IMG/VR virus record: IMGVR_UViG_3300027759_000046
Location: 186,001-250,000 of that record
Length of the DNA: 64,000 nt
Strand: one strand, 5' to 3'
Part shown: piece after piece, positions 1 to 64,000 of the stretch
How positions within the stretch are numbered: the stretch's first letter is position 1
How the letters are laid out: every line of letters starts with the position of its first letter
Program-made: the position numbers and the translations under genes
Notes under the pieces: generated by a model
Database searches by the model: none
Seen by the model: only the letters and a program-made list of their open reading frames with translations
Told to the model about the DNA's origin: nothing

Positions 1-16
1 ATTTTCTTCTTTTTTT

Positions 17-103
17 CTAGAGGCAATGGATAAGGATTCCGTAAAATCCTATTCCTGCCAAAAAGTAAATCAGGTTGTTCAACCACTTAGGGTATTTTTC
101 CAT
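17..103 (-). CDS. small membrane peptide (28 aa)
   Basis: Read manually: MEKYPKWLNNLIYFLAGIGFYGILIHCL*; one hydrophobic segment; below the ORF-track cutoff. Confidence 0.45.
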   Translation of the reverse strand: MEKYPKWLNNLIYFLAGIGFYGILIHCL

Positions 104-131
104 GCTTCTCGTTTAGGGTTAATAATAGATT

Positions 132-293
132 CTATTCTTCGGGTCCAATGAGGTCCCATGCGGTTTCGCCGGTTGGCTTGCCGTTGAAGGTGATGGAGTA
201 GTTGGGGTCCATGCCGCTCTCGAGGACATCTGCTAAGAGAGCAGGAAGGGTTGGGAATTCCTTTTGGTAGTAGGCGCAGTCTAATGAATACAT
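132..293 (-). CDS. hypothetical protein
   Basis: ORF 132..323 re-started at ATG 293 (MYSLDC...) because the upstream part contains a promoter-like motif. Confidence 0.6.
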   Translation of the reverse strand: MYSLDCAYYQKEFPTLPALLADVLESGMDPNYSITFNGKPTGETAWDLIGPEE

Positions 294-320
294 ATCTTTT
301 CTTTTTAATTGGTTAAGATA

Positions 321-328
321 CAAATATA
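321..328 (-). promoter_or_regulatory. Bacteroidota-type primary-sigma -7 element (TAnnTTTG)
   Basis: Minus strand reads TATATTTG, with a T-run about 20 nt upstream; lies ahead of the 132..293 gene. Confidence 0.5.
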
Positions 329-371
329 ACCAAAATACTTGATATTAAAAAATCCTGGTCAACTTATTTTC

Positions 372-899
372 CTAGCTGAATACAAGTATTCCTTCATCCG
401 CTGCGAGTTTAAACGCCTTAAGGAAATCTTCATACACTTCCAAGAACCAGCCATTATCCTCGTTTAGCGGATCGCCCACATATCCTTCCGCCTTGTGCCG
501 GTACCGTACAAAATCCTGATATAGACTCTTCGCAACGGGACCGCCGATTGCACCATCACAATCCGAATGGTTGATAAGACCCACAAAGGGTTTATCCTTC
601 CACTCGTCGGGATTGGTCCATACCCGTTCAGGACTTACCTCCAACATGGTCAGACACAGAACTTTGCGCCAGGCATTATATCCTGAATAGGAGCCAGCAC
701 GGAAGTCATAGCTCTCGCTGCGGTCAGTTGCATAGTAGGTTCCCGGACTCAGACCCTTGTAGGAGTTGGCATCGAACGTTTCTATTCGGTATACTTCTTC
801 GCCGCGCTCGGCAAGGCCAAGTTCTTCAAGACGTTTTTGACCTGCCGAGAACTCGGTCTCTTCTTGAATCTTTGAGTAGGCATAGATATCTAATCCCAT
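372..899 (-). CDS. hypothetical phage protein (MGLD-start type)
   Basis: 175-aa ORF; MGLDIYAY start, HSDCDG motif; contains RLEELGL. Confidence 0.75.
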   Translation of the reverse strand: MGLDIYAYSKIQEETEFSAGQKRLEELGLAERGEEVYRIETFDANSYKGLSPGTYYATDRSESYDFRAGSYSGYNAWRKVLCLTMLEVSPERVWTNPDEWKDKPFVGLINHSDCDGAIGGPVAKSLYQDFVRYRHKAEGYVGDPLNEDNGWFLEVYEDFLKAFKLAADEGILVFS

Positions 900-940
900 A
901 TAATAATCTTTTATCTGTTATATCTTATATTACCAAAAGG

Positions 941-975
941 AGAAAGGGTCTACTCTCGCGGACCCTTTCTTTTGT
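941..975. terminator. intrinsic terminator hairpin
   Basis: GAAAGGGTC-loop-GACCCTTTC with flanking A/T runs. Confidence 0.7.
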
Positions 976-1002
976 TTAGATGGTTAGCTTAATTGTTTTG
1001 GA

Positions 1003-1242
1003 TTATCCAATCAGGCTTAGATTCGTCTTACGACCACGTGTCATGTCGAAAGCCTTGTTTACAATACGCTCGTTGCGATACAATCCGTTAAGGACTTCGC
1101 TTACGAAGTTAGGGGAGAAGCCTGTTCTGCTTGCAACTTCTGTTACATCGCCCATACGTTTGCGAGAATTGATTACTGCGATCTTAGCTGTGATCGGTAA
1201 TTTGCGGTACTTCATACCGACTTTACTTTGATTCTTTGTCAT
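1003..1242 (-). CDS. small helix-turn-helix DNA-binding protein
   Basis: Basic 79-aa protein; GDVTEVASRTGFSPNFVSEVLNG fits an HTH pattern. Confidence 0.65.
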   Translation of the reverse strand: MTKNQSKVGMKYRKLPITAKIAVINSRKRMGDVTEVASRTGFSPNFVSEVLNGLYRNERIVNKAFDMTRGRKTNLSLIG

Positions 1243-1313
1243 GTTACTTAAGTTAAGTTTGATTTGTTATAAGGATAACTTACCCATTACTCTAAGCTAT
1301 TGGCCTGTTATCT

Positions 1314-1547
1314 CTAATCTTTTTTCTCGGTCTTTGCAGAGTAGGGTTTAAGCAGCAGGCTCGAGAGCATGGTTAGACCCCATGCTTGTAGCACTGAGAT
1401 TACAGGTAGTCCGAATATTTCTGGACAGAGCCAGTTCCAGAGCCATTTGACCGGGAAGGCCATTACAATTGAAAGAACTCCTGCTACTAGGATTGCTGCG
1501 AGAGCAACACCTATCTTGGTTGCTATATCTAAATTGGGTTTTGTCAT
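1314..1547 (-). CDS. small membrane protein (2 TM)
   Basis: Two hydrophobic segments; WLWNW...FGLP.I...QAWGL. Confidence 0.7.
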   Translation of the reverse strand: MTKPNLDIATKIGVALAAILVAGVLSIVMAFPVKWLWNWLCPEIFGLPVISVLQAWGLTMLSSLLLKPYSAKTEKKD

Positions 1548-1595
1548 GTTGTTTAAGTGTTTGTTTTGTATGTAATATAATATACTCTATTTCTT

Positions 1596-1871
1596 CTATA
1601 GGCTCCAATCCAATAGGAGTTCTTTCTGTCTCTTTAGACTCTCTGCCCATTCAAACTCTTCTCGAGCCACCGCTTCTTCTATGGCAGGATCCAACACAGA
1701 ATAGAAGTTCTGCATAAGGTACTCCTTGTATTCCGCGTTCCATTCTTCCTGTCCAGCCTGTCTAACAAGATGTTGTTTAAATTCCCAGATTACCCGGTCT
1801 ATCTTCTGCCAATCTCTACCTGCCCGCTCGAGAGCAGAGAGAACCTTGCCTAACATTAAGTCTGCTTGCAT
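1596..1871 (-). CDS. hypothetical protein with C-terminal UVR-like motif
   Basis: IEEAVAREEFEWAESLKRQ resembles the UvrB/UvrC coiled motif. Confidence 0.6.
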   Translation of the reverse strand: MQADLMLGKVLSALERAGRDWQKIDRVIWEFKQHLVRQAGQEEWNAEYKEYLMQNFYSVLDPAIEEAVAREEFEWAESLKRQKELLLDWSL

Positions 1872-2049
1872 CTTTCTAATTTATGGATTACAGAATACTA
1901 TACTCTACCGGACAGATAGGTTTCAAAACACAGGTCAGTATAGAGACATCTAAAACAACTCTCCGCTCTCGAGTCAGGCTAGCCAGGTCTATCGGCGGCA
2001 GCACCGAATCCGGCAGCCAGGCAGGTCTATTATCCAGCCTGATATACCG

Positions 2050-2249
2050 CCTGGCCAGCTGCTCCAGGTGCGGTCCGGGTACAGGCCAGGAGACAGCCCG
2101 GTAGCTGCCAGGTACTGCCCCGGGTACAGCCCCAGGGTCACTCCAGGAGACTGCCCCAGGTGACTCCAGGAGTCATACCAGGTCACAATATATGCACTCC
2201 TGGAGGTGCTCCGGGTGCACTTTATGCTGCTATAAAAAAGTATACCAGG
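2050..2249. repeat. GC-rich array of CCNGG pentamers with ~11-bp period
   Basis: CCNGG starts at 2050, 2064, 2075, 2086, 2097, 2108, 2119, 2132, 2143, 2156, 2166, 2178, 2199, 2211 and 2245; non-coding, between divergent gene blocks. Confidence 0.8.
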
Positions 2250-2469
2250 AGCAGAAACCATGACTTTTTCCTATTTTTCCAAGATCCCCTAGCCTCTGGA
2301 ACCATCCCCAGACCAATGCGGCCCTTCTCTATCCGCTGAGTACCGGTGTGCGTTCCGAAAAGTGACCTCCCTCGGATTCGAGAATTTCTCCCCGGGCTGG
2401 AGACCTGGCCTGAACCCTTTTTCTGTTTTGCTGTATAATAGACTATATTAATTAAAACAGCAACCCATT

Positions 2470-2679
2470 ATGGAACTTATCCCAGTAAAATCTTCTACCG
2501 TCGCTAAGGTAGGCTACAATCCCGAAACATCAGAACTACACGTTGAATTCTCTTCAGGTGCCCAATACCGATATGAGGCCGTAGAAAGAGGAGTCTATGA
2601 ATCCATGATATCCGCAGAGTCTGTGGGTAAATTCCTTAACTCTAACATCAAAGAGAAATATGAGTTCCAAAAGATCTAA
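2470..2679 (+). CDS. KTSC domain protein
   Basis: VKSSTVAKVGYNPETSELHVEFSSGAQYRYEAV...AESVGKFLNSNIK is the typical KTSC pattern. Confidence 0.9.
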   Translation: MELIPVKSSTVAKVGYNPETSELHVEFSSGAQYRYEAVERGVYESMISAESVGKFLNSNIKEKYEFQKI

Positions 2680-2965
2680 TCAGGGGGTTCTACGAATCCG
2701 GTTGGGCCATCTAGGCTTGACATTCGTGTTCCGTCATAAATGGGATAGACCCGGGAGCATGTGGACCCAAGAGTTCGAGTACAGAACCAAGACCCTTGGC
2801 TTCTTTTTCAAATCGAGCCGCGCAGTCGGTACCTACAAGACCGGTCGGGACATGTTCTCTCCGGATAATCTTGGCAGATCCTGGATGTTTGGTCTCTATC
2901 TTATAGTTGCGAAGTGCTGGGTTGATGTCTCCTGGCGAGTAAAACATTTTAAACTAGAAGACTAA
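2660..2965 (+). CDS. hypothetical protein
   Basis: 101-aa ORF overlapping the KTSC stop; operon-like. Confidence 0.6.
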   Translation: MSSKRSNQGVLRIRLGHLGLTFVFRHKWDRPGSMWTQEFEYRTKTLGFFFKSSRAVGTYKTGRDMFSPDNLGRSWMFGLYLIVAKCWVDVSWRVKHFKLED

Positions 2966-3090
2966 TGCGGAGACTACTCAAACTCTGGAACCACGAAATC
3001 TGGAAGGTCTGCGAGAAATGTGGACTCCAATTTGATATTAGAGCCTCACGATACTGCGAAGACTGCGGCCACGGCCCCCAGACCCCCTAG
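2965..3090 (+). CDS. small zinc-ribbon protein (41 aa)
   Basis: Read manually: MRRLLKLWNHEIWKVCEKCGLQFDIRASRYCEDCGHGPQTP*; TAATG coupling to the previous stop; two CxxC pairs. Confidence 0.7.
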   Translation: MRRLLKLWNHEIWKVCEKCGLQFDIRASRYCEDCGHGPQTP

Positions 3091-3151
3091 CCGGGCACCG
3101 GCCTAGTTACCCCCTAACGCGCGGCGGGGACGATGAAAAAAAGAGAAAACA

Positions 3152-4177
3152 ATGAAATCAATAGAGATAAACCGGTTTAAGATAGACTACTCGGCTGAGA
3201 TTCTTGGAAATCAGCTAACTCTCTACTGGACCTGGCACGGCCCAGGCCAGCGCACGATTGAGGTCAAGGCCAAGGACCTCGCATTTGGCTGTAACGAGAC
3301 CTCGGTGCTACCGGTCAACGCGGAACCGGGCTTGCGATACTGGAGCTGTCTTGGCAAACCAATGAGTCACGGCCATTCGACCGACTGCAATTACGGGCTC
3401 GGCTTCAAGGTCGAGTTCAGGTGTACTGAATCCGGCGAGCTCTTGCACTCCGCTGATTTTCCGCTGTGCCTTACCGACTTTGGCAAACGCTCCTACTCTG
3501 GACTCTTCTCGGTTGAGAGACCCAACTTTTGGGTCATCGGCGATTCGGGCGCAAGCTCGTTCCTGTACGACTCTGAGCCAAAGGATACTGAACACGGCGA
3601 GTGGATCATAAATCACGTTACCTATCCATCACTGTCCGCCAGACGATTTGCTCGCGGTAACTGGCGAGATTTCCTAAAGACGATTCCGCTGCGTAAGGGC
3701 GATGCGCTTGCATTCATGCTTGGGGCATGGGACGTCAGAGCGGTCTGCGGCCATGCAAAGCTTAAAGGGGTTGAGCCCGACCAGATAATCGAGGAGACCT
3801 GTTTCAGGTACTGCCAAACCCTACAAGAGATTGAGCTCATCTATCCGGACAATCCGGTGATTGCAATCGCGCCCAATCCACCGGCCAAAATCGCTAATAT
3901 TAACCAGGAGTTTATTAATGTCAAGGGCTCGGACGAGCAACGACTTGAAATATGGAAGCTCCTGAACCAGCGACTTGAAGAGGCTCATGCACGTGGGCAG
4001 ATCAAGCGCTATTGGAACACGACCCTCTACTACAAGGACCCCGACGGATTCATGCGGCCGGAACTCCTATGGCCCAAGGACACTCATATCAAACTGGGCA
4101 AACCTGTGCTCAAGGCAATCAAGCTCCTAATAGATTGTCATCTGGTTAAAATCAGCAAGCCGGGTTCAAATAAATAA
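3152..4177 (+). CDS. SGNH/GDSL hydrolase-like protein
   Basis: WVIGDSG (block I), LGAWDVR (block III-like), DTH (block V-like). Confidence 0.6.
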   Translation: MKSIEINRFKIDYSAEILGNQLTLYWTWHGPGQRTIEVKAKDLAFGCNETSVLPVNAEPGLRYWSCLGKPMSHGHSTDCNYGLGFKVEFRCTESGELLHSADFPLCLTDFGKRSYSGLFSVERPNFWVIGDSGASSFLYDSEPKDTEHGEWIINHVTYPSLSARRFARGNWRDFLKTIPLRKGDALAFMLGAWDVRAVCGHAKLKGVEPDQIIEETCFRYCQTLQEIELIYPDNPVIAIAPNPPAKIANINQEFINVKGSDEQRLEIWKLLNQRLEEAHARGQIKRYWNTTLYYKDPDGFMRPELLWPKDTHIKLGKPVLKAIKLLIDCHLVKISKPGSNK

Positions 4178-4198
4178 CCAGAAAGATATTTGTCCGCA

Positions 4199-4840
4199 AT
4201 GTCAAAGATAAAACCTTTCCTTAAACACATCAATGAGTCAGAAGAGCGCGATGAGAAGTACTCAAGACTTAAAAAATTAGGCCTCACCCAAAACGACGAG
4301 CCCGAAGATACGGTGTATGCTCTAAAAGAGGCATTTCATAACGACCCACAGATCAAGAGCCTATTGACTCAACTTGACGCAAGAGTTGAAGAACTATTTG
4401 CACCAATCATAGACAGAGCCGAAGAGGCTTCTGGCGATTGGGAAGATATTCGAATGGACATGTCATGGACCTGGGCCGAGGATATTGCAAACAGTTACAT
4501 CTACAATCACATTTCAGAATTTGGAGAGTACCTCGAAGAATCCGAAGAACACCCAGAGCGTGAGCGTAATATTGAAAGATTAAGAGGACTTGGTCTTGCA
4601 CCCAAAAAAGATTTTGACGAGCGTTGGGAAGAGCTGATGGACGAATGGGGCGGGGATGCTGAGATTAGCCTGGCAATCGATACCTTAAAGGCCAAAACCA
4701 GTGCACTCATTGACAAGTACATTGACTTCGACGATGACGAAGATCAGCAGCAATGGGAACAACGTCAAGAGTGGATGTACGAACAGAGCGTTGACGATCT
4801 TGGCTGGTTGGAATACATGATCAGTAGCGGATCTCTATAA
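4199..4840 (+). CDS. acidic two-repeat protein with capsid-targeting-like leader
   Basis: ATG 4199 MSKIKPFLKHINE; two ~100-aa units each starting ESEE...RLxxLGL; AATAAATA at 4169. Confidence 0.75.
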   Translation: MSKIKPFLKHINESEERDEKYSRLKKLGLTQNDEPEDTVYALKEAFHNDPQIKSLLTQLDARVEELFAPIIDRAEEASGDWEDIRMDMSWTWAEDIANSYIYNHISEFGEYLEESEEHPERERNIERLRGLGLAPKKDFDERWEELMDEWGGDAEISLAIDTLKAKTSALIDKYIDFDDDEDQQQWEQRQEWMYEQSVDDLGWLEYMISSGSL

Positions 4841-4870
4841 TAAATAATCAAACAAAAAGTATAAATTCAA

Positions 4871-5677
4871 ATGAAACACACAATCATTAAAGACTTCAAA
4901 GGTTGGAACGTGCTAATGGAAAATGCAGGATTCATCGGTGAAGAAACGGTTGGAACCGCAGGTTCAGCTGGAACAGCCGGCACAGCAGGTACAACCGGAA
5001 CAGCTGGTTCAGCTGGCACAGCAGGCGCTACCTCCGCTCCATTAACTGCAATCACGGCAGCAGACGGCGCGCTAACTGCTGAGGATATTAAAAAGGTACA
5101 GGCAATTGTCTACAATGCCCCACTAACTGACACTAAATCATGTGACGGTAAAGTTGGCCCAAACACAAAGGCAAAAATTAAAGAGTTTAGAACTGCAAAC
5201 GGCATCACTGACGAAACAGTTGAACCCAATCAGACTACGGTAGGTCCAAAAACCTTGGCTAAGATGATTGAAAAAATTACTGCAGGATTTACGCCAGGCG
5301 GAACCGCTGGAACAGCTGGAACAGCCGGTGCAACTGGTGTATTCGATCAACGTAATGCAACTGACGACCAGGCTGCAACCAAGATTTGCGACATGATTGT
5401 TGCTAAATTCAAGGACACTGCTTTCTGGCAACCATTTAAAGGAACGTTTAACGATGATGAAGGTCAAGCAGGTTTTGCATATAACAATTGGTACACGACC
5501 GAGGTTATGCCTCTAATTAAGACGCTTAGACAAGGCGATCCAAACATTGCTCGATTAGAAGCAGCCGATGCGGCAGTTCGTCAAAAATTAGCCGGCGGAA
5601 TGGCAAACGATTCAGCTTCTTGGCAAATCACAACGCTTAACGGCGAGATGAAATATCAAGTAGACACAGATTTCTAA
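4871..5677 (+). CDS. putative virion protein with peptidoglycan-binding domain and GTA repeats
   Basis: DIKKVQ...DGKVGPNTKAKIKEFRTANGI (PG_binding_1-like); leader MKHTIIKDFKGW..LME; AATAAATA at 4839. Confidence 0.75.
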   Translation: MKHTIIKDFKGWNVLMENAGFIGEETVGTAGSAGTAGTAGTTGTAGSAGTAGATSAPLTAITAADGALTAEDIKKVQAIVYNAPLTDTKSCDGKVGPNTKAKIKEFRTANGITDETVEPNQTTVGPKTLAKMIEKITAGFTPGGTAGTAGTAGATGVFDQRNATDDQAATKICDMIVAKFKDTAFWQPFKGTFNDDEGQAGFAYNNWYTTEVMPLIKTLRQGDPNIARLEAADAAVRQKLAGGMANDSASWQITTLNGEMKYQVDTDF

Positions 5678-5692
5678 AATAAACCAAGCTTA

Positions 5693-7471
5693 ATGAAGCA
5701 TACAATTATAAAAGATTACAGGAGCTGGTTGTTTGAATCAACTCAGTACATGACAGAAGCGGCTGATCCAAACACGCCTATTGAGACTCTATTACAAAAT
5801 ACTGATCTTGAAGGTCTTTATCAAAGAATCATGTCAACCGATGCGGCCTCTAAGGGTTTACCTAATTACGCTAACGTAATGCAATGGTGGCATCAAGGCG
5901 GACCGGATTTGGGATTATGGAAGTCTCTATTTAAAGCGGGCGGCGAAGCCAAACGCGATAAGGTAAATTCAGCTCGTAGCATGTACTATTGGTTGGGAGG
6001 TTTTGCAACTAAGGGTCGTAGTGCTCAAAGTGCAGGCAAAGCAAACTATATCAAAAACGTTGAAGACTTCTGTACAGCAGTTAAGACCAATGCTCCAGCA
6101 ATAGTTGCCGCAGTTAACGCATTCCCAAAACCTGCTGAAAAAACACGTTACGCAGGTTGGAACGAAGCAGCTGCTAAAGCAGATGCAGTTTTGGCTTTCT
6201 TACAGACAGCTAAGGCAAAGAGTCTTAACTTAAGCTCACAGGCAGCAGCGATGCTAATTCCATACAGTGCAATTGACGGTCAACTATCAGTTAACAATGC
6301 ACCAACACCGCCAGCAACCTATTTCAAACTTACCGCAGACACATTCACAAAAGACAAGACTGATGATAATTTATCGGTAACGTCTTATGCTTATCAAACA
6401 GGTCAATGGACTCTACAAACAAGCGCGGTAACAACTCTTCAACAATTACAGACAAACATTGCAACGCTAACATCAGCAATGGCCGATCAAACTAAACTTT
6501 CTACATATTTTTCAGCAGATAATACATTAAGCGCTGAGAATAAGAAAGTTATCCTAGATTTTGTTAACACCAAGGTACAGGCTTATCTTGAAAGAAAGAA
6601 TAAGGCTCTTAAACCTGGAGAAACGGCAATGACTGTTGACTCTGCAATTAAAACTGCAACTGACCTTTACATTTCGCCAAATGGTACTAATTTGACTCTA
6701 TCGCCTGCAACCAAGCAGCCATCACCAGAGCCAATCACAGTTTCAGGCTCATATCCTGAAAATCCAAATGGCGATTGGAATTCAGCTGGTGCAAAGAAAG
6801 CTACTCAGTTCTTTGGTGACGATAAGATCCAGATTGAAGCAGGTCCTATTGCGGAAATGACAAACGGTATCAAATCGTATCTAGCTCAAATTAAAGCGAT
6901 GGGCGCTCAAATTACTGGCGTAAAAATCTGGGGTATTTCATCTACTAGTGCTGTACCAAGTTCATACGATCCTGCAACAAAGGGTCCAAATCCTGACGCA
7001 GGCTACACGACTGCAAAGAACGGCCCGCTTGCTCAAGACCGTTTGACCTCAATTAAAACTTCTCTACGTCAAATCTTTACTCAAAACGGCGTTACTGATA
7101 ATTTGATAACGGAAGATGCGACTCAAGATAAAGTTACTCCAAACATTGGAGCTGCTTGGACTGAACAAGATAAGGCTAAGTTTGCAAATCGCAAACAGCC
7201 AGGTAAAGAGGCTCTACTTAAAGAGTACGACGATAAATTTGGCAAATACAAATATGCATTTGCTCGTTTTGAGATTACGTACACAATGACTCAGCAATTT
7301 ACGGTTACACCACAGGCAGATCCTATTCCAAACTCAGACTGGAAAGTTTACATTAACTGGATTGATGAAACTTGGACACCACCGACAATTAGCATTCCAG
7401 GAATAGGTTTTAAACCTAAATCTGGAGGTTCTCAAAGAGATTGGGGAAAAACTGACTGTCCAGTATTCTAA
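5693..7471 (+). CDS. large putative virion (internal head) protein
   Basis: 592 aa; leader MKHTIIKDYRSWLFE; C-terminal part loosely OmpA-C-like (IWGISS...N..LAQDRLTSIK). Confidence 0.65.
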   Translation: MKHTIIKDYRSWLFESTQYMTEAADPNTPIETLLQNTDLEGLYQRIMSTDAASKGLPNYANVMQWWHQGGPDLGLWKSLFKAGGEAKRDKVNSARSMYYWLGGFATKGRSAQSAGKANYIKNVEDFCTAVKTNAPAIVAAVNAFPKPAEKTRYAGWNEAAAKADAVLAFLQTAKAKSLNLSSQAAAMLIPYSAIDGQLSVNNAPTPPATYFKLTADTFTKDKTDDNLSVTSYAYQTGQWTLQTSAVTTLQQLQTNIATLTSAMADQTKLSTYFSADNTLSAENKKVILDFVNTKVQAYLERKNKALKPGETAMTVDSAIKTATDLYISPNGTNLTLSPATKQPSPEPITVSGSYPENPNGDWNSAGAKKATQFFGDDKIQIEAGPIAEMTNGIKSYLAQIKAMGAQITGVKIWGISSTSAVPSSYDPATKGPNPDAGYTTAKNGPLAQDRLTSIKTSLRQIFTQNGVTDNLITEDATQDKVTPNIGAAWTEQDKAKFANRKQPGKEALLKEYDDKFGKYKYAFARFEITYTMTQQFTVTPQADPIPNSDWKVYINWIDETWTPPTISIPGIGFKPKSGGSQRDWGKTDCPVF

Positions 7472-8025
7472 TTAATTTTCTTAGAAACTACACCAGTTCC
7501 GAAATAGATCCAGGTAGAAGTGCTTGGATCTTTTTTTATGCCTACCGCAAAGGCGATATGAGTAACATCAGGATTCATTAAGACCCATTTATGAGCCGGT
7601 GAATACATCCAACTATCGAATAGGGTCTGTATTGCTGAATCCTCAGATGGAATTGGAAAGACCTTAAAGTTTGGAACCGCTGGATAGCTTGCACCGTATG
7701 AAGCACAAACCTCAAGGCTAAGATTCCATGAGAATTGGTCAGATGAAACTGCTTGGAATTTTTCAACTCTGTGCCTTGCTCCAGGATAAGATTGAGATTC
7801 TCCAGGCTGAGCTTCGTATTCAGTGTGATCGCTGATTCCACGTCTAACCATGTATCGATTATGGAATTCGACGGCTGAATCTAGAACTGCTGAATACTGC
7901 AAGGGCTTAAGACCCAAAGCGGTTCTTTGCTTATTGGTTAAGCTGATTAAGATCGAGTCCTGGTGGGTTTGAGCAGAAGTGTTAACTGCTAACCCGATTG
8001 CGATTATTAAGAGTAACTGCTTCAT
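7468..8025 (-). CDS. CAP/SCP domain protein with signal peptide
   Basis: Signal-like N-terminus; LTNKQRTALGLKPL, HNRYM, WMYSPAHKWVLMNP. Confidence 0.85.
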   Translation of the reverse strand: MKQLLLIIAIGLAVNTSAQTHQDSILISLTNKQRTALGLKPLQYSAVLDSAVEFHNRYMVRRGISDHTEYEAQPGESQSYPGARHRVEKFQAVSSDQFSWNLSLEVCASYGASYPAVPNFKVFPIPSEDSAIQTLFDSWMYSPAHKWVLMNPDVTHIAFAVGIKKDPSTSTWIYFGTGVVSKKIN

Positions 8026-8058
8026 GTAATTATTATACTATCTGGAATAAATAAAGGT

Positions 8059-8718
8059 ATGAAACCTTTTAAACTATTGCTAGTACTACTGATTTCGTTT
8101 GTACTATTTACATCATTTTCAACTGAGTTTACAGTTAAAGACAAGATTGTGATCTTGGCTCATGCTGGCTATGTTTCACATTATAGCACAGGTTTAAAAT
8201 ACCCAGTTGAGGTGGAGTGGTGGGATACTAAAGCTCGACTGGGCTGCACGACTAAATTTCCTAGAAAAGACCAATTTGCACCAGATCCATTACTACCAGC
8301 TGAGACGAGCCTTGCTGATGATTATTCTGGATCAGGTTTTGATCGAGGTCACATGTGCCCAGCGGCAGATAACCAATGCGATTCTGAATTCTTAACAGAG
8401 TGCTTCTATTTTTCAAATATGGCACCTCAATATCATTCGCTGAACGCTGGGGTCTGGAAAACTCTTGAAACTCGCACCAGAGAATTTGCTGAGCAATTGG
8501 ACTCAGTTAAGGTTTGGTGCGGCAATATTGGATCGGTCTCCAAAATCGGAGAGGTTTCAGTACCAGCAAAGTGTTGGAAAGTAATTTACATAAAGAAGAC
8601 CAAAGTTTGGGAAGCTTACGTTTTTGAAAATACAAAAGAACAGTCTAAAAAGCTTGATCAATTAAAGGTCAAGGTATCAGACGTTGAAAAATTAACCGGC
8701 TTTAAATTTAAACCATGA
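8059..8718 (+). CDS. DNA/RNA non-specific endonuclease (NucA/EndoG family) with signal peptide
   Basis: YSGSGFDRGHMCPAAD, FYFSNMAPQ, LNAGVWKTLE. Confidence 0.92.
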   Translation: MKPFKLLLVLLISFVLFTSFSTEFTVKDKIVILAHAGYVSHYSTGLKYPVEVEWWDTKARLGCTTKFPRKDQFAPDPLLPAETSLADDYSGSGFDRGHMCPAADNQCDSEFLTECFYFSNMAPQYHSLNAGVWKTLETRTREFAEQLDSVKVWCGNIGSVSKIGEVSVPAKCWKVIYIKKTKVWEAYVFENTKEQSKKLDQLKVKVSDVEKLTGFKFKP

Positions 8719-9122
8719 AACACATAAAACAATTTACTCAATTTGTCAACGAAAACGTTGACTGGAAGCAGCTAACTGAATTAGAGGCGTACGCAGATGG
8801 CCTCTTTAATGAGCTTGGTCTTGATGTGGTATTTACAAAACACTTTAAGGACAGAGTCAACGACGTTCGAAACGGCAACCCGATTACCTATAATGAATTG
8901 AAAGCCTTATTCCTAAAGGCTTACTTGAGAGCTGGCGAACAGATCTCAGAATTACCAGTTGAAACAGAAGCAGTTCTTAAAGATTTAAGTTCAAATCTTA
9001 ATGCTCCATTCAAAATACAGGACGCACCAGATGATGCTGACCACACTGAAAACGATATGGTAATGAAGACTATTATGAAGAAAGAAAGATTCATGTCGAG
9101 TAACCCGTCTATTGAAGTTTAG
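8715..9122 (+). CDS. hypothetical virion protein, possibly RelE/BECR-like fold
   Basis: Leader MKHIKQFTQFVNE; FTKHFKDRVND...VMKTIMKK; the fold is a guess. Confidence 0.6.
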   Translation: MKHIKQFTQFVNENVDWKQLTELEAYADGLFNELGLDVVFTKHFKDRVNDVRNGNPITYNELKALFLKAYLRAGEQISELPVETEAVLKDLSSNLNAPFKIQDAPDDADHTENDMVMKTIMKKERFMSSNPSIEV

Positions 9123-9140
9123 CACTTAACCTATTCACAT

Positions 9141-9170
9141 AAAAAAAGCCAGACGAATCTGGCTTTTCTT
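9141..9170. terminator. bidirectional intrinsic terminator
   Basis: AAAAAAGCCAGA-cgaa-TCTGGCTTTT between convergent genes. Confidence 0.85.
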
Positions 9171-9190
9171 GTTTAGTGTCCATCGACGAA

Positions 9191-9793
9191 TTACATTTCG
9201 TTCTCTTTATTAGCGCCTTTCTTCTGGAAACCAAATGGTTTAGCAGCAGGCTTTGCAGCCGGTTTACCGAATGGCATTCCTTTTGCAGCAGGTTTTTCGT
9301 CTTTCTTAGCGAATGGGTTTCCCTTTGCCGCAGGTTTACCGAATGGCATTCCTTTCGCAACAGGTTTAGCTTTAGCTCCTCGTTTTGGGGCCTCTTCCAT
9401 TTCTTCCTCTTCAGCAGCTTTGCCTTTTTTCTTTGCAGCAGGCTTTAGATTAGCGAATTTTTTATCAACTTCTTTAAGAGCTTCAATTTGAGCTTTTTTC
9501 TTTGCCTCATATAACTCTTCATCAGTCATGCGATTCATGTTATGTCTTGAAATTCTGTGTGCATCGTAATCATCTGAATGCATTGCTTGGTCTAACTCAC
9601 GTTGTGAACTAGTAGACTCTTCGCCACATGCTGTGCAATATCCTTCTTCATCAATTTCAGAACCACAACATTGTGAAGTTTCTTCCATTGTATCGCTATC
9701 GCCGAATCTATCTTCTTGAGAAAAGGAATCTCCGTGATTGGATTCATAATTTTCATTAATGAATTGGGTAAATCTTTTTACTTGATTTTTCAT
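9191..9793 (-). CDS. protein with acidic N-half and lysine-rich PAAK (histone H1-like) tail
   Basis: ATG 9793 MKNQVKRFTQFINE; CC..C..C cluster; repeats KGMPFGKPAAK. Confidence 0.75.
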   Translation of the reverse strand: MKNQVKRFTQFINENYESNHGDSFSQEDRFGDSDTMEETSQCCGSEIDEEGYCTACGEESTSSQRELDQAMHSDDYDAHRISRHNMNRMTDEELYEAKKKAQIEALKEVDKKFANLKPAAKKKGKAAEEEEMEEAPKRGAKAKPVAKGMPFGKPAAKGNPFAKKDEKPAAKGMPFGKPAAKPAAKPFGFQKKGANKENEM

Positions 9794-9812
9794 AGTATTT
9801 AAACTGTTTATT

Positions 9813-10253
9813 TTATGGTTCGATATCTTCTTCCTCTTCAGTATCATCTGAAAGGCCTAACATTTCGTCATTGAATTTATTGAAAGCTGATTCAGCTTCT
9901 TTCATGGTCTTATTTAAAGTAATAAGCTCATCTTTTAGAGTCTGAACTTTCTCTTTGTCTTCGTCAGTTGCTGGATTTTTACGAGCATCTTCTGGCATTT
10001 CCAAGAACTCTTTTTGTTTATCTTTAAATGCTTTAACTGCATCTTTACGAGCTTGGTCAAGTTTCTTGAATTTACCAATCTCAGTTGAATCATCAATATC
10101 TTCAACCGAAGTAGGCTCAGCATCAGTCGGTGCAGCTGGTTCAGCAGGAGCGTCCATTTCAGCTGGTGTTAAGTCAGCAGGAGGATCAATTGCAGGTCCA
10201 GTAGCATCAACCTTTTCAGATTCTTCAAGCCATTGATTGTACCTATAAATCAT
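9813..10253 (-). CDS. acidic coiled-coil protein
   Basis: Leader MIYRYNQWLEE; GATAAATA at 10276-10283(-). Confidence 0.75.
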   Translation of the reverse strand: MIYRYNQWLEESEKVDATGPAIDPPADLTPAEMDAPAEPAAPTDAEPTSVEDIDDSTEIGKFKKLDQARKDAVKAFKDKQKEFLEMPEDARKNPATDEDKEKVQTLKDELITLNKTMKEAESAFNKFNDEMLGLSDDTEEEEDIEP

Positions 10254-10275
10254 TGTTTAGTTAGCTATTTTAGTT

Positions 10276-10302
10276 TATTTATCTACGACTCTCGAATAAA
10301 TA
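10276..10302. promoter_or_regulatory. back-to-back late-promoter-like motifs (RATAAATA)
   Basis: GATAAATA(-) at 10276-10283 and AATAAATA(+) at 10295-10302; resembles the T4 late promoter TATAAATA. Confidence 0.7.
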
Positions 10303-10310
10303 ACTCTACA

Positions 10311-11087
10311 ATGAAATTACTAACATTCAATACATGGTTATCTGAGACGGCCAGGCCACTAGTAAAGCTTAGTGATCTTGATATTAACCGTCGATATAAA
10401 GATGAGAGGTATGAGTATGAACTATTTCCAAGATTTAGACGACTTAAAGCCAGAATCAACGAACTAGATAAAATGCCAACTCTTGAGCACTGGTTCGCAA
10501 TGATGCAGAACTCAGACGCCGAATTCTATACGCTAGTTCAAACAGGCGAACTTGGTCAACCTGATGTCAGAGAACTATTTAGAGACCTAACGGGTCGTCG
10601 TGCAGCAAAGATGGCAAAGTATAATCTAGAAGAGAACAAAGGAGAAATCGCTGCATGGCAATGTAGCATAGACCCTTCTTGGAAAATGATTGCGCTATGG
10701 CCGACTGATCCGGGCTATGAGGACGCTGCGAAGATTTTTGACTATTTAGGAATTGCGTTTGGCGACCTTTCTTCTAAAACTATTTACGTAGACGGTGTTC
10801 AGCTTGAACAGGAAAATTTAACAAAGGATCACCTACTTGCAATTGAAGCTCATGAAATTAGTCATGGCATATTAAGTCATCAATCGTCAAATCGAGAATT
10901 AGCGGAATACGATGAGAGACAGGAAAGAGAAGCCGATTGGATGGGAGTCAGAATCCTTGATGCAATGGATTATCAAATGGCGGCTCAAATCCTAGAAGAT
11001 CGATATGAAACTCACTATGGCGAAAGTTCAGAAGATCTTGATAACACCGAAAAATTAGAATCTCAATTGCGAGATTATTTAAAATAA
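10311..11087 (+). CDS. zincin metallopeptidase domain protein (ImmA/M48-like)
   Basis: ATG 10311 MKLLTFNTWLSE; AHEISH (HExxH) plus EREAD. Confidence 0.75.
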   Translation: MKLLTFNTWLSETARPLVKLSDLDINRRYKDERYEYELFPRFRRLKARINELDKMPTLEHWFAMMQNSDAEFYTLVQTGELGQPDVRELFRDLTGRRAAKMAKYNLEENKGEIAAWQCSIDPSWKMIALWPTDPGYEDAAKIFDYLGIAFGDLSSKTIYVDGVQLEQENLTKDHLLAIEAHEISHGILSHQSSNRELAEYDERQEREADWMGVRILDAMDYQMAAQILEDRYETHYGESSEDLDNTEKLESQLRDYLK

Positions 11088-11098
11088 AACAAAATACG

Positions 11099-11392
11099 AT
11101 GGCTAAAAAGTATTTCTTTGGATGGGACAACCTTAAATGGTTAATTACTCAGCTTGGCGCGATGTACAGCGGAAAATCTTCTTACTTTTCAAAAAAGAGA
11201 GTTGAATCAGGTATTGCATTTGCAATTGCTCAATGGGGTATGATCTTCTTCTTACTTAAAAAATATGAAACTCTAAGTATGACTGACTTCCTAATTTGGG
11301 CAGGTGTTGAATTTACAGTTTCAGGATACATGATCAATCAGATCCAAAAAGAAAAAGCAGCGAATTCAGCACAAGCAGACGATGTTGCATAA
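11099..11392 (+). CDS. small membrane protein, possible holin
   Basis: FSKKRVES followed by two hydrophobic segments and a charged C-terminus. Confidence 0.5.
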   Translation: MAKKYFFGWDNLKWLITQLGAMYSGKSSYFSKKRVESGIAFAIAQWGMIFFLLKKYETLSMTDFLIWAGVEFTVSGYMINQIQKEKAANSAQADDVA

Positions 11393-11401
11393 TTAAAATT
11401 T

Positions 11402-12001
11402 ATGAAAACTTTTTCTCAATTCATTAATGAGAATTCACAGGATTCACAGCACTATGAATTAATGGCCTCTCTTGCAAATGCAATGAACACTGCCGGTCGA
11501 TATGCAAACGCGTCAGTAAATCAAGCAGACAATTCAATTCGACTCTCATCAAACTGGGAGCTTGACACTATGAAAATTAGCGATCTTGGAAGAGTTGAAC
11601 CGACTGCCTATTATGTTGCAAATCTTGTTCCAAAATTTAATAAGGAGGCCTCTACTAATCTGAGCAGACTAATTCAATTAGGGCTAGGAAATGTAAGCGA
11701 TTTGCTTGAAGGATTTACTATAACTACCGCCCTTAGTGTAGACGTTTACGAAGTTGAAGGTTATGAATTCAAAGACGGCCCAGACACTAATGAGTATACT
11801 CTAGAAGAGTTAGACATTCAGGGGTTCTTTGATACTGGTGATATTAGTGGAGCGGGCGAAGCTCTTGTTGAATGGTGGGATGAAACTGCTAATGAATATG
11901 GCTATATGCTTTATACACGAGTAGCAGAAGACCTTGAATCGTATATTGCAAGCCGCCAACCTGATGAAGAAGACGATGAGTTGGAAGATGAAGGGTGGTG
12001 A
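11402..12001 (+). CDS. acidic protein with capsid-targeting-like leader
   Basis: MKTFSQFINE, close to T4 MKTYQEFIAE; contains RLIQLGL. Confidence 0.75.
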   Translation: MKTFSQFINENSQDSQHYELMASLANAMNTAGRYANASVNQADNSIRLSSNWELDTMKISDLGRVEPTAYYVANLVPKFNKEASTNLSRLIQLGLGNVSDLLEGFTITTALSVDVYEVEGYEFKDGPDTNEYTLEELDIQGFFDTGDISGAGEALVEWWDETANEYGYMLYTRVAEDLESYIASRQPDEEDDELEDEGW

Positions 12002-12024
12002 TGTTGGAATCTGAAGAGATTTAA

Positions 12025-12213
12025 TTAAGGCTTGCCCGTCATCATTTCATAATAGTCCCAAAGATCTTGACAAGTTTCGTACTCTTCAAGATCTTCAAGC
12101 CATTTTATAACATCGAGAATTTCAGACCAATACGGAGAGGCAATTCCTCTTTTTTCTAAGTCCTTACACTTCTTGCGCATTTCTGCGTGTCCACTGCCTT
12201 GATCTGCTGACAC
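12025..12213 (-). CDS. small protein with UVR-like motif
   Basis: LEDLEEYETCQDL. Confidence 0.55.
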   Translation of the reverse strand: MSADQGSGHAEMRKKCKDLEKRGIASPYWSEILDVIKWLEDLEEYETCQDLWDYYEMMTGKP

Positions 12214-13174
12214 TATAATCCCCGTATTTTTGGCGAGGTTGTACCTCTATAGTATATTTAACGTCGAGGTCGAGCAATTGTTTGAGGCACTGAACAAAAT
12301 CTGAAGTATGTAGGCTTAGTACCGAATTATAATCATCATCTCGATATCCGCCAAAGAGGGCGCATGAAACAGGCAGAGGTCTTTCAAGTTTTCCGTCCAT
12401 TTTCTTTACCCAACTCCAGAAAAATTCTGAACATTTTGTCCACCAATATGTTGAGCACTGATGCCCTAATTGATCGTCAGCATGTGAATCGGCGCCGTGA
12501 CACCAAACGACATAGTCAATTTTACCGGACAAGATCGCTGATTCTAATTTACCTTCAACAAAGGTTACAAGATCCTCATAATATTTTTGATCTGAGAAAC
12601 TTGGGTTAAAGTTGAATCCAACTGGCACCGCTGAATTTAGATCAGGCTGAAACACCCGAGTGTCTTCAATTGAATTACCGAAGTGGCCGTCTAAGTCTAG
12701 ATAACAGCCGACCTTTCCAAGCTCTCTCCAAATCTTAACTGATGCAATTGCCTGTCCACTAAATGTACAGAATCCACTGCCTCCGTCTGGTCGAGCATGG
12801 TGGAATCCGCTAGTTGGGCTAAAGCTAACTTCACCAGGATTTTGGATGGAATTTCGGATTGCTGAATAGATTGACGCATTAGTATAACGAACGGACTCTG
12901 CGAATTGCTGATTCCAACTCAAGCCGTTTGATGACGATTTTGGTCCGCCCTTAAAAAAGTCTTTGACGTAATTTTTAGTGTGTGCAACCAAAAAGTCAGA
13001 ATTACCGAATCTGTCGAATGCTTTAGTTATTTCAAAATGATCAAGTAGACCCTTCTTGGCCAGATACTCGATCAAGAGCTTAGGTTTTAGAGGGGACTTA
13101 CTGTAGTTAGAGTATGAGTCCTTCTCTAGTACCTGCTTTGGATTGTAAAATGTTTTTATCTTTAGGTGTCTCAT
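12164..13174 (-). CDS. Zn-dependent histone deacetylase family protein
   Basis: GFHHA...GSGFCTF, LDLDGHFGN, HGADSHADDQLG and GGY motifs; likely start MRHLK at 13174. Confidence 0.9.
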   Translation of the reverse strand: MRHLKIKTFYNPKQVLEKDSYSNYSKSPLKPKLLIEYLAKKGLLDHFEITKAFDRFGNSDFLVAHTKNYVKDFFKGGPKSSSNGLSWNQQFAESVRYTNASIYSAIRNSIQNPGEVSFSPTSGFHHARPDGGSGFCTFSGQAIASVKIWRELGKVGCYLDLDGHFGNSIEDTRVFQPDLNSAVPVGFNFNPSFSDQKYYEDLVTFVEGKLESAILSGKIDYVVWCHGADSHADDQLGHQCSTYWWTKCSEFFWSWVKKMDGKLERPLPVSCALFGGYRDDDYNSVLSLHTSDFVQCLKQLLDLDVKYTIEVQPRQKYGDYSVSRSRQWTRRNAQEV

Positions 13175-13190
13175 ACTCTTAATAATATAC

Positions 13191-13218
13191 AAAAAAAGTC
13201 GACCAAATGGCCGACTTT
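13191..13218 (-). terminator. intrinsic terminator
   Basis: AAAGTCG-loop-CGACTTT, with an A-run giving a U-tail on the minus strand. Confidence 0.65.
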
Positions 13219-13238
13219 ATAGTAAGAGTGCGCAAGCT

Positions 13239-13958
13239 TTATTTCTTTAGAAAAATATTATCTAGGTCGTCTAACCAATCCCAAACATGGGAGATTTCGA
13301 CTGGACCGTCTTCGACTGGCACCTTTGCGCTGTTTTCTGAAACAGTTTGCGTTATTTGAAGAGTGATTGCGACTTGTGATAAAATAGTTGAAATAATTTC
13401 AGAGAATGTCCAGTTAGTTACTCCTTCAAAATAGACTTCCTCAGTATGTGGGTCAACGTATTCTAACCAGTCATCTGCGACCAGCGGCAAATTACACCAG
13501 TCCTGAAAATTTATTGACGCGAGCGGATGCAAAATATCTGTGTCCGGATCGTCCTCATTGATTATTTGCAAGCCCATTAGCACGTTATGGACAGTTATAA
13601 AGTTAATGAGGTCTTCGTCTTCTTTTATTTTGCTTACTTGAGCAGCCTTTAGTAGGAATACTTGGTTTGCATCTATTTTTTTAGCTGAAATTGAAGATTG
13701 ATCGGCTGACATGAAAATTTCGTCAAGGCTAACTCCGCTCAGGCTCTGCACAAAATACAGCTTAATTATGTCTGAATACGGTTTTAGGAGGTTTAGTACA
13801 GAGTGAACTGACAAACCTTCTTCAATTTCAACTGCGTAACTCATGAACCATGTTATAGGTAGAGAAGCGTCCGCAATATTCTTTTTAATCCAGTCTTCAG
13901 AAGATTCATCCCAGAATGAAAAGAAGAGCCCGTCCTTATTGATTGATACTTTGTGCAT
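13239..13958 (-). CDS. hypothetical acidic protein
   Basis: 239-aa ORF; GATAAATA at 13965-13972(-). Confidence 0.7.
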   Translation of the reverse strand: MHKVSINKDGLFFSFWDESSEDWIKKNIADASLPITWFMSYAVEIEEGLSVHSVLNLLKPYSDIIKLYFVQSLSGVSLDEIFMSADQSSISAKKIDANQVFLLKAAQVSKIKEDEDLINFITVHNVLMGLQIINEDDPDTDILHPLASINFQDWCNLPLVADDWLEYVDPHTEEVYFEGVTNWTFSEIISTILSQVAITLQITQTVSENSAKVPVEDGPVEISHVWDWLDDLDNIFLKK

Positions 13959-14039
13959 ATTAGTTATTTATCGTTTAGTTATTTTACTCCATTTACTGGT
14001 ACGGATTTCGCGAATAAATAACTAAAAGAATCAAACTTA

Positions 14040-16025
14040 ATGATTAATTCATTTATTCAAATGGTTAACGAATCAGCCGATTTAGAACTAGGCCAAGAAG
14101 GTCTTGTTGATGAGATGGGAGTTAAACGCCCAGAAAGTTTAACAGGCAGTGAAATGGGAACAATTCGTCAATCTTCAATTCAACACAGGCAAAATCAGAC
14201 AAACGTTCCACGTAAAAAGAACTATCACGAATTGGTCGTGGAGCTAGTTGACGATTTAAAGCGTATGCCTAGAACAGAGATCACAATGGAGAAACCAGCA
14301 AATTCTCGATACTATTATCCAAAGTTACCGGCTGCTATTGTGCAAAAAATGCGCGAAGCCTATGCACTAAACTCTAGATCATTTGTCCAAGATATTGGAA
14401 ATTGGAGAGACATTAGTCCAAACGATTCAGACGCAATCTATTTTAAGATTGAAGCACCTAGTGATCATCAACGAAGCCATTTTCCAAACGGCGGAATTCC
14501 GCCAATGCTTAGAGGAACTGGACTAGGTTACAAATTATATAGAGCCCTACTTAAAACAGCCGGATATCTTTCTTCAAACCGTTCTGGATCAAATGAAAAA
14601 GATAAAGCTTGGGGTTCTCTACTTGCTCAAAAAACAAATCCTGACGGAACTTTGTCAGTAGATGACGCTCACGCAATTATTGGTAAGTCCAATTGGATGG
14701 CACTAGACAAGGGAATGTCTGACCGTGGGAAAATAGATGCAGCTGTCAGTTTCATAACTAACACAGTCGGAGTTCAACGAACTCAGCCCGATAAATTTGA
14801 TATGGATGATGAGCTATTGTCAATTCTACCGGACGATTTTCTGGTTAAATTGGACCCAGCTTATTTGCAATCACTAGTTGATGATGGTCGTATTACTCAG
14901 GAAAAATACAGACAAATTGAAGATTCAAGAAGTGAAGCTGACCGTCGTGAAAGAGAACGTCAAGCTCAAGCTGAAATTGAAGCACGCGAACGTCGTGCTA
15001 GAGAAGAGGCTGAGACTCGTCGTCGTTTAGCTAGTCGAATCCAACAGTTTGGTGCAGACCCAGACGCTGAATGGAGTGTTGGCGATTATATCGTAGTTAA
15101 GTCTTACCTATTTGACGCTTCATATAACGGTTTACCTATTCGTCGAGTGGTTTCACAAAACGGCGGTACTTATATAGCTGTTAAAATCTCAGATGCAATT
15201 AGAATTGATAATGGCGATATTACTCCAAATCAAGCAAACGATAATCGATCAACATCTGACAAATCACAATGGGTTAAAGTAAACCTTGATCAAATCCCAG
15301 ATCTAACGCGAGTTAATTTAACTGACGCTGAGCGTACGTACCTTGAGGGTCAAATGGATCCCGAAACTGCGGCTAGAGCAAGAGCAGAACGTGAGGAAGC
15401 TGAACGCGAAAGACGCGAAGCTGAACGTAGAGAAAACGAGGAACGTGCTAGAAATAGAGAAACATTCGGTTCTTTACCCGATAATGCTGGTGAATTAAAG
15501 ACTTCTCAAACTGCGAGAAATAATGGCTCAATCAGAGAAGCTGATCTATTAAAGAAATTTAGAGATTCATATTTCACAGATAGAATGGAGATCATTGTAA
15601 TGGGACCGCAACAGAGAGAAGCTCTAAGAAATTCATTTGGTGTTCCAGTATTCATTGCATGGACCGGTTCATCAAGACGTCCAATACCAGCGTCTCTTGA
15701 TACAATAAATAATGATCCACAATCTGTTAAATTAACGAATGCTGTAACCGGCTTTACAATTGATGCACCGTTTACTGGTCTTGGCCTAATGGCATATCCA
15801 TTAACTGAAGTAACAGTTGACGATAAAATGAGAGCTAGAGCAGGAACTCACTATTATATCTCTGGCCATAAGAATGCCTTTGGTATTCTCGCAAAGAGTG
15901 ATTATGGTGCAGTTAATACATCTGCTCAGAAATTTATCTACGTTAAAGCATACGGATACGGAGAACGTAGCGTATCAGTTAGATTAGATTTATTAAGAAA
16001 GATTGGAACTCCTACTGAGCTGTAA
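14040..16025 (+). CDS. multidomain protein with GNAT-like acetyl-CoA motif and charged coiled-coils
   Basis: IPPMLRGTGLGYKLYRALL (GNAT motif A-like); E/R-rich helices; leader MINSFIQMVNE; AATAAATA at 14013. Confidence 0.6.
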   Translation: MINSFIQMVNESADLELGQEGLVDEMGVKRPESLTGSEMGTIRQSSIQHRQNQTNVPRKKNYHELVVELVDDLKRMPRTEITMEKPANSRYYYPKLPAAIVQKMREAYALNSRSFVQDIGNWRDISPNDSDAIYFKIEAPSDHQRSHFPNGGIPPMLRGTGLGYKLYRALLKTAGYLSSNRSGSNEKDKAWGSLLAQKTNPDGTLSVDDAHAIIGKSNWMALDKGMSDRGKIDAAVSFITNTVGVQRTQPDKFDMDDELLSILPDDFLVKLDPAYLQSLVDDGRITQEKYRQIEDSRSEADRRERERQAQAEIEARERRAREEAETRRRLASRIQQFGADPDAEWSVGDYIVVKSYLFDASYNGLPIRRVVSQNGGTYIAVKISDAIRIDNGDITPNQANDNRSTSDKSQWVKVNLDQIPDLTRVNLTDAERTYLEGQMDPETAARARAEREEAERERREAERRENEERARNRETFGSLPDNAGELKTSQTARNNGSIREADLLKKFRDSYFTDRMEIIVMGPQQREALRNSFGVPVFIAWTGSSRRPIPASLDTINNDPQSVKLTNAVTGFTIDAPFTGLGLMAYPLTEVTVDDKMRARAGTHYYISGHKNAFGILAKSDYGAVNTSAQKFIYVKAYGYGERSVSVRLDLLRKIGTPTEL

Positions 16026-16764
16026 CTGGATGCATTTCGTAGAATCTAGCAAGACGCTCACGAAATTTAAAATAGTATTCTTTCATTTCGCTAGCTGACA
16101 TTGTAAAATGCTGAGGCTTATCGTCGACTTCATTTGAAATCCAGATCTGACATCTTGTAGTTTTAATCTGCATTCTATCCCATACTGCAACTGAATATGC
16201 GGCAACTTGGTGTTTATAGTCTTCGATCCATTTCTCGTCTTTTGGTTTACGAGCCGTTTTGAAATCGACGATCGCATAATCGTCCGTTATTAATTGTGAA
16301 ACGTTATCGACTGTTCCAGCGTATCCGCCGTCTCTTGGTGTCCATAAGAATCTTTCTTGTGCAATAACCTTTTTAATTTCCTCAAATGACTTTGACTTAA
16401 TAAAATTGTAGAATAAGGTTCCACCGACTATTTTTGCACGATTGTCAAACTTCTCTATCTCATCGTCTAACCTAGATAAGGATAGAGTTTCTTCTAATCG
16501 GTCCTTTGAGCTTAATGATGCTGGAAGATTAAGGTAAATTTCACAGAGTCTGTGCATTACTGTTCCACGATTAGCTGCATCCTTGCCAATTTGGTCTGCT
16601 TTCTGATGGCCAACTCGGTCTCTCCATGCGTTTAGACCTGTCTTATCTGAAGTCTCTCCGAGGACAGTAGTCACACTCGGAAAGGTTCCAATTATATGAG
16701 TATCATTACTTACTTGGTAATACCTGAAGCCATTGATCTCAACTCTCTTTATTTTCTCGTTCAT
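16012..16764 (-). CDS. PD-(D/E)XK exonuclease (Cas4-like phage exonuclease)
   Basis: FPSVTTVL, RGT.MH, YAGTVD, IVDFKT, QVAAY. Confidence 0.88.
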   Translation of the reverse strand: MNEKIKRVEINGFRYYQVSNDTHIIGTFPSVTTVLGETSDKTGLNAWRDRVGHQKADQIGKDAANRGTVMHRLCEIYLNLPASLSSKDRLEETLSLSRLDDEIEKFDNRAKIVGGTLFYNFIKSKSFEEIKKVIAQERFLWTPRDGGYAGTVDNVSQLITDDYAIVDFKTARKPKDEKWIEDYKHQVAAYSVAVWDRMQIKTTRCQIWISNEVDDKPQHFTMSASEMKEYYFKFRERLARFYEMHPVTAQ

Positions 16765-16818
16765 TTGGATAAATAATTAAACTAGTATCTAGTACATAAA
16801 ATACTCGTAAAGTTTAAC

Positions 16819-17193
16819 ATGCTTAAGAAATTTGATGAATTTAATGAAACCTTGAATGAGGGTTTTTGGGACTGGTTGACAGGCAAGTCTGAAAAGGGAG
16901 AAAAGAAGGACAAAGTGACCAGTGCTAAAGAGGGTCCAATTGATGCAAAGGTAGCAGAATATTATAAAACGCTACAGGATTTTGCTGATGCTGGCAAATC
17001 TATTGAAGTTCAGTCACTTGGCAATATGTCTTATTCTAAAATGGTTGAAGATATTCAACTTGCGTTGGAATTCCTAGGTTATAAACTTGAAAAATACGGA
17101 GTTGATGGATACTTTGGCCCAGAGACTTCTGCTGCCATTGTTAAATTCAATCAAGATACCTTAAATAAAATACCAGATTCTCAACATGATTAA
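16819..17193 (+). CDS. peptidoglycan-binding domain protein
   Basis: VEDIQLALEFLGY...GVDGYFGPETSAAIVKF; leader MLKKFDEFNETLNE; GATAAATA at 16768. Confidence 0.85.
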   Translation: MLKKFDEFNETLNEGFWDWLTGKSEKGEKKDKVTSAKEGPIDAKVAEYYKTLQDFADAGKSIEVQSLGNMSYSKMVEDIQLALEFLGYKLEKYGVDGYFGPETSAAIVKFNQDTLNKIPDSQHD

Positions 17194-18436
17194 AGGATTC
17201 GATCAATTTACTGGAAAGATTAATGAAGCTTCAAACGGTCAGCTAAATGATGCTGACCTAGTTCCAATTCAGCCACTCGGTAAGAGCGGCGGAAACCATA
17301 AATTAAATTCACAAGCAGCAAAAGCATACGAAGAAATGAAGAAGGCTGCTGAGGCAGACGGTGTAACTTGGGGTATTACTGACTCGTATCGAGATTATGA
17401 AGCCCAAGTTGATGTTGCTGCACGTAAAGGTCTTTACAAAAATGGAGGATTGGCGGCAGTTCCTGGAACATCAAATCACGGATGGGGTAGTGCTCTAGAT
17501 CTTGACCTAAATTCTGAAGCTCAAGAATGGTTAAAGAAGAACGCTGAAAAATTTGGATTCACAAATATTCCAAGAGAACCTTGGCATTGGGAACATAAAG
17601 CCAGTGTTGAGCTAGCAAAGACTGGAAAAGAAGGCACTGGATCTTCAGCTAAAGTCGGATCAGTGCTAATTGATTCAGATCTAATTAAGAGACTGATTGC
17701 AAAATTAAAAGAGAAGAATTTCAGCCAAAAGGATCTAGACCAGTACATTGCTAAGTCTTCGTCAGGTAAAGGCGCAAACTTTAAAAGCGGTGAAAAGTTT
17801 CCTGCTGAAAATATGAAAGCCATTGAAAAAGCAATGGATGATCATGGTATAACAAATGAATATGCTAGAAAGGCAATTCTTGGAGTTATTTCAAAAGAAT
17901 CTCCAGGTTTAAAATCTGAAATAAGTTATTCTGGAACAAGTGCTGCTCGAATTAGAGAAGTTTTCCCAAGTAAATTTGGTGATAAATCTGATTCTGAGAT
18001 TGACGACATTAAGAAAGACGATGCTATGTTTTGGGATGTAGTGTATGGCGGTAAATACGGAAACACTGAACCTGGAGACGGTTCAAAGTACCGAGGCCGT
18101 GGTTTTAATGGAATAACATTCAAATCAAATTACGAAAACTTACAGAGAATTTACGACAGGTCTGGCGCTAAGGTTGGCAATATTGATATTGTTAAGAATC
18201 CTGAACTTCTTGAAAAACCTGAAGTTGCAGCCGAATTCGCTGTTCTATATTTCATGGATACTTTTAAACGTCACGGTAAGGATGTGAATTCCTACACTGA
18301 TTTAGAGTCAGCCGTTACTGATTACGTTCAAGCAAATGCAGGCTGGGGAACTTCTTTAGCTGGTGCAGTCACATCAAAGGGTTTACAAAAGGCAATGGAC
18401 TTTGCGAAATCATTAGATACAGACCAAATTGCTTAA
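17186..18436 (+). CDS. M15B (VanY-like) peptidase fused to a GH19-like lysozyme/chitinase
   Basis: DSYRDY..Q, PGTSNHGWGSALD, EPWHWE; DGSKYRGRGFNGITFKSNY, NPELL; leader MIKGFDQF..INE. Confidence 0.88.
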   Translation: MIKGFDQFTGKINEASNGQLNDADLVPIQPLGKSGGNHKLNSQAAKAYEEMKKAAEADGVTWGITDSYRDYEAQVDVAARKGLYKNGGLAAVPGTSNHGWGSALDLDLNSEAQEWLKKNAEKFGFTNIPREPWHWEHKASVELAKTGKEGTGSSAKVGSVLIDSDLIKRLIAKLKEKNFSQKDLDQYIAKSSSGKGANFKSGEKFPAENMKAIEKAMDDHGITNEYARKAILGVISKESPGLKSEISYSGTSAARIREVFPSKFGDKSDSEIDDIKKDDAMFWDVVYGGKYGNTEPGDGSKYRGRGFNGITFKSNYENLQRIYDRSGAKVGNIDIVKNPELLEKPEVAAEFAVLYFMDTFKRHGKDVNSYTDLESAVTDYVQANAGWGTSLAGAVTSKGLQKAMDFAKSLDTDQIA

Positions 18437-18438
18437 CT

Positions 18439-19356
18439 ATGAAACACCTACTTGAATATAAAATATTTGAATCAGCTGAGAGGATTATTGATGCAACGGC
18501 TGGCGCTGGAACAGATGAGGAATCTCTGGTGCAAGCGATTGCTGGCATTCAAACGCCTGAAGACCTATCTAAAATTGATGCAGAACTTGCTTCAAACCTA
18601 AATTCTGAATATAAAAGCGTAAAAGATGCAATAGCTGGAGAGCTTGGAGTTTTTGATACAGTTTACAAGGACGCAATTGCTCAAAAGTTTAGTCAGTTAG
18701 GTTTGCCTAACTACTTAGAAGACGGAATAATTCCAGTTAAATCAGATAAAGTAGAAAAGACTCAAATTGAAAAACCTATCAAATCTGCCATGGCTGAAAC
18801 ACAAACTCTTTCTCAAGGAAAAATCAATATTAATTCAAATAAATCTGCTCCGTTAATTGTTGTATTCGGTGGAATTGATGTGGGTGGACGATCGAGTGGT
18901 TCTTATATGTATGACTATTTTAAAGAGGCTACTTTATCGAAAGCGACAACATTTATTGCAAATTCTTCAAAAATAGACGGCTCTAAAGCCTGGTCTGAAA
19001 TATCTGGTTTAAACTTAACTCCATCTAAAAAGATTCTCTACCTATTCTCTGGTGGATATTTACCTGGGATGAGCTTGCTAAATAAGGTAGCTGCATCCGA
19101 GTGGGCTGCAATTTATCTAGTTGATATTTGGATAGGTCAAAACTCAAATACTGAGAATTTCTATACAAAACTCACAGCGGACTTTCCTGACAAAGTAAAA
19201 TACTACTATACTGGCGGAGAGAATTCAGCAGGTGGATCCAATAACCTAAAGGCAAAGAAGGAAATGATTGACTCTGTTAGCTATTCAAAGGGTGCAGGCT
19301 CTCACATGGGAGCAAATGATATTGCGGTAAACGACCTTAATGGAGATATCTCCTAG
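18439..19356 (+). CDS. annexin-like repeat fused to an alpha/beta-hydrolase-like domain
   Basis: AERIIDATAGAGTDEESLVQAI...SVKDAIAGELG; later PLIVVFGG, LYLFSGG, final SH; leader MKHLLEYKIFE. Confidence 0.6.
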   Translation: MKHLLEYKIFESAERIIDATAGAGTDEESLVQAIAGIQTPEDLSKIDAELASNLNSEYKSVKDAIAGELGVFDTVYKDAIAQKFSQLGLPNYLEDGIIPVKSDKVEKTQIEKPIKSAMAETQTLSQGKININSNKSAPLIVVFGGIDVGGRSSGSYMYDYFKEATLSKATTFIANSSKIDGSKAWSEISGLNLTPSKKILYLFSGGYLPGMSLLNKVAASEWAAIYLVDIWIGQNSNTENFYTKLTADFPDKVKYYYTGGENSAGGSNNLKAKKEMIDSVSYSKGAGSHMGANDIAVNDLNGDIS

Positions 19357-19979
19357 TCTTCTTTAGTTGATTTAGTATTTCCGAACTTAGATAAGAATAT
19401 GTCGGCAGTCTTCTCAAGAACACTATTGAATGCTGTGTCAGATTCACGAATTGATTTAAAATAGTCAACGAAACCTACCATATCTGCAATTTTATAAGTA
19501 TTAATCTTGACCATATCAGATGAATTTCCGTCAATTGAGACAAATGAATCTCCTGTTACTTTTAAGACAATACCAGTATGACCTTTTCCAGATGAAGCGC
19601 CGCCTCGTGACTTAATAAAGACTTGACCCGGCTGAACCTTTGAGGGATCGCGTGAGTCTATCTTATTTTCAGCAGGTGCAGAATTCCAATGAGACATAAC
19701 TGCTGCAGTTTTAGGTAGAGGATTTTCAATACTAAGTTTTGAACAAAGCTCATCGAACATTGCATAAACGAATGCCATGCACCATGGATTACCTGCGCCT
19801 AGTCCAAGCTTACCGAGCATACCCTTAACCATTGACCCGTCATTATTTCCTTCTTCTTTTTTCCCAACGTAATCTGCTAACACATGACCAAATGTTTCGG
19901 CTGCATTCGTTGCAGTATCAGGTTTAATCGCTAGTTCAGCTTCAGTTATGAATTGATTAAAATCTTTAATAAGTTTCAT
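19353..19979 (-). CDS. CHAP domain amidase/endopeptidase
   Basis: NPWCMAFV, GHTGIV, SIDGNS; leader MKLIKDFNQFITE; GATAAATA at 20000(-). Confidence 0.85.
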   Translation of the reverse strand: MKLIKDFNQFITEAELAIKPDTATNAAETFGHVLADYVGKKEEGNNDGSMVKGMLGKLGLGAGNPWCMAFVYAMFDELCSKLSIENPLPKTAAVMSHWNSAPAENKIDSRDPSKVQPGQVFIKSRGGASSGKGHTGIVLKVTGDSFVSIDGNSSDMVKINTYKIADMVGFVDYFKSIRESDTAFNSVLEKTADIFLSKFGNTKSTKED

Positions 19980-19998
19980 TCTGGATAAATTCTTTGAA

Positions 19999-20226
19999 TT
20001 ATTTATCTAGGATAACCATATCCTTATAGAACATAATTCCAAAGTCCCAGATTAAAAATGTGAATCCTATTACAAATAGACCGGTGTGTACTCCCTGTTC
20101 AATAAACCAGCCGTATGGATTGTAACAGAAAGTCAAATTTGGGATTGGGCAAAATTGCTTGAAGTAGCCCTTTTCCCAAGTTTTGTGGCAATAAGGTTTT
20201 GCCGTAAATTTTAGTTTTGCTTCCAT
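19999..20226 (-). CDS. hypothetical protein
   Basis: 75-aa ORF directly downstream of thyA. Confidence 0.55.
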   Translation of the reverse strand: MEAKLKFTAKPYCHKTWEKGYFKQFCPIPNLTFCYNPYGWFIEQGVHTGLFVIGFTFLIWDFGIMFYKDMVILDK

Positions 20227-20228
20227 AT

Positions 20229-21371
20229 TTAGTTGCTTAGTGGTGCTTTTATTGCTGGGTGTGATTGATAGTTTTCTAATATAATATCATTTATTGAACT
20301 ACAGTGAATGCCGTCTCTAACATGGACAGTTGGTAATTTAAAAGGCTCTCGTGTACGATATGGTATTTTGTATGCATCATAATATTCGCTTAATCCTCCA
20401 CCGAACGGAACTTGCTCATCAACTGCTGTTTGATAAAAATCTCCCATTGCAGTCTTTAACATTTCGTGACGTTCGTCTGGTGAGTAGCTTCTTCCGATTT
20501 GCTCTTCAACTGCATCCACGTGATTTAAGTAAAGGTGAACATCTCCTAGGTTTCCAATCAATTGATCAGGTATCATGTTGACTTCGTCAGCTAGCATAGT
20601 TAATAGTAAGCCATAAGATGCTATGTTGAATGGTAGCCCTAAGAACGTATCTACTGAACGTTGATTCCACATCAAAGAGATTGCTCTGGTTGGTATGTTT
20701 GAACCATCTAACATTTGATGAGTATATGGTGCAAAAGTACGAGCAATACCATCTCTTTTCTTTTTATATTCTGTTCTTTCTTCCAAACTCAACTCTCTTG
20801 TATAAACTTGGAATCCATAGTGACAAGGTGGAAGTACCATCTGGTCCAATTCACCTACATTCCAAGCATTAACCATTAAACGTCTTGAGTCTGGGTTTGT
20901 TTTAAGGTCTTGTATTAGATTTTTGATTTGGTCTACTCCGCCATCAAATATAGCATTCCAATTCCTCCATTGTCTACCATAAATTGGACCCAACTCACCC
21001 CACTTCTTAGCAAACTCTTCATCCTTCATTGACTCGACGAAAGCTTCTTCCTTTGTTACAAAAGGTCCCCAATCGATCACACCATTATGCTTTTCGTAAT
21101 TCTTAATAGCATCACCATTCCAGATATGACAGTTATTATCAATTAGGTACTTGATATTAGTATCACCACGTAAGAACCATAACAGCTCAGTCACAACAGA
21201 TTTGAATGGCATCTTCTTAGTAGTAAGAAGAGGAAATCCTTCTTGCATATTATGACGAATTGTATAGCCGAAGATTGAACGCGTTCCTGTGCCAGTTCGA
21301 TCCTCCTTTACTACACCATATTCATTTATTGCATGAAGTAGATCTATGTACTGTTTATCTAAGTTATTCAT
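20229..21371 (-). CDS. thyA: thymidylate synthase
   Basis: DRTGTGT, FPLLTTKK, ELLWFLRG, LGPIYGRQWR, SRRLMV, LPPCH, QRSVDTFLGLPFNIASY. Confidence 0.97.
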   Translation of the reverse strand: MNNLDKQYIDLLHAINEYGVVKEDRTGTGTRSIFGYTIRHNMQEGFPLLTTKKMPFKSVVTELLWFLRGDTNIKYLIDNNCHIWNGDAIKNYEKHNGVIDWGPFVTKEEAFVESMKDEEFAKKWGELGPIYGRQWRNWNAIFDGGVDQIKNLIQDLKTNPDSRRLMVNAWNVGELDQMVLPPCHYGFQVYTRELSLEERTEYKKKRDGIARTFAPYTHQMLDGSNIPTRAISLMWNQRSVDTFLGLPFNIASYGLLLTMLADEVNMIPDQLIGNLGDVHLYLNHVDAVEEQIGRSYSPDERHEMLKTAMGDFYQTAVDEQVPFGGGLSEYYDAYKIPYRTREPFKLPTVHVRDGIHCSSINDIILENYQSHPAIKAPLSN

Positions 21372-21840
21372 TTATTAACTCTTTTAATCTTTTAATTTCA
21401 GCAATCACATCATCGCCTAATTCAATTTTAGACATCATGGTGAGGTCTGCTACTTGTCCCATAAGTACTTCAATTAATTGAGTTTTTGCATCGTCCTTCG
21501 AGGTTAAGGCTTCTTGGGAAGGCCATATTTGAGAACCGTTTAAGCTGATTGACTTTACTGGATTCGCTGGCGGAGTTCCGTCTAATGCTTTTTCGCCAAC
21601 GTTTTTTAGAGCCTCTCCGCTCATACATGCTGATTCAAATCTTAATTTAACAAAGGTTGAATTGGGAGCAGTTGAGATTGAATTAGGTCTGCAATTTGGC
21701 GAAAACTTAGTAATCATAGTGTTTACAATCTTAGTCGTTTGTGAAATACTAAGAGGATTTGAGTAAACAATAAAGTACTCATTGATTTCTGCTGAATTTC
21801 GATTAAGTAATCGATTTACGAAAGTTATTAGTTTTTTCAT
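21364..21840 (-). CDS. hypothetical protein
   Basis: 158-aa ORF in a tightly packed minus-strand block. Confidence 0.6.
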   Translation of the reverse strand: MKKLITFVNRLLNRNSAEINEYFIVYSNPLSISQTTKIVNTMITKFSPNCRPNSISTAPNSTFVKLRFESACMSGEALKNVGEKALDGTPPANPVKSISLNGSQIWPSQEALTSKDDAKTQLIEVLMGQVADLTMMSKIELGDDVIAEIKRLKELINE

Positions 21841-21843
21841 AGG

Positions 21844-22215
21844 TTATTCTTCTTCTGTTTTGTTTAATAATTGATTATCTGTAATTGCACCAGCAGTCAT
21901 TAGCAATTTAAGTAGGGCTTCAAGGTCAGTAAAGTGCATGCTAATTTGCTCCCTTCTATCCTTTCGTTCGATTGTGATATCCCAACCTTCTCCGTTGGCC
22001 CATTCAGTAACCTCGTAAAAATCGCCTTTCTTGCTCCAAGTGTCATCTTCATTTACGAATAGCTCCCATGACTTTCTCTGATTACTTCCAATTTTGTATT
22101 CTCCCAAAAATGAAGGTTTGAAATTATCGCAAATCGGATCGGCATCCTGTTTTAAGTCTTCAGCCTCAAGCTGAAGTCTTTCAATCTCTTTGGTTATTTG
22201 TGTTAATCTATCCAT
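21844..22215 (-). CDS. hypothetical protein
   Basis: 123-aa ORF; EVTEWANGEGWDI. Confidence 0.7.
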   Translation of the reverse strand: MDRLTQITKEIERLQLEAEDLKQDADPICDNFKPSFLGEYKIGSNQRKSWELFVNEDDTWSKKGDFYEVTEWANGEGWDITIERKDRREQISMHFTDLEALLKLLMTAGAITDNQLLNKTEEE

Positions 22216-22411
22216 GTTGATTATATTTTACATAAAACTCTCGATTTGGGTCGCACGATCCATCGATCGAGTACCAATCCTTTTCAATAGCCTCTTTTAC
22301 CCATTGAGCATCTCGCTCAGTCTCAGTGTAGGCAATTGTTCCAGTTTGTGAAATATCTCCTGTGTCTGGATCAATATCGACAAACACAACTTTCCATTCT
22401 AAATTATTCAT
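22208..22411 (-). CDS. hypothetical protein
   Basis: 67-aa ORF overlapping the next gene's start. Confidence 0.6.
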   Translation of the reverse strand: MNNLEWKVVFVDIDPDTGDISQTGTIAYTETERDAQWVKEAIEKDWYSIDGSCDPNREFYVKYNQHG

Positions 22412-22412
22412 A

Positions 22413-22571
22413 TTAATCAGTTAAATCGTTTGGGTCTTTAGTGTATGCAATATGTTTATTAAACCATTTTGAAAATTTCCAATCAGGAAATCTTCTTTTG
22501 CAAAATTCTCCGAATACAATGAAAGCAAAGGCAATGATCCCTGCTCCAAAATATGCTATTATTCCGTTCAT
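22413..22571 (-). CDS. small membrane protein (52 aa)
   Basis: Read manually: MNGIIAYFGAGIIAFAFIVFGEFCKRRFPDWKFSKWFNKHI...; fills the gap between neighbours. Confidence 0.6.
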   Translation of the reverse strand: MNGIIAYFGAGIIAFAFIVFGEFCKRRFPDWKFSKWFNKHIAYTKDPNDLTD

Positions 22572-22574
22572 TAT

Positions 22575-22934
22575 TTAAAATTTAATTTCTCTAAATGTAC
22601 TTGATCCTGACCAAAATTCGATCACCTCCCCGTTTTTAGGTTGAGGTCTATCGTATTCGGCTCGCATCTTTGCTAATCTTTGGTCAACTGACTTTTTGTC
22701 ATATAAATTCTTAAGTGACTGCCATTCAAGATTTAGATCTTCAATAGTCTCATCACTGAAGTTTTTAGTTATTCCAGCCGGTTCAATTAAGAGCCATTTA
22801 TCAGAATTTAGAACTGACCATTGTGTGCTGGTTGTAACTCCATATAGGAATAGCATTCGAGACTCTTCAATCTCAGCGTGATCTTTAATTAGTTGGTTGA
22901 ACACCAGATTCCCCAAGTCTATTAAGTCCTTCAT
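22575..22934 (-). CDS. hypothetical protein
   Basis: Probable start MKDLIDLG at 22934. Confidence 0.55.
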   Translation of the reverse strand: MKDLIDLGNLVFNQLIKDHAEIEESRMLFLYGVTTSTQWSVLNSDKWLLIEPAGITKNFSDETIEDLNLEWQSLKNLYDKKSVDQRLAKMRAEYDRPQPKNGEVIEFWSGSSTFREIKF

Positions 22935-23526
22935 TGTGTTTTTGTATTGTTTGTTTAATCCAGTCAAAATTAACTGGAGTATAATCGGTCAAGCATGCGC
23001 ATACTGAATAGGCATTCTTGATTGGATGCAAAACTTGGTGTGAGTGACCATATAGGTGATATGATCCGTGAAATTTTCCATTGAATTCCAAGATTGGATA
23101 GTGGAACAGCACAACTCGACGAAAACCGATTTTCTGTTCTGGGTCCGGAAAGAAGATCTCTTCGTAATCTTTAAAGTCAACGATTTTTGCAACTGAACTA
23201 AGTTCCCTGAACCAGTGCTCATCGATATGAGTATCGTGATTGCCTTTTAACCAAACTATATTACCCTTTAACTGGCTAAAAATCCATTTTAGATAACTTA
23301 ATTTAATTCGGTGCATTGAGGCATCTCCTAGGAAGAAAACAGTATCATCCTCCTGTACAACAGAATTCCAACGAGCAATGATCTCATTATCGTGCTCCTC
23401 AATTGATTGGAAATTATGCAAACCTTCTTCAAATCGCAATACGTTATTGTGATCAAAGTGGGGATCGCTTATGAACCAGGTTTTTGCTGGATCGAATATT
23501 TTGTTCTGTGGTATTTGTCCGCTCAT
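22885..23526 (-). CDS. calcineurin-like metallophosphoesterase
   Basis: FISDPHFDH, FLGD, KGNHD, FHYP, GHSH. Confidence 0.92.
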   Translation of the reverse strand: MSGQIPQNKIFDPAKTWFISDPHFDHNNVLRFEEGLHNFQSIEEHDNEIIARWNSVVQEDDTVFFLGDASMHRIKLSYLKWIFSQLKGNIVWLKGNHDTHIDEHWFRELSSVAKIVDFKDYEEIFFPDPEQKIGFRRVVLFHYPILEFNGKFHGSYHLYGHSHQVLHPIKNAYSVCACLTDYTPVNFDWIKQTIQKHNEGLNRLGESGVQPTN

Positions 23527-24587
23527 GTTAGTTTTGTACTAACATACCCAAAAGCGGTTTCGGCGTCACTCATTACCTTAGATCTTTGTTGAAAAGCTAG
23601 ATCAGTTTGAGCCTTATCGTATTTAGACGAAGATGTGTGCTTGTCTATTTTTGTTTTATAAATCTTGACAACTTCCTGTAGGAATTCTTGAGAGTTCTGG
23701 TATTTAGATTTAGGAAGATTGAATGTTCCGTTTTGCTCCAATGTTCTAGCAAACCCCAAGATTCCATTGCAAATCTGCTCAAGGCTTAAGTCAGTCACGT
23801 CAATTCCAGGATGTTGCTCCAAGTACTGATCAAGCTGGACTGCTCTCTTCTCTCCACGAGTAAATTCGTCTGTGAATTCAGCAAGATGGGCCAAGAACCT
23901 GTTAAAATCTCGGGTAACAATTCTCTCTTCAACGTCCTTGCGAAATGCTGGGCTGACTAGCTCACCCGCCTTAATCTTGGCAACAACGCCACGATCAGTT
24001 ACCGAAACTCCGAGCGCATTACCGAATGATTGATATAAGAAACCTACAACAAATCCTTTAATACCTCTAATTGGCGTGTAGCGGGCTTTTGCCCAATCGG
24101 CCGAGTAAGTGAATGTTGGAATAACATCGACTTGCACAGGACCATCAGTTAAATTTATGACCAGTTTGAGGTTGCCTTCAGAGATGGCTTCAGTTTCTTC
24201 AGTATCTAGATCAGGTCGAGTTGATTCAGCCGACCATTGTAAAAAGAGGCTATTATATTTTTTAAGAGTATCAATCTCAACTCGACGACCTTGAGGTTCA
24301 TCAAGTGGATACATTACAAGAATATCAACATCACCGTATGCCTTTTCAGGATTCTCTTCAAGATCCTTTTTAAAATAGACGCCTGAGCCACCTGGTCCAA
24401 CTACTTTTACTGGAGCAAGACCATGTGCCTGGGCCCATTGATTAAAATCTGCAAAGATATTTTCCAGAACCTCAATTGCCTCCTGTAAAACAGCTGGAGT
24501 TATCTTGGTTCCTTGAGTTTTGGTTGTTGCCCAGCCTCCCATTTCATTTATTTGTAAAAAGTCCGTAAATGATTTAATATTCTTCAA
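23523..24587 (-). CDS. Pol-beta superfamily nucleotidyltransferase-like protein
   Basis: GGSG...YGDVDIL...VQVDVI; TTG start with leader MKNIKSFTDFLQINE; GATAAATA at 24609(-). Confidence 0.65.
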   Translation of the reverse strand: MKNIKSFTDFLQINEMGGWATTKTQGTKITPAVLQEAIEVLENIFADFNQWAQAHGLAPVKVVGPGGSGVYFKKDLEENPEKAYGDVDILVMYPLDEPQGRRVEIDTLKKYNSLFLQWSAESTRPDLDTEETEAISEGNLKLVINLTDGPVQVDVIPTFTYSADWAKARYTPIRGIKGFVVGFLYQSFGNALGVSVTDRGVVAKIKAGELVSPAFRKDVEERIVTRDFNRFLAHLAEFTDEFTRGEKRAVQLDQYLEQHPGIDVTDLSLEQICNGILGFARTLEQNGTFNLPKSKYQNSQEFLQEVVKIYKTKIDKHTSSSKYDKAQTDLAFQQRSKVMSDAETAFGYVSTKLT

Positions 24588-24611
24588 AACTTGTGATGTT
24601 CTTTTAGATAT

Positions 24612-25415
24612 TTATCGCTGAACTTCCGGCACCCAGTGAGTTGTGCGCCCGTCTAGAGTCTCTTCACGAACTACAGTATTTCCTTTGGGATCGAGCTTTT
24701 GTGCATAGACTTCAAATTCAAACACGAATTCTCCTTTTTCTCCGCCCAGCCTCTGGTAATTTCTGATACTGGCTCCACCTTGTGCGTATGAAGTTTTCAT
24801 GATTTTCTGAATCCAGTTAAAGAGAACAGCTGTTTCAACTTGATCAATATCTCTGACCAATCTATGCGGCGAAATGCCTGCTCGATAAAGCACTTCGCAT
24901 TTAATATAATTACCTACGCCTGCGCACACTCTCTGATCCATCAGCACCTCAACTATTGTCTTGTTAGGATACTTATTGATTGCTGAATTGAATTTAACTA
25001 GGGTGAACTCTGTATCATTGAGAGCATCTCCACCTAGACTCGCTAATTTCTTGGTGAGCTCAGCTCTATCGTGAGAAAATTTAAGTGTACCGAACCTGCG
25101 TTGATCTACAAAATAGAGTGACCTGGTGTCATCGATACCAATACCAAAGTGCGCGTGCTTATCTGGGTCAGTTGACCAGTAACCGCTCATACCCAATGTA
25201 ATCCACACGGTTGCACCAGTTTCAAGCTCAAGCCACATGAATTTACCCTTGACTCCTCCGCCGACTACTCGGCTTGGCAAGGACACCTCATCAATCCCAA
25301 GTGGTCTTTTTTTAAGAAATCTACCACTAAATACTTGTAACTGTGTTACTTGTGAATCTCCGATCTCTTTTCTGAGATCTTCATACACCCTTCTAACTTC
25401 TGGTCCTTCCGGCAT
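24612..25415 (-). CDS. Fpg/Nei family DNA glycosylase/AP lyase (zincless finger)
   Basis: MPEGPEV start, KGKF, LGMSG, DQRRFG, H2TH LMDQ..AGVGNYIKCE; C-terminus lacks Cys4 (GRTTHWVPEVQ). Confidence 0.93.
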   Translation of the reverse strand: MPEGPEVRRVYEDLRKEIGDSQVTQLQVFSGRFLKKRPLGIDEVSLPSRVVGGGVKGKFMWLELETGATVWITLGMSGYWSTDPDKHAHFGIGIDDTRSLYFVDQRRFGTLKFSHDRAELTKKLASLGGDALNDTEFTLVKFNSAINKYPNKTIVEVLMDQRVCAGVGNYIKCEVLYRAGISPHRLVRDIDQVETAVLFNWIQKIMKTSYAQGGASIRNYQRLGGEKGEFVFEFEVYAQKLDPKGNTVVREETLDGRTTHWVPEVQR

Positions 25416-25451
25416 AAGATAAATAATTTAGTAAAAATATACTTATTAACG

Positions 25452-26918
25452 ATGGCTACAGCAACAGCATTTGCATATAACACAGGATCACCAATTGACG
25501 GGACCGACCAGGTCGGATCTCTCGCGGTCGGAATCCCAACATACGGTTTTGAATCAACTGGCCTTGAGTGGTGGGGCGGTCCCGATCAAGAATTGGGAAT
25601 AGTGGTTGCAAAACCTGTTCCAAGCGAAAAACAACCGACTCCAGTTGGAGAAAATCTTTATTTAGACGGCACACGTAAGGGAGTTGACATTGCATTGACT
25701 GGATCACCATCTCAGGTCGCTCATCAAAACTTTGGATATCAACAGTCTGTATTGGGAACAATCGGTATTGACTCTATTGATAAGGTAATGTTTAGCGTTT
25801 TAGTTCAGTTAGATACACCGGGCGTTCAGACAAATTCTCACTTTATTGGAGTTGGTAAAGCATCAATGAACTATCAGGGCAATCCATACCGTGGCTATCC
25901 AGGAAATGATAATGCGAGCTATGGATATTGCAGTGACGGTAGTACATACGGAGGCGGCAGTGTTGATGTTTCGCAGTTAGCAACTTGGGGAAATGGTGAT
26001 ATTGTTGATATTGCGATTGATCGCTCAATAGATGCAATGTGGGTTAGAGTAAACGGCGGCGATTGGAATAATGATCCGTCTGCTGACCCAAATAATCCAA
26101 GCGGTGGTCTGTCCGTACCGTTTGACGCAATATGTTATCCAGTATTATGTCCAGGATACGACGGTACGATGACTATTCAGGCAAACCCGGCGTATGGAAC
26201 ACCAAATAATTTTAAATTTCTAGGAAGCGGTGAAACTGCATCAGTTGCATTTAGCCGAACCTCAAACAATCCTTCAACTAAAGAAGACGAATTTATCAGC
26301 ATCGCATACGCTCTGCTCTATGGTCCAGGCGATATTGGCGCAAATCCTCCGTTTGCAGACGGTGCTGAAGCATCCGCTGCACTAACCGCTGCAGGATATT
26401 GGAATAGTTATTCTAGCTTCGGCAGCTCAGGATTCCAATGGATGACAATGACAAGTATCGCTGACTCATCGGCTTCCGGTATTGGACAAAATAATATTAC
26501 TGTTTCGATTACTCAAGGAGGTGGCGGTATGCAAACCGAGAATGGTATGTACCAAGCTGCAACATTCCCAGAAGAATATGGAGTTCCACTAAGCGGTAAT
26601 CAAATCCGAAACACCAAAGCTGGTGTATTTACAGCAACATTTAGCCAGCCCGTTCTGAATCCGCTAGTTGCATTTGCAAGCGTTGGTAATCCTGGATTAC
26701 CAGTCCCAGTTCAATCAACTTTACCATTCACACCAATTTTTGGTCAGGCTACAACATATCAAAACGAATGTAGTCCAACTCAATACACTCAATTTACCGG
26801 ACGAGAAGGATTTAATATTATTCGAATAGATGGTACAGTCAGTAGCGTAACTTTTACGTATACTGTCGAGGAATTCTATTGCACCGTTTGTTTTGGATTC
26901 GTTGATCAAAATGCATAA
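25452..26918 (+). CDS. virion structural protein with SPRY/ConA-like domain
   Basis: G/S/T-rich beta protein; GDIVDIAIDRSIDAMWVRVNGGDW; GATAAATA at 25418. Confidence 0.6.
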   Translation: MATATAFAYNTGSPIDGTDQVGSLAVGIPTYGFESTGLEWWGGPDQELGIVVAKPVPSEKQPTPVGENLYLDGTRKGVDIALTGSPSQVAHQNFGYQQSVLGTIGIDSIDKVMFSVLVQLDTPGVQTNSHFIGVGKASMNYQGNPYRGYPGNDNASYGYCSDGSTYGGGSVDVSQLATWGNGDIVDIAIDRSIDAMWVRVNGGDWNNDPSADPNNPSGGLSVPFDAICYPVLCPGYDGTMTIQANPAYGTPNNFKFLGSGETASVAFSRTSNNPSTKEDEFISIAYALLYGPGDIGANPPFADGAEASAALTAAGYWNSYSSFGSSGFQWMTMTSIADSSASGIGQNNITVSITQGGGGMQTENGMYQAATFPEEYGVPLSGNQIRNTKAGVFTATFSQPVLNPLVAFASVGNPGLPVPVQSTLPFTPIFGQATTYQNECSPTQYTQFTGREGFNIIRIDGTVSSVTFTYTVEEFYCTVCFGFVDQNA

Positions 26919-26985
26919 TTTTAAAAAAAGCACAAGTTTATACCCAAAGTATAAAAATAGGATTAAAAATAAATTATAAATCTAC

Positions 26986-27465
26986 ATGAAAAGACACGTT
27001 CAAATTTTCGAAAATTTTGAAAGAGCGTTTGATAACGTTTACGGAGCAAATCCCTTAATAGAAAAAGCCAAAGTTGATCAAGACGGCGACGGCGATACTG
27101 ATTACGTTGACGCAAAGGTTGCTCAATATCAAAAGGGCGGTATTAAAAAAGGCCAAGCAATTGCAAAGGCAAAAATGTTTGCAAAAAAGAATAATATTAA
27201 AGACTCTATCAAAGACTCGAATAAGACAGTAAAAGAGGGCTTTTTTAATAGATGGACAAAACCTTCTATTGATCAAGCTGCTCATGATTCAGTAAGGGGT
27301 CAAGGCCACAGCCACCGAGGAAACGACGATGGAGAGTACATTATGTTTGACGGTCAAAAATTTAGCCAAGATCAAATTGAGTATGCTGACTATCATGATA
27401 TGGGCAGAATTCCTAGGGTTGAAGATGGCATATTAATTATTGCTGATCCAAATTGGAGTAATTAA
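26986..27465 (+). CDS. hypothetical virion protein with DxDxDG Ca-binding-like loop
   Basis: Leader MKRHVQIFENFE; VDQDGDGDTDYVD. Confidence 0.65.
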   Translation: MKRHVQIFENFERAFDNVYGANPLIEKAKVDQDGDGDTDYVDAKVAQYQKGGIKKGQAIAKAKMFAKKNNIKDSIKDSNKTVKEGFFNRWTKPSIDQAAHDSVRGQGHSHRGNDDGEYIMFDGQKFSQDQIEYADYHDMGRIPRVEDGILIIADPNWSN

Positions 27466-27519
27466 TCTAAAACTGGTTGAGAGTATTAAGTAGAATAGGC
27501 TAAATCAAAAACTTAAAAT

Positions 27520-27717
27520 ATGTATTATTTAGCAAAACTACGCTTTGAGTCAGAAGACGACAATGGCAAACAAAAAAAGATTAGAGAACAGTATTTGGTG
27601 CAAGCATCTTCAGTTGGAGAAGCTGAACAAAAATTAATGGATCGATTTGGACAAGGAATTTCACCTTGCCAGTTAGAAGCAGTTCAAGAATCAAAAATCT
27701 TAGGCCTTATTGAATAA
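27520..27717 (+). CDS. DUF4494-like protein
   Basis: YLAKLRFE...NGKQKKIREQYLVQA.S..EAE pattern of the Bacteroidota family. Confidence 0.7.
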   Translation: MYYLAKLRFESEDDNGKQKKIREQYLVQASSVGEAEQKLMDRFGQGISPCQLEAVQESKILGLIE

Positions 27718-27739
27718 AGGTTAGCTGAGACTAAAAAAG

Positions 27740-27765
27740 AAAAGGAGCATTAAGCTCCTTTTTTT
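27740..27765. terminator. bidirectional intrinsic terminator
   Basis: AAAAGGAGC-atta-AGCTCCTTTTTT between convergent genes. Confidence 0.85.
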
Positions 27766-27985
27766 ATGTGAAATATGTTGGAAATTTAGAAGAGAGGCTC
27801 TTCAGTATAGTAGGATCATCTTTGCCTTCGTGCATCAGCTCATAGGCATGATCGAATATTTTGATGCTGGTGGCATTACCTATGATTGCATCAATCTTGC
27901 GACGAACAACTGACGTTGGCCCGTTTTCGTGTATCAGCTTAACTAGGTTAGCTGGCTCTGGAATAAAGTACTTGTTGAAACTCAT
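27764..27985 (-). CDS. hypothetical protein
   Basis: 73 aa MSFNKYFIPE; TATAAT 6 nt upstream of the ATG. Confidence 0.65.
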   Translation of the reverse strand: MSFNKYFIPEPANLVKLIHENGPTSVVRRKIDAIIGNATSIKIFDHAYELMHEGKDDPTILKSLSSKFPTYFT

Positions 27986-28009
27986 ATTTTTATTATACTC
28001 TGATTAAAC

Positions 28010-28040
28010 AAAAAAGGTTAGCTTTTTAGGGCTAACCTTT
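28010..28040 (-). terminator. intrinsic terminator downstream of the candidate ncRNA
   Basis: AAAGGTTAGC-loop-GCTAACCTTT followed by a T-run on the minus strand. Confidence 0.85.
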
Positions 28041-28045
28041 GGTAT

Positions 28046-28459
28046 CGTGGGGAACGCGTATGGAAGGATTAGGGTTTACCTTCAATTTGATGCTGAGCTT
28101 GCGTTATAACGACAACCTTCGTACACTCCTGTCAGAGTCGACTCAAAGCAAGTTGGATCCGCTTGAATCACTATCGTGTTAACCACAACAGTACGAGTGC
28201 TTTATCCCACCTAGCAAAGGATTATTCAGCCATTTAACGGGACTATTTTATACCCGTATGCCGATTGCAAAATACCATATATGTATATCAAAACCTTAGA
28301 CTCCAGTGGTTAACTGGTTCAAGTTGACCGTTTGGTCTGCTGGTTTCAGCCAGCGCTTGCGGAGCATCCTCCTAATCTAAACCATTACCTGTTTTACAAT
28401 CAGGTTGTTCTGGCACATACTCGATTGAAGCTCATGACTTCCTCAACCGTTTCCCCTCG
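28046..28459 (-). ncRNA. candidate large structured non-coding RNA (~415 nt), family unassigned
   Basis: No ORF of 60 aa or more; complementary termini; many internal hairpins and long-range pairings; boxA-like GTTCTTTAAA just upstream; terminator just downstream. Confidence 0.7.
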
Positions 28460-28483
28460 TAATTTAAAGAACTTATGTTAATA

Positions 28484-28699
28484 TTATAACGCTAATTCGG
28501 ATTTCGGTTTTACTTTTAGCGAATTTTTTTCTAAAAAAGTTTGAAAACCTTCGTAGATGTAATTCGTTGTGCACTTAGTCGACTGTTGCAGAGTCTTTAT
28601 GTAGGTGTGGCCGTTGGGCGCTAAGTAAAATCCAATTACAGTTTCTTCGCCTTGATCGCCAATCAGGATCAAGTCTTCAAGTTGAATTGAGTCTCTCAT
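28484..28699 (-). CDS. hypothetical protein
   Basis: 71-aa ORF coupled to the upstream gene (ATGA overlap). Confidence 0.6.
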   Translation of the reverse strand: MRDSIQLEDLILIGDQGEETVIGFYLAPNGHTYIKTLQQSTKCTTNYIYEGFQTFLEKNSLKVKPKSELAL

Positions 28700-28914
28700 T
28701 GTTTTTTATAGCGTCTGCGAAAGAAGATAGAGAGCCCAAAGAATAGAGCCGCAATACAGTACAATACGAAATTCGCTCTCCACAAAGTCCCAGTGAGGTG
28801 GATTAGCCAGTACTGGACGATGTCGAACCCGAACGGATTGAAGAACAGAGCTATCATCGCGCACCATGTCGCTAGGTTGCCCAATAACGTTTTTCTCCAA
28901 GTTTCTACTATCAC
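28696..28914 (-). CDS. small membrane protein (2 TM)
   Basis: ALFFNPFGFD, two hydrophobic helices, basic tail. Confidence 0.65.
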   Translation of the reverse strand: MIVETWRKTLLGNLATWCAMIALFFNPFGFDIVQYWLIHLTGTLWRANFVLYCIAALFFGLSIFFRRRYKKQ

Positions 28915-28962
28915 TATCCATAGATTTTTTGAAATTTGTAAATTCGAGTTTATTTATCCAGT

Positions 28963-29244
28963 TTACCACTTCGCTTCTTGACCAATATCCGGTAGAGCAC
29001 AATGAAATCCTTGTAGTCTAGTTTTGGCCTCAAGAAAACAGCCGCAAATTTTACACTGAACGAATGTTGGATTGAAATGATCGCATGCTTTACATAAGTC
29101 CATGCGACGAGTCTTTTCAATTTCCGGAACAAAAACCTTGTTCAAGATTCTTGACATTACTGTCGGTTGGCTTGATGTTTGAGAACCGCCGCCGCATCCA
29201 CAATTAGCTGTGGTCGTTTCAGTAGTTTGGTTAGTTTCTGACAT
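28963..29244 (-). CDS. Cys-rich metal-binding protein (DUF6171-like)
   Basis: R..CKAC...CKICGCFL..K.....C......KW. Confidence 0.75.
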   Translation of the reverse strand: MSETNQTTETTTANCGCGGGSQTSSQPTVMSRILNKVFVPEIEKTRRMDLCKACDHFNPTFVQCKICGCFLEAKTRLQGFHCALPDIGQEAKW

Positions 29245-30219
29245 TTAATCTAATACTTTTTCAAAGACTCTTTTATCATCAAACTCCAGGTAGTTTTCAA
29301 GTAATTTACCTGAATTCTGACGATACTGAAGTACTGCAAGATCTTTGGCCTTTGCCTCAACCTCGATATCGAAAGTGAGTCCATAAGTATTTATCTTCTC
29401 ATAAACATGATCGGCATGTGAACGTGCAATAACCGTAGGATCCTCGAACGTTTTCCTACAGCTTGAATAGTGAGTAAGAGGTGTATGGCCGTGCCAAGTA
29501 GTCGAAGCAAGACGTAGCGCGGCTTCCTCAGTAAGATCGCCAGTATTGAAACGGTGATGATGGAAATCGAATGTGATTGGCGTGCCGATTTTGCAATAGA
29601 CTAACGAGTAAAGATCGGCAACTGAATACTGGGCAGCCTTATCGTCGTTTTCGACAACTAGACGAGCTTTTGTATTTGGGTGTAATACTTTAAAATTCTC
29701 GCAGAACCTAGCGGCAGCCGATTCCCTGTCGCCATAGGATCCACCTAGATGAATATTAATTGGGAACTGATAGGTAATAGGTAAACCCATTAAGGTCATA
29801 ATCTCGGCATGCTGGTTAAGATCCTTGATTGTTTTACGAACAACATTTGGATTTGGAGAACACAAGACATCGAACTGGCCTGGATGCATTGAGATACGCA
29901 TGCCATGCTGTAGCGCAAATTCGCCAATTGCTTGCAGATCAGGTAGAATATCGGCAAAGTTAGGTAACTCAGTAATCTCGTACTCGGACATCCATGGAAA
30001 GATATCGCTAGACATACGATACACAAAGATATCGTTTGCAAGATTCCAGCGCAGAATTTTAAGAATGTCCTTGACGTTTTGATGAGCGAGCTCGCCACAA
30101 TATACTTGACCCTTTTCCTGAAAGGTTCTCTTGATCATGCCACGGTTGGCTGTAATCTTTTGGTCGGCTAGTGATAAGTTAATACAGCAGTAGCCAAGTC
30201 TGACGTTAGAATTTTGCAT
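29245..30219 (-). CDS. uvsE: UV DNA damage endonuclease
   Basis: RLGYCCIN, YRMSSD, RISMHPGQF, INIHLGG, RLVVENDD, FDFHHH, HAD, EAKAKD; start MQNSN at 30219. Confidence 0.93.
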   Translation of the reverse strand: MQNSNVRLGYCCINLSLADQKITANRGMIKRTFQEKGQVYCGELAHQNVKDILKILRWNLANDIFVYRMSSDIFPWMSEYEITELPNFADILPDLQAIGEFALQHGMRISMHPGQFDVLCSPNPNVVRKTIKDLNQHAEIMTLMGLPITYQFPINIHLGGSYGDRESAAARFCENFKVLHPNTKARLVVENDDKAAQYSVADLYSLVYCKIGTPITFDFHHHRFNTGDLTEEAALRLASTTWHGHTPLTHYSSCRKTFEDPTVIARSHADHVYEKINTYGLTFDIEVEAKAKDLAVLQYRQNSGKLLENYLEFDDKRVFEKVLD

Positions 30220-30232
30220 AGGTTTATTATAC

Positions 30233-30258
30233 AAAAAAAGGGACCGTAAGGTCCCTTT
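30233..30258 (-). terminator. intrinsic terminator
   Basis: AAAGGGACC-gtaa-GGTCCCTTT. Confidence 0.85.
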
Positions 30259-30277
30259 GATTTATAGTAAGCGGTTT

Positions 30278-30907
30278 TTAGAAATTAACCGATGAATAGT
30301 TTTTCGTAATTGACCTCAATACTCTCACAACGTCAACTGCGTCCTGTAGAGCATCGTGTGTTACGATTCCGTCAATGCCTGCTCGCTTCATGCACTCAGC
30401 CAAATTCGGTAAACCTGCATCCTTTGTCCAATCCATGCACAAGATAGCTGGATCAATCATGCGTTGTCTGATCTGTACTGATGATGACCATCCTGTCAGT
30501 TTTTGCAGAAAGAGTTTATCAAATGTTGCAAAGTTTTTACCAGCAACGGTGATTCGGACTTGACCAGTTTTTGAGTCTGGATCGCCTAATCCGTTTGCCT
30601 GCAACCATAAGCCGAATGATTTTGCAACGAGGCCTTCGGGTAAGATATTGTATTTCTTACGCAAGTCAGCTCGCTCTTCTTTATTCGCTCGTTCCAATTC
30701 GCCAAGCTGAGCCAGAATATCCTTATTCATGACCAGTGCAAATGGGCTGCCTGTGTATTGAGGGTGTTCAACTAGACACTTAAATCTAGGCAGGTCCTCA
30801 ATAGGTAATGGATTAGCTGTGTCCTCAATAACTGCACCGATCTGAATCGTTTGGCAAGTTTCTGGATCTAATCCCGTTGTTTCTATGTCTATTGATACGT
30901 ATTTCAT
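30278..30907 (-). CDS. DEDDh 3'-5' exonuclease
   Basis: SIDIETTGL, GKNFATFD, HDALQDA. Confidence 0.9.
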   Translation of the reverse strand: MKYVSIDIETTGLDPETCQTIQIGAVIEDTANPLPIEDLPRFKCLVEHPQYTGSPFALVMNKDILAQLGELERANKEERADLRKKYNILPEGLVAKSFGLWLQANGLGDPDSKTGQVRITVAGKNFATFDKLFLQKLTGWSSSVQIRQRMIDPAILCMDWTKDAGLPNLAECMKRAGIDGIVTHDALQDAVDVVRVLRSITKNYSSVNF

Positions 30908-30927
30908 GTAGTCTATTATACTATAGG

Positions 30928-31344
30928 TTAAAAAGGAAGGCTATCATCGCTCCAGTTAAAATCAGTTTCGGCTTGAGGTTTACTTGGTGTTGTATCAATA
31001 TCGCCGAATACATCGTCATCAAATTCTCCAGCATCAGCAGTTATGCCAATTGGACCGGATTTTTTCTGACCACTAATTCTCCAAGCCTCAAGGGTTGTGA
31101 AATATTTTACTGATCCTAATTTGTCTGTCCAGTCTCGGCCTTTTACGTCGAATGCAACTGAAACAGTATCGCCAATATCGAATGACTCTAGCATATCGCA
31201 TTTGTCTTGTACCAATTGGAAAAGGATTTTTTGTGGGTACTTATCTCCCACCTCAATTACGAATTCGCGTTTACGAAATCCCTTATTGAAAGTTTGCGCT
31301 GGGAACATCTCAATGATCGTTCCGGTTAATTCAAATTTATTCAT
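30928..31344 (-). CDS. DUF3127 family putative ssDNA-binding protein
   Basis: FRKREFVIE..DKYPQ, GRDW, YFTTLEAWRI, acidic tail ending DDSLPF. Confidence 0.85.
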   Translation of the reverse strand: MNKFELTGTIIEMFPAQTFNKGFRKREFVIEVGDKYPQKILFQLVQDKCDMLESFDIGDTVSVAFDVKGRDWTDKLGSVKYFTTLEAWRISGQKKSGPIGITADAGEFDDDVFGDIDTTPSKPQAETDFNWSDDSLPF

Positions 31345-31345
31345 G

Positions 31346-31825
31346 TTAGAAATCTGGGTTTGTTATTTTTATATCGTAGTTTTGGAAATTTTCAAAGTCT
31401 TTGCGATCAGCCTCAATACGGCGATCAACTGAGTCGCCTGGCATATTACGGTGAGTCATACGTTCACGCCTAACCTCTTCATCAATATCAATAAAGATTA
31501 CCAATGAATCTTTACGGGAGTCATCAGACAGGTGAGCTAAGCCGCTTGGTGTCATGATGAATATGTCATCCTCTTCAAATTGAGTTCGAGTAGTTCCGTA
31601 AATCCAGCCGTTAAACTCAACGTATTCATAGAACTCGTCATTTTTAATTAGACTCGCCGCCTGTTCTGGAGTCAAGAAGAAATAGTCTTGTCCATCAACT
31701 TCGCCTTCTCTTGGCGGGCGTGTTGTGTAACTAACTGCGTATTTAAAGCCGCGTGATTCAAATTTTTTGCGAAGGTAATCTTTGCCGCTTGCAGCACGAC
31801 CTACTATGATTATTCGTTTATGCAT
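31346..31825 (-). CDS. gmk: guanylate kinase-like protein
   Basis: GRAASGKD, SYTTRPPREGEVDGQDYFF, YGT. Confidence 0.88.
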   Translation of the reverse strand: MHKRIIIVGRAASGKDYLRKKFESRGFKYAVSYTTRPPREGEVDGQDYFFLTPEQAASLIKNDEFYEYVEFNGWIYGTTRTQFEEDDIFIMTPSGLAHLSDDSRKDSLVIFIDIDEEVRRERMTHRNMPGDSVDRRIEADRKDFENFQNYDIKITNPDF

Positions 31826-31831
31826 ATATGA

Positions 31832-33130
31832 TTAAAATTCTCTTTGTGTTTCGTATACTGTTTTAATAACTGGAAATCTTAATGAGTGGTTTCCGTGTTG
31901 ATCAGTCGTTTCTTCAAAAAACTGAACCGTAATTGTTTTACCTAAAATTTCATTTGGGTTTTGAAAGTAGTGGCGACGTTGTTCAAGAGAAAAACCTGAT
32001 CCAACTCTGACTTGATTGCCTTTATGCTGAACGAATACTGCTTTCAGCATTTCCTCTTCTTCTTCACGGCCGTTTTCAATAACTCGGTGAGTTCCGTTTT
32101 CAAGACCAGTTACTTGATACTCAGCATCATGCATCTTTTTAACCTTTAACAGGTTCTTTGAGCGTTTGCCTTCGTATCCAACATCCTTACGAATCATGAT
32201 GCCTTCGTATCCCATTTCAGTTGCATCAGCTGCAACCTTTTCAAAATGTTCTCGATCAGTTAATTTGAATTGAGGCAATGGCTCTGCGAATTCCAGTCCA
32301 GTACTCGATGCCACCAAGTAAGCATTTATCATGACTAACCTAGCAGATAGAGTTATTTCGCTTGTTCCGCTTGTAAATTCGTCAAGATCCAATAGGTCAA
32401 ATACATAATACTTTGGAGTTTCAATAGTGTGGTCCTTTTTGCCTATTTCTTTGATAATCCCCTGAAAATCTTCAAGGCCAGAATCTCGCATGATACAAAC
32501 TTCGCCATCTAGAACTTTAGACCTAAGACCCAATTTCATAAGGTCTTGGCGTAAAGCATCGAGAGTTAAGAACTCCTTGCCTTGACGAGAAAAGAACTTA
32601 ATATCACCAGCTTCATCAATTACGGTGATGCAACGAACTCCGTCTAGCTTACGACTTGCCCACCACATACCTGAATCAAAATCTACTTTCTTCTCAGCCG
32701 ATTCAAATTTTTCAGCTAATGCAACTTCAAAGGTCGGCACTGTCCCAGGCAGGACAGAATTGATTAAGGTAGAGGTTGCTCGGGTTTTAATATTGCGATC
32801 TATCACATCATAGATGATGTCTGCGAACTCCTTATATTTTGCGATAAAACCATTAACTGCTTGTATTGCATTGTGGCCAGTCACATGACGTTCATTCAGA
32901 TCATCAAGCATCGCAAACAGATCAGTATAATTATCGAAAATTAGGTCAGATCTCTTTTTGAGATTTGCTGAAGTAACATGATACTGCTTAAATGGCGTGT
33001 ACGTGTACTTAAATATTTTTCGTAGGAATGGAGAATCGTATTTTTGCAGAATCTCTTTTTTGGCATTAGTCGAAGAAGTAGCTTTCATCTCTTCAATAAA
33101 CTCCCTAAGGTTGGTAAAGTCTGTATGCAT
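31832..33130 (-). CDS. ATP-dependent DNA ligase
   Basis: SRKLDGVRC, LDGEV, YVFD, EGIMIR, LLKVK, VGSGFS, SLRFP. Confidence 0.95.
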   Translation of the reverse strand: MHTDFTNLREFIEEMKATSSTNAKKEILQKYDSPFLRKIFKYTYTPFKQYHVTSANLKKRSDLIFDNYTDLFAMLDDLNERHVTGHNAIQAVNGFIAKYKEFADIIYDVIDRNIKTRATSTLINSVLPGTVPTFEVALAEKFESAEKKVDFDSGMWWASRKLDGVRCITVIDEAGDIKFFSRQGKEFLTLDALRQDLMKLGLRSKVLDGEVCIMRDSGLEDFQGIIKEIGKKDHTIETPKYYVFDLLDLDEFTSGTSEITLSARLVMINAYLVASSTGLEFAEPLPQFKLTDREHFEKVAADATEMGYEGIMIRKDVGYEGKRSKNLLKVKKMHDAEYQVTGLENGTHRVIENGREEEEEMLKAVFVQHKGNQVRVGSGFSLEQRRHYFQNPNEILGKTITVQFFEETTDQHGNHSLRFPVIKTVYETQREF

Positions 33131-33153
33131 ACAATTATTATACTATACAAAAC

Positions 33154-33183
33154 AAAAAAAGTCGACACTAGGCCGACTTTTTC
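33154..33183 (-). terminator. intrinsic terminator
   Basis: AAAAAGTCG-loop-CGACTTTTT. Confidence 0.7.
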
Positions 33184-33201
33184 ATAAAAATATTTAGTTA
33201 A

Positions 33202-34740
33202 TTATCTTCTAACCTTTAGGAAGTCAGAGAATGAAGTAATCACAGTAGCTTCAGAAACTGCGGTAAATCCTCCTTGTTGACCGCCTTGTTGACCGCCTTG
33301 AACAGGAGTCTTTTGCATGTCTTGGGAAATCTTATCAACTTGTTGAGCAAGAGGTCCTCCACCTGTAATACCGGCCCAATAGCCGTTACATAGAGAAAGC
33401 ATGTCTCCGCTTATTTCAGAAGCAACGCAGTACTCGTAAAAGTCTCCGTCTTCTCCAAAATTCTTAGACCATACTTGTTTAACAACTGCTGCTGTTTGTG
33501 GGCTAAGTGAAGTGATCATGAAGGTGATTTGTAATTCGTCAGCTCCGTCAGTATAACCTTTTGCTAATTCTCTAATTTGAGTACAGAATGCAAATGCTGC
33601 ATCTTCAGCTGTGAAGTTTTGAGCTTGAACTGGTTCTGCACCGCTTGCTGCGGCTGAGAGAGCTCCGCCTGTTGCCATTCCGGCACCAACTCCTGCTCCG
33701 ATTTTTCCACCGACTTGAGCAGCTTTGCCTGCTTGAGTTAAGGTTGAGAAACCTGATTGAGCTGCTCTAAAGTCATTTGCACCAGCTGCCAGTCTTGAAA
33801 CGTTTGCCGCTCCTTGAACTCCAACACCAGTTGCTTCAGCTCCAGTTGTTGCCATTGCACCGCTTCTAAATGCTGTGAAACCTCCTCTTAATTTATTAAC
33901 GGCTCCAGCTGCTCTAACCGCTCTAGCTCCAGTAATAAGGCCTTTTGCCGCGGCTCCTACACCGAATGTACAAAGCCCAATCGCAACGTCTACTACCAAT
34001 GATTCTAGAAAATCTACTCCCATTCCGGTCGCAATATCTTGTTCAGTAACGGTATCACCGTAAACTGCTCTAGCTAAAACTTCAGGAGTTCCAGAGAAAT
34101 CTCCTTTAACCGCATCCATTAGGGACTCATTATATGCTGTCTGATATGCAGTACCTAATGCTTTGAATATTTCTGGCACGTTTGCACCTTTTTCGTAACC
34201 AATACGATAGATTGCTCCAGCTAATGCACCAAGCTTGTCTTCGTCTGTTCCAAAATTTAATCCGAAAATTGAACTTCCTTCAACACCCTTTCTAAATTGA
34301 GTTGCTAAGTAATTCATATCTAAACCTTCGATTACCTTAGACGTTGAATCCCAATCAATATAAACTCCAGATTTTCCAGACGCGGTTTTACCGCCAGCTA
34401 CATAGATTGAAACTGCGTATTCTTGGTCTCCGATTTTTACGGTAACTCGACCTGGACCAGATTGGCCAGACGCTACTAAGTTTGCAGACTCAGCGTTAAG
34501 CTTTAAGAATTCTGCGTCCGCTTTATCGCCTTTGCTAGCATTATCAATAATTAATTTCTTGATTGCCTGAACTTCCGGAGAATCAGTTGGTTCAATTGAA
34601 ATGGTATTACCTTCAGGTTTTGCACCAGGCGAACCGGCTGTGCCAGCGGTACCAGCTGAACCGGCTTCAGTTAGCGAATAGTAGCCCAAAGACTTGCTCT
34701 CGTTTAATATTGCGTAATTTCCTATGTTTATGTGTCTCAT
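33202..34740 (-). CDS. protein with two annexin-like repeats flanking a hydrophobic Gly/Ala-rich region
   Basis: FGTDEDKL...AYQTAYNESLMDAVKGDFSG and GADELQITFMI...CVASEISGD; leader ends ILNE. Confidence 0.65.
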   Translation of the reverse strand: MRHINIGNYAILNESKSLGYYSLTEAGSAGTAGTAGSPGAKPEGNTISIEPTDSPEVQAIKKLIIDNASKGDKADAEFLKLNAESANLVASGQSGPGRVTVKIGDQEYAVSIYVAGGKTASGKSGVYIDWDSTSKVIEGLDMNYLATQFRKGVEGSSIFGLNFGTDEDKLGALAGAIYRIGYEKGANVPEIFKALGTAYQTAYNESLMDAVKGDFSGTPEVLARAVYGDTVTEQDIATGMGVDFLESLVVDVAIGLCTFGVGAAAKGLITGARAVRAAGAVNKLRGGFTAFRSGAMATTGAEATGVGVQGAANVSRLAAGANDFRAAQSGFSTLTQAGKAAQVGGKIGAGVGAGMATGGALSAAASGAEPVQAQNFTAEDAAFAFCTQIRELAKGYTDGADELQITFMITSLSPQTAAVVKQVWSKNFGEDGDFYEYCVASEISGDMLSLCNGYWAGITGGGPLAQQVDKISQDMQKTPVQGGQQGGQQGGFTAVSEATVITSFSDFLKVRR

Positions 34741-34762
34741 TAGTTGTGTGAGCTTTTTTTAA

Positions 34763-35971
34763 TTATTTCTTTTCTTCGGTTCCTTCTGCTGGAGCGGTTG
34801 CCGTCTGTACTGCAACTGGAGCAGTTGCTCCTCCAGGTTTATTGATATAGATGAAACCTGCTTGACCAGCTGTTCCGCTTGTTCCGCCAGTACCACCAGT
34901 ACCACCAGTACCAGACGTTCCGCCAGTAGTTACAACTGGGTTAGTTCCTTTACCTGCAAGTTCCCAAAGCTCTTTTAATCGAGCTAGAGTTATTCCAACT
35001 TTTGTGCAGTATTTAGCAAGATATTCAACATCATTTGAGTTGACCGCATTATGTTCAGCTTCTTTTGCATCAAAGAACATTCCAAAGGCAGTTGCTGTGT
35101 TTGGACCGTAATTACCGTCCGGATTGCCTAATTTATCTTGAACCCTTTTTCCAGCCTCGCCGTATTTCTCAGCAAGAACTTTTTCTTTAAGGATTAGTTG
35201 AACGAATTTTACCTCTTGTCCCTTTGACCCTCTAGAAACTTTAATTCCGGTTTGAAGAGCTCTACCGTTAGGATTTGGGTCTTGCTTATTACTAACAATC
35301 TCAAATGCAAGAAGTTTCTCAGTTAAGTATTTTAAAATTTGATCGTCCGCAGCGGTGTCTTTCCAATCCCATGGAAATACTCCGCCAGTACCGCCTGTTC
35401 CAGAAGAACCGGCTGATCCAGCTGTACCGGTCGTACCTGCTGTTCCAGAAGAACCACTTGTTCCAGTTTCAACTTTAATAATCTCTGGTTTAACTACTGG
35501 ATTTAGGTCGGAATTCATTTTGGTAGCGTCCTCGGCTTTGTATAATTTAAGTTTACCATTTGAACTAGTTAAGAAAGGCTGCGCTTTTGATACGTCGTAT
35601 TTGGAAGCATCTCTAACAGATAAGATTCCCTTAAAGATTTGTTGGCCTGTTGCTGAACGCTCTTTGTCTTTAGTAACTGCAATGAATACGATATTATTTG
35701 CGACCTTTGACATTACTACTGCGCTCGCTGATAATTGATCAGCTGCATTCTTTTTAGCCTCATCTGGATTCTCAGTTTCCATTTTCATAACGAAATGAAA
35801 TGCAGCGATTTCGCCAGCATTAGCGTCCGGCTTATCTTCGTCAACTTTGAATTTTTGATCAGGGGTTAAAAATGAGAGTAGTGCTTCGTTTAGAGGCATT
35901 GTGCCCTTGGTTCCAGTTGACTTAGTATAGCTTTCGTTAATAAAGTCGTCAAATGATTTAAAACTTTTCAT
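34763..35971 (-). CDS. putative virion protein with peptidoglycan-binding domain and GT/GS repeats
   Basis: SRGSKGQEVKFVQLIL...PDGNYGPNTATA; leader MKSFKSFDDFINE; AATAAATA at 36021(-). Confidence 0.75.
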   Translation of the reverse strand: MKSFKSFDDFINESYTKSTGTKGTMPLNEALLSFLTPDQKFKVDEDKPDANAGEIAAFHFVMKMETENPDEAKKNAADQLSASAVVMSKVANNIVFIAVTKDKERSATGQQIFKGILSVRDASKYDVSKAQPFLTSSNGKLKLYKAEDATKMNSDLNPVVKPEIIKVETGTSGSSGTAGTTGTAGSAGSSGTGGTGGVFPWDWKDTAADDQILKYLTEKLLAFEIVSNKQDPNPNGRALQTGIKVSRGSKGQEVKFVQLILKEKVLAEKYGEAGKRVQDKLGNPDGNYGPNTATAFGMFFDAKEAEHNAVNSNDVEYLAKYCTKVGITLARLKELWELAGKGTNPVVTTGGTSGTGGTGGTGGTSGTAGQAGFIYINKPGGATAPVAVQTATAPAEGTEEKK

Positions 35972-36083
35972 TTATTTCTTTGTTTTTTGTTGGCTTTCAC
36001 CTTTTTATAATTTGTAAGATTATTTATTCGTGACAAGTGTCCACTTTATTATAGGGCAGCTACTCTAATAAATAATACAGACT

Positions 36084-37208
36084 ATGAAATACTTATTTGA
36101 ATTTGCTCAATACTCTGCACAACCTGCTCATACTGCATCTTTTGGTGTGCTCGGTGATCTGGGTAAAAAGTCTAAATTTGGAGAACAGACTGGATATTTT
36201 AAGAGCCTGATGGAAGAAGCTCAAGCTGGAGGCATGGATGCCTTTGTGTTTACAGAGTTTTCACCAGAAGGAGTGACTGCTTGGAGCCTGGACGGAGATG
36301 ACTGGCATGAATCAAAAAAGGCTTTACCTTCTGTATTTTACGATAGAAGTTTCAGAAAGAAAGACGGTGCTGGTAAAACTTCAAATACTCGAGCTCTATG
36401 CTCGATGGGTTGCACTCCATTAAACTCACCAGAGTTTAGAAAGCTCGCGCTAGACAAGCATTTAATGTATCAAAATTTAGCAGATCATTCAATTGACGGA
36501 ATGGGCTTACCTCATACTGAGAAGTACAGCGATTCAAAATTGATTCCATTCTTGCAAAAACATCCATCAGCTATTCTTAAACCTAGATTTGGTTCAGGTG
36601 GGCATGGCATAATCAAACTTTCTAAATCGGATTCAGGTTATGGAATCAATTATAAGGAAAATTCAATAGAGTGCCAGGAACCAGAATTGCTAAATAAACT
36701 TAATGAAATTCGTCAAAAGATGAATGCTAGCAAGAGACTCTATATTATTCAAGAGTGCATTGACTTGCCTAAATACAATAATGGAGTATTTGACGTTCGC
36801 GTAATTTATCAAAAGGGCAAGGGCGGAAGTCCTCTACGTACAGGTATGGCTGTAAGGCTTGCTGCACCAAATAAGGTTACAGCAAATCTACACCAAGGCG
36901 GAAGTCGAGAAACTCTAGGAAATGTATTGGGAACCTTGTTTAATCAAGACATGAATGGAGAAATTGCTGAATCGATTAGAAATTACTCAAAGGAGATTTT
37001 TGAGATATTAGACAGTAAAGTCGGGCCAATTGGAGAAGTCGGTATAGATTTCCTAATTGATCAAGGAGGTAGAGTTCATCTAATTGAGGTCAACTCTGTC
37101 CCAGGTAGAAACCTATTTCATATCTTACCGGATATTAGAGAGACTGCTATTAAAAGACCAGTCGAATACGCTAAGCACTTACTAGATAAACAAAAAAAGC
37201 CGCAATAA
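36084..37208 (+). CDS. YheC/YheD-like ATP-grasp protein
   Basis: LPSVFYDR, DKHLMY, LKPRFGSGGHGI, YIIQECI, FDVRV, ANLHQGG, GIDFLID, IEVNSVPG. Confidence 0.88.
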   Translation: MKYLFEFAQYSAQPAHTASFGVLGDLGKKSKFGEQTGYFKSLMEEAQAGGMDAFVFTEFSPEGVTAWSLDGDDWHESKKALPSVFYDRSFRKKDGAGKTSNTRALCSMGCTPLNSPEFRKLALDKHLMYQNLADHSIDGMGLPHTEKYSDSKLIPFLQKHPSAILKPRFGSGGHGIIKLSKSDSGYGINYKENSIECQEPELLNKLNEIRQKMNASKRLYIIQECIDLPKYNNGVFDVRVIYQKGKGGSPLRTGMAVRLAAPNKVTANLHQGGSRETLGNVLGTLFNQDMNGEIAESIRNYSKEIFEILDSKVGPIGEVGIDFLIDQGGRVHLIEVNSVPGRNLFHILPDIRETAIKRPVEYAKHLLDKQKKPQ

Positions 37209-37224
37209 AGCGGCTTTTCTTTTT
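37192..37224. terminator. bidirectional intrinsic terminator
   Basis: AAAAAAAGCCGC-aataaa-GCGGCTTTTCTTTT. Confidence 0.85.
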
Positions 37225-37238
37225 AAGTTAATGTCTAA

Positions 37239-37817
37239 TTAAGCTTGCGCTTGGCTAGACTCTTCTTCTTTTAATTTTGCAATTTGATCGTCTAATTCTT
37301 TCATTTCCATGATTGAACTATTTAACGCAACTGCAATTCTAAATACTCGTTGTGCTGCTTCTAATCCTGAACCTCTGTAACGATTCAATAATAGAGCGCA
37401 GGCTTCGATAGCTGACGCTTGAACCGCTGGAGCTTCTGCTTCAAGTTTTAACTTAACCGCCTGTTCAATTCGAGCAACCGTTGATGCAAAACCTAAATAG
37501 CAATTCATCATCATGAACGCTTCATTCGGTCCATTAAATTCAAATTTGCTATTGCACTGATTTTTGATCCATTTAAGATCAGCTAATTCCAAGTTTACTG
37601 CCCAATAGCCAGTACGTTTGTTAATCAATTTTTGAACTTCGCTTAGTTCTTCAACTGGTTCTGGAATACCTCCTTCTTCTTGTGGGATTTCCATGTCAAT
37701 GCTTGGCTCCATTACCTCTTCGGTCGGTTGTTCCATTGCCTCATCAGTAGGCTGTTCAATAGTTACTGCAACGTCTTCGATCAAAGCGTCTGTAACAAGG
37801 GTGTTTTGTTCTGTCAT
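37239..37817 (-). CDS. hypothetical protein
   Basis: 192 aa; acidic N-terminal EQPT repeats. Confidence 0.7.
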   Translation of the reverse strand: MTEQNTLVTDALIEDVAVTIEQPTDEAMEQPTEEVMEPSIDMEIPQEEGGIPEPVEELSEVQKLINKRTGYWAVNLELADLKWIKNQCNSKFEFNGPNEAFMMMNCYLGFASTVARIEQAVKLKLEAEAPAVQASAIEACALLLNRYRGSGLEAAQRVFRIAVALNSSIMEMKELDDQIAKLKEEESSQAQA

Positions 37818-37866
37818 GTGTATAAATTATTGTTTAGTAAATTTTACTCAAAAAGATTCGCAAGTT

Positions 37867-38346
37867 TTAGCGAAGGCGATCTAAAATTATGCGCTGGGAC
37901 GCAGAAACGTGTGTGTATGCCTCTTCGACATCCATAAAACCTGCCCAGTCAAGTTCTTCAAGCTGAAGTTGTTCTTTTGGAACACGTAAGCCAGTCAAGC
38001 CGATTTCAGATAGCTCAGAGATTCTGCAAACCAGATAATGAATGTTATTCTTGAATTTAGTCCCGCTCCAAACTTCGGCAGTTTGTATGGCAGGTTCAAC
38101 TTGGTCTTGGCGAATCCGAAGACCTGTCTCCTCAAATGTTTCGCGAAACGCTGCTTCTTCTGGAGATTCTCCATCTTCCATTTTTCCCTTGGGAATTCCC
38201 ATAGTGGGTTTAACCCAACTTGAATTAGTTGGATGCACCAATAGGATCATAGGTTTTTGAGTGTCAGCTGGTGTATAAACTATTGCAATACCTGCCGAAT
38301 CAGATCGCTTCTTAGGCTTTGTGAAATTATCGAAAGTATCAATCAT
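37867..38346 (-). CDS. NUDIX hydrolase
   Basis: PKGKMEDGESPEEAAFRETFEETGL Nudix box. Confidence 0.92.
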   Translation of the reverse strand: MIDTFDNFTKPKKRSDSAGIAIVYTPADTQKPMILLVHPTNSSWVKPTMGIPKGKMEDGESPEEAAFRETFEETGLRIRQDQVEPAIQTAEVWSGTKFKNNIHYLVCRISELSEIGLTGLRVPKEQLQLEELDWAGFMDVEEAYTHVSASQRIILDRLR

Positions 38347-38536
38347 TTGAATTATTATCTAGAAATCGTTGACGATATATTGCGTTCTTTACTTGGTCTC
38401 GACGCTTAACGCTAGGCTTCTTAAATTCTTTTCTATCTCTTAACTCAGTTAGAGTTTTAGTTTTACTGAATTTCTTTTTTAAAACCTTTAGAGCTCGGTC
38501 GATCGAGCCAATTTCTTGTACGTTAACTAATAGCAT
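38339..38536 (-). CDS. rpsU: 30S ribosomal protein bS21 (phage-encoded)
   Basis: SIDRALKVLKKKFSKTKTLTELRDRKEFKKPSVKRR..AIYRQ, Bacteroidota-like. Confidence 0.9.
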   Translation of the reverse strand: MLLVNVQEIGSIDRALKVLKKKFSKTKTLTELRDRKEFKKPSVKRRDQVKNAIYRQRFLDNNSND

Positions 38537-39268
38537 TTATAGAATGTATGGGCATTTTTTCAAAACTTCTTCTCTATTAATATACTCATTTAGATAAGTT
38601 TTGACAAAATTATTTTGGATTTTATGTTTGTACCAAGTAGGAAGAGGTCCAATATACGATTCGAATACTCTAAAATATAGATCAACTAGTTCAGGCCGAT
38701 TTAATTTAAAATTCTCCATCGCTAATAATACCGGACCAGACTCTCCGAGTCCAATTCTGAATCTACTAAAATTAGAGTTAATTTTTGAATTTATTGATTC
38801 AGTAAGTTCGTTAAGCTGATCACGATACGGTAATCGGTCCATGTCTAAATGAACTGGTGTACCGTCAATTATTTGTCGAGCTCCAAATATTTTACCACGG
38901 TGTGCAGCTATTTGAATTTGATTTTCGAATTTAGGTTTAGTAAAGTAAAGTGAGCCCTTTGGAATAGGAGTCGTATTTACGTGTCTAAATGTCTGAAATG
39001 TTTTGATTTCTGAAATTGGAGAAACTACTGTAATTGGTGTCTTTAATTTCCTTGCTCCAAATTTATTGGAAACAGCCTTTGGAATAAAAGGAGAGCCTGC
39101 AAGTCTACTGAAAACTTGATGAGTTGAAAAATCATTTGGCGAAACTTCGACTGCTACTTCTGAATCATCATCACCGTATAGTTCCGGCATATCATGATTT
39201 TCACCAATTAGTTTAATTCGTTTTGAATAAGTATCGTATACTTGAAAATCGTCAAATTTCTTTATCAT
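38537..39268 (-). CDS. hypothetical protein, possibly a degenerate ATP-grasp
   Basis: Leader MIKKFDDF; PFIPKAV...LKTPI resembles the ATP-grasp B-domain entry, but catalytic residues are not evident. Confidence 0.5.
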   Translation of the reverse strand: MIKKFDDFQVYDTYSKRIKLIGENHDMPELYGDDDSEVAVEVSPNDFSTHQVFSRLAGSPFIPKAVSNKFGARKLKTPITVVSPISEIKTFQTFRHVNTTPIPKGSLYFTKPKFENQIQIAAHRGKIFGARQIIDGTPVHLDMDRLPYRDQLNELTESINSKINSNFSRFRIGLGESGPVLLAMENFKLNRPELVDLYFRVFESYIGPLPTWYKHKIQNNFVKTYLNEYINREEVLKKCPYIL

Positions 39269-41643
39269 TATCTACGGGTGATTAATTTACCAATCTTGAA
39301 AAATGATTCTTTTAATTCTAGACTGTTATCGCCTATGTGAAGCAATGCTTCAGATGGCACGGTGTCTTCGTTCCAGTGAGTTAGAACTTCTGATCGGATT
39401 TTAGATTTATCAGTTGATTCTATTTCTCCAGCCTTTTCCATCTTATCTAGCGTTGCATCGAGCCTAGACTCGCTTGACTCGTTTGGATAGTACGATCCCT
39501 TTGAACCATTGTCAATGTAAACATCTGAGAAGTAGGCTTTAAGTAATGGATTTGCTTCGCTTAATGGATGCTGCGCATCAATATTAGAGTCTTCGCCTAA
39601 TTGTTTTAGGATACTTGCTTCATATTCATTAAGTCCAGATTCTTCCCATTCTTCAGGAGTTGTTAAATTCGTAACCGGCTTACTTGAATCAATATGTGGC
39701 TGTTTAATTACACAGCCAGTTGCAGCTTGAGCAACTGAAGCACTTCCTAAACATGGATTAGTTGAAGTTTTTATGTCTTCTGCTAATTTGTGAGTATCTT
39801 CTTTAGTCTTCTCTATTTGTCCCATTAGAGCTTCATAGCCTTCAGGATTTGCCTCTTTAAATTTTGCAAGATCTTCTGGAGTTACTTCGCTTCCAACCTT
39901 TTCCATATATGAAGTTTCGGTCTCTATTACAATATTTGATAGCATTTCGTTTGTTGCTGCTAAATTCAAGGTAATTTCGCCGGCTTTATCAGCAGCAGTC
40001 GATTTAACTTTATTTAGCGCGTCTTCTGGACTGCCAGCTAATAGATATTGAGCACAGCTGCTGCCCTTTAGGAAAGCCTTAAGAATGAATACTATAAAAG
40101 CTCTACCGCTAATTCCACGATAGGCAAGTTTACCCGTAAATTTTGCAAGATCCGCCTGAATTTTTCCAAGATTTTGAGTTCCTTTAATTAGGAGTTCCGG
40201 TGCTTCTTTAAATATAGCGGCAGTCTTAGCAACGTTAGGCGAGACCAATTTATTAAGTTTCGGATTTGTAATTACCTCGTCTAATATTTTAGATACGGCA
40301 GTTGAATCACCAGCTTTAATTGCGTCAGCTAAAGCTTTGTCACCAATCTTTGAGCCAGACTTGCTAAGTTCAGCAACGATTTCTGGAGATTTTAGCAATT
40401 CGCTTAAACTCTTTCCACTGATTTGACCTTCTTTAGCTAAGATATTCCCAACTAATTTTTCGGTCATTGCACCTTGAATGTACATTTTTTGAATTGAGTC
40501 AGACGCGCCATTCTTCATAATCGCTTTGAAGCCGTCTGACATAATAATCTCGGCCTGCATTGCTTTATTAAATCCTGGAATATCGGCAAATTTTGCTCCG
40601 ATTTTCTCAGCATCAGCCGTGACAACACCAGCAGCTTTTGAAGCATCGGTTGCAGCAACTGCAGCCTTTTCTCCACTTGCAACAATTTTAGCGTCTTCTT
40701 TCATTAAGAGTTCGCCAGCTTCAGTCGCGCCTTTTCCAAAAGATGTCATCTTTAGAGCAAGCTCATCGATCCATTTAATTAGTCCAGCAGGTTTTGGAAT
40801 AAGTCCAAAACTTACTTTATTGATTGCGGTTCCGATAAAATCAGCAATTCCACGAATCACCTTAAGAGCAGAGGTTGTAATAAATTCGCCAAGCCCTCTT
40901 AGTGCTTTACCCATGGTTTCTATAATTCCACCTGATGCTTTCGCGGCTGCATCAATTTCAAGAGCGCCAGTTTTGAAAGCCATTGTCTCTGCTTTAATTG
41001 CAGCAGTTTCGCCTTTCCATAAAACTGCAAATAGTTTTTCTCCGATTTTTGCAAAAGGCTTGATAATACCCTTTAGCGTTCCACCAATTACTTGGCCGAA
41101 TCCTGGAATTGCAATAACTAAGTTAAGGCAACCAATTAGATAATTTCCACGATAGAAAGAGATTGCTGCATTTAATAAGTTAGCGACGGTGTCAATTGGA
41201 ATACCTGCCCAAGAGAATGGAATAAGTCCAATAATGTCTAGGACGAATTGTAGGATCCCGATTGCTGAACCTCCTTCGGTCATCATCATTACAAAATCCT
41301 TAATCATACCTAATAAACCTTCGTTTATGGAGTTAACACTGTTTAGAGTGTCTCGGTATGAGCCTTCTAGAGTTAAGAAGACTGGATTGTAGCCATACTG
41401 AATTAGGAGATTTTCTGCAGCATTAGCCTCTTCGATTGTGTCGAATCTATCTAATAATTCAAGTTGATGATTTAGGATAGCATCTGCTTCCTGTGTGGTA
41501 CGTGGAGAGTATTGAGTTAGGGTGAGAGTACTTAGGTTTTCCCAAAGTTCAACTGGGACAGCCATTATTGATTCTCGTAGAGAAGTTATTCTAGGGTCTT
41601 CGTTAGTACCAAAGAACTCCTCTGCTGAAGATATGTATTTCAT
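39268..41643 (-). CDS. large protein with pre-toxin TG-like hydrophobic segment
   Basis: LDIIGLIP...DTVANLLNAAISFYRGNYLIGCLNLVIAIPGFG; leader MKYISSAEEF; AATAAATA at 41664(-). Confidence 0.6.
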   Translation of the reverse strand: MKYISSAEEFFGTNEDPRITSLRESIMAVPVELWENLSTLTLTQYSPRTTQEADAILNHQLELLDRFDTIEEANAAENLLIQYGYNPVFLTLEGSYRDTLNSVNSINEGLLGMIKDFVMMMTEGGSAIGILQFVLDIIGLIPFSWAGIPIDTVANLLNAAISFYRGNYLIGCLNLVIAIPGFGQVIGGTLKGIIKPFAKIGEKLFAVLWKGETAAIKAETMAFKTGALEIDAAAKASGGIIETMGKALRGLGEFITTSALKVIRGIADFIGTAINKVSFGLIPKPAGLIKWIDELALKMTSFGKGATEAGELLMKEDAKIVASGEKAAVAATDASKAAGVVTADAEKIGAKFADIPGFNKAMQAEIIMSDGFKAIMKNGASDSIQKMYIQGAMTEKLVGNILAKEGQISGKSLSELLKSPEIVAELSKSGSKIGDKALADAIKAGDSTAVSKILDEVITNPKLNKLVSPNVAKTAAIFKEAPELLIKGTQNLGKIQADLAKFTGKLAYRGISGRAFIVFILKAFLKGSSCAQYLLAGSPEDALNKVKSTAADKAGEITLNLAATNEMLSNIVIETETSYMEKVGSEVTPEDLAKFKEANPEGYEALMGQIEKTKEDTHKLAEDIKTSTNPCLGSASVAQAATGCVIKQPHIDSSKPVTNLTTPEEWEESGLNEYEASILKQLGEDSNIDAQHPLSEANPLLKAYFSDVYIDNGSKGSYYPNESSESRLDATLDKMEKAGEIESTDKSKIRSEVLTHWNEDTVPSEALLHIGDNSLELKESFFKIGKLITRR

Positions 41644-41669
41644 TAAAACTAGTCACTTTTTATTATTTA

Positions 41670-42731
41670 TTAGAGACGACTAGCTATTTGGGTTAGAATT
41701 TTATAGTAATCACCACGAGAGCAATCTGATATAAATTTACAGATTTCGAAGAAATCGTCAACTGTCTCAAATGACATTGCTGGATGAAATCTTGAATCTT
41801 TATATGAAACTGGAATTGTTCCAAAAATGACCGATTCATAAACTCTTGCTGGAATAAATCCTTCTTTTAGATATAGATCTTTGCTGACATTTACTGAGAC
41901 TTGCGCAAATTGCATATTTTCCCAAATACTAGTTCGGTTATCTCTTGGACATAGTGAGACTCTAGTAAGGTTGCCAATCCAGTTTTCCAAAGTTTGATCA
42001 GATTTTGCAGCAACCATCATGCTAAACGGGCTACCGTCGAATTTGCTAGTGCTGTCAATTTCAGAAATAATATCATTGATGATTGGATTCTTGGAATGAC
42101 CTTCTTTATAATTATCAAATGATAAGTTTCCATAATACATGATATAGTTTGGAGCCTTATTTGAGAATTTTTCATGTACGTCTAAACATGCGTCCATAAA
42201 TTCTTTACTGCAACCTGGCATTGTAATTGATGGAATTTGACGACTTATGCCTAATTCTGAAATCGTACGCAGAAAACTTGGAGATAGGGAAAGATCTGTG
42301 TCTAGGATAACGATATCAGCTGGATCATATCCTGAGCTAAGGGCAAGTTCGATAATTCTCTCAAAATAAGCAGCATCTCTTAATTTCTTTTGTAGAGTCG
42401 AAAGATTTCTGAAACGAGCCTTTAAGAATAATTTTGAATATTTCTTATTTCGAATATTTTCAATGACTTGGCTTTGGCCTATTTGATATGTCTCGAGCAA
42501 TTTATTTGAGAACTTATTAAAGACTTCGCCTAATTTATCATTTGGAAACATTGGTCGCAGTAGCGAGTCTCCATCAGTATGTAGATAATTTACAAAATCA
42601 AATTTTTCAACTGAGTATTTCTTTGAGAGTTCGTCAATTAATCCGAGTTGATAAAAAGTATGACCTGGAATGTTATCGTCGAATATTCCTAATTGGCCAA
42701 AATAGGCGTAGAGTGCTTTGTTCGTTTCCAT
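41670..42731 (-). CDS. GT-B glycosyltransferase-like protein
   Basis: MYYGN and FIPARVYESVIFGTIPV resemble the GT-B C-terminal R.(Y/F)E motif. Confidence 0.55.
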   Translation of the reverse strand: METNKALYAYFGQLGIFDDNIPGHTFYQLGLIDELSKKYSVEKFDFVNYLHTDGDSLLRPMFPNDKLGEVFNKFSNKLLETYQIGQSQVIENIRNKKYSKLFLKARFRNLSTLQKKLRDAAYFERIIELALSSGYDPADIVILDTDLSLSPSFLRTISELGISRQIPSITMPGCSKEFMDACLDVHEKFSNKAPNYIMYYGNLSFDNYKEGHSKNPIINDIISEIDSTSKFDGSPFSMMVAAKSDQTLENWIGNLTRVSLCPRDNRTSIWENMQFAQVSVNVSKDLYLKEGFIPARVYESVIFGTIPVSYKDSRFHPAMSFETVDDFFEICKFISDCSRGDYYKILTQIASRL

Positions 42732-43108
42732 AATACGTATTTTACTAGAACACCGTCATTTGGTTCTATGTCAATTCTGTTATTGTAAAAAATATCCCAA
42801 GAGTCTGCGGCATACTGACCAATTCCGTATAATTCTCGTGGATGTTGCCAATCCGATTCAGACCATTCAGTACTAAATCGGATTAGAGCTTTCGCTCTGC
42901 GATTATAAAAACCAAGTGGACGAAGTAGTTCTGATAATTCTTGAGGATCTGCCTGCGACATTGCTATTGCAGTTGGATACCTTTCAAAAAGTTCAGCTCT
43001 AATTCCGTCCACTTGTACTCTTCTAGTACAGTTCAGGAGAATACAACAGACTTGGGATTTCCAAGGATCGTCATGATAAATCTCCTGAAGTAGTTCGAAT
43101 GGGCTCAT
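42689..43108 (-). CDS. MBD4-like HhH DNA glycosylase
   Basis: DPWK..CCILLNCT...ELLRPLGFYNRRAK..IRFS..W...W..P.ELYGIGQYAADSWDIF parallels the MBD4 catalytic domain. Confidence 0.85.
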   Translation of the reverse strand: MSPFELLQEIYHDDPWKSQVCCILLNCTRRVQVDGIRAELFERYPTAIAMSQADPQELSELLRPLGFYNRRAKALIRFSTEWSESDWQHPRELYGIGQYAADSWDIFYNNRIDIEPNDGVLVKYVLWKRTKHSTPILAN

Positions 43109-43909
43109 TTACACGTTTTTAAATCCGGCAAAGTGAGTAATAAAATGCTTGTTTGTTCCAGCACTGCGGTTAACAAAAATTCTGTCGAAATTGTTTTCCA
43201 TAATTGACATTACTTCGTTAAATTTCTCAGAACGATTTTCCAATAGCCAGCTGTAATGAAAATGGTATTCAACAATGAATAGTTTAATATGACTCCAGTC
43301 AGTAATTGACTTGATCATCTCGTATTCCATACCTTCAATATCCATCTTGACACAATTGACTTTCTTTAATACGTCATTGATATTTTCAGCCGGCACAGTT
43401 ACAACCTTACGACCTTTTACTGGATGGACAGAGTGTTTACCTGAATCTTGTGATAAGAAGAACTCTACTTCAGATTCATGGCCTGGGACAATCGCCTTTT
43501 CGATAATCTCGCAACGGCCCTGTACTCCATTCATTTCTAAATTTTGTTGAGCAAACTCGACATTATTATGAAACGGTTCGTAAGAGTAAACTTTCTTGAT
43601 TTTTGGGAATTGGGTTAGCAAACGAGTTGCAAAGATACCAATATGAGCACCTGCGTCTAACCATGTATCTTCTTGATTAAGATCTTCAAGAGTTAATGGA
43701 TTACCGTCCTGTGCATAGTGGGGTAAAAATAGGGGCTTAAAATACTCTCCGCCAGTCGGCTTCATTGAGATATTTTGAGATACATTGAACTTTATTTCAT
43801 CTTCTGAACGAACTAGAAATTGATATTCATGATATTTTGTTTTCTTTTCGAAAACTTGAAGGGTGCCTGCTTCGCGAGCTTCTTCAATCGAGCATAATAC
43901 GTCTGCCAT
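43109..43909 (-). CDS. FkbM family SAM-dependent methyltransferase
   Basis: WLDAGAHIGIF, YSYEP, VKMDIEGMEY, VEYH. Confidence 0.88.
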   Translation of the reverse strand: MADVLCSIEEAREAGTLQVFEKKTKYHEYQFLVRSEDEIKFNVSQNISMKPTGGEYFKPLFLPHYAQDGNPLTLEDLNQEDTWLDAGAHIGIFATRLLTQFPKIKKVYSYEPFHNNVEFAQQNLEMNGVQGRCEIIEKAIVPGHESEVEFFLSQDSGKHSVHPVKGRKVVTVPAENINDVLKKVNCVKMDIEGMEYEMIKSITDWSHIKLFIVEYHFHYSWLLENRSEKFNEVMSIMENNFDRIFVNRSAGTNKHFITHFAGFKNV

Positions 43910-43942
43910 TGTCTAAATAGTGTTTAGACTATTATACTACAA

Positions 43943-44200
43943 TTACTTATCTTGGTCTAAATCAAATGGAGTATCTTGAATAGAAAGTTTCTTATCGTCA
44001 CTTTGGCTTACACCAGATAGTTGATAATCAGTATCCTTTGGCTTTTCAAGTTTTTCGATATCAGCACCTTTGACTCTGAGCATTTTATTGTCAGCAGTCA
44101 TTATTTGATAAACTCCATTAATTGGGTCAGTCCCAACTATTCTGCCTGAACGACCGTCATTCAATACAATTCGATTACCGACTTTGTATTTAGAGGCCAT
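43943..44200 (-). CDS. small SH3/KOW-like protein
   Basis: YKVGNRIVLNDGRSGRIVG. Confidence 0.55.
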   Translation of the reverse strand: MASKYKVGNRIVLNDGRSGRIVGTDPINGVYQIMTADNKMLRVKGADIEKLEKPKDTDYQLSGVSQSDDKKLSIQDTPFDLDQDK

Positions 44201-44232
44201 TGCTGAGACTAGAGTAATATCCTCAGACTCAT

Positions 44233-45771
44233 TTAAGCTTTTTTTTTGGACTGATCTAAAGAGATGTAATGGTTTCTTAGAGAATTTACATTTTTCTCAA
44301 TTGAAACTTTTAAATCGCCAAGCTGTGTTTGATATTCAGCTGAAAGACTTGAATCTTTAAGAGCCTCTTCTAATTGGGTGATTGAATTCTCCAATTTAGC
44401 TAGGTCTTTCTCAACTAATTTTTTCTCTTCGTCAATTTTACGAAGATTTTTTTCGCGCTCTTCAAGTTCAATTGCATAAAGCTCGCTAACGTCATAGTTG
44501 AAATTTTCCATAACGTAATTGTGGAATGCTAGGCCTTCCATTTTCTTGATAATACGGTTGTTTGCGTATTTTTCAAAAACGTATAGAGTTTCGCCCATTG
44601 TAAATACAATAGAATCTGCGTTTAGTCTTTCATTTACTAATTTCTTAGCAAACTCTAAGTTAACGATCATGTCTAATCCTCTGAATAGAGTAGTTAATTT
44701 AGAACGAGTTTCGATCTGTTCCATTAAGAAGATTTCAGATAATTCAACTTTACTTAAGTCTTCAACAATTGAACCGTTGATTTTTAAGTATAGATTACCT
44801 GATTCATTGATTGCGAATGAAACCTTTAAACCTCTACCGTTAGATACGATTTCAGTTTCTTTCTCTTGGAAATTTAAAGCTGCGAAAGCTTCACATACTT
44901 CAAAGAAATCTGGATATTCTGCAACTTCTTCTGCCGTAACTTGTGAAGGGTCTTGATCTTCTTGCAATTTGATAAATTTATTATCAACGTAAACAATTGC
45001 TGCTGATTCAGAAATTTTGTAGAACGGAGCGATTATTGACTTAACTTTAGCGTCACCATTTCCTACACCGATATTAAATTTACCTTGATCCTTTGCCTCA
45101 ACCATGCTTAGAGTGTTAATCAAACGAGTAACAGTAGGCATTGATGGTTTTCCACGCAATTTCATTTTAATTACGTCAGCTGAGAAAGTATTTTCTAAAA
45201 GACAGTTTTCTAATTCAATGATTGATTCGCGGTAAAGTACTGCGCCAGTTTGTCTCATTTCAAAGATTGCATTAATAACTTCTAACTTTGCACGATTTTC
45301 GTTAACGTATTCTGTTAGCTCAGTCAAAGTTGACATAACATTCTTGTTATAAGAGTATTTACCTAAGCTTTCCAAAACGGTACCAATTACTCTAAATTCC
45401 GGAAGAGCAGCTAGTTTCTGTTCAATTAACGAAATTGTGTATTTGAAAGTTGGATCTTTGTATAATTTAGATTCTTTAAGAGCCTTTACTTTTAAAGATA
45501 GCCCAGCCTCTTTTGCCATATTCTGAAGGCGTTGAGTTGGTTTTTCTCCAAGTTTTCTAAATTTAGCAACGACTTCTTTAAGATTTTCATTTAAAGTAGC
45601 AGTAGCTAGCTCAGATAGAGTTACTAGGGAATTTTCTAAAATTTCTTCAGATGGAACTCCTAATAGTGTAGAGTTGTTTATAGATTCGAGCACAACTTTT
45701 ACTGCAACGCTATCCTTAACGTTTGGGTTAGATTTTAGCTCTAAGGTTAATTCTTGTATGAGACTGTTCAT
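44233..45771 (-). CDS. hypothetical structural protein with C-terminal coiled coil
   Basis: 512 aa; AATAAATA at 45794(-). Confidence 0.7.
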   Translation of the reverse strand: MNSLIQELTLELKSNPNVKDSVAVKVVLESINNSTLLGVPSEEILENSLVTLSELATATLNENLKEVVAKFRKLGEKPTQRLQNMAKEAGLSLKVKALKESKLYKDPTFKYTISLIEQKLAALPEFRVIGTVLESLGKYSYNKNVMSTLTELTEYVNENRAKLEVINAIFEMRQTGAVLYRESIIELENCLLENTFSADVIKMKLRGKPSMPTVTRLINTLSMVEAKDQGKFNIGVGNGDAKVKSIIAPFYKISESAAIVYVDNKFIKLQEDQDPSQVTAEEVAEYPDFFEVCEAFAALNFQEKETEIVSNGRGLKVSFAINESGNLYLKINGSIVEDLSKVELSEIFLMEQIETRSKLTTLFRGLDMIVNLEFAKKLVNERLNADSIVFTMGETLYVFEKYANNRIIKKMEGLAFHNYVMENFNYDVSELYAIELEEREKNLRKIDEEKKLVEKDLAKLENSITQLEEALKDSSLSAEYQTQLGDLKVSIEKNVNSLRNHYISLDQSKKKA

Positions 45772-45847
45772 TGAACTGGGTGTCTTTTTTTGTTATTTAT
45801 TTGGCACGTTCGCTAACTTTATTTATCTATGAACGACTATTGTTATT

Positions 45848-47782
45848 TTATTCTCTGTTGAACGAGGTTGCTGCTGCAGCATTAATATATGAAACCTGTT
45901 CATCTCTTACCTTATTACGTTTACGTAACTGGGTCTGCAGAGTTATATTGGCCTCTGTTAACGATGTCACCTGGGCACTAAGTGCTGCGATAAGCTCCTC
46001 GTTACCAGCAGCGGTTGCTGCATCTTCTCCAGCTGAAATTACGTCAGCATAATTCGCAGAAGAAGTCCATTTTCCAGTGTATAGGAGAGATTCTGTACCG
46101 TCTGCTTTTGAAATTAGAGTAATTGTAAATAGTGCATCAGTTGAGGCTAAAATCAATTTAGCTTGATCCTTAGGGACTCTAAATGCAATTTCTCCTAGAC
46201 TTGGGTTAGTTAGAGTATCATCTACTATTGTTGAAAAAGCGAACTCTGAACCTTCTCCGAAATTTAATCTAAATTCGCTATTATTGTTTAAGTTAACCTT
46301 TGTCTGATTTGTTGCTTTGCTTGGATCCGTTTGATACACCGTAAATTTAATAACATTATCAGTTGGATCAATTGGTAACGTCATTCTTCCTTGTCCATAA
46401 ATTACTTGATCAGTTGCATCGCCAGTTCGGTGAAGCGCATTTTTCTGGCTCAATTTGATTGAGGACTGTTTTATCGGTATGTACTCTGGGATCTTAACTT
46501 CAACCGTTTTAGTAATTACCTCAGTCGTAACTGGTGTTCCAGCATCAACTTGAGTAGATTTTGGAGCAAAGATACTGCCAGTCTCAAAGTTCTTTTGTAC
46601 AATTTTATTGTAGACTTTCATAGACTGTGGGCCTTCGGGTAGAGTAATCTTTGCAAGAGATTTACCGTACTTATTTGGATTGATCACGCTTAGTGAACCC
46701 GTTCTAATTATTTGGTCTCCGTTCTTTCTATTAATTAGACGTAGTGTATAGTCAATCGACATTGATACTGCAAAACCGGCTTCTTTTAGAATAGGTCGGT
46801 ATGTTAGAACTTGATCAAATGTGTTCTCTTGATAAACAATAATATTACCGGATGGAACTAGCTCTGAGCCAATTTGCTCGTATACTTCTAATTGATGAGT
46901 AAAGAACCAATCTTGATCTGGCCCACTATCATTTAGAGTATCGATTAAAGCGTCTGGGAAAGCACCGTTCCAGGTTGCAAAGAACTCTAAATAGTCTCCA
47001 TCTGTTGCTTCTTGTAAATGACAGCCTAACCCATCAAATTTATTGACTTGTGAAACTGATCCCTCGTAATAGTTAACTATTTGATAGCGATCGTAGGTTA
47101 CGTTATTTGGAGCATTGTATTCTTCGTAAGTTGCCTCAGCTAGGAAAACCGATAGAGGAGCTCCTTTAATAAATCCGATTCCACCAGTAATAGCCCATTC
47201 AAAAGATGCATCTCCGAATTGAGTAAAATCTTCGTCTAACCATGCAACTGATGGAATTTTAATATCTACGTATCTGTCATAGATCGTATTTGCTAAAAAT
47301 AATGGACGAGTGTTATATGTAAAAATTGATTGAGCAGTTGCTGCGTCTAGTAGGACATTGGCTAATTGCATTTGACCAAGATCGTTAAGCTTGTGCTTTA
47401 CTCCAATAATGATGTTCTCTACTTCTGTGAAATTAAAGCCTGACGCAAAATGGACCCTAACTGTGTCCATTACAACATTAGCGCTTAGACTCGATGATAA
47501 TTGCGTTTCAGTAATAAGCGGATCATATTGAGTATAGATTGGAATAAGGGTAATATCGTTGTAGATTGCTTTAGATCCACCAACTGAAATGACGCTTAGG
47601 TCTCTAGAATTATGAGTGATATCTGAATATCCGTCAGTATTATAGATTTGAAGAGTATTTACGTTTTTATTGTCAACTAAGAAATAGTCAGACGATAATA
47701 TTGACGGATTTGGATCGCCCAATGGGGTTGATCTATATTCTAGAACGCAATAATCTGATAGGTTTATGAAACTTGAATTCAT
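45848..47782 (-). CDS. putative structural protein
   Basis: 644-aa beta-rich ORF in the late gene block. Confidence 0.65.
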   Translation of the reverse strand: MNSSFINLSDYCVLEYRSTPLGDPNPSILSSDYFLVDNKNVNTLQIYNTDGYSDITHNSRDLSVISVGGSKAIYNDITLIPIYTQYDPLITETQLSSSLSANVVMDTVRVHFASGFNFTEVENIIIGVKHKLNDLGQMQLANVLLDAATAQSIFTYNTRPLFLANTIYDRYVDIKIPSVAWLDEDFTQFGDASFEWAITGGIGFIKGAPLSVFLAEATYEEYNAPNNVTYDRYQIVNYYEGSVSQVNKFDGLGCHLQEATDGDYLEFFATWNGAFPDALIDTLNDSGPDQDWFFTHQLEVYEQIGSELVPSGNIIVYQENTFDQVLTYRPILKEAGFAVSMSIDYTLRLINRKNGDQIIRTGSLSVINPNKYGKSLAKITLPEGPQSMKVYNKIVQKNFETGSIFAPKSTQVDAGTPVTTEVITKTVEVKIPEYIPIKQSSIKLSQKNALHRTGDATDQVIYGQGRMTLPIDPTDNVIKFTVYQTDPSKATNQTKVNLNNNSEFRLNFGEGSEFAFSTIVDDTLTNPSLGEIAFRVPKDQAKLILASTDALFTITLISKADGTESLLYTGKWTSSANYADVISAGEDAATAAGNEELIAALSAQVTSLTEANITLQTQLRKRNKVRDEQVSYINAAAATSFNRE

Positions 47783-47784
47783 TT

Positions 47785-48612
47785 TTATCTATTGTGTAAT
47801 TTGATAGTTAACCATCTAGGCGAGTAATATACGCCAACTCCAATCATTGGAGCTAGGATCACTGGATTTTGTAAAGTTGCACCGTATCCACCAAAGATAC
47901 TTAAACCTAAATATCCGCTAGGCTTTTTATTAAGCTGTTGCTCAATTTGAGTTATTCCGCTTAATTGTATTTTTGCAGGAAACGCTGTTTTTGTTGTAAT
48001 ATTTGCAATCTTAGTCTTAGGATCTCTTGCGATACCTAATTCAATTCCCATATTAACTGATGTTGTTAAATCTATTTTTCCAGCCTGGATTTTATTGTCT
48101 TTAAGCTTTGTAAAAACTGTTCCAGTTACTGAGTAATAATTTAGAGTATCATATTTTTTGAAAATATCAATTAGGACAGTTGAGTCATTTAGAATTTTGC
48201 TGCCGCCTTCTGTGCTAGTAGCTGATTTTAAATTAGCAAGTTCACGATCCTTAAATTTAATTTGTGTGTTTAAGTATGCAATAAGTTCGCCATTCTTGTT
48301 ATTATCGTGTACTAAGTCTTTAAATTTTGAATTTAATTCTCGATACTCTGATTTTAGCATGTCCTTATCTGCTGATAGAATCTTTATTTCAGATAAGTTA
48401 TTATTGTCACGATCTTTCCAATAGTGCATTGAATCTTTTAGGACTTCAACGTTACCTGATGTAATTTCAGCCTTTTGCTTAAGAGAGGCATTTTCTCTAG
48501 CCAAATCGTCTGCTTTGCTGCATTGTTTCAAAGAGAGCAAAATAAGCAGAATGATTATTGCTGCCATGATGTACTTTAAATTAGTATTAAGCACCGATAA
48601 TAGATTCTTCAT
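47785..48612 (-). CDS. membrane-anchored coiled-coil protein (spanin-like candidate)
   Basis: N-terminal TM plus QC, coiled coil, C-terminal beta strands (GYGATL...IGVGVYY). Confidence 0.55.
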   Translation of the reverse strand: MKNLLSVLNTNLKYIMAAIIILLILLSLKQCSKADDLARENASLKQKAEITSGNVEVLKDSMHYWKDRDNNNLSEIKILSADKDMLKSEYRELNSKFKDLVHDNNKNGELIAYLNTQIKFKDRELANLKSATSTEGGSKILNDSTVLIDIFKKYDTLNYYSVTGTVFTKLKDNKIQAGKIDLTTSVNMGIELGIARDPKTKIANITTKTAFPAKIQLSGITQIEQQLNKKPSGYLGLSIFGGYGATLQNPVILAPMIGVGVYYSPRWLTIKLHNR

Positions 48613-48832
48613 TTAGGTCTTGTAAAATTTTATAAAAGTCTGGAACCTGTCCAGTCTCAGTCTTTATTTTATCTATTAGGAGAGTCTCGTCTTCTCGTAT
48701 TTGAGCTAACTCCAACTCAACTTGATTTTTCTGAATGGTTAGCTGCTTAGTCTGTTCTTCCAATGATTCTAGTGATTTTCGTATTCTAGAATAATCAGAC
48801 ACAATTTTTCTTAATTCGTTTGTGTATTTCAT
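48587..48832 (-). CDS. small coiled-coil protein
   Basis: 81 aa with a heptad pattern. Confidence 0.65.
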   Translation of the reverse strand: MKYTNELRKIVSDYSRIRKSLESLEEQTKQLTIQKNQVELELAQIREDETLLIDKIKTETGQVPDFYKILQDLNEESIIGA

Positions 48833-48833
48833 A

Positions 48834-50852
48834 TTAAACTCTAATTTTAATTCCTTGGCCGACTAGGGCATCATATATTGCATGTAGATAATATTCAGAT
48901 AAGCCGGATCCAGCATTTGCTTCCTGATTTTTTGTTTCATCAGTATTTTTAGCAGGATCAGACTGGTTTGCGGTAGGATTAACTGAATTTGAATTATTTA
49001 CTGTGCTTAAATTTGAATTATTTACTGTGCTAGACTCTGCAGTTTTAATATTTGAAACTGCTTTATTAATTTCGGTTGCGGTACTTGCAGAAGTTTGAAT
49101 GATTGTTTTTCCGAGTTGAGCAACTGCCGCTTCCGTTTTATTGGGAGGGTTAATGATATTGTTTGCCTGATCTCCCTTAAGTAAAGTTTTTGATTCGGTT
49201 TTTACTAGATCAGCAGTCGGTGATTTCGTCTCAGTTTTAGTTGGCTGATCTGCAGAGTCGTCTTTATCAATTTCAGGAGATTCAGCTGTATCAGTTTTGC
49301 CAGCAACAACGTCTGACGGCTTTCCAATAGTGACAGTAGATTCCTTTTTCTTGAGTTCAGCCTCTTCTAGTATTCTCTTGCTCTTCTCAAGCTTCTCTTC
49401 CCTAGTCTTGGTCTTCTTCTCCTCAGTCTCCATCTTAAATTTTCTACGTTCTCCATTGAGAACCGCAATAATATCAGGTAAAGTTCCAGGATCTTTAGCA
49501 AAGGCTTGAGCCATTTGAACCTGTTTGGCCTCATCAAGTTTAAGAAGTTCGGTTCTATATTTTAAACTTTCTTTCCAGTTTGCACCCTGTAGACTTATGT
49601 ACAGTTGGCTTCTAGCAGCCTCATTTGATAATGGTTTAACGCTAGCAGCAGACAACACGTCTGAGCCAGTCGATGGCTGTATAGAATTATTGACTGTGGT
49701 ATTTTGAACAGACGACTGATTTGTTACGTTCTGCGCAATTTGATCACCAACTTGGGTATTTGAGGTTTGATTCGTTTGATTTTCAACCTTAGGGGCTACA
49801 GGTTTGTCAGAAGTACTTTGGTTTTCTGGAAGTTTAGGTTGGTTCGTTTGAGTAGTAACCGCAACTTCTGGAGAAGTTTCCTCAACTTGAGCCTCAGCGA
49901 TTCCTTCTGTGTTTAAGCCGGTATTTTTAACAGTAGGTTCAGATGAACTGGCCGGTGCAGCTTTTGCTGATTGAGTAGACAATACGTTACCAGGAGTCGG
50001 TTGAGCGGGCGCACCGGATTTCTCAACGAGACTTAGTAAAGTTTGACTAGGTTTAAGTTCAGAATATGCAGCGGACTCAAATATAAAGCGGTTTTCAAAT
50101 TCAATAATAAATTCGATAACCGGAAAGTTATTTGCTTTTAGCGCAGAATTGTCAACTCCTTTTTTAGAAGTAGTCCCCTGTTCCATTAATACTTTAATGT
50201 GATTTACAACAGACTTATCTGCGATTAATTTTTTAACCTTTGCTACGGTTGCCCCATTCTTTGAATATAAGGGCTCTCCTTTATAGAAGTCAAGTAACCA
50301 ACCTGTTACCTGATTATACATTGAATTAAAGTGATCAGTTAAAACTGAATCATCTAGTTTGACTGTTGAATTATTAACTGATTGCCATTTTACATGGGAA
50401 TTTATTGCTAGCGAGTATATGGATTTGACAATAATTGGTGAATCTTCCAATAAATGAAATAGATCTTCTCTAAGCTTATTGAACAGGTCAACTGAATCTA
50501 TGCTGGATCCACCTTGTATAAACTTGAATGAAGGATTTCCAGCAAGAACGTTAAAGTAGCTTCTAACACTTTTTGAGTCTGACGCAGTTAACACGCTAGT
50601 GGGAGGTATGTCTTTCCATTTTGAAGTTGCATACCAAAAACCTCCTTGAGTTTTGTTAAAGTACGCATGTACAAGTTTAATCCACTGCTCTCTATGTTCA
50701 GGAGTCGATCCAAGGTAGGGAAAAATTAATTGTTCTAGGTCTTCATAGGCCTTGTCATACGCTTCTGCTCCAGCTGAGTAATCTTTATTTAGCTTAGCGG
50801 TAGCATCTCGGTATGCAGTAAGAAAGGCTGGTCTAATTATGTAATCTGCCAA
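48834..50852 (-). CDS. large low-complexity protein (tail/baseplate associated?)
   Basis: 672 aa; S/T/N/Q-rich; AATAAATA at 50872(-). Confidence 0.6.
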   Translation of the reverse strand: MADYIIRPAFLTAYRDATAKLNKDYSAGAEAYDKAYEDLEQLIFPYLGSTPEHREQWIKLVHAYFNKTQGGFWYATSKWKDIPPTSVLTASDSKSVRSYFNVLAGNPSFKFIQGGSSIDSVDLFNKLREDLFHLLEDSPIIVKSIYSLAINSHVKWQSVNNSTVKLDDSVLTDHFNSMYNQVTGWLLDFYKGEPLYSKNGATVAKVKKLIADKSVVNHIKVLMEQGTTSKKGVDNSALKANNFPVIEFIIEFENRFIFESAAYSELKPSQTLLSLVEKSGAPAQPTPGNVLSTQSAKAAPASSSEPTVKNTGLNTEGIAEAQVEETSPEVAVTTQTNQPKLPENQSTSDKPVAPKVENQTNQTSNTQVGDQIAQNVTNQSSVQNTTVNNSIQPSTGSDVLSAASVKPLSNEAARSQLYISLQGANWKESLKYRTELLKLDEAKQVQMAQAFAKDPGTLPDIIAVLNGERRKFKMETEEKKTKTREEKLEKSKRILEEAELKKKESTVTIGKPSDVVAGKTDTAESPEIDKDDSADQPTKTETKSPTADLVKTESKTLLKGDQANNIINPPNKTEAAVAQLGKTIIQTSASTATEINKAVSNIKTAESSTVNNSNLSTVNNSNSVNPTANQSDPAKNTDETKNQEANAGSGLSEYYLHAIYDALVGQGIKIRV

Positions 50853-50895
50853 TTGTCTCGACTATTTTTGTTATTTATTAAGACCCACAACAAGG

Positions 50896-51072
50896 CTATT
50901 GATTTGCATCTCCTGGATCCAACTCGAATTTCTCGTTATTTGTTGACCCAGAATCCTTGATTAAGAAATCTAAATATTGGCAGTATTCGTAATACGGCAA
51001 TTCATATAACGTATTAAATGATTGGTTAAGCTTCACGGCAAGAATTCGGTTAATCTCAAATAAGTTCGTCAA
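50896..51072 (-). CDS. small baseplate hub assembly protein (T4-like gp51-type)
   Basis: TTG at 51072: LTNLFEINRILAVKLNQSFNTLYELPYYEY; follows the gp26-like gene. Confidence 0.55.
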   Translation of the reverse strand: MTNLFEINRILAVKLNQSFNTLYELPYYEYCQYLDFLIKDSGSTNNEKFELDPGDANQ

Positions 51073-52060
51073 GTCCGCCTGAAATAAGGAAAAGATCTTT
51101 GACCGTGAAGCCGGACTGCGAAAAAAGAGGCGTTGAGACCTTGTTTCCGCACTTAGGGCATTGAGTATTAACCATTGATGATCGAGCATCCTCTATCATC
51201 TCTGTGAATTTCTTAATGAATGTGAATTTATTGATATGCCAAGCAAATGATTCTCGACTTAGATCGTTATACCGCTGTAAGTTTAAAGCTTGCCAATCTT
51301 GAACAATATAAGGAGCAACTCCAATAAATGCTTTATCTGGTGATTTGCCTGATTTCCTAGAATCTGAAATTCTTGCACGAAGTCTTTCAATTGTTCCGAT
51401 AGTCGGCATATACAAGTAGAAAGTCTCTTTTAGTTTTTCTGATTTAATTTCAAAGCATTTGTATTCTGGAGAATAGTACTTCATTACCTCTGCTGGTAAT
51501 TCAATAAAGTTTAGCATGTTACTCTTGATTCTGACATCATCTATCCATCTGGTATCTGCTTCGCAACCTGTCGTACATTCAAATTTGACAAATAATGAAT
51601 TTTGATCTGCTGGAAAAGTTAATTCCTGAATCATGAAGATTAATGCAAGGCGATCTAATTCAGAAATATCTCTCCAAGACAACCACGATCTGCCTCCTTT
51701 AATTTTAAAACGGCAACACTTTTCAATAATGTAATTTAACTTATCATCAATGTCTAGCATATCGCCATCATCAATTGTTGACCACTGTCTAATTTCAGAA
51801 ACGGTTGCGGCTTTAATTGTGATCTCAGCATCTTCTGGATAAAATAGTCCTTGGGATGGAAGGTTCTCTAGCGGAACGTTTTTCCAAAAAAGATCATTAG
51901 GTCCTCCAATTGTTGATTCGAGCATTGGAGTTAGGGCTTTGCCTAGAGAGATTGGTTTCTCTTCGGTTGTAGGCGGAACGTCGGTGTTTAATCCGTAGGC
52001 TTTATCCTGCTCTTCTAAGAAGTCAGCAGCTTCATCTAGGACTTTATCCTTCTCTATCAT
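51056..52060 (-). CDS. baseplate hub subunit / tail assembly chaperone (gp26-like)
   Basis: LPSQGLFYP, DRLALIFMIQELTF, MPTIG, CPKCG near the C-terminus. Confidence 0.65.
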   Translation of the reverse strand: MIEKDKVLDEAADFLEEQDKAYGLNTDVPPTTEEKPISLGKALTPMLESTIGGPNDLFWKNVPLENLPSQGLFYPEDAEITIKAATVSEIRQWSTIDDGDMLDIDDKLNYIIEKCCRFKIKGGRSWLSWRDISELDRLALIFMIQELTFPADQNSLFVKFECTTGCEADTRWIDDVRIKSNMLNFIELPAEVMKYYSPEYKCFEIKSEKLKETFYLYMPTIGTIERLRARISDSRKSGKSPDKAFIGVAPYIVQDWQALNLQRYNDLSRESFAWHINKFTFIKKFTEMIEDARSSMVNTQCPKCGNKVSTPLFSQSGFTVKDLFLISGGLDELI

Positions 52061-52082
52061 TTTTACTAAAGTGTTTAGTTAA

Positions 52083-52535
52083 TTATATCACGAACTCTAG
52101 GAAGGTTTTCGCTAGATGTGACTTGGACTCGTTTAGGCGATTTAGAGTTTCAGGATAGACTTCAATAGTCTTTAGAGTTTTAGGATCTCTAATGAATGCT
52201 CTAATTGTTTTAGTTTGCTTATCGATCTTTAGGGATTCGAAATTGCCTATTACGACTTGTGGATTTTTATCCTTGGTAGCAAAAGTTGAATTTACCTTTA
52301 CTCCGCTTATTCTTGAACCCTTCTTAAATTGACGATTCATGGCTTTTATCTCTTCTTCAAATTCGTCAATTTCAACCTGAGCAGGTCTAGAAAGATCAGA
52401 TAGAGGCAACAGCTTTATTGCAATACCATTACTAAACGGCGATTTAGACGCAACGAAATTAAAGTCAGCCTTTCCGTAAAAAGGTAGACCTTGCATTGCC
52501 TGCTGTCTTTGGCCGAATGTTAGTACTGGTGTCAT
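52083..52535 (-). CDS. hypothetical protein
   Basis: 150 aa; ends LNESKSHLAKTFLEFVI, a leader-like motif at the C-terminus. Confidence 0.7.
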   Translation of the reverse strand: MTPVLTFGQRQQAMQGLPFYGKADFNFVASKSPFSNGIAIKLLPLSDLSRPAQVEIDEFEEEIKAMNRQFKKGSRISGVKVNSTFATKDKNPQVVIGNFESLKIDKQTKTIRAFIRDPKTLKTIEVYPETLNRLNESKSHLAKTFLEFVI

Positions 52536-52536
52536 A

Positions 52537-52854
52537 TTAAACTACGCCTGGAGTATTTGTTGTGCCCAATAAGGTAACGTTTCCAGATACTGATATTTTT
52601 GCAATTCTTGCGTAAAATGTTGAACCTTTAAGTAGGTGAACTGTTACTCCTGCTCCTGAGGTTCCTTGATCAACTGACCAAATGGTAACGTCTTGTGCGG
52701 TAGTTGGATTGTGAACTCCAAAATAGTTTGGCGTCCAAGTTCCAATTGAGCCAGTCGCTGACCCGAAACCTGACCCGTCTGTGAATGTTGGCGTGTAGTT
52801 GTTTGCATTATCACTACTCGTGTGAGTTCTTAAATATCTTGCGATTGGTGTCAT
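52537..52854 (-). CDS. putative structural protein
   Basis: 105 aa, T/G-rich beta protein. Confidence 0.65.
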   Translation of the reverse strand: MTPIARYLRTHTSSDNANNYTPTFTDGSGFGSATGSIGTWTPNYFGVHNPTTAQDVTIWSVDQGTSGAGVTVHLLKGSTFYARIAKISVSGNVTLLGTTNTPGVV

Positions 52855-52868
52855 TCTATTTTATATTT

Positions 52869-53549
52869 TTAACAAGCGCAATCGCTTGGGTCATTATTAC
52901 TTTTTGTGTAGATAATCATACCTGTAACTTTAATACTGAAGTTAGCATTTGGATTGGTTATCTCTATCTTATTTATTAGACTGTTGGCATCCCTAGTTTC
53001 AGGGTTTGCGAAATGAGCAAAAAATTGGTGTAGAGGAACTTCAAATTCTTCGTTTACTCTGTTTGTGAACTTGAGTTTACACTCATGATCAGCAGGTAGA
53101 GTATCGTCTCCGAGTTTATCTTTGATTGGATACTTTACATATAAGATACAACCTCTAACGTAATTCTTGTCATTTTGAATAACGTGATACAACGGTGAGC
53201 TTGATGGGTCTGCGGAGTCTGATGGAATATACTCTAGTCCTTCCCCTAATGGATAATTAGATGGAGTGCCAGATGGCCCGAATGATGGAATTGAATCAGT
53301 TGCATTATCGTACACGACTAAAGTTTCTTCTCCGCAAACTTCAAAATCTATCGAGAGACTGCTGTCTACTGGATAGATGAAATTTTCTAGTTCGCAAAAA
53401 CTTGCCTCTTTTTTTGATCCATTAAAGATACTAAAGCATCTGTCAAGAAGCTTAAGAGCCTTTTTAGTTGGATCACCTGCGCATAAGTTCGCAAAAGCAT
53501 CGCTAACTCTTCTAGCTAGTGGATCATCATTATATTTAATGTACGACAT
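52869..53549 (-). CDS. hypothetical protein
   Basis: 226-aa ORF in the late block. Confidence 0.7.
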   Translation of the reverse strand: MSYIKYNDDPLARRVSDAFANLCAGDPTKKALKLLDRCFSIFNGSKKEASFCELENFIYPVDSSLSIDFEVCGEETLVVYDNATDSIPSFGPSGTPSNYPLGEGLEYIPSDSADPSSSPLYHVIQNDKNYVRGCILYVKYPIKDKLGDDTLPADHECKLKFTNRVNEEFEVPLHQFFAHFANPETRDANSLINKIEITNPNANFSIKVTGMIIYTKSNNDPSDCAC

Positions 53550-53565
53550 TCATGATAGACTTTTT

Positions 53566-54342
53566 TTATGGATCGAAAGGTTTCTTTAATCCTGAGGCGC
53601 CGGCTATTGGCATTCCTCTTGCTATTAATTCGTCAATTGATCTAGATCTATCTATTCGAGTGCCGGCTTTAGTTGTTGGCGTTTCAGCAGGTTGAGTAAC
53701 GTCCAATACGATATCAAGAGCTTCGGGTTCAGAAGCCGGCTGAGGCTCTTCTACTGCCTGCTCAGGTTCTTCGTATTGATTAAATAGTTCTTGCATTGAA
53801 TCAAACTCCTCAGAAATACCACCATCATCGATAATTACATCGATTCCTGGCTCAATTGCCTGAGTAACAGCATCTGTGATCTGATCATTTACTCCAACTT
53901 TTACAGCATCTTCTGGTTTAATATAGTCGACTAGTGATTTAATAAAGCCTAGCGCAACAATTGGTAGAATCGCTCCACTTACAATTGACAGTACTCTTTT
54001 TTGATAAATTAACTCTTCGTCAACTAGCCCAAATAATTCGATCCAACCTTGAAAATTTTGTAGGTGAGTGAATGCATAATAGGTATTACCCATGGCTTGC
54101 ATTGCAGTTAAGATAATGAAAAGGCCCCAAACGATTCCTTTATTCATTTTCTCAAGAGTTATTAATGAAGCAAGGGATGCTGCTGCTCCCACTTCAAATG
54201 CAATTGCTAAACTTATGGCTAACCACCTTGGGTTGGACAGCTCAAAGAATTCAATTACGTGAATCGTTGAAATTACTGAAACCAGTAAATAAAGTGTAAC
54301 AAAGGTACCGATTATAAAATAGCCAGTTGTCTTCTTTCCCAT
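53566..54342 (-). CDS. multi-pass membrane protein
   Basis: About four hydrophobic helices followed by an acidic tail. Confidence 0.75.
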   Translation of the reverse strand: MGKKTTGYFIIGTFVTLYLLVSVISTIHVIEFFELSNPRWLAISLAIAFEVGAAASLASLITLEKMNKGIVWGLFIILTAMQAMGNTYYAFTHLQNFQGWIELFGLVDEELIYQKRVLSIVSGAILPIVALGFIKSLVDYIKPEDAVKVGVNDQITDAVTQAIEPGIDVIIDDGGISEEFDSMQELFNQYEEPEQAVEEPQPASEPEALDIVLDVTQPAETPTTKAGTRIDRSRSIDELIARGMPIAGASGLKKPFDP

Positions 54343-54635
54343 TATTTACCTGATTCTAATTTTTTGATCTCGTTATCAATTTCGGTTTGACGATTAACAT
54401 CTAGGATTTTACGATCAGTTGATTGAATCATGCGCTTTTCAGCTTTCAGACCTTCGATCTCCAAATACTTGTTAAGCTCTTTGCTTGTGCACATAGAGTC
54501 AAGTTGAGTATTTGTGATTTTCTCCTGTTTTTCAATTTTTGAAATTCGACTTGAGTTACCACATTGCTGTACAAAAATTACTAGAAGTAAACCTAGTACA
54601 ATTTTATTAAAGTGTTTGTTTACAAAATTCATCAT
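54342..54635 (-). CDS. membrane-anchored/lipoprotein-like protein
   Basis: IVLGLLLVIFVQQCG; AATAAATA at 54655(-). Confidence 0.7.
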   Translation of the reverse strand: MMNFVNKHFNKIVLGLLLVIFVQQCGNSSRISKIEKQEKITNTQLDSMCTSKELNKYLEIEGLKAEKRMIQSTDRKILDVNRQTEIDNEIKKLESGK

Positions 54636-54661
54636 TTTAAAACGTCTTTTTAGTTATTTAT

Positions 54662-55168
54662 TTATTTTCGGTGCAATAAGTTGTCAATTACCGTAGCAAT
54701 TGCCTGATAATTAAGTGCTCCCTGTACGATCCAGTAGATTAAAAACGTGGCAATTGCTGCCCATGTGATAACGTACACAGAGTCTAGCCAATTAGAGATC
54801 TTACGATATTTGATTTGAATAAGATATGCGTAATATTCTTCGGTTTTTATACGGTCAGTCTGAGCTTCGATTAATTCAGCAAGGCCAGCTGTCTCAAATG
54901 TGCTCTTCTTAAAAGAAATTGACTCGAGCACTCGGCTCTTTTCAAGCTCGAGAGTTTCCATTCCCATCATTAGGGTCTCAGGCTCAAGATTTAAAACATA
55001 ATATGCACGATGGCGCATGTCTAATCGCATACCGAGCTGTTTAAGAGAACCGTTTTTCTCCAGAGTCTTCATTGTTTTTCGATAGAAATTACGATTTGCA
55101 ATGTTTTTAACAATTTGCATAAACGTTTCGTAGAACGTTTTCGGATTAAGTAAGTTAAGTAGTCCCAT
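54662..55168 (-). CDS. hypothetical protein with C-terminal TM
   Basis: RAYYVLNLEPE; hydrophobic C-terminal segment. Confidence 0.7.
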   Translation of the reverse strand: MGLLNLLNPKTFYETFMQIVKNIANRNFYRKTMKTLEKNGSLKQLGMRLDMRHRAYYVLNLEPETLMMGMETLELEKSRVLESISFKKSTFETAGLAELIEAQTDRIKTEEYYAYLIQIKYRKISNWLDSVYVITWAAIATFLIYWIVQGALNYQAIATVIDNLLHRK

Positions 55169-55170
55169 AA

Positions 55171-55797
55171 TTAAAAATATTGTTCTAAGTTATCTCGCAT
55201 TTGAGGATTTTTTTCAAGAACTCTGTCTTTTACCATTTTACGAGCCTTTCTGATTTTGGTTTTAACGGTATTCAGGTTCATGCTGTACTTTTCAGCAATT
55301 TCGTTACCTTTCATTAAATGAATCTCCTTGTCTATTAGAATTGACTTTTCAATACAGTCAGGCAGAGCGGCCATTTCCATTTGGGTCATGTTGTACAGTG
55401 AATCTAGGTAAATCTCTTTATCGAAATTGAAAGCTGAATCATCTTCAATTGCTGGAGGCGAAAGCATATTATCTAAACGAACGGCCCATTGCTTTTGCAA
55501 TTTGTGTTTATGCAATAGAGATTCGTTCTTTGCGATTGTATAGATCCAAGTTGTGAATCTGAAATTATCGTTATACGAAGCCAATCCTTTAAATATTTTA
55601 AAGAGAGTATTATGTAGAACCTCTTCGGTTTCGTCCGGGTCATTAAAAAATTTCCAGATGAAATATTTTAATTTTGGATACATAATAGAGGCTAGTCTAT
55701 TTCTATCTCTTTCGGTGTACTCGCCGGCTTTAATTTTTTCGGCAAGTGATTGCATCTCATCGTTGAGCTGTTTGTTAATTAAGTCGTATGACGTCAT
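55171..55797 (-). CDS. RNA polymerase sigma factor, ECF-type sigma70
   Basis: Region 2 EEVLHNTLFKIF..L.SY...FRFTTWIYTIAKN; region 4 EIAEKYSMNLNTVKTKIRKAR. Confidence 0.88.
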   Translation of the reverse strand: MTSYDLINKQLNDEMQSLAEKIKAGEYTERDRNRLASIMYPKLKYFIWKFFNDPDETEEVLHNTLFKIFKGLASYNDNFRFTTWIYTIAKNESLLHKHKLQKQWAVRLDNMLSPPAIEDDSAFNFDKEIYLDSLYNMTQMEMAALPDCIEKSILIDKEIHLMKGNEIAEKYSMNLNTVKTKIRKARKMVKDRVLEKNPQMRDNLEQYF

Positions 55798-55808
55798 GTA
55801 GTTATTTT

Positions 55809-56531
55809 TTACTTAAAGAATTTATGATTAGGGTTTTCGTCTTTCCATTTTTCGTAGCGTTCTGTGATTTGCACCAAGATTTTATTACGAACAATATCTT
55901 CGTCTCCAAATTGATGTATTCCTATTCCATTTATACCTGTCATTAATTTGATAAAATCAGGTAAAGCTACTTTACTCTTATTGATGTCATATTGGCTTAC
56001 ATCTCCGCAAATTAAAGTTTTAGAATCCTTGCCCATTCGGGTTAAAAACAACATCAGTTGTTTAAAATCAGCATTCTGAGCCTCATCTAAAATCATTAAG
56101 CAATTATCAAAAGTAGCGCCTCTCATGTAGGCAAGCGGTCTAAATTCAATAACGCCAGCGCCTTCGAGCCAATTAACCAGGTTTGGATCATGTAATATTT
56201 TTACCAAATTCGATCGGTAACTTTCCATGAATGGGTCAATTTTATCCTTGATTTCACCAGGTAAGAATCCTAATTTTTCTCCAGATTCTTGAATGGGTTT
56301 AGATAGGATGATCTTTTTGATTTTGCCCGAAATATAGAGGTTTAGTGCAGCCAGACATGCTGTAAATGTTTTACTTGTCCCAGCAGGTCCATAACAAAAA
56401 GTTATGTCATTAGACAAAATTTGATTTAAGTACTTCTGTTGAGATGGTTTAAGAGTTACTGAGCGTAAATCTTTCTCTGTGATTTCAGTGACTGATTGTC
56501 GTTGTGATTTTTTAGCTGGTCTATTTGACAT
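55809..56531 (-). CDS. phoH: PhoH family ATPase
   Basis: GPAGTSKT, LGFLPG, LAYMRGATF, ILDEAQN, GDVSQYD, DIVRN; start MSNRP at 56531. Confidence 0.95.
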   Translation of the reverse strand: MSNRPAKKSQRQSVTEITEKDLRSVTLKPSQQKYLNQILSNDITFCYGPAGTSKTFTACLAALNLYISGKIKKIILSKPIQESGEKLGFLPGEIKDKIDPFMESYRSNLVKILHDPNLVNWLEGAGVIEFRPLAYMRGATFDNCLMILDEAQNADFKQLMLFLTRMGKDSKTLICGDVSQYDINKSKVALPDFIKLMTGINGIGIHQFGDEDIVRNKILVQITERYEKWKDENPNHKFFK

Positions 56532-56820
56532 TTCTTTTGGTTTTTTTAATTGGTGTTTGTATTTTGACTTGTAGATCTTTGCAACGTTGACATGCTTCGT
56601 AATCTTCCAGACTTTCAAATAGAGCAAGGGCCTTTTCAAGACAGTCTGGCCAATCTTCTCTATTTGCAATTACATCCAGTGCTTCTTCCATTATCTGCAA
56701 CTTTTTGATGTAGATTCGTGGAGCTCCTTTTTTATGAGCACTATCTATTGCATCAACGATTTGACTAAAAATACTGTGTTTATTGTCCAGGTAATTTCGG
56801 ACCTCATCTATCTTCTTCAT
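56521..56820 (-). CDS. hypothetical protein with UVR-like motif
   Basis: LEKALALFESLEDYEACQRCKDL. Confidence 0.7.
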   Translation of the reverse strand: MKKIDEVRNYLDNKHSIFSQIVDAIDSAHKKGAPRIYIKKLQIMEEALDVIANREDWPDCLEKALALFESLEDYEACQRCKDLQVKIQTPIKKTKRNVK

Positions 56821-58767
56821 TTACGTATTTCCATAGAATTTTTGTAAAGTCTCCTTGTAATAGTCAACGTAGCTGGAATCTGCCTGCTGTGCAGTTGACG
56901 GCCTCTTTGCTACGCCTGACTGATTTAGATTTCTTAGTGTATCAAAATCGTACTTGGAATCTTTAGCTAAATATACTTCATTTAGGAACCTTGAGTAGAC
57001 TTCTGCTAAATATTCTTTTGGCTGATTGTCAAGTTCTTCATTTGCAATCTCCCAGAAGTTTGGAGACTCAAAGAACGATGATGTGTTTACGCAAGTCATC
57101 GCCAAATCGTCATTACCGCTTTGGCTGCGATATGAACCGTTTGATGATTTACCGAATGATCCAAGTTCGTGAATTGTCTTAAATTCATTTGGCAAGATCT
57201 TATTAACTGCTGCAAGATACTTAAATCTCTCGCAGAATTTTATCTTATTTGTCATTGTTAATTTTAGGCCAGGTTTCCAGGCTTGAGCAGATTCAGTATG
57301 CTTTGAAAAGACTAGCATGCCGTTCCAATAGGCTTCGTTTTTTGTGATTTTGTCCATCACATACTCGCCCTTATGATTTAATTCAATTAGCATCCTAACC
57401 TTGTCTGGATTAAATATGTTGAATATAATATGCTCTAGCGAATTGCAGAATTCGTTAATATCTTTTTTATTGGTTCGGAACGTTGCAACTTGCACTAGCG
57501 CAAAGATATCAGTTTCATTTTTAATAAAGTCTTTTACCTGTTCCAACATTTTGATAGGTAGTGCAACGAACTTAAACACGTTAACTACTGAAAAGTCTCG
57601 ACTCAGTCCATCGGCTGTATCTACCGAAATTACATAATAGCTGGGATCAGCCTTAATGTCATCTGGGCTTAACTTGTTGAAGTTAGGGTGAACTGAAATT
57701 CCGTCTAATAGTTCCAATCTATCTGGAGTTTGGGACCATTCTGGGATGACGTAGTCTGTGCGGAGATTAAAGATCTTTTTAAGATCCTTTGACGGTAATA
57801 AGAGCTTATCAGATGAGAAAAACTGTAATCCATATTCTTGATTAAAATCTTCTTCTGACCCCAAGTTTGCAATTGTCATCTTCTTCCAAGCATCATCACG
57901 ACCTGGCACCTGCCACCAGTCCACTCTTAGCGGAACGTATGCGTTCTTTTGCTCGAGAGCGTCCATGTAGATTTCATAAAAACGGTTCATTCCATTTGGA
58001 GTTGAGGTTATTATAATCTTGGAATTGGATGAGGCTGAAATAGTAGGATAAATTGCTCGATAAAAGAAGTCAAGGTACGATGGATTGATGTGAGCAAACT
58101 CATCTATGTATAGTACGTGAATCGTAAAACCAATACCAGTATTTTTGGTAGTAGTACGACCAATTAAACGACACCCATTATCAAATTTCATGGACATTAC
58201 GTTATTTGAAATGCAACCAGGTTTTAGGAAGAACGGTAAGTTCTCGAATACTGACTTGATTTTATCAAGTACCTCTTTGGTAGTAGACGCGATATTGGCT
58301 ACCGCTAATACGTTTTTATCGGTATGGAATAGTAGGTACCATGCAACGAATACGCCAGACATAACTGTCTTACCGATCTGACGACTTGCCATCAAGCAGT
58401 TAAAACGATTATTCTTAAACGATCTAATAATCTCTTCTTGATAGTCTCGAAGCGTGATTTGCTGAATTCCCTCTTCTGTCATTACCTGCGCGTACTTGCT
58501 AGCAAAATAAACTGGATCAGCTTTACATCGCTTAATCTCGTCTATCTCTTCTGGCGTGTATTCGAAAACGATATTCGCTTTCTTCCAGACAGGATCATTA
58601 TCTTTAAATGGGGAATTCTTGATTGTCTTAACGTCAATTAAGCCGTTTTCGAAATCTTCAAGTAGTTGGTCTACTTTGGCTGTCGTCCAGATTGCGTTAT
58701 TCTCTTGATCAAGATTTGATAGCTTAATCCTAGAGGACCCGCCTGCGTTTGTTAGAAAATCTTTCAT
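56821..58767 (-). CDS. terL: terminase large subunit (T4 gp17-like)
   Basis: CKADPVYFA, LRDYQ, ASRQIGKT (Walker A), LYIDEFAHI (Walker B), ITSTPNG, FNQEY, SVDTADG, NDDLAM. Confidence 0.95.
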   Translation of the reverse strand: MKDFLTNAGGSSRIKLSNLDQENNAIWTTAKVDQLLEDFENGLIDVKTIKNSPFKDNDPVWKKANIVFEYTPEEIDEIKRCKADPVYFASKYAQVMTEEGIQQITLRDYQEEIIRSFKNNRFNCLMASRQIGKTVMSGVFVAWYLLFHTDKNVLAVANIASTTKEVLDKIKSVFENLPFFLKPGCISNNVMSMKFDNGCRLIGRTTTKNTGIGFTIHVLYIDEFAHINPSYLDFFYRAIYPTISASSNSKIIITSTPNGMNRFYEIYMDALEQKNAYVPLRVDWWQVPGRDDAWKKMTIANLGSEEDFNQEYGLQFFSSDKLLLPSKDLKKIFNLRTDYVIPEWSQTPDRLELLDGISVHPNFNKLSPDDIKADPSYYVISVDTADGLSRDFSVVNVFKFVALPIKMLEQVKDFIKNETDIFALVQVATFRTNKKDINEFCNSLEHIIFNIFNPDKVRMLIELNHKGEYVMDKITKNEAYWNGMLVFSKHTESAQAWKPGLKLTMTNKIKFCERFKYLAAVNKILPNEFKTIHELGSFGKSSNGSYRSQSGNDDLAMTCVNTSSFFESPNFWEIANEELDNQPKEYLAEVYSRFLNEVYLAKDSKYDFDTLRNLNQSGVAKRPSTAQQADSSYVDYYKETLQKFYGNT

Positions 58768-59501
58768 ATCAGTGAGTTAACGTCATCTGAAAAATCTTCT
58801 GGAGATTCTTCAGGCTTTATTACATCGGTGAGTCCACGTTCGTTCATTACTTCAGTTTTTCTACCGGGGTGGGTTAAGTGTCGAGAGTCCTCTTCATCTT
58901 CAACCTCTTCAGCCGTTATCTCTTTAATTAAATTTTTTGTTCCTGCTGTGATGTAGTAATCGCTAGTTGAGGCAAGTAACGGAGTTACTGAACCAGATCC
59001 ACCAGACGACTTTTGTTCAATATCACTATGCATCTTTTTATAAGTATCTTCCAGGAATAAGATATAGTTTGCTTGAGTTTTAATAACTGTTGTCAGCTTA
59101 TCTTGTAATTGACCAAATACCTCAAATAGACGAGGGTGGGCATTACCTTGATTAATCTCCTCGGCAATTTTTTCAATTGCCATTCGAATCGTCTTTAACT
59201 GAAAGAAAATATTTTGGATATTTGTATTATCTAGATTCTGTTTTTGACGTAAGTAATCATGTTTGTCTAGAACACCTAGATCAACATAGAACTTTAACAT
59301 TGATCCAGTAATATCCTTTGCCTGTTTTTCAAATTGAGAGTTCATCTCAACGAAATCTAACGGCGGGGCTGCTGCGATTTCTCCAAGCTGCTCGTCAACG
59401 ATATCGTCTTCTCCATTTGGACCTGTTGAGTAACCTCGTAGGAGATCCTCTAACTCACTTTTGATTTGAGCTTTCTTTTGCTTATCGAATACTTGACTCA
59501 T
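58764..59501 (-). CDS. probable terminase small subunit (T4 gp16-like)
   Basis: Directly upstream of terL with ATGA overlap; HPRLFEVFGQL resembles the gp16 PR.YEV motif. Confidence 0.6.
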   Translation of the reverse strand: MSQVFDKQKKAQIKSELEDLLRGYSTGPNGEDDIVDEQLGEIAAAPPLDFVEMNSQFEKQAKDITGSMLKFYVDLGVLDKHDYLRQKQNLDNTNIQNIFFQLKTIRMAIEKIAEEINQGNAHPRLFEVFGQLQDKLTTVIKTQANYILFLEDTYKKMHSDIEQKSSGGSGSVTPLLASTSDYYITAGTKNLIKEITAEEVEDEEDSRHLTHPGRKTEVMNERGLTDVIKPEESPEDFSDDVNSLI

Positions 59502-59507
59502 ATAATA

Positions 59508-59753
59508 TTAGTTTATGCGGTTTTCGTTTTTATCTAGTGCAGGATTAGCAAATATTTTGATCTGCTTAACTGCTTCAATGTGTTCGTAAATGTAGGTTTC
59601 AAGATAGCTCATGAAGCCGTCTAGTATTGGATTTGCACCAAACATTTGGTTAGACAAAGTCTTCTTTAGAATTGAGTCTTTGTACTTAAAACCCAGATGC
59701 AGGCGTTTGTCCTTGCGATTGTATATTGTCCAGTAGAGAGAATTTCTTATCAT
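59508..59753 (-). CDS. hypothetical baseplate-associated protein
   Basis: 81 aa, coupled to the wedge gene. Confidence 0.65.
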   Translation of the reverse strand: MIRNSLYWTIYNRKDKRLHLGFKYKDSILKKTLSNQMFGANPILDGFMSYLETYIYEHIEAVKQIKIFANPALDKNENRIN

Positions 59754-61438
59754 TATACGATTCCTAATTTTTTACGAACTACTTTCTGTGATTTAATTTC
59801 AATATTTAGTGCACCTAACGAGCCGTCAGATAGTCCAGTTTGATATGCATTACCGTTTCGATCGGACCAACCTCCTCTGATTACTGGGAATTCGGCTGAT
59901 TTAATTATAATATCATTAAATTCGTCTAGTCCAACTCTATCAGTTTCACGTCTATTCGGCCTTTCCGTAAAAGCAACCTCATTCAGTTCAGATAGTATTG
60001 TGATGCTCACTGAGTCAACACCATTTACCTCCTCAACTATTTTAATTAGATCACTCTTTGGAACACGGTCGTTTCGGTTAAGTTTAATAAAGTAGTTGCC
60101 GACTGCGTCTGAAATATCTGACTTAATAATATCATTTGAAACATCGTCAAATGCAATAACGCTGATGTTTAGCACGTATTTAGTAATAACTGGATCCAGC
60201 AAATTAATTTCACTTGAAATCATTTTTGTTCCAGAGCGTTCAATGTATTTTAGAAGCTCATTTTTTTGAAATTGAGTTAACGTGAATTTGGATAGAGCCA
60301 AGTTAAAATAGTCAGTTCCGGTTTTAAACATTTGCGAAACGTCTGGCACAAGAAATAAGTTAATCATTCTTGCGTCTAACTCATCTAGGAAAACTCTAAT
60401 GGTTGAGAACATCTGCATTTTGTGAAGTAGAACTTCGTAATTATCAACGTTAACTAATGCAAAATTCTTTGATGCTTTTGGCGCGATTAATCGAGTTAAG
60501 GCAATCTCTTCAGGATCAACACCAAAACTTGGTGGACTTACTGTGTAAATATCAAAATATTCATTAAGGTTTATCTCTTCTCCGATTGGAGAAAATGCAG
60601 TCTCAGCGAAAGTAAAGAATACTTGACTTGGATTATCAATTATGATATTTCCGCCAGCACCCTCTGATACTAAGTATTCAACAACGATTTCAGAACCGGC
60701 TGCTGGAATTTTACCAAATGAACCGTTTCCAAAATAGATGTCTAATCCATTAGTTATCCCGGTTTTAGCAATGAAACCTTTTCCGCCGCGAGGCATGTCT
60801 AACATTGACTCGTATTTGGTCCATTGTTCTCCATTGACATACACCTTAACCTTAAAATTATCGATGTAGTAATTATTTGGAAAACCTAACTGGTAACTCT
60901 CAAGAGCTTGGCCCTTTCCAGTAAAAGTTTGGGTCTCAATTTGACCTTGTCGCAGGCTAAAAACTGTTGGGGGTTCATTGCCTGTCAAGTTTAATCGGAT
61001 TTCATCTTGCGGTAATTCAATAACGTAGGTTAGGCCGTTATTATCGCAAGTTACCTTGAACAGATCGTTTAATAGGGCTTTATTAACGGGTGGAGTTATT
61101 CCAGGTTTTCTAACTACTCTGATCTGGGCAGTTGCGCCAATTGCACGGCTTGGATTGTGGCCTGCTAAACTTGCTAATGAATAGATTGAAGATGGTCGAG
61201 TTGCCTCATTGATATTCAACTCAGTAATTGAGTCTTCAATATAATAAAATATTAATTGGCTTAAGTTTTCAAAAACAATCAACAACTGACCAAATGGCGA
61301 AGCTGCCGTAAAGATGGTCTTTGCCTGCTTGAAACGATTCTGCAAGAATGTGATTGATTCTCCCAAGATATCGTTTATTCGGATCTTTAGGCTCGTGAAG
61401 AGTCTAAGTGATGTATTTTGACTTGATAGGTTTGCCAT
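59753..61438 (-). CDS. baseplate wedge subunit (T4 gp6-like)
   Basis: ATRPSSIYSLASLAGHNP, IYFGNGSFGKIP..G..I.VEYL.S.G..GN; GATAAATA at 61461(-). Confidence 0.8.
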   Translation of the reverse strand: MANLSSQNTSLRLFTSLKIRINDILGESITFLQNRFKQAKTIFTAASPFGQLLIVFENLSQLIFYYIEDSITELNINEATRPSSIYSLASLAGHNPSRAIGATAQIRVVRKPGITPPVNKALLNDLFKVTCDNNGLTYVIELPQDEIRLNLTGNEPPTVFSLRQGQIETQTFTGKGQALESYQLGFPNNYYIDNFKVKVYVNGEQWTKYESMLDMPRGGKGFIAKTGITNGLDIYFGNGSFGKIPAAGSEIVVEYLVSEGAGGNIIIDNPSQVFFTFAETAFSPIGEEINLNEYFDIYTVSPPSFGVDPEEIALTRLIAPKASKNFALVNVDNYEVLLHKMQMFSTIRVFLDELDARMINLFLVPDVSQMFKTGTDYFNLALSKFTLTQFQKNELLKYIERSGTKMISSEINLLDPVITKYVLNISVIAFDDVSNDIIKSDISDAVGNYFIKLNRNDRVPKSDLIKIVEEVNGVDSVSITILSELNEVAFTERPNRRETDRVGLDEFNDIIIKSAEFPVIRGGWSDRNGNAYQTGLSDGSLGALNIEIKSQKVVRKKLGIV

Positions 61439-61502
61439 CGGTAACGGACTTCTTTTTGATTATTTATCAGCCCAATCTTTTCTTTGCAAAACCATGACCT
61501 TG

Positions 61503-61524
61503 GATAAATACTTTTAGTATAATA
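61503..61524 (+). promoter_or_regulatory. tandem promoters for tmRNA (late-type and TATAAT-type)
   Basis: GATAAATA at 61503-61510 and GTATAATA at 61517-61524. Confidence 0.55.
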
Positions 61525-61538
61525 CTTTTATACTACAT

Positions 61539-61907
61539 GGGGGTGCTTGGATTTGACGCGGATGGTTCAAGTATGCTCGCACGCCGAGGATGATGCTAAG
61601 ACTCGCTAAAACGTATCAAAACGATAAGTGGAAACACTAACTTCTGGAGCCTAGTTAACGCTGGCGTTAGCACTCCGGTTACTGAAGAGCTTTTAGCTGC
61701 ATAAGTAACCAAGCGGCAACTGCTTGACCGAACCAAAGTTGCAAAACCAGCATGGCGTAGCGGCCAAGTCTAACCGTTACCGACTTTTAGCTCTAAGTCG
61801 TTAAAGAATGAGATAGTTGGTCCAGTTAGAAAATGGGACTAAGCGTGTGAACGAGAGTTTACTCGAAAATCTTGCGGACACGGGTTCGACTCCCGTCACC
61901 TCCACCA
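61539..61907 (+). ncRNA. ssrA: tmRNA (transfer-messenger RNA)
   Basis: 5' GGGGGTG pairs with CACCTCC-ACCA 3' including a G3:U wobble; GGATTTGAC; T-arm GGGTTCGACTCCC; tag ORF 61630-61704 GNTNFWSLVNAGVSTPVTEELLAA*. Confidence 0.95.
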
Positions 61908-61913
61908 TGTCTT

Positions 61914-61945
61914 AAAGGCTTCCATTACGGAAGCCTTTTCTTTTT
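61914..61945 (+). terminator. intrinsic terminator after tmRNA
   Basis: AAAGGCTTCC-atta(c)-GGAAGCCTTTTCTTTTT. Confidence 0.85.
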
Positions 61946-61971
61946 AGACAGCCTGATTGATAAATAAGAGT

Positions 61972-62724
61972 ATGAAGGCACTTAACACCGACGATATTTT
62001 TTTAAGGAATTTAACAATAGCTCTACTTGATCTCCTGAATGGATCAATGACACTTTCTCTGTCTAGAGACGATCATAAAGAGACATTCTCTGTTCCATTT
62101 CTCTATAATTTTGGAACTGATGAGGGTTTCTTAAAGGATTTTTATATTGGACTCCCAGACAACTGTCAAATCCCAGTAGCCGAAGGCACTTACGATATTA
62201 TTCCAAGAGGAATTGTTACCCTAGGATCATTTCAGGTAAAATCATCAGATATTACAAATCGATTCATTCGTGGACAGTACTCCGAATTGGAACGCGGACC
62301 AAACGATCAAAACGTTTTAACTGGATATTCTGCTCAACTCTATTCTCTACCAATGTCAGTTAAGTTTGACGTAAAGATTATTTGCGATAACTTAAATAAA
62401 GCATTCAAGATTGCTGAGAGAATGTTAGACATTAATTACGCAAATCGTGTAATGTATTTTCAATACAATGGAGTTCGTATTCCGGCTCAATTCCAGTTTC
62501 CAACAAATGAAACGGTTGACAAGGTTTACAAATTTACAATGAATGAAAATAACAAGATCAATGTGAGTCTTTCAATTGATGTTGAGACCTATTTCCCAAG
62601 CTTTGAGCAGAGTTCTAAGAGGCTTAGCACAAATGTTATGGAAAGAGTTAATATCAATAAAAAGGACGATACTGGAAATAATATGACAAGCAGTTGGGTT
62701 GATCAAAATACACCTATCATTTAA
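61972..62724 (+). CDS. tail sheath terminator/completion protein (T4 gp15-like)
   Basis: SVPFLY, IPRGIV, PMSVKFDVKI, VETYFP; ATG 61972 after GATAAATA at 61959. Confidence 0.65.
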   Translation: MKALNTDDIFLRNLTIALLDLLNGSMTLSLSRDDHKETFSVPFLYNFGTDEGFLKDFYIGLPDNCQIPVAEGTYDIIPRGIVTLGSFQVKSSDITNRFIRGQYSELERGPNDQNVLTGYSAQLYSLPMSVKFDVKIICDNLNKAFKIAERMLDINYANRVMYFQYNGVRIPAQFQFPTNETVDKVYKFTMNENNKINVSLSIDVETYFPSFEQSSKRLSTNVMERVNINKKDDTGNNMTSSWVDQNTPII

Positions 62725-63506
62725 TGAAGTACTTATTAGAATTTAAAACATTTACAATTACTGAAGGCGGTAACGCTTTTCCTGATGCACAAAGCCTTGA
62801 TCGTGGCGCGGTTGAACCGGCTTTTGCTAAATTCCAAGATGCAATGTCAAATGTATTTGGCAAAGCTGAACTTGAATTAATTGGTTCATGGAAACAAAAA
62901 GAAGTATCTGGTGATCTAGATACTCTATTCTATTCTGACTTAACTCTTCCTGAGATCTCAGCAAAAGTTCAAGAAGCAGGATACGAAACCAAGATATTTT
63001 ATGGATTTAATATTGTGTCCGTTAAATTTGAAATTTCACCAGAGCATTTTGTTCAATTTGATATGTTCGTTAGGCCGATGGACACCAACCGTGATGTAAA
63101 CGATTTGTTCTATAAATCAACTGATGAAGAACGGTATTCAACAAAGCATCGTGTCTTTTTGATCTTTTGTGCGCTAGATTCTATGAAGTTTGATAAGATT
63201 GAAAAAGACGGTGTGTTAACTCATTTTAAAGGTTATATGCTTCGACCTGACGGTCTCTATCAATTCACGAAAGAGATGAAGAAGATTAATTATAAGATTA
63301 TGGATCGCCAAAAGTTAACCGACGACCTTGATCAAATTTCGTTGATCTTATTTGGTAAAGTCTATCCGTATCAACAATGGAATACTTACGAAAAGACTCT
63401 CACCTTGCTTGAGAAGAATCCTAAATTAGACATGAAGACTATTCTTGACGAATATCGTGCTAAATTGGATGAAGAAGGTCTTGTGGTTCCAGGTGGAATC
63501 AGTTAA
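62724..63506 (+). CDS. nucleotidyltransferase-like protein
   Basis: Leader MKYLLEFKTFTITE-GGNAF; LIGSW..K..SGDLD...VQFDMF. Confidence 0.65.
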   Translation: MKYLLEFKTFTITEGGNAFPDAQSLDRGAVEPAFAKFQDAMSNVFGKAELELIGSWKQKEVSGDLDTLFYSDLTLPEISAKVQEAGYETKIFYGFNIVSVKFEISPEHFVQFDMFVRPMDTNRDVNDLFYKSTDEERYSTKHRVFLIFCALDSMKFDKIEKDGVLTHFKGYMLRPDGLYQFTKEMKKINYKIMDRQKLTDDLDQISLILFGKVYPYQQWNTYEKTLTLLEKNPKLDMKTILDEYRAKLDEEGLVVPGGIS

Positions 63507-64000
63507 TCAAATTCCAATTCCAAATCAAAATTGAAATACTTAAAATCTACAGTAAATGTCTGAAATTGTGGAGTAACTGACGAGTACGATAGAGTTATTG
63601 CACTCATTTGAGTAATCATTGGTCGGTTAAAGATAATTGAACTTACTCCATACCCTTCATTATTTAAAAGAGTTAATCTGATCGGGCTAAAATACGGATG
63701 GTTGCCGTGTCTGATTGGACTATTTGTTAGAGCTTGACCCAACGAATTGCCTGTATTCTTTTCGCTTGTGTTTGCAGGCTCAAGGTAATTAAGTAACGTA
63801 TCCATCATGATGAAATAGTTTAAGTAGGCATCAGTTAACTTAAAAGTTAATTTAAGATCCCTATTAAACATGTCAGCAATGGGCTTTGAAGATTGAACTT
63901 CTTGTATTTTACCAAGAGTTCTGGTCTGAGTCGGCAATTGGCTTGTTAATCCAGGAAAGGTTACGCTCTGAATAGTTGATGCCATAAAATCTGAAATTGA
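63503..64000 (-). CDS. tail tube-like/tail completion protein (gp3/gp19 fold), probably truncated by the window edge
   Basis: QSVTFPGL...LTFKL...LLNN...F......LS...FTVDFKY; frame stays open to 64000. Confidence 0.55.
   Translation of the reverse strand, partial: SISDFMASTIQSVTFPGLTSQLPTQTRTLGKIQEVQSSKPIADMFNRDLKLTFKLTDAYLNYFIMMDTLLNYLEPANTSEKNTGNSLGQALTNSPIRHGNHPYFSPIRLTLLNNEGYGVSSIIFNRPMITQMSAITLSYSSVTPQFQTFTVDFKYFNFDLELEFD

What the first reader, a model, noticed from the sequence alone, without database searches (positions are those of the whole stretch)
2050..2249. Helically phased CCNGG array at a strand switch
Seen: a GC-rich non-coding island in an AT-rich genome. CCNGG (mostly CCAGG) starts at 2064, 2075, 2086, 2097, 2108 and 2119 (exactly 11 bp apart), then at 2132, 2143, 2156, 2166, 2178, 2199 and 2211. 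Spacers vary, so it is not a simple tandem repeat. Genes to the left run minus and genes to the right run plus. Established: CCWGG is the Dcm/EcoRII site and CCNGG the ScrFI-type site; iterons are often phased about once per helical turn. Inference: a protein-binding platform (replication origin, packaging or segregation site), a methylation-sensitive switch, or a decoy for restriction enzymes.
Basis: partly seen in the sequence, partly recalled or inferred. Interest (0 to 1): 0.7.

Follow-up and report, generated by a model that had tools for sequence, protein, structure and literature searches.

The report
Phased CCNGG array in jumbo phage
A silent, conserved run of 12-21 CCNGG motifs, spaced about one turn of the DNA helix apart, lies between the two divergent early promoters of an uncultured freshwater jumbo-phage family; it is almost certainly a docking platform for a DNA-binding protein, but whether it serves the genome ends, replication or early-gene control is still open.

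Summary
CCNGG occurs 16 times in window 2050-2249, against 1.6 expected from local composition. No other 200-bp window of the 253-kb phage genome holds more than 4. The best-fitting period is 11.45 bp. The whole non-coding element (1872-2469) is identical in four other assemblies, so it is not an artefact.

Every relative with enough sequence has such an array at the same place, down to 67% TerL identity. Arrays hold 9-21 units with a period of 11.15-11.6 bp and variable spacers, directly upstream of the same small early gene. Indels come in units of 11 or 22 bp, so the region is not coding. A metatranscriptome covers both flanking genes but not the element, and fold and covariation tests give no RNA signal.

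The array lies between two divergent sigma-70-like promoters. It is followed by an AT box inside an inverted repeat, and that box is flipped in one clade. DNA depth falls about two-fold somewhere within or beside the element in three runs.

I read it as a cis-acting protein-assembly site. Its role is most likely at the edge of a terminally redundant early segment (0.35). The rivals are a replication origin (0.25) and an operator field for the linked Cro-like HTH protein (0.25). A methylation switch, restriction decoy and segregation site find no support.

The parts
1003..1242 (-). 79-aa Cro/XRE-like helix-turn-helix protein; candidate binder of the array
   Evidence: Model has four helices, pLDDT 81. 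The best Foldseek matches are all XRE/Cro/SinR-type HTH domains but weak, E about 0.7-3. PHROG matches to 'HTH DNA binding protein' are weak. Homologues occur only in this phage family, at 67-95% identity. The gene lies within about 2.4 kb of the array in G001-G004, on the other side in G004. It has the highest RNA contig depth of the neighbourhood.
1596..1871 (-). First gene of the leftward early operon (91 aa, motif AREE[FY]EWA); always the gene next to the array
   Evidence: Conserved in all clades at 31-41% identity. All 21 loci with at least 800 bp of upstream sequence carry the array upstream of it. The model is a four-helix bundle with no informative fold match.
1897..1926 (-). Leftward sigma-70-like promoter PL (TTGAAA, 18 nt, TATAGT); overlaps the conserved GATAGGTTT box (1915-1923)
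   Evidence: Promoter scan scores 10 of 12. The box is conserved in clades A and B. RNA contigs of the operon end at 1862-1875.
1983..2054 (.). Outlying CCWGG units (1983, 2017, 2050) spaced 33-34 bp apart, with a TCGGCGG-containing word between them
   Evidence: Related TCGGCGG repeats stand upstream of the array in clade C.
2050..2215 (.). Core array: 14 CCNGG units, best period 11.45 bp, variable spacers; core word GGTGACTCCRGG shared by all clades
   Evidence: Conserved in G001-G004 and in 21 of 21 metagenome loci with at least 800 bp of upstream sequence.
2197..2251 (.). Inverted repeat CTCCTGG (2197-2203) / CCAGGAG (2245-2251) enclosing the AT box CTATAAAAAAGTATA (2230-2244)
   Evidence: Read. 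An inverted repeat of CCWGG-based arms around an AT box is present in all three clades. The box of clade B matches the box of clade A as its reverse complement at 19/21; read in the same direction, only a short 7/8 match is found.
2263..2280 (+). Pyrimidine tract with the word ACTTTTT, found once in nearly every relative at a fixed place after the AT box
   Evidence: ACTTTTT occurs once in the upstream region of 20 of 21 loci and twice in L128. It was used as the alignment anchor.
2281..2427 (+). Conserved GC-rich non-coding blocks: the extended motif TTTCTCCCCGGGCTGGAG (2385-2402) and a terminator-like hairpin (2393-2412) followed by a T run
   Evidence: Conservation between G000 and G001 is higher than in the flanking genes. 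Blocks and variable linkers are seen in clade B. Terminator scan. All words are single-copy in the genome.
2337..2350 (.). Break between contigs of run X1; DNA depth changes about two-fold across it (15-19.6 to the left, 8.6-9.1 to the right)
   Evidence: Runs X2 and X4 show the same ratio. The position is known only to within about 1300-2560, because depths are means per contig.
2428..2456 (+). Rightward promoter-like region PR; the -35-like TTGCTG/TTGCTA is conserved across clades
   Evidence: Alignment and sequences. The RNA contig of the downstream genes starts at 2471.
2470..2679 (+). First rightward gene (KTSC domain protein); this gene differs between clades
   Evidence: Pfam KTSC, 4e-20. 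Clades B and C have other genes here.

Best explanation
The array is a DNA-level, cis-acting site on which a protein assembles.

Shown: 12-21 palindromic CCNGG pentamers recur every 11.3 bp on average, in a GC-rich, untranscribed stretch between two divergent sigma-70-like early promoters. This layout is kept across a whole family of uncultured freshwater jumbo phages.

Inferred mechanism: 11.3 bp per turn is the repeat of underwound DNA, or of DNA wound as a superhelix. Many copies of one small sequence-specific protein could therefore line up on one face, polymerise over 160-250 bp and wrap or stiffen the DNA. The best candidate is the linked, well expressed 79-aa Cro/XRE-like HTH protein; the small terminase subunit or a host protein is not excluded. 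The adjoining inverted repeat with its AT box and T-rich tract would be the place where the complex bends, opens or is cut.

Inferred role: DNA depth falls about two-fold within or beside this element in three runs, and the genes to its left are a host-takeover-type early block. I therefore read the element as the boundary signal of a terminally redundant early segment, that is, a signal for packaging or ejection at the genome end. It is built like the repeat arrays beside the terminal repeat of T7 and like the repeat region at the inner edge of the T5 terminal repeat.
For: - Uniqueness and phasing.
- Conservation of motif, period and position in G001-G004 and in 21 of 21 metagenome loci with at least 800 bp upstream, with drifting spacers and changing unit numbers.
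- The element is better conserved than the flanking genes.
- Not coding: the indels between G000 and G001 are 11, 22 and 11 bp.
- Not seen as RNA, although both neighbouring genes are: with contig ends.
- Divergent promoters and a sigma-70 family gene in the left operon.
- Depth: X1 18-19.6 and 15 on the left against 8.6-9.1 on the right; X2 9.7-11.2 against 3.1-5.7; X4 about 10 against about 5. The ratio is near 2 in each. The right side is as GC-rich as the left, so GC bias does not explain it.
- T7 has a 13-bp-phased motif array with variable spacers directly after its 160-bp terminal repeat and beside its early promoters.
- In T5 an untranslated repeat region, better conserved than its genes, straddles the inner end of the terminal repeat: bioRxiv 10.1101/866236 and the GenBank record.
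Against: - No terminal repeat has been shown. Depths are means per contig from Logan contigs, and the step can only be placed between about 1300 and 2560.
- The left edge of the deep region was not found; it lies beyond genome position 177,001.
- A mix of two strains that share only the left part could give the same picture.
- No independent assembly ends at one fixed nucleotide in the element.
- IMG/VR classes all records as linear without end repeats.
- The terminase genes lie 55 kb away.
- The array shares no sequence with T7 or T5, and the role of the T7 arrays is itself unsettled (my recollection).
Confidence: 0.35

Rival explanations
1. Replication origin of the iteron type. An initiator protein coats the phased repeats. 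The AT box and the T-rich tract next to them melt, and the flanking promoters help to open the DNA.
For: - The order of parts (phased repeats, then an AT-rich part, then a GC-rich conserved part) is that of iteron origins such as RK2 oriV, R6K gamma and lambda ori (established knowledge).
- In clade B the spacers alternate, giving a 22-23-bp super-repeat like two-turn iterons.
- The element is single-copy, silent and conserved.
- It lies at a strand switch.
- The orientation-independent AT box fits a site of melting.
- A depth step could come from one-way replication.
Against: - No initiator-like gene lies beside it. The neighbours are a four-helix bundle, a membrane protein and a 79-aa HTH protein.
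- There is no DnaA box with up to one mismatch in any clade.
- The AT box is only 15 bp long.
- Cumulative GC skew shows no turning point there.
- Depth does not peak at the element. It is lower just left of it (15) than further left (18-19.6), the opposite of a leftward rolling circle, and the ratio is the same in three runs.
Confidence: 0.25
2. Operator field for early-gene control. The linked Cro/XRE-like HTH protein binds the CCNGG units as dimers on neighbouring units. It spreads into a filament between the two divergent early promoters and shuts them off or couples them, as P2 Cox and 186 Apl do on their one-turn-spaced repeats.
For: - The array lies between divergent sigma-70-like promoters of an early block.
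- The HTH gene is conserved at 67-95% within the family and 42% in clade C. It keeps its linkage to the array even where gene order changed.
- It is the best-covered gene in the RNA run.
- Palindromic units one turn apart suit dimeric HTH proteins (established knowledge of Cro-type operators).
Against: - The array does not overlap either promoter. It starts 57-124 bp upstream of the -35 of PL and ends about 180 bp before PR.
- Fourteen to twenty-one sites are far more than repression needs.
- The fold evidence for the HTH protein is weak.
- Control of two promoters does not explain the depth step.
Confidence: 0.25
3. A small non-coding RNA gene. The AT box acts as a promoter and the hairpin with T run at 2393-2427 as a terminator, with the array as its upstream control region.
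For: - A terminator-like hairpin followed by a T run stands at the right end in all clades.
- Blocks are conserved downstream of the AT box.
- One stem shows CTCC/GGAG in clade A and CCCC/GGGG in clades B and C.
Against: - No RNA contig covers 1863-2470, while both neighbours are covered.
- The fold is no more stable than shuffles, z = -0.49.
- The covariation term is -0.27 kcal/mol, and only 1 of 43 pairs has a double change.
- There is no Rfam match beyond chance.
- The supposed promoter box is inverted in clade B.
- No -35 element precedes it.
Confidence: 0.05
4. A target cluster for a CCWGG/CCNGG methyltransferase or restriction enzyme, acting as a methylation-sensitive switch or as a decoy.
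For: - The motif equals the ScrFI/SsoII site and includes the Dcm/EcoRII site.
- Non-coding CCWGG arrays phased at about 11 bp also occur in unrelated phage contigs (L167, L163/L207, L212), which could point to a common factor.
Against: - The phage has no C5-methyltransferase.
- CCNGG outside the element is at 0.90 of expectation, so there is no sign of restriction pressure.
- The central base is free in clades A and C.
- Type IIE enzymes such as EcoRII cut better when sites are clustered (established knowledge), so a cluster would be a weak point rather than a shield.
- Neither idea requires strict helical phasing.
Confidence: 0.03

Closest known systems
Repeat arrays beside the terminal repeat of phage T7 (SRL/SRR of Dunn and Studier)
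   Same: A short motif (TAAAG core) recurs at a constant spacing of about one turn (13 bp), more than ten times, with variable spacers. The array is non-coding, lies directly beside the terminal repeat, and is next to sigma-70 early promoters that read away from the end.
   Different: The motif (CCNGG, a palindrome), the period (11.3 bp) and the phage lineage all differ. T7's terminal repeat is 160 bp, whereas the deep segment here is at least 11 kb. A terminal repeat is only inferred here. The function of the T7 arrays is not settled.
Untranslated repeat region 3 / injection stop region of the T5 left terminal repeat
   Same: A non-coding region of several hundred bp at the head of the host-takeover genes, packed with direct and inverted repeats. 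It is better conserved among relatives than the genes beside it, and it straddles the inner edge of a roughly 10-kb terminal repeat.
   Different: The T5 repeats are 13-66 bp long and irregularly spaced, not a one-turn array. T5 has paired DnaA boxes; none is present here. Two-step DNA entry is not known for this phage.
Iteron origins (lambda ori, RK2 oriV, R6K gamma ori) and the rolling-circle origin of pMV158 (three 11-bp repeats plus a hairpin)
   Same: Helically phased direct repeats next to an AT-rich part and a hairpin-forming inverted repeat; single copy; flanked by promoters.
   Different: Known iterons are 17-22 bp specific words bound by a Rep protein encoded alongside. Here only 5 bp are fixed, there are 12-21 copies, and no Rep-like gene is near.
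Cox (P2) / Apl (186) operator arrays and the R1 parC centromere (ten 11-bp repeats around a promoter)
   Same: Many short repeats one turn apart in a promoter region, bound by a small protein that forms a filament and wraps DNA. A small HTH gene is linked.
   Different: The array does not overlap a promoter. The linked protein looks Cro/XRE-like, not Cox-like or ribbon-helix-helix. No ParB or tubulin gene and no ParA over the cut-off were found; the ParM search was uninformative because its controls were silent.
P1 pac site (seven Dam-site hexamers in two groups around the cleavage site)
   Same: Two groups of a short palindrome-containing methylatable motif, in opposite orientation, flank a central AT-rich part.
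   Different: P1 pac lies inside the terminase gene and depends on Dam methylation. Here the terminase genes are 55 kb away, and there is no methylase and no sign of methylation control.

Membership tests
Iteron-type replication origin | Tandem, helically phased repeats | tested here: met
   Fourteen units in the window, period 11.45 bp, R = 0.90. The array is conserved in all clades.
Iteron-type replication origin | Initiator (Rep) gene beside the repeats | tested here: not met
   No Rep-like domain was found in the ten flanking proteins or in the ten largest proteins of genome 165-185 kb.
Iteron-type replication origin | AT-rich unwinding element and DnaA boxes | tested here: inconclusive
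   A 15-bp AT box and an 18-nt pyrimidine tract are present. There is no DnaA box with up to one mismatch.
Iteron-type replication origin | Replication starts there (copy-number maximum) | tested here: inconclusive
   There is a two-fold step, not a peak, and it comes from depths averaged per contig.
Terminal-repeat-flanking array (T7 SRL/SRR type) | Short motif at fixed spacing of about one turn, with variable spacers, non-coding | tested here: met
   compared with T7.
Terminal-repeat-flanking array (T7 SRL/SRR type) | Lies at the edge of a direct terminal repeat | tested here: inconclusive
   The depth ratio is about 2 in X1, X2 and X4. No end repeats, no read pile-ups and no left edge were found.
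Terminal-repeat-flanking array (T7 SRL/SRR type) | Beside early host-RNA-polymerase promoters that read away from it | tested here: met
   PL at 1897-1926. RNA contigs of the operon begin at 1862-1875.
T5-type injection stop region | Paired DnaA boxes in large inverted repeats; two-step DNA transfer | tested here: not met
   No DnaA boxes. Two-step transfer cannot be tested with these tools.
Plasmid or phage centromere (parS / parC) | Partition ATPase or filament gene together with an adaptor gene | tested here: not met
   No ParB, no ParA over the cut-off and no tubulin. The ParM search was uninformative because its controls were silent.
Dcm/EcoRII or ScrFI-type methylation or restriction target | Cognate methyltransferase, or avoidance of the site elsewhere in the genome | tested here: not met
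   No PF00145 match. Observed/expected is 0.90 outside the element.
Non-coding RNA gene | Transcribed, with a conserved secondary structure | tested here: not met
   No RNA contig over 1863-2470; z = -0.49; covariation term -0.27; no Rfam family.
Repetitive protein-coding sequence | Reading frame kept among relatives | tested here: not met
   Unit spacings of 9-14 bp and indels of 11 and 22 bp. No conserved ORF.
Cox/Apl-type operator array | Repeats overlap the regulated promoter; winged-helix Cox-like protein encoded alongside | tested here: inconclusive
   The array is 57-124 bp upstream of the -35 of PL. The linked protein is HTH but Cro/XRE-like, on weak evidence. Binding was not tested.

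The most novel reading that the evidence does not exclude
The array is a new kind of genome-boundary element. A field of bare 5-bp palindromes is tuned to the 11.3-bp repeat of underwound DNA. It is coated by one small phage protein only when the DNA between the divergent early promoters, or at the entering genome end, is negatively supercoiled. In this way it couples DNA entry or terminal-repeat processing to early transcription.

Non-coding CCWGG arrays with about 11-bp phasing also occur in at least three unrelated phage lineages (L167, L163/L207, L212). This would then be a widespread, undescribed class of cis element.
Probability: 0.15. Interest if true: 0.75.

Novelty: new variant of a known kind. 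Interest (0 to 1): 0.5.

Why it matters
Uncultured jumbo phages are known almost only from their genes. Their cis-acting DNA (ends, origins, control regions) is essentially unmapped.

This element is a precise, testable landmark for one whole freshwater family. It marks the start of the early, host-takeover block and perhaps the edge of a long terminal repeat. If the edge is real, it fixes the true genome ends and the packaging mode of the family, and it gives a rule for orienting and completing metagenomic assemblies.

The design itself is unusual among known protein-binding arrays: only five fixed bases per turn, 12-21 turns, and a period of 11.3 rather than 10.5 bp. It may show how a filament-forming protein reads DNA twist.

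Tried and rejected
- Assembly artefact: rejected. The element is identical in four other assemblies.
- Simple tandem repeat or coding repeat: rejected.
- Known RNA family: none found. A structured RNA is not supported.
- DNA and protein searches of isolated phages with the region and with a 791-aa neighbouring protein: no match.
- Cultured distant relatives PAU, PTm1 and MaF61, and the huge phage LR756500: no CCNGG array.
- Genome-wide promoter role of the AT-box word: rejected. The word is unique.
- GC skew as an origin signal: uninformative. It follows gene direction.
- Fixed physical end from contig ends: not found. Three short contigs end at 1870-1875, but these probably mark the 5' end of the mRNA.
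- Left edge of the deep segment: not reached.
- Scan of IMG/VR for five CCNGG at exactly 11 bp: 65 loci, most of them plain tandem repeats with one to three spacer types.
- PHROG scans of the proteins next to the other variable-spacer arrays: uninformative.
- Fold of the first early protein: a plain helical bundle with no lead.
- Complex of the HTH protein with array DNA: the tool did not fold it and gives no verdict for DNA. This is no evidence either way.
- Literature search for CCAGG iterons in phages: nothing relevant.

Full report
**What the genome is.** The window is bases 186,001-250,000 of a single 253,137-bp virus record with 39% GC. It carries a T4-type large terminase, baseplate genes, 24 tRNA genes and a tmRNA gene. 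Its nearest cultured relatives by terminase are Sphingomonas phage PAU and Tenacibaculum phages PTm1/PTm5, at about 33% identity. It is therefore an uncultured freshwater jumbo phage. The public runs that hold it are lake and river metagenomes.

**The observation.**
- Window 2050-2249 holds 16 CCNGG. Shuffling those 200 bases gives 1.6 +/- 1.3, with a maximum of 7.
- No other 200-bp window of the genome has more than 4.
- A Rayleigh test of the unit positions gives a best period of 11.45 bp with R = 0.90. The 99th percentile of random spacings is 0.68.
- GC is 62.5% against 39% genome-wide.
- The array stands at a true strand switch, at the head of about 84 kb of almost only minus-strand genes.
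- The whole non-coding stretch 1872-2469 is identical in assemblies from four other samples. It is not an artefact.

**Conservation.** The terminase search found 184 relatives. In the four large relative records (terminase 94% to 67% identical) the pattern of three CCNGG at 10-13-bp spacing clusters at one site per record, apart from one isolated match in G004. The reversed control pattern hits nowhere.
- That place is always directly upstream of, and divergent from, the same small gene, window 1596-1871, with the motif AREE[FY]EWA.
- A metagenome scan with that protein returned 30 loci. All 21 with at least 800 bp upstream carry an array of 9-21 units.
- The best period is 11.15-11.6 bp in all 13 non-redundant arrays tested.
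- Outside CCNGG no position is conserved above about 60%. The exception is a core word, GGTGACTCCRGG, shared by all clades.
- The central base is free: C or G in 7% of units in clade B and 34-44% in clades A and C.
- Unit number changes between close relatives, and the indels between G000 and G001 are 11, 22 and 11 bp. That rules out a reading frame and shows growth and loss by whole units.
The feature stands.

**Anatomy of the element (window orientation).**
- (i) The first early gene (1596-1871, minus) and its sigma-70-like promoter, TTGAAA-18-TATAGT at 1926-1897.
- (ii) Three outlying CCWGG, 33-34 bp apart.
- (iii) The core array, 2050-2215.
- (iv) An inverted repeat (2197-2203 / 2245-2251) whose arms are themselves CCWGG units and which encloses an AT box (2230-2244). 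All clades have this arrangement. In clade B the box is the reverse complement of the clade A box, at 19/21 identity. Whatever the box does, it does not depend on orientation.
- (v) A pyrimidine tract with the word ACTTTTT, present once in nearly every relative.
- (vi) About 150 bp of conserved GC-rich blocks separated by variable linkers, ending in a hairpin followed by a T run.
- (vii) A conserved -35-like TTGCTG/TTGCTA and the first rightward gene, which differs between clades.

All these words are single-copy in the genome. Between G000 and G001 the element is clearly better conserved than the 78%-identical flanks.

**Is it RNA?** A metatranscriptome run holds the neighbourhood. Its contigs cover 1464-1862 and 2471-3227, and the genes further out, but nothing in 1863-2470. 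Short contigs from three other assemblies, one of them carrying only the first early gene, stop at 1870-1875, which fits a 5' end of the leftward mRNA.
- The stretch 2240-2440 folds no better than shuffles, z = -0.49.
- Twelve clade B sequences give a covariation term of only -0.27 kcal/mol.
- Rfam has nothing.

Contigs show presence rather than absence, so a rare or very small RNA is not excluded. An abundant structured RNA is unlikely.

**Depth of DNA.** The runs are kept as contigs, so only mean depth per contig is available.
- X1: 18 and 19.6 over genome 177-183 kb, and 15 over window 1-2337. Then 8.6 and 9.06 over window 2350 onwards, with the contigs ending at 2337 and starting at 2350.
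- X2: 9.7-11.2 on the left against 3.1-5.7 on the right.
- X4, a 95-99% identical strain from another study: about 10 against about 5.
- The ratio is near 2 each time, and the right side is as GC-rich as the left.

This is what a collapsed direct terminal repeat looks like.
- A rolling circle running leftward from the array would give the highest depth just left of it; that is not seen.
- A strain mix would have to give the same 1:1 ratio in three runs.

The step can be placed only between about 1300 and 2560. The left edge lies beyond 177,001. No end repeats or fixed contig ends were found. I treat the terminal repeat as likely but unproven, at about 0.5.

**Candidate binders.** The 79-aa protein at 1003-1242 models as a four-helix HTH domain (pLDDT 81). 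All its best fold matches are XRE/Cro/SinR-type domains, but they are weak.
- It is confined to this phage family.
- It is highly conserved and stays within about 2.4 kb of the array even in G004, where it sits on the other side.
- It has the highest RNA depth nearby.

The first early protein is a plain helical bundle. The left block also encodes a sigma-70 family protein, which marks the block as early, host-takeover genes.

Not found in the genome: a Rep-like initiator in the proteins scanned near the element, ParB, ParA over the cut-off, tubulin or a cytosine methyltransferase. CCNGG outside the element is at 0.90 of expectation.

**Reading.**
- Shown: a unique, conserved, silent, non-coding field of palindromic pentamers with an 11.3-bp period, between divergent early promoters, next to an orientation-free AT box in an inverted repeat.
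- Inferred: a protein polymerises on it. A period of 11.3 bp is that of underwound or superhelically wound DNA, so the sites face one side only in that state.
- Role: I put the genome-end or boundary reading first (0.35), because of the depth step and because the layout mirrors the T7 left end. In T7 the order is terminal repeat, a 13-bp-phased motif array with variable spacers, then early promoters reading away. The layout also resembles the T5 terminal-repeat edge.
- An iteron origin (0.25) fits the order of parts, but it lacks an initiator gene, DnaA boxes and a depth peak.
- An operator field for the HTH protein (0.25) fits the linkage and the promoter setting, but not the distance from the promoters, the number of sites or the depth step.
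- RNA (0.05) and methylation or restriction ideas (0.03) are weak.

**Beyond this family.** The scan of IMG/VR for five CCNGG at exactly 11 bp gave 65 loci, mostly plain tandem repeats. Three unrelated lineages have non-coding CCWGG arrays with variable, here AT-rich, spacers:
- L167: 16 units beside a GATC-rich stretch.
- L163/L207: six units after a terminator and beside AACTGAATG repeats.
- L212.

See for these arrays. Their neighbours gave no annotation. The design may be more general than this family.

**Verdict.** This is a real and well conserved cis element, a new variant of the phased-repeat protein platforms known from origins, genome ends and operator fields. Its function is not settled, and the decisive data (raw-read termini, binding tests) are straightforward to obtain.

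Noticed in passing
window 2337-2350, and genome 177,001-192,000: DNA contig depth is about twice as high to the left of the element as to the right in three runs (X1, X2, X4). Contigs of X1 end at 2337 and restart at 2350.
   Followed up: partly
window 2230-2244, compared with L121 and L137: The AT box is inverted in clade B relative to clades A and C: 19/21 identity as reverse complement. It is a small inversion between CCWGG-based inverted-repeat arms.
   Followed up: yes
L167:6999-7158; L163:2801-2859; L207:7938-8000; L212:1120-1480: Unrelated IMG/VR contigs carry non-coding CCWGG arrays at 9-14-bp spacing with variable spacers. They stand beside other repeats: GATC-rich DNA in L167 and AACTGAATG repeats in L163/L207.
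   Followed up: partly
window 61539-61907: Phage-borne tmRNA gene (Rfam 113.8 bits) with an unusually long tag peptide ending in LAA. The genome also has 24 tRNA genes, most of them at genome 118.4-140.3 kb.
   Followed up: partly
genome 174,014-174,682 (L152:9014-9682, plus strand): A 222-aa protein with an N-terminal MerR/HTH_17 domain and a serine-recombinase catalytic domain. This is the domain order of IS607-type transposases. It lies in the most GC-rich part of the genome (50.5%) and on the opposite strand to its neighbours.
   Followed up: no
genome 182,275-182,994 (L152:17275-17994, minus strand): A sigma-70 family protein (regions 1.2, 2 and 4) in the leftward early block. The same gene is present in clade B relatives (L222).
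   Followed up: partly
window 4871-5677: A protein with GTAGSAGTAG-type collagen-like repeats; the 9- and 18-bp tandem repeats at 4965-5026 lie inside it. The next gene, 5693-7471, starts with the same MKHTIIKD residues.
   Followed up: no
genome 178,554-178,660 and about 183,000: A repeat of about 110 bp at 83% identity inside the early block. It shows as doubled depth and contig breaks in X1, X2 and X5.
   Followed up: no
G000 compared with G001 (whole records): The two 253-kb records are collinear but start at different points. Each lacks about 22-25 kb that the other has: G000 155.1-179.7 kb is absent from G001, and G001 74.8-97.1 kb is absent from G000.
   Followed up: partly
L093 and L107 (clade C), 100-300 bp to the PL side of the array: Three direct copies of a word of about 16 bp, TTTCGGCGGGGTCTAA, at 21-22-bp spacing. 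A related TCGGCGGCAGCACCGAA word lies at window 1991-2008.
   Followed up: no

Follow-up and report, generated by a model that had tools for sequence, protein, structure and literature searches.

Highly divergent annexin-like repeats in candidate virion-cargo proteins of a T4-like jumbo phage

Introduction

Eukaryotic annexins (A5, A2, A6; PF00191) have a core of four repeats, each about 70 residues long and formed by five helices. Bacterial annexins are domains of a single or a few repeats, combined with enzymatic domains (metallopeptidases, a Microscilla marina lipase, toxins) and with TM regions, while no annexins were found in viruses (Kodavali et al. 2014, PMC3894181). In toxins delivered by PVC particles a single annexin domain precedes the enzymatic toxin domain, and a suggested role of this domain is to assist in breaching the membranes of target cells (Zhang, Aravind et al. 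2012, PMC3482391). A precedent for the leaders described below is the biology of the T4 capsid-targeting (CTS) leader (PMC9026906, PMC3012670).

Here, we describe three annexin-repeat proteins (pA, pB and pC) of a T4-like jumbo phage with a genome of 253 kb and 287 ORFs. We analysed a stretch of 64,000 nucleotides of this genome, the window, which contains the genes of pA and pB; pC is encoded outside it (Table 1).

Like eukaryotic annexins, the phage proteins have the five-helix repeat of about 70 residues, the G-x-G-T-(D/E)-E motif in the AB loop and, some 40 residues further on, an acidic cap, and in the model of pB the two repeats pack as an annexin half-core. Unlike them, they are viral, contain one (pA, pC) or two (pB) repeats and stay below the Pfam gathering score. 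The AB loop of pB unit 1 and the C-D region of pA and pC contain insertions, and the repeats are joined to enzymes or, in pB, separated by a hydrophobic insert of about 145 residues. With the bacterial annexins they share the joining of one or few repeats to enzymatic domains, whereas a fusion with GH24 lysozyme or PG_binding_1 and CTS-like propeptides are not described in Kodavali et al. 2014.

The closest analogue of the pA and pC architecture is found in the PVC/eCIS-delivered toxins, where one annexin domain is also located N-terminal to an enzymatic effector, and which are thought to be delivered by a contractile machine of phage-tail type. There the cargo of the tail-like particle consists of toxins against other cells, whereas pA and pC are proteins of a true phage, carry wall or ester hydrolases and have a loading signal resembling the T4 capsid-targeting leader. 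Their genes lie in a phage genome that also encodes a terminase, a baseplate wedge protein and a prohead protease, and pA and pC are not eCIS members; by analogy they may nevertheless work like eCIS annexin effectors.

The phage also resembles T4 with its internal proteins and Alt in having a short (L/I)xE propeptide on many unrelated proteins and a Peptidase_S77 gene, and pB may have an Alt-like C-terminal propeptide. However, the T4 cargo consists of anti-restriction and ADP-ribosylating proteins bound for the cytoplasm, with neither an annexin nor a wall hydrolase among the known ones, and the proteins described here are putative head cargo.

Results

Genes and genomic setting

An earlier note had placed annexin-like repeats between positions 18439 and 34740 of the window. 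This region also covers some 20 genes that have nothing to do with the repeats (ThyA, Fpg, UvdE, ligase and others), and only the two genes at its ends, pA and pB, are relevant. Both ORFs are present and contain exactly the strings quoted, and the annexin-like repeats are found there by profile, fold and protein-language-model features. There are 334 clusters homologous to pA and 41 homologous to pB (42-95% identity); in a 45%-identical relative the gene order of pB beside the ligase is kept. Three neighbours of the pA gene encode leader-bearing proteins with wall-related domains. The one directly upstream matches VanY in Pfam (E 6.7e-13) and the PHROG endolysin family phrog_181 (E 1.2e-22).

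Table 1. Location of the annexin-repeat proteins, their parts and the neighbours of pA. Positions refer to the window, except for pC.
Feature	Position	Strand	Residues	Description
Neighbour	16819..17193	+	124 aa	Leader MLKKFDEFNETLNE and PG_binding_1 (Pfam PF01471, 27.2 bits)
Neighbour	17186..18436	+	416 aa	Leader MIKGFDQFTGKINE, VanY peptidase and endolysin/chitinase-like domain
pA gene	18439..19356	+	305 aa	Leader, one annexin-like repeat, linker, alpha/beta-hydrolase
pA leader	18439..18471	+	1-11	MKHLLEYKIFE, last three I-F-E; putative CTS-like propeptide
pA annexin-like repeat	18472..18708	+	12-90	G22-x-G24-T25-D-E27 ... E68
pA C-terminal domain	18793..19353	+	119-305	Lid-less alpha/beta-hydrolase (esterase/lipase-like); S204, D229, H289 conserved
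Neighbour	19353..19979	-	208 aa	Leader MKLIKDFNQFITE and CHAP peptidoglycan hydrolase (Pfam CHAP, E 9.5e-8)
pB gene	33202..34740	-	512 aa	Leader, small N-domain, annexin unit 1, Ala/Gly-rich region, annexin unit 2, tail
pB leader	34699..34740	-	1-14	Last three L-N-E; variant of the CTS-like propeptide
pB annexin unit 1	34045..34335	-	136-232	
pB central region	33610..34044	-	233-377	Ala/Gly-rich, net basic, hydrophobic; small-xxx-small motifs
pB hydrophobic helix	33925..34011	-	~244-272	TM-grade; invariant D251, G255, T258, G260, A264, G267
pB annexin unit 2	33331..33609	-	378-470	Degenerate AB loop K-G-Y-T-D-G-A-x-E-L
pB C-terminal tail	33205..33330	-	471-512	Q/G-rich, then V-S-E, then leader-like S-F-S-D-F-L
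pC	genome 171610-172434			Propeptide, one annexin repeat, then GH24 lysozyme; outside the window

Annexin homology of the repeats

The motif G.GT[DN]E occurs twice in the 287 ORFs, against 0.15 occurrences expected from composition. When the profile of the pA module is searched against PDB with hmmsearch, the first 38 out of 38 matches are annexins before any non-annexin appears (best E 7.4e-10). For the profile of pB unit 1 all 45 top matches are annexins (best E 2.9e-8), and pB unit 2 has no significant sequence match in the profile search against PDB.

We also compared the phage units, using hhalign, with a set of 40 bona fide annexin repeats that were certified by Pfam. The pA/pC module (97.6%, E 4.3e-12) and pB unit 1 (97.3%, E 1.8e-11, 66 of 69 columns) match this set, as does pB unit 2 at a lower level (67.6%, E 5e-5, in register across 62 columns). 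In the reverse direction, a search with the phage module against 1.84e9 proteins returned 216 matches. Three of the 40 multi-repeat matches tested contain an eCIS core domain.

In structural comparisons with Foldseek, a check proposed in the earlier note, the best 50 PDB matches of the pB AF2 model are all annexins. Among the best 30 AFDB clusters, 29 are annexins or unnamed, and in ESM Atlas the clusters that lie closest to the phage modules consist of bacterial annexins. Annexin sets also account for 78 of the 100 ESM-feature matches of the pA repeat and 63 of the 100 of pB unit 2. The superposition of the pB model on annexins supports a right-handed superhelical fold of five helices and about 70 residues, and in pA five helices are predicted between residues 13 and 86.

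The likeness could in principle be due to chance, or to convergence of a short GTDE-containing helical motif in what would be generic helical linkers. The Pfam Annexin model gives this some room, as every phage unit stays below its gathering score (16-20 bits against 25): pB unit 1 obtains 16.3 bits when the full protein is searched, 20.2 when the fragment is searched and 18 in a scan of the genome, and pA has no match to the model. Of the Pfam PF00191 and profile check that had been suggested, the profile similarity stands, by hhalign and against PDB, while the Pfam gathering score is missed. The phage units also have no recognisable similarity to one another by hhalign, and although VIA-align superposes the pB model on annexins over 150-214 residues (model residues 136..462) with Z up to 12.1, a Z of about 12 falls in the range where the tool itself warns about helical repeats. 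Chance is nonetheless hardly credible, given that the matches in PDB, AFDB and ESM Atlas are almost exclusively annexins and that 39 of the 40 multi-repeat proteins from the reverse search carry Pfam Annexin. Further, the hhalign alignments stay in register from one end of the repeat to the other and take in its distal acidic cap, and the negative control, the pA/pC module against PG_binding_1, is clean (1.4%). The phage repeats are almost certainly annexin homologues, although highly divergent ones.

The two-repeat protein pB

In pB unit 1 (pLDDT 87-90 in the AF2 model) a hydrophobic insertion of seven residues (SSIFGLN) is located in the AB loop ahead of GTDED, and the B-C segment is lengthened; distant relatives have the canonical loop A-G-L-G-T-D-E. 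By its sequence pB unit 2 appears weakly annexin-like, which had been overlooked earlier. It lacks the second glycine of GxGT, and E442 is invariant within S-E-[IL]-S-G-D. In the AF2 model the two units together superpose on the annexin repeat pairs I/IV or II/III, and the second repeat is predicted to pack on the first as in an annexin half-core, with modest confidence in the inter-domain packing (pTM 0.54).

A hydrophobic Gly/Ala segment had been reported between the two repeats, and both the composition and one TM-grade stretch agree with this. Alanine makes up 24% and glycine 18% of residues 233-380, the region contains 20 [GAS]xxx[GAS]xxx[GAS] motifs, and residues 266-346 have ten K/R against two D/E. 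The Kyte-Doolittle maximum is 1.85, in a 19-residue window from residue 247. We found no annexin signal in this central region, which is well conserved in the family and modelled with a pLDDT below 50.

At the C-terminus, 13 of 30 family members keep the motif [IV]xE followed by (L/I)K(S/T)FxDF(L/Y). Such C-termini are found in only three of the 287 ORFs, pB among them, and by analogy with T4 Alt the tail is possibly a C-terminal propeptide.

Single-repeat proteins and the putative Ca2+ site

Each single repeat forms the N-terminal module of an enzyme, an alpha/beta-hydrolase in pA and a GH24 lysozyme in pC, which the earlier note had missed. The AF2 model of pA (mean pLDDT 79.5) has five predicted helices in the repeat (13-20, 27-35, 40-52, 61-68, 74-86). 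Its modelled C-terminal domain is an alpha/beta-hydrolase fold with a predicted Ser-Asp-His triad in canonical order: S204 at a strand-helix elbow, D229 following a strand and H289 preceding the final helix. All of 121 sequences have S204 and D229, and at least 90% of them have H289. Foldseek and VIA align about 173 residues of this domain with feruloyl esterases, lipases and monoglyceride lipases, with Z up to 13.5.

In pC, Phage_lysozyme (PF00959) obtains 40.5 bits (E 4e-10, cut-off 22.3 bits), and the catalytic pattern E-x8-D-x5-T is visible in the sequence, which corresponds to the E-9-D-6-T spacing of T4-like lysozymes. The corresponding residues of its putative Ca2+ site are G-L-G-T ... 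E.

In pA, pC and 45 single-repeat relatives, one annexin domain precedes an enzymatic domain. In the relatives the module precedes Phage_lysozyme (11 out of 45), PG_binding_1 (9 out of 45), TseH, Pesticin and Beta-lactamase2 domains. Pfam Annexin detects only one of the 45, and the phage modules form a separate subfamily. Across 47 single-repeat modules with an overall identity of about 11%, conservation is highest at GxGT...E, which corresponds to the type II Ca2+ site of annexins: G22 91%, G24 98%, T25 100%, E27 91%, E68 98%, G70 89% and D73 91%. The sequences thus contain a putative type II site, G-x-G-T with an acidic residue about 38 positions downstream; in pA it would be G22-A-G24-T25 ... 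E68, with 42 residues between. By analogy with annexins, the phage modules may bind Ca2+ and phospholipid.

The repeat could alternatively bind the wall or glycans as an equivalent of PG_binding_1; its ligand would then be peptidoglycan, LPS phosphates or some other anionic polysaccharide instead of phospholipid bilayers, with Ca2+ as a possible mediator. In relatives of pA, PG_binding_1 precedes the hydrolase domain at the very place where pA has its annexin repeat, in single-repeat proteins the partner domains include muramidases and further hydrolases of the wall, and an annexin A2 heparin complex (2hyu) is among the structural matches of pB. We consider this unlikely: the module has no sequence relation to PG_binding_1, its conserved residues are exactly those of the annexin phospholipid/Ca2+ site, and in pB the repeats accompany a membrane-type segment, while a wall hydrolase is absent. 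The nine relatives that contain PG_binding_1 can be read either way, as a further tie to the wall or, with both modules in one protein, as an argument against redundancy.

Leaders and prohead protease

The leader reported on pA and pB as resembling a capsid-targeting sequence is a recurrent N-terminal motif, of which both have looser variants. CTS-like leaders ending in (L/I)xE are found at 16 of the 287 ORF N-termini, against 1.4 expected from internal positions, using a regular expression that was written after seeing examples and that misses the variants of pA (I-F-E11) and pB (L-N-E14). In length the leaders are similar to the T4 CTS, with which they also share aromatic residues near positions 4 and 7 and the (L/I)xE ending; they are present on some 16-20 otherwise unrelated proteins. 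Close relatives of pA keep its leader, and M1, Y9, A10 and E14 of the pB leader are nearly invariant across the family. A gp21-type prohead protease is encoded at genome positions 65965-66306 on the minus strand (Peptidase_S77, 35.2 bits, above the cut-off), and we infer that both leaders are cleaved. By analogy with T4, pA, pB and pC would be packaged into the head and ejected.

The recognisable DNA-metabolism enzymes of the window (ThyA, Fpg, UvdE, exonuclease, guanylate kinase, ligase) have no leader. All recognisable peptidoglycan hydrolases examined do have one, including pC, the sole Phage_lysozyme match in the 253-kb genome, so there is no obvious leaderless endolysin and a role in lysis has to be weighed. 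The proteins would then act from inside the cell as infection ends, pA and pC as endolysin-type enzymes and pB as a holin-like membrane protein, and the leader would serve a purpose other than head packaging. This would account for pC being the one Phage_lysozyme match, for the leaders on the VanY/endolysin-like and CHAP proteins beside pA, and for the TM-grade helix of pB. We regard it as quite improbable, because a T4 CTS-like leader is present on so many unrelated proteins in a genome with a gp21-type protease, none of the sequences has a signal peptide or SAR-like N-terminus, and, from established annexin biochemistry, cytoplasmic Ca2+ would be too low for annexin-type binding. To our knowledge, known holins are unlike pB with its 512 residues and two soluble domains. 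Against the cargo reading, head-packaged wall hydrolases are, as far as we know, a feature of podoviruses such as T7 and atypical of T4-like myoviruses.

Discussion

The best explanation of these observations, to which we give about an even chance, is that pA, pB and pC are proteins of virion-cargo type with divergent annexin repeats. The 11-14-residue (L/I)xE propeptide would send them into the prohead core, where the gp21-type protease would cut after the glutamate, as in T4. At infection they would leave the virion via the contractile tail. Once in the periplasm, where Ca2+ is present, the conserved GxGT...E loop would bind this ion, which would bridge to phosphates of anionic envelope lipids, as annexin biochemistry suggests, and wall- or ester-cleaving enzymes would thereby be held at the interface between membrane and wall. 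The protein pB may dock likewise, with its hydrophobic segment entering the membrane and helping to open a path for the DNA. The functional chain as a whole, from propeptide to membrane docking, is more tentative and falls somewhat short of an even chance. The termini of annexin repeats sit on the face opposite the Ca2+ loops, so the hydrophobic insert of pB would emerge away from the lipid-binding face, which counts against the mechanism.

A precedent for a wall-degrading enzyme acting on ejection is T7 gp16, a head-packaged ejection protein with a transglycosylase domain. Mycobacteriophage lysins of LysB type combine PG_binding_1 with an alpha/beta-hydrolase esterase. By domain architecture the relatives of pA resemble them, with PG_binding_1 followed by an esterase-like alpha/beta-hydrolase, whereas pA has an annexin repeat where the wall-binding domain would be.

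We found no description of annexins in phages in the literature searched, and Kodavali et al. 2014 reported finding none in viruses, in line with the earlier note, which knew of no such role. The phage repeats seem to be the first annexin domains of viral origin to be described. Since the annexin module takes the place of PG_binding_1 in pA, an envelope-targeting module of wall- or ester-cleaving cargo would fit better than a generic membrane-engaging protein.

Annexin homology of pA and pB

Annexins are a textbook eukaryotic family of Ca2+- and membrane-binding proteins whose distribution in bacteria is sparse and debated. The earlier note quoted annexin-like strings from two ORFs, and the strings are present in both encoded proteins: pA, in which a leader and one annexin-like repeat precede an alpha/beta-hydrolase, and pB, with an annexin-like unit on each side of its centre. 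The Pfam search proposed there (PF00191) matches pB below the cut-off of 25 bits (16.3 bits for the whole protein, 20.2 for a fragment, 18 in the genome scan) and does not match pA; the profile similarity was found with family profiles. Scans of PHROGs and NCBIfam gave no family for either protein, and tblastn of pA, pB and the module of pC, a third annexin-bearing protein, against 50,697 GenBank phage records gave no match. Homologues of pA form 334 clusters and those of pB 41 clusters (42-95% identity).

In the PDB, the best 45 matches of the pB unit 1 profile are all annexins (top E 2.9e-8), as are all 38 matches of the pA N-terminal module before the first non-annexin (top E 7.4e-10). Against a reference alignment of 40 repeats taken from Pfam-certified annexins, hhalign gave 97.3% for pB unit 1 (E 1.8e-11, 66/69 columns), 97.6% for the pA/pC module (E 4.3e-12) and 67.6% for pB unit 2 (E 5e-5), where the register is kept from the K-G loop to S-G-D. 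The control of annexin against PG_binding_1 gave 0.2%. The pA/pC module compared with the PG_binding_1 of pA's own relatives gave 1.4%, which removes the idea, hinted at by a MAFFT alignment, that the C-terminal half of the module is a diverged PG_binding_1. Compared with one another, the units show no direct link (pB unit 1 with unit 2 0.2%, pB unit 2 with the pA module 0.2%, pB unit 1 with the pA module 14%); a link between them runs through annexins only.

A reverse search with the pA/pC module over 1.84 billion representatives found 216 matches at E 1e-3 or better, and Pfam Annexin is present in 39 of the 40 multi-repeat matches scanned. With protein-language-model features, annexin clusters account for 78/100 matches of the pA module and 63/100 of pB unit 2. 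A resemblance by chance is largely excluded. For pB unit 2, an EF-hand was considered on account of one match, at E 0.036, to an S100-A4 loop within a fusion chain; we reject it as a chance match, since loop positions 1 and 5 lack acidic residues and the fold and language-model evidence speaks for an annexin. We conclude that pB unit 1, the pA module and pB unit 2, the three units of the window, are homologous to annexins, on strong evidence for the first two and on moderate evidence for the third.

Structural model of pB

The AlphaFold-plus-Foldseek check suggested in the earlier note was run for pB and returned annexins. The AF2 model is confident for unit 1 (pLDDT 87-90) and for most of unit 2 (80-91), and its pLDDT falls below 50 in the centre. 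The best 50 Foldseek matches in the PDB are all annexins, and VIA-align reaches a Z of 12.1 with 150-214 residues aligned over model positions 136..462. Among the AFDB clusters, 29 of the best 30 matches are annexins or unnamed, and the ESM Atlas likewise returns annexins. In BFVD, the database of viral structures, there is no match at E 0.001 or better and none of the matches is named annexin; the top one is an uncharacterised Caudovirales protein (E 0.04). According to the model, units 1 and 2 superpose on the annexin repeat pairs I/IV or II/III, i.e. the pair is predicted to be an annexin half-core.

Ala makes up 24% and Gly 18% of residues 233-377, which confirms the hydrophobic Gly/Ala segment described between the repeats. 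It opens with a helix of transmembrane grade (Kyte-Doolittle 1.85) in which one Asp is invariant and Gly and Ala form a ladder; the remainder is net basic and has many small-xxx-small motifs. Few parts of the protein are better conserved than the centre, and AF2 gives it no placement. We considered whether these 145 residues could be a degenerate form of annexin repeats II/III, which their length would allow; the profiles gave no signal there and the composition is unlike annexin, which leaves the idea unsupported. The C-terminal tail carries a motif conserved in 13/30 family members and nearly unique within the genome; by analogy with T4 Alt it may be a C-terminal propeptide.

Coordinates of the features (window positions unless marked as genome or L003, the genome stretch around pC)
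Feature	Position	Strand	Description
pA	18439-19356	+	305 aa
pB	33202-34740	-	512 aa
pB C-terminal tail	33205-33330	-	Q/G-rich run, V-S-E, then leader-like S-F-S-D-F-L-K
pC	genome 171610-172434 = L003:3611-4435	-	274 aa; leader (L-N-E end), one annexin-like repeat, GH24 Phage_lysozyme
Leader-bearing ORFs (examples)	4199, 8715, 11402, 14040, 16819, 17186, 19979(-), 24587(-), 26986, 35971(-), 39268(-), 62724
Envelope-active gene cluster	16819-19979		four adjacent leader-bearing genes
Linker-rich protein	34763-35971	-	402 aa, directly upstream of pB
ATP-grasp enzyme	36084-37208	+	YheC/D type
ORF-poor region	~900-3150		about 2.2 kb without ORF >101 aa
GC-rich ORF	3152-4177		341 aa
GC-rich ORF near pC	L003:6015-6683 (genome ~174014-174682)	+	just upstream of pC region
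tmRNA	61539-61907	+	full length

Putative Ca2+ site

Conservation was computed over 47 single modules, which are about 11% identical overall. In pA numbering, the best-conserved residues are G22 (91%), G24 (98%), T25 (100%), E27 (91%), E68 (98%), G70 (89%) and D73 (91%), and four core hydrophobic positions are also kept. By their pattern these residues are the putative annexin type II Ca2+ site, G-x-G-T plus a distal acidic cap; the two parts are 42 residues apart, not 38, because of an insertion between helices C and D. In pB unit 1 the loop contains a seven-residue hydrophobic insertion, SSIFGLN, in 25/30 family members, and it is canonical (A-G-L-G-T-D-E) in the most distant ones. In pB unit 2 the loop is degenerate (K-G-Y-T-D) and the acidic cap is kept.

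Domain architectures

The C-terminal 187 residues of pA form a lid-less alpha/beta-hydrolase according to structure comparison (Z up to 13.5), with feruloyl esterases, lipases and monoglyceride lipases as the best matches. Over 121 sequences S204 and D229 never vary, and H289 hardly does. Most of the 334 pA relatives have PG_binding_1 before the catalytic domain, and the annexin module takes this place only in the closest 20 or so. The module might, by analogy with PG_binding_1, bind wall, glycan or LPS; we consider this role unlikely. In one metagenomic relative (P0063) VanY and PG_binding_1 are fused directly to a pA-type hydrolase.

A search of the whole genome with three unit HMMs found pC as the sole additional annexin-bearing protein (E 1.2e-16). 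Its repeat is 36% identical to that of pA, and its Phage_lysozyme domain scores 40.5 bits, with the Glu/Asp/Thr spacing of T4 lysozyme visible in the sequence. Genes around pC also bear leaders (MKHIKLFENW..., MKTQVKRFTEFLAE..., MKHLKLFENYARE...). Among 45 single-repeat matches, Phage_lysozyme occurs in 11 and PG_binding_1 in 9, while TseH, Pesticin and Beta-lactamase2 are each found on single members; only one of the 45 reaches Pfam Annexin. Many of these relatives begin with a leader of the same kind, and nine IMG/VR loci carry the module, the longest of their viral contigs reaching 252 kb. From the architectures of pA, pC and the 45 relatives, the leaders and these loci we conclude that phage enzymes that cleave walls or esters repeatedly carry, as judged from sequence, a single annexin repeat as their N-terminal module.

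Other metagenomic proteins, among them P0211, P0227, P0282, P0284 and P0310, have a different recurrent leader (...L(M/L)MKYD.SKTLNEN..., ...EEKNRILSLHES...) before the same annexin-like module. A propeptide type of their own, ending in LxE, may be in use in other phage lineages.

Leaders and genome setting

The capsid-targeting-like leaders are borne out by counting: the motif M-(K/R)-x(2-8)-aromatic-x-x-aromatic-...-(L/I/F)-x-E is found at the N-terminus of 16/287 ORFs, where the rate at internal positions predicts 1.4. pA (MKHLLEYKIFE) and pB have looser variants, and with such variants there are about 20 leaders in the window alone. The recognisable DNA-metabolism enzymes of the window (ThyA, Fpg, UvdE, exonuclease, guanylate kinase, ligase) have none, and most leader-bearing ORFs have no Pfam or PHROG family. 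In T4, a 10-residue CTS sends internal proteins into the prohead; its residues 4 and 7 control targeting, and residues 8 and 10 control cleavage by gp21 after Glu (PMC9026906; PMC3012670). The leaders here closely resemble this CTS, so that packaging is suggested by analogy, and the ORFs that bear them may amount to a very large group of candidates for head-packaged cargo. The contig has 253,137 bp, is about 94% complete and includes the window as bases 186001-250000. Among its genes are those for a large terminase, a baseplate wedge protein and, at 35.2 bits for Peptidase_S77, a prohead protease of the T4 gp21 type. Terminases of huge uncultured phages, of Sphingomonas phage PAU, of Tenacibaculum phage PTm1 and of the Prevotella Lak phages share 30-38% identity with the one encoded here; with such relatives a Gram-negative host is likely.

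The envelope-active gene cluster consists of a PG_binding_1 protein, a VanY plus endolysin-like protein, pA and an opposite-strand CHAP hydrolase. The genes between pA and pB are unrelated and include those for thymidylate synthase, Fpg, UvdE, an exonuclease, guanylate kinase and a DNA ligase. None of the genes discussed is broken, and none codes for a toxin against humans, animals or crops. The linker-rich protein bears a leader and two long Gly-Thr/Ser-rich low-complexity linkers; one segment resembles a PG_binding_1 motif (D-G-N-Y-G-P-N-T...), with no significant Pfam match. The ATP-grasp enzyme (Pfam E 7.4e-55) adjoins the putative cargo genes and has a loosely leader-like N-terminus (MKYLFEFAQY...).

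Elsewhere, the tmRNA matches Rfam RF00023 with 113.8 bits, and its tag peptide is predicted by ARAGORN as GNTNFWSLVNAGVSTPVTEELLAA. The ORF-poor region has patchy GC, up to 0.55, and is followed by the GC-rich ORF (0.52-0.56 vs a genome mean of about 0.38); this stretch (~900-4177) matches neither an Rfam family nor, by blastn, any GenBank phage. The GC-rich ORF near pC reads as an HTH followed by resolvase-like sequence, by eye a serine recombinase, and may be a mobile insertion.

Proposed role

The earlier note proposed Ca-dependent membrane-engaging ejection proteins, and part of this stands: the annexin homology with a conserved Ca2+ site and its occurrence on leader-bearing enzymes. Everything past that point is what we infer. 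In the best-supported reading, pA, pB and pC would be head-packaged, protease-trimmed cargo released at infection. The annexin modules would bind anionic envelope lipids by means of Ca2+ and place the lysozyme and the esterase at the interface of membrane and wall; they would also dock pB, whose hydrophobic segment would then enter the membrane. The same enzymes could instead serve lysis from within, as pC is the sole Phage_lysozyme match in the genome; leaders are present on all wall hydrolases looked at. We regard lysis from within as quite improbable.

Returning to ejected cargo, a bolder version, which we think rather improbable, takes the proteins to be the first annexins of viruses, serving as a Ca2+ switch that would keep dangerous cargo off in the producer and turn it on in the periplasm. 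Nanomolar cytoplasmic Ca2+ would keep the modules off, so that the producer cell could synthesise and package pB, pA and pC without damage. Once ejected into the Ca2+-rich periplasm, the modules would latch onto anionic lipids and position the enzymes, and the latching would trigger insertion of pB as a DNA conduit. If true, myoviruses would have their own counterpart of the podovirus ejectosome, in parallel with the eCIS effectors that bear annexins.

Bacterial annexins have been described with one to five repeats and with fusions to metallopeptidases, a lipase or toxins, and the only systematic survey we found lists none in viruses (PMC3894181). Literature searches for phage annexins turned up no relevant paper. 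The nearest parallel, in domain layout and in the logic presumed behind it, is seen in toxins delivered by the phage-tail-like PVC, which often have a single annexin domain before the enzymatic domain, proposed to help breach target membranes (Zhang et al., PMC3482391). Unlike these toxins, pA, pB and pC come from a true phage and begin with T4-like propeptides; the annexin repeats are linked to peptidoglycan or ester hydrolases, and in pB a membrane-type segment splits the annexin pair.

The phage-borne annexin subfamily, at 216 representative clusters, escapes standard models and is a mobile reservoir that bears on the origin and transfer of the annexin domain. Its module would be a new envelope-targeting type for phage wall-degrading enzymes, beside PG_binding_1, LysM and SH3. 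Together with the other leader-bearing ORFs, about 20 in number, the annexin proteins point to many tractable candidates for ejected proteins in an uncultured jumbo-phage lineage, and, if Ca2+-dependent lipid binding holds, the module would be usable to tether lysins to Gram-negative membranes.
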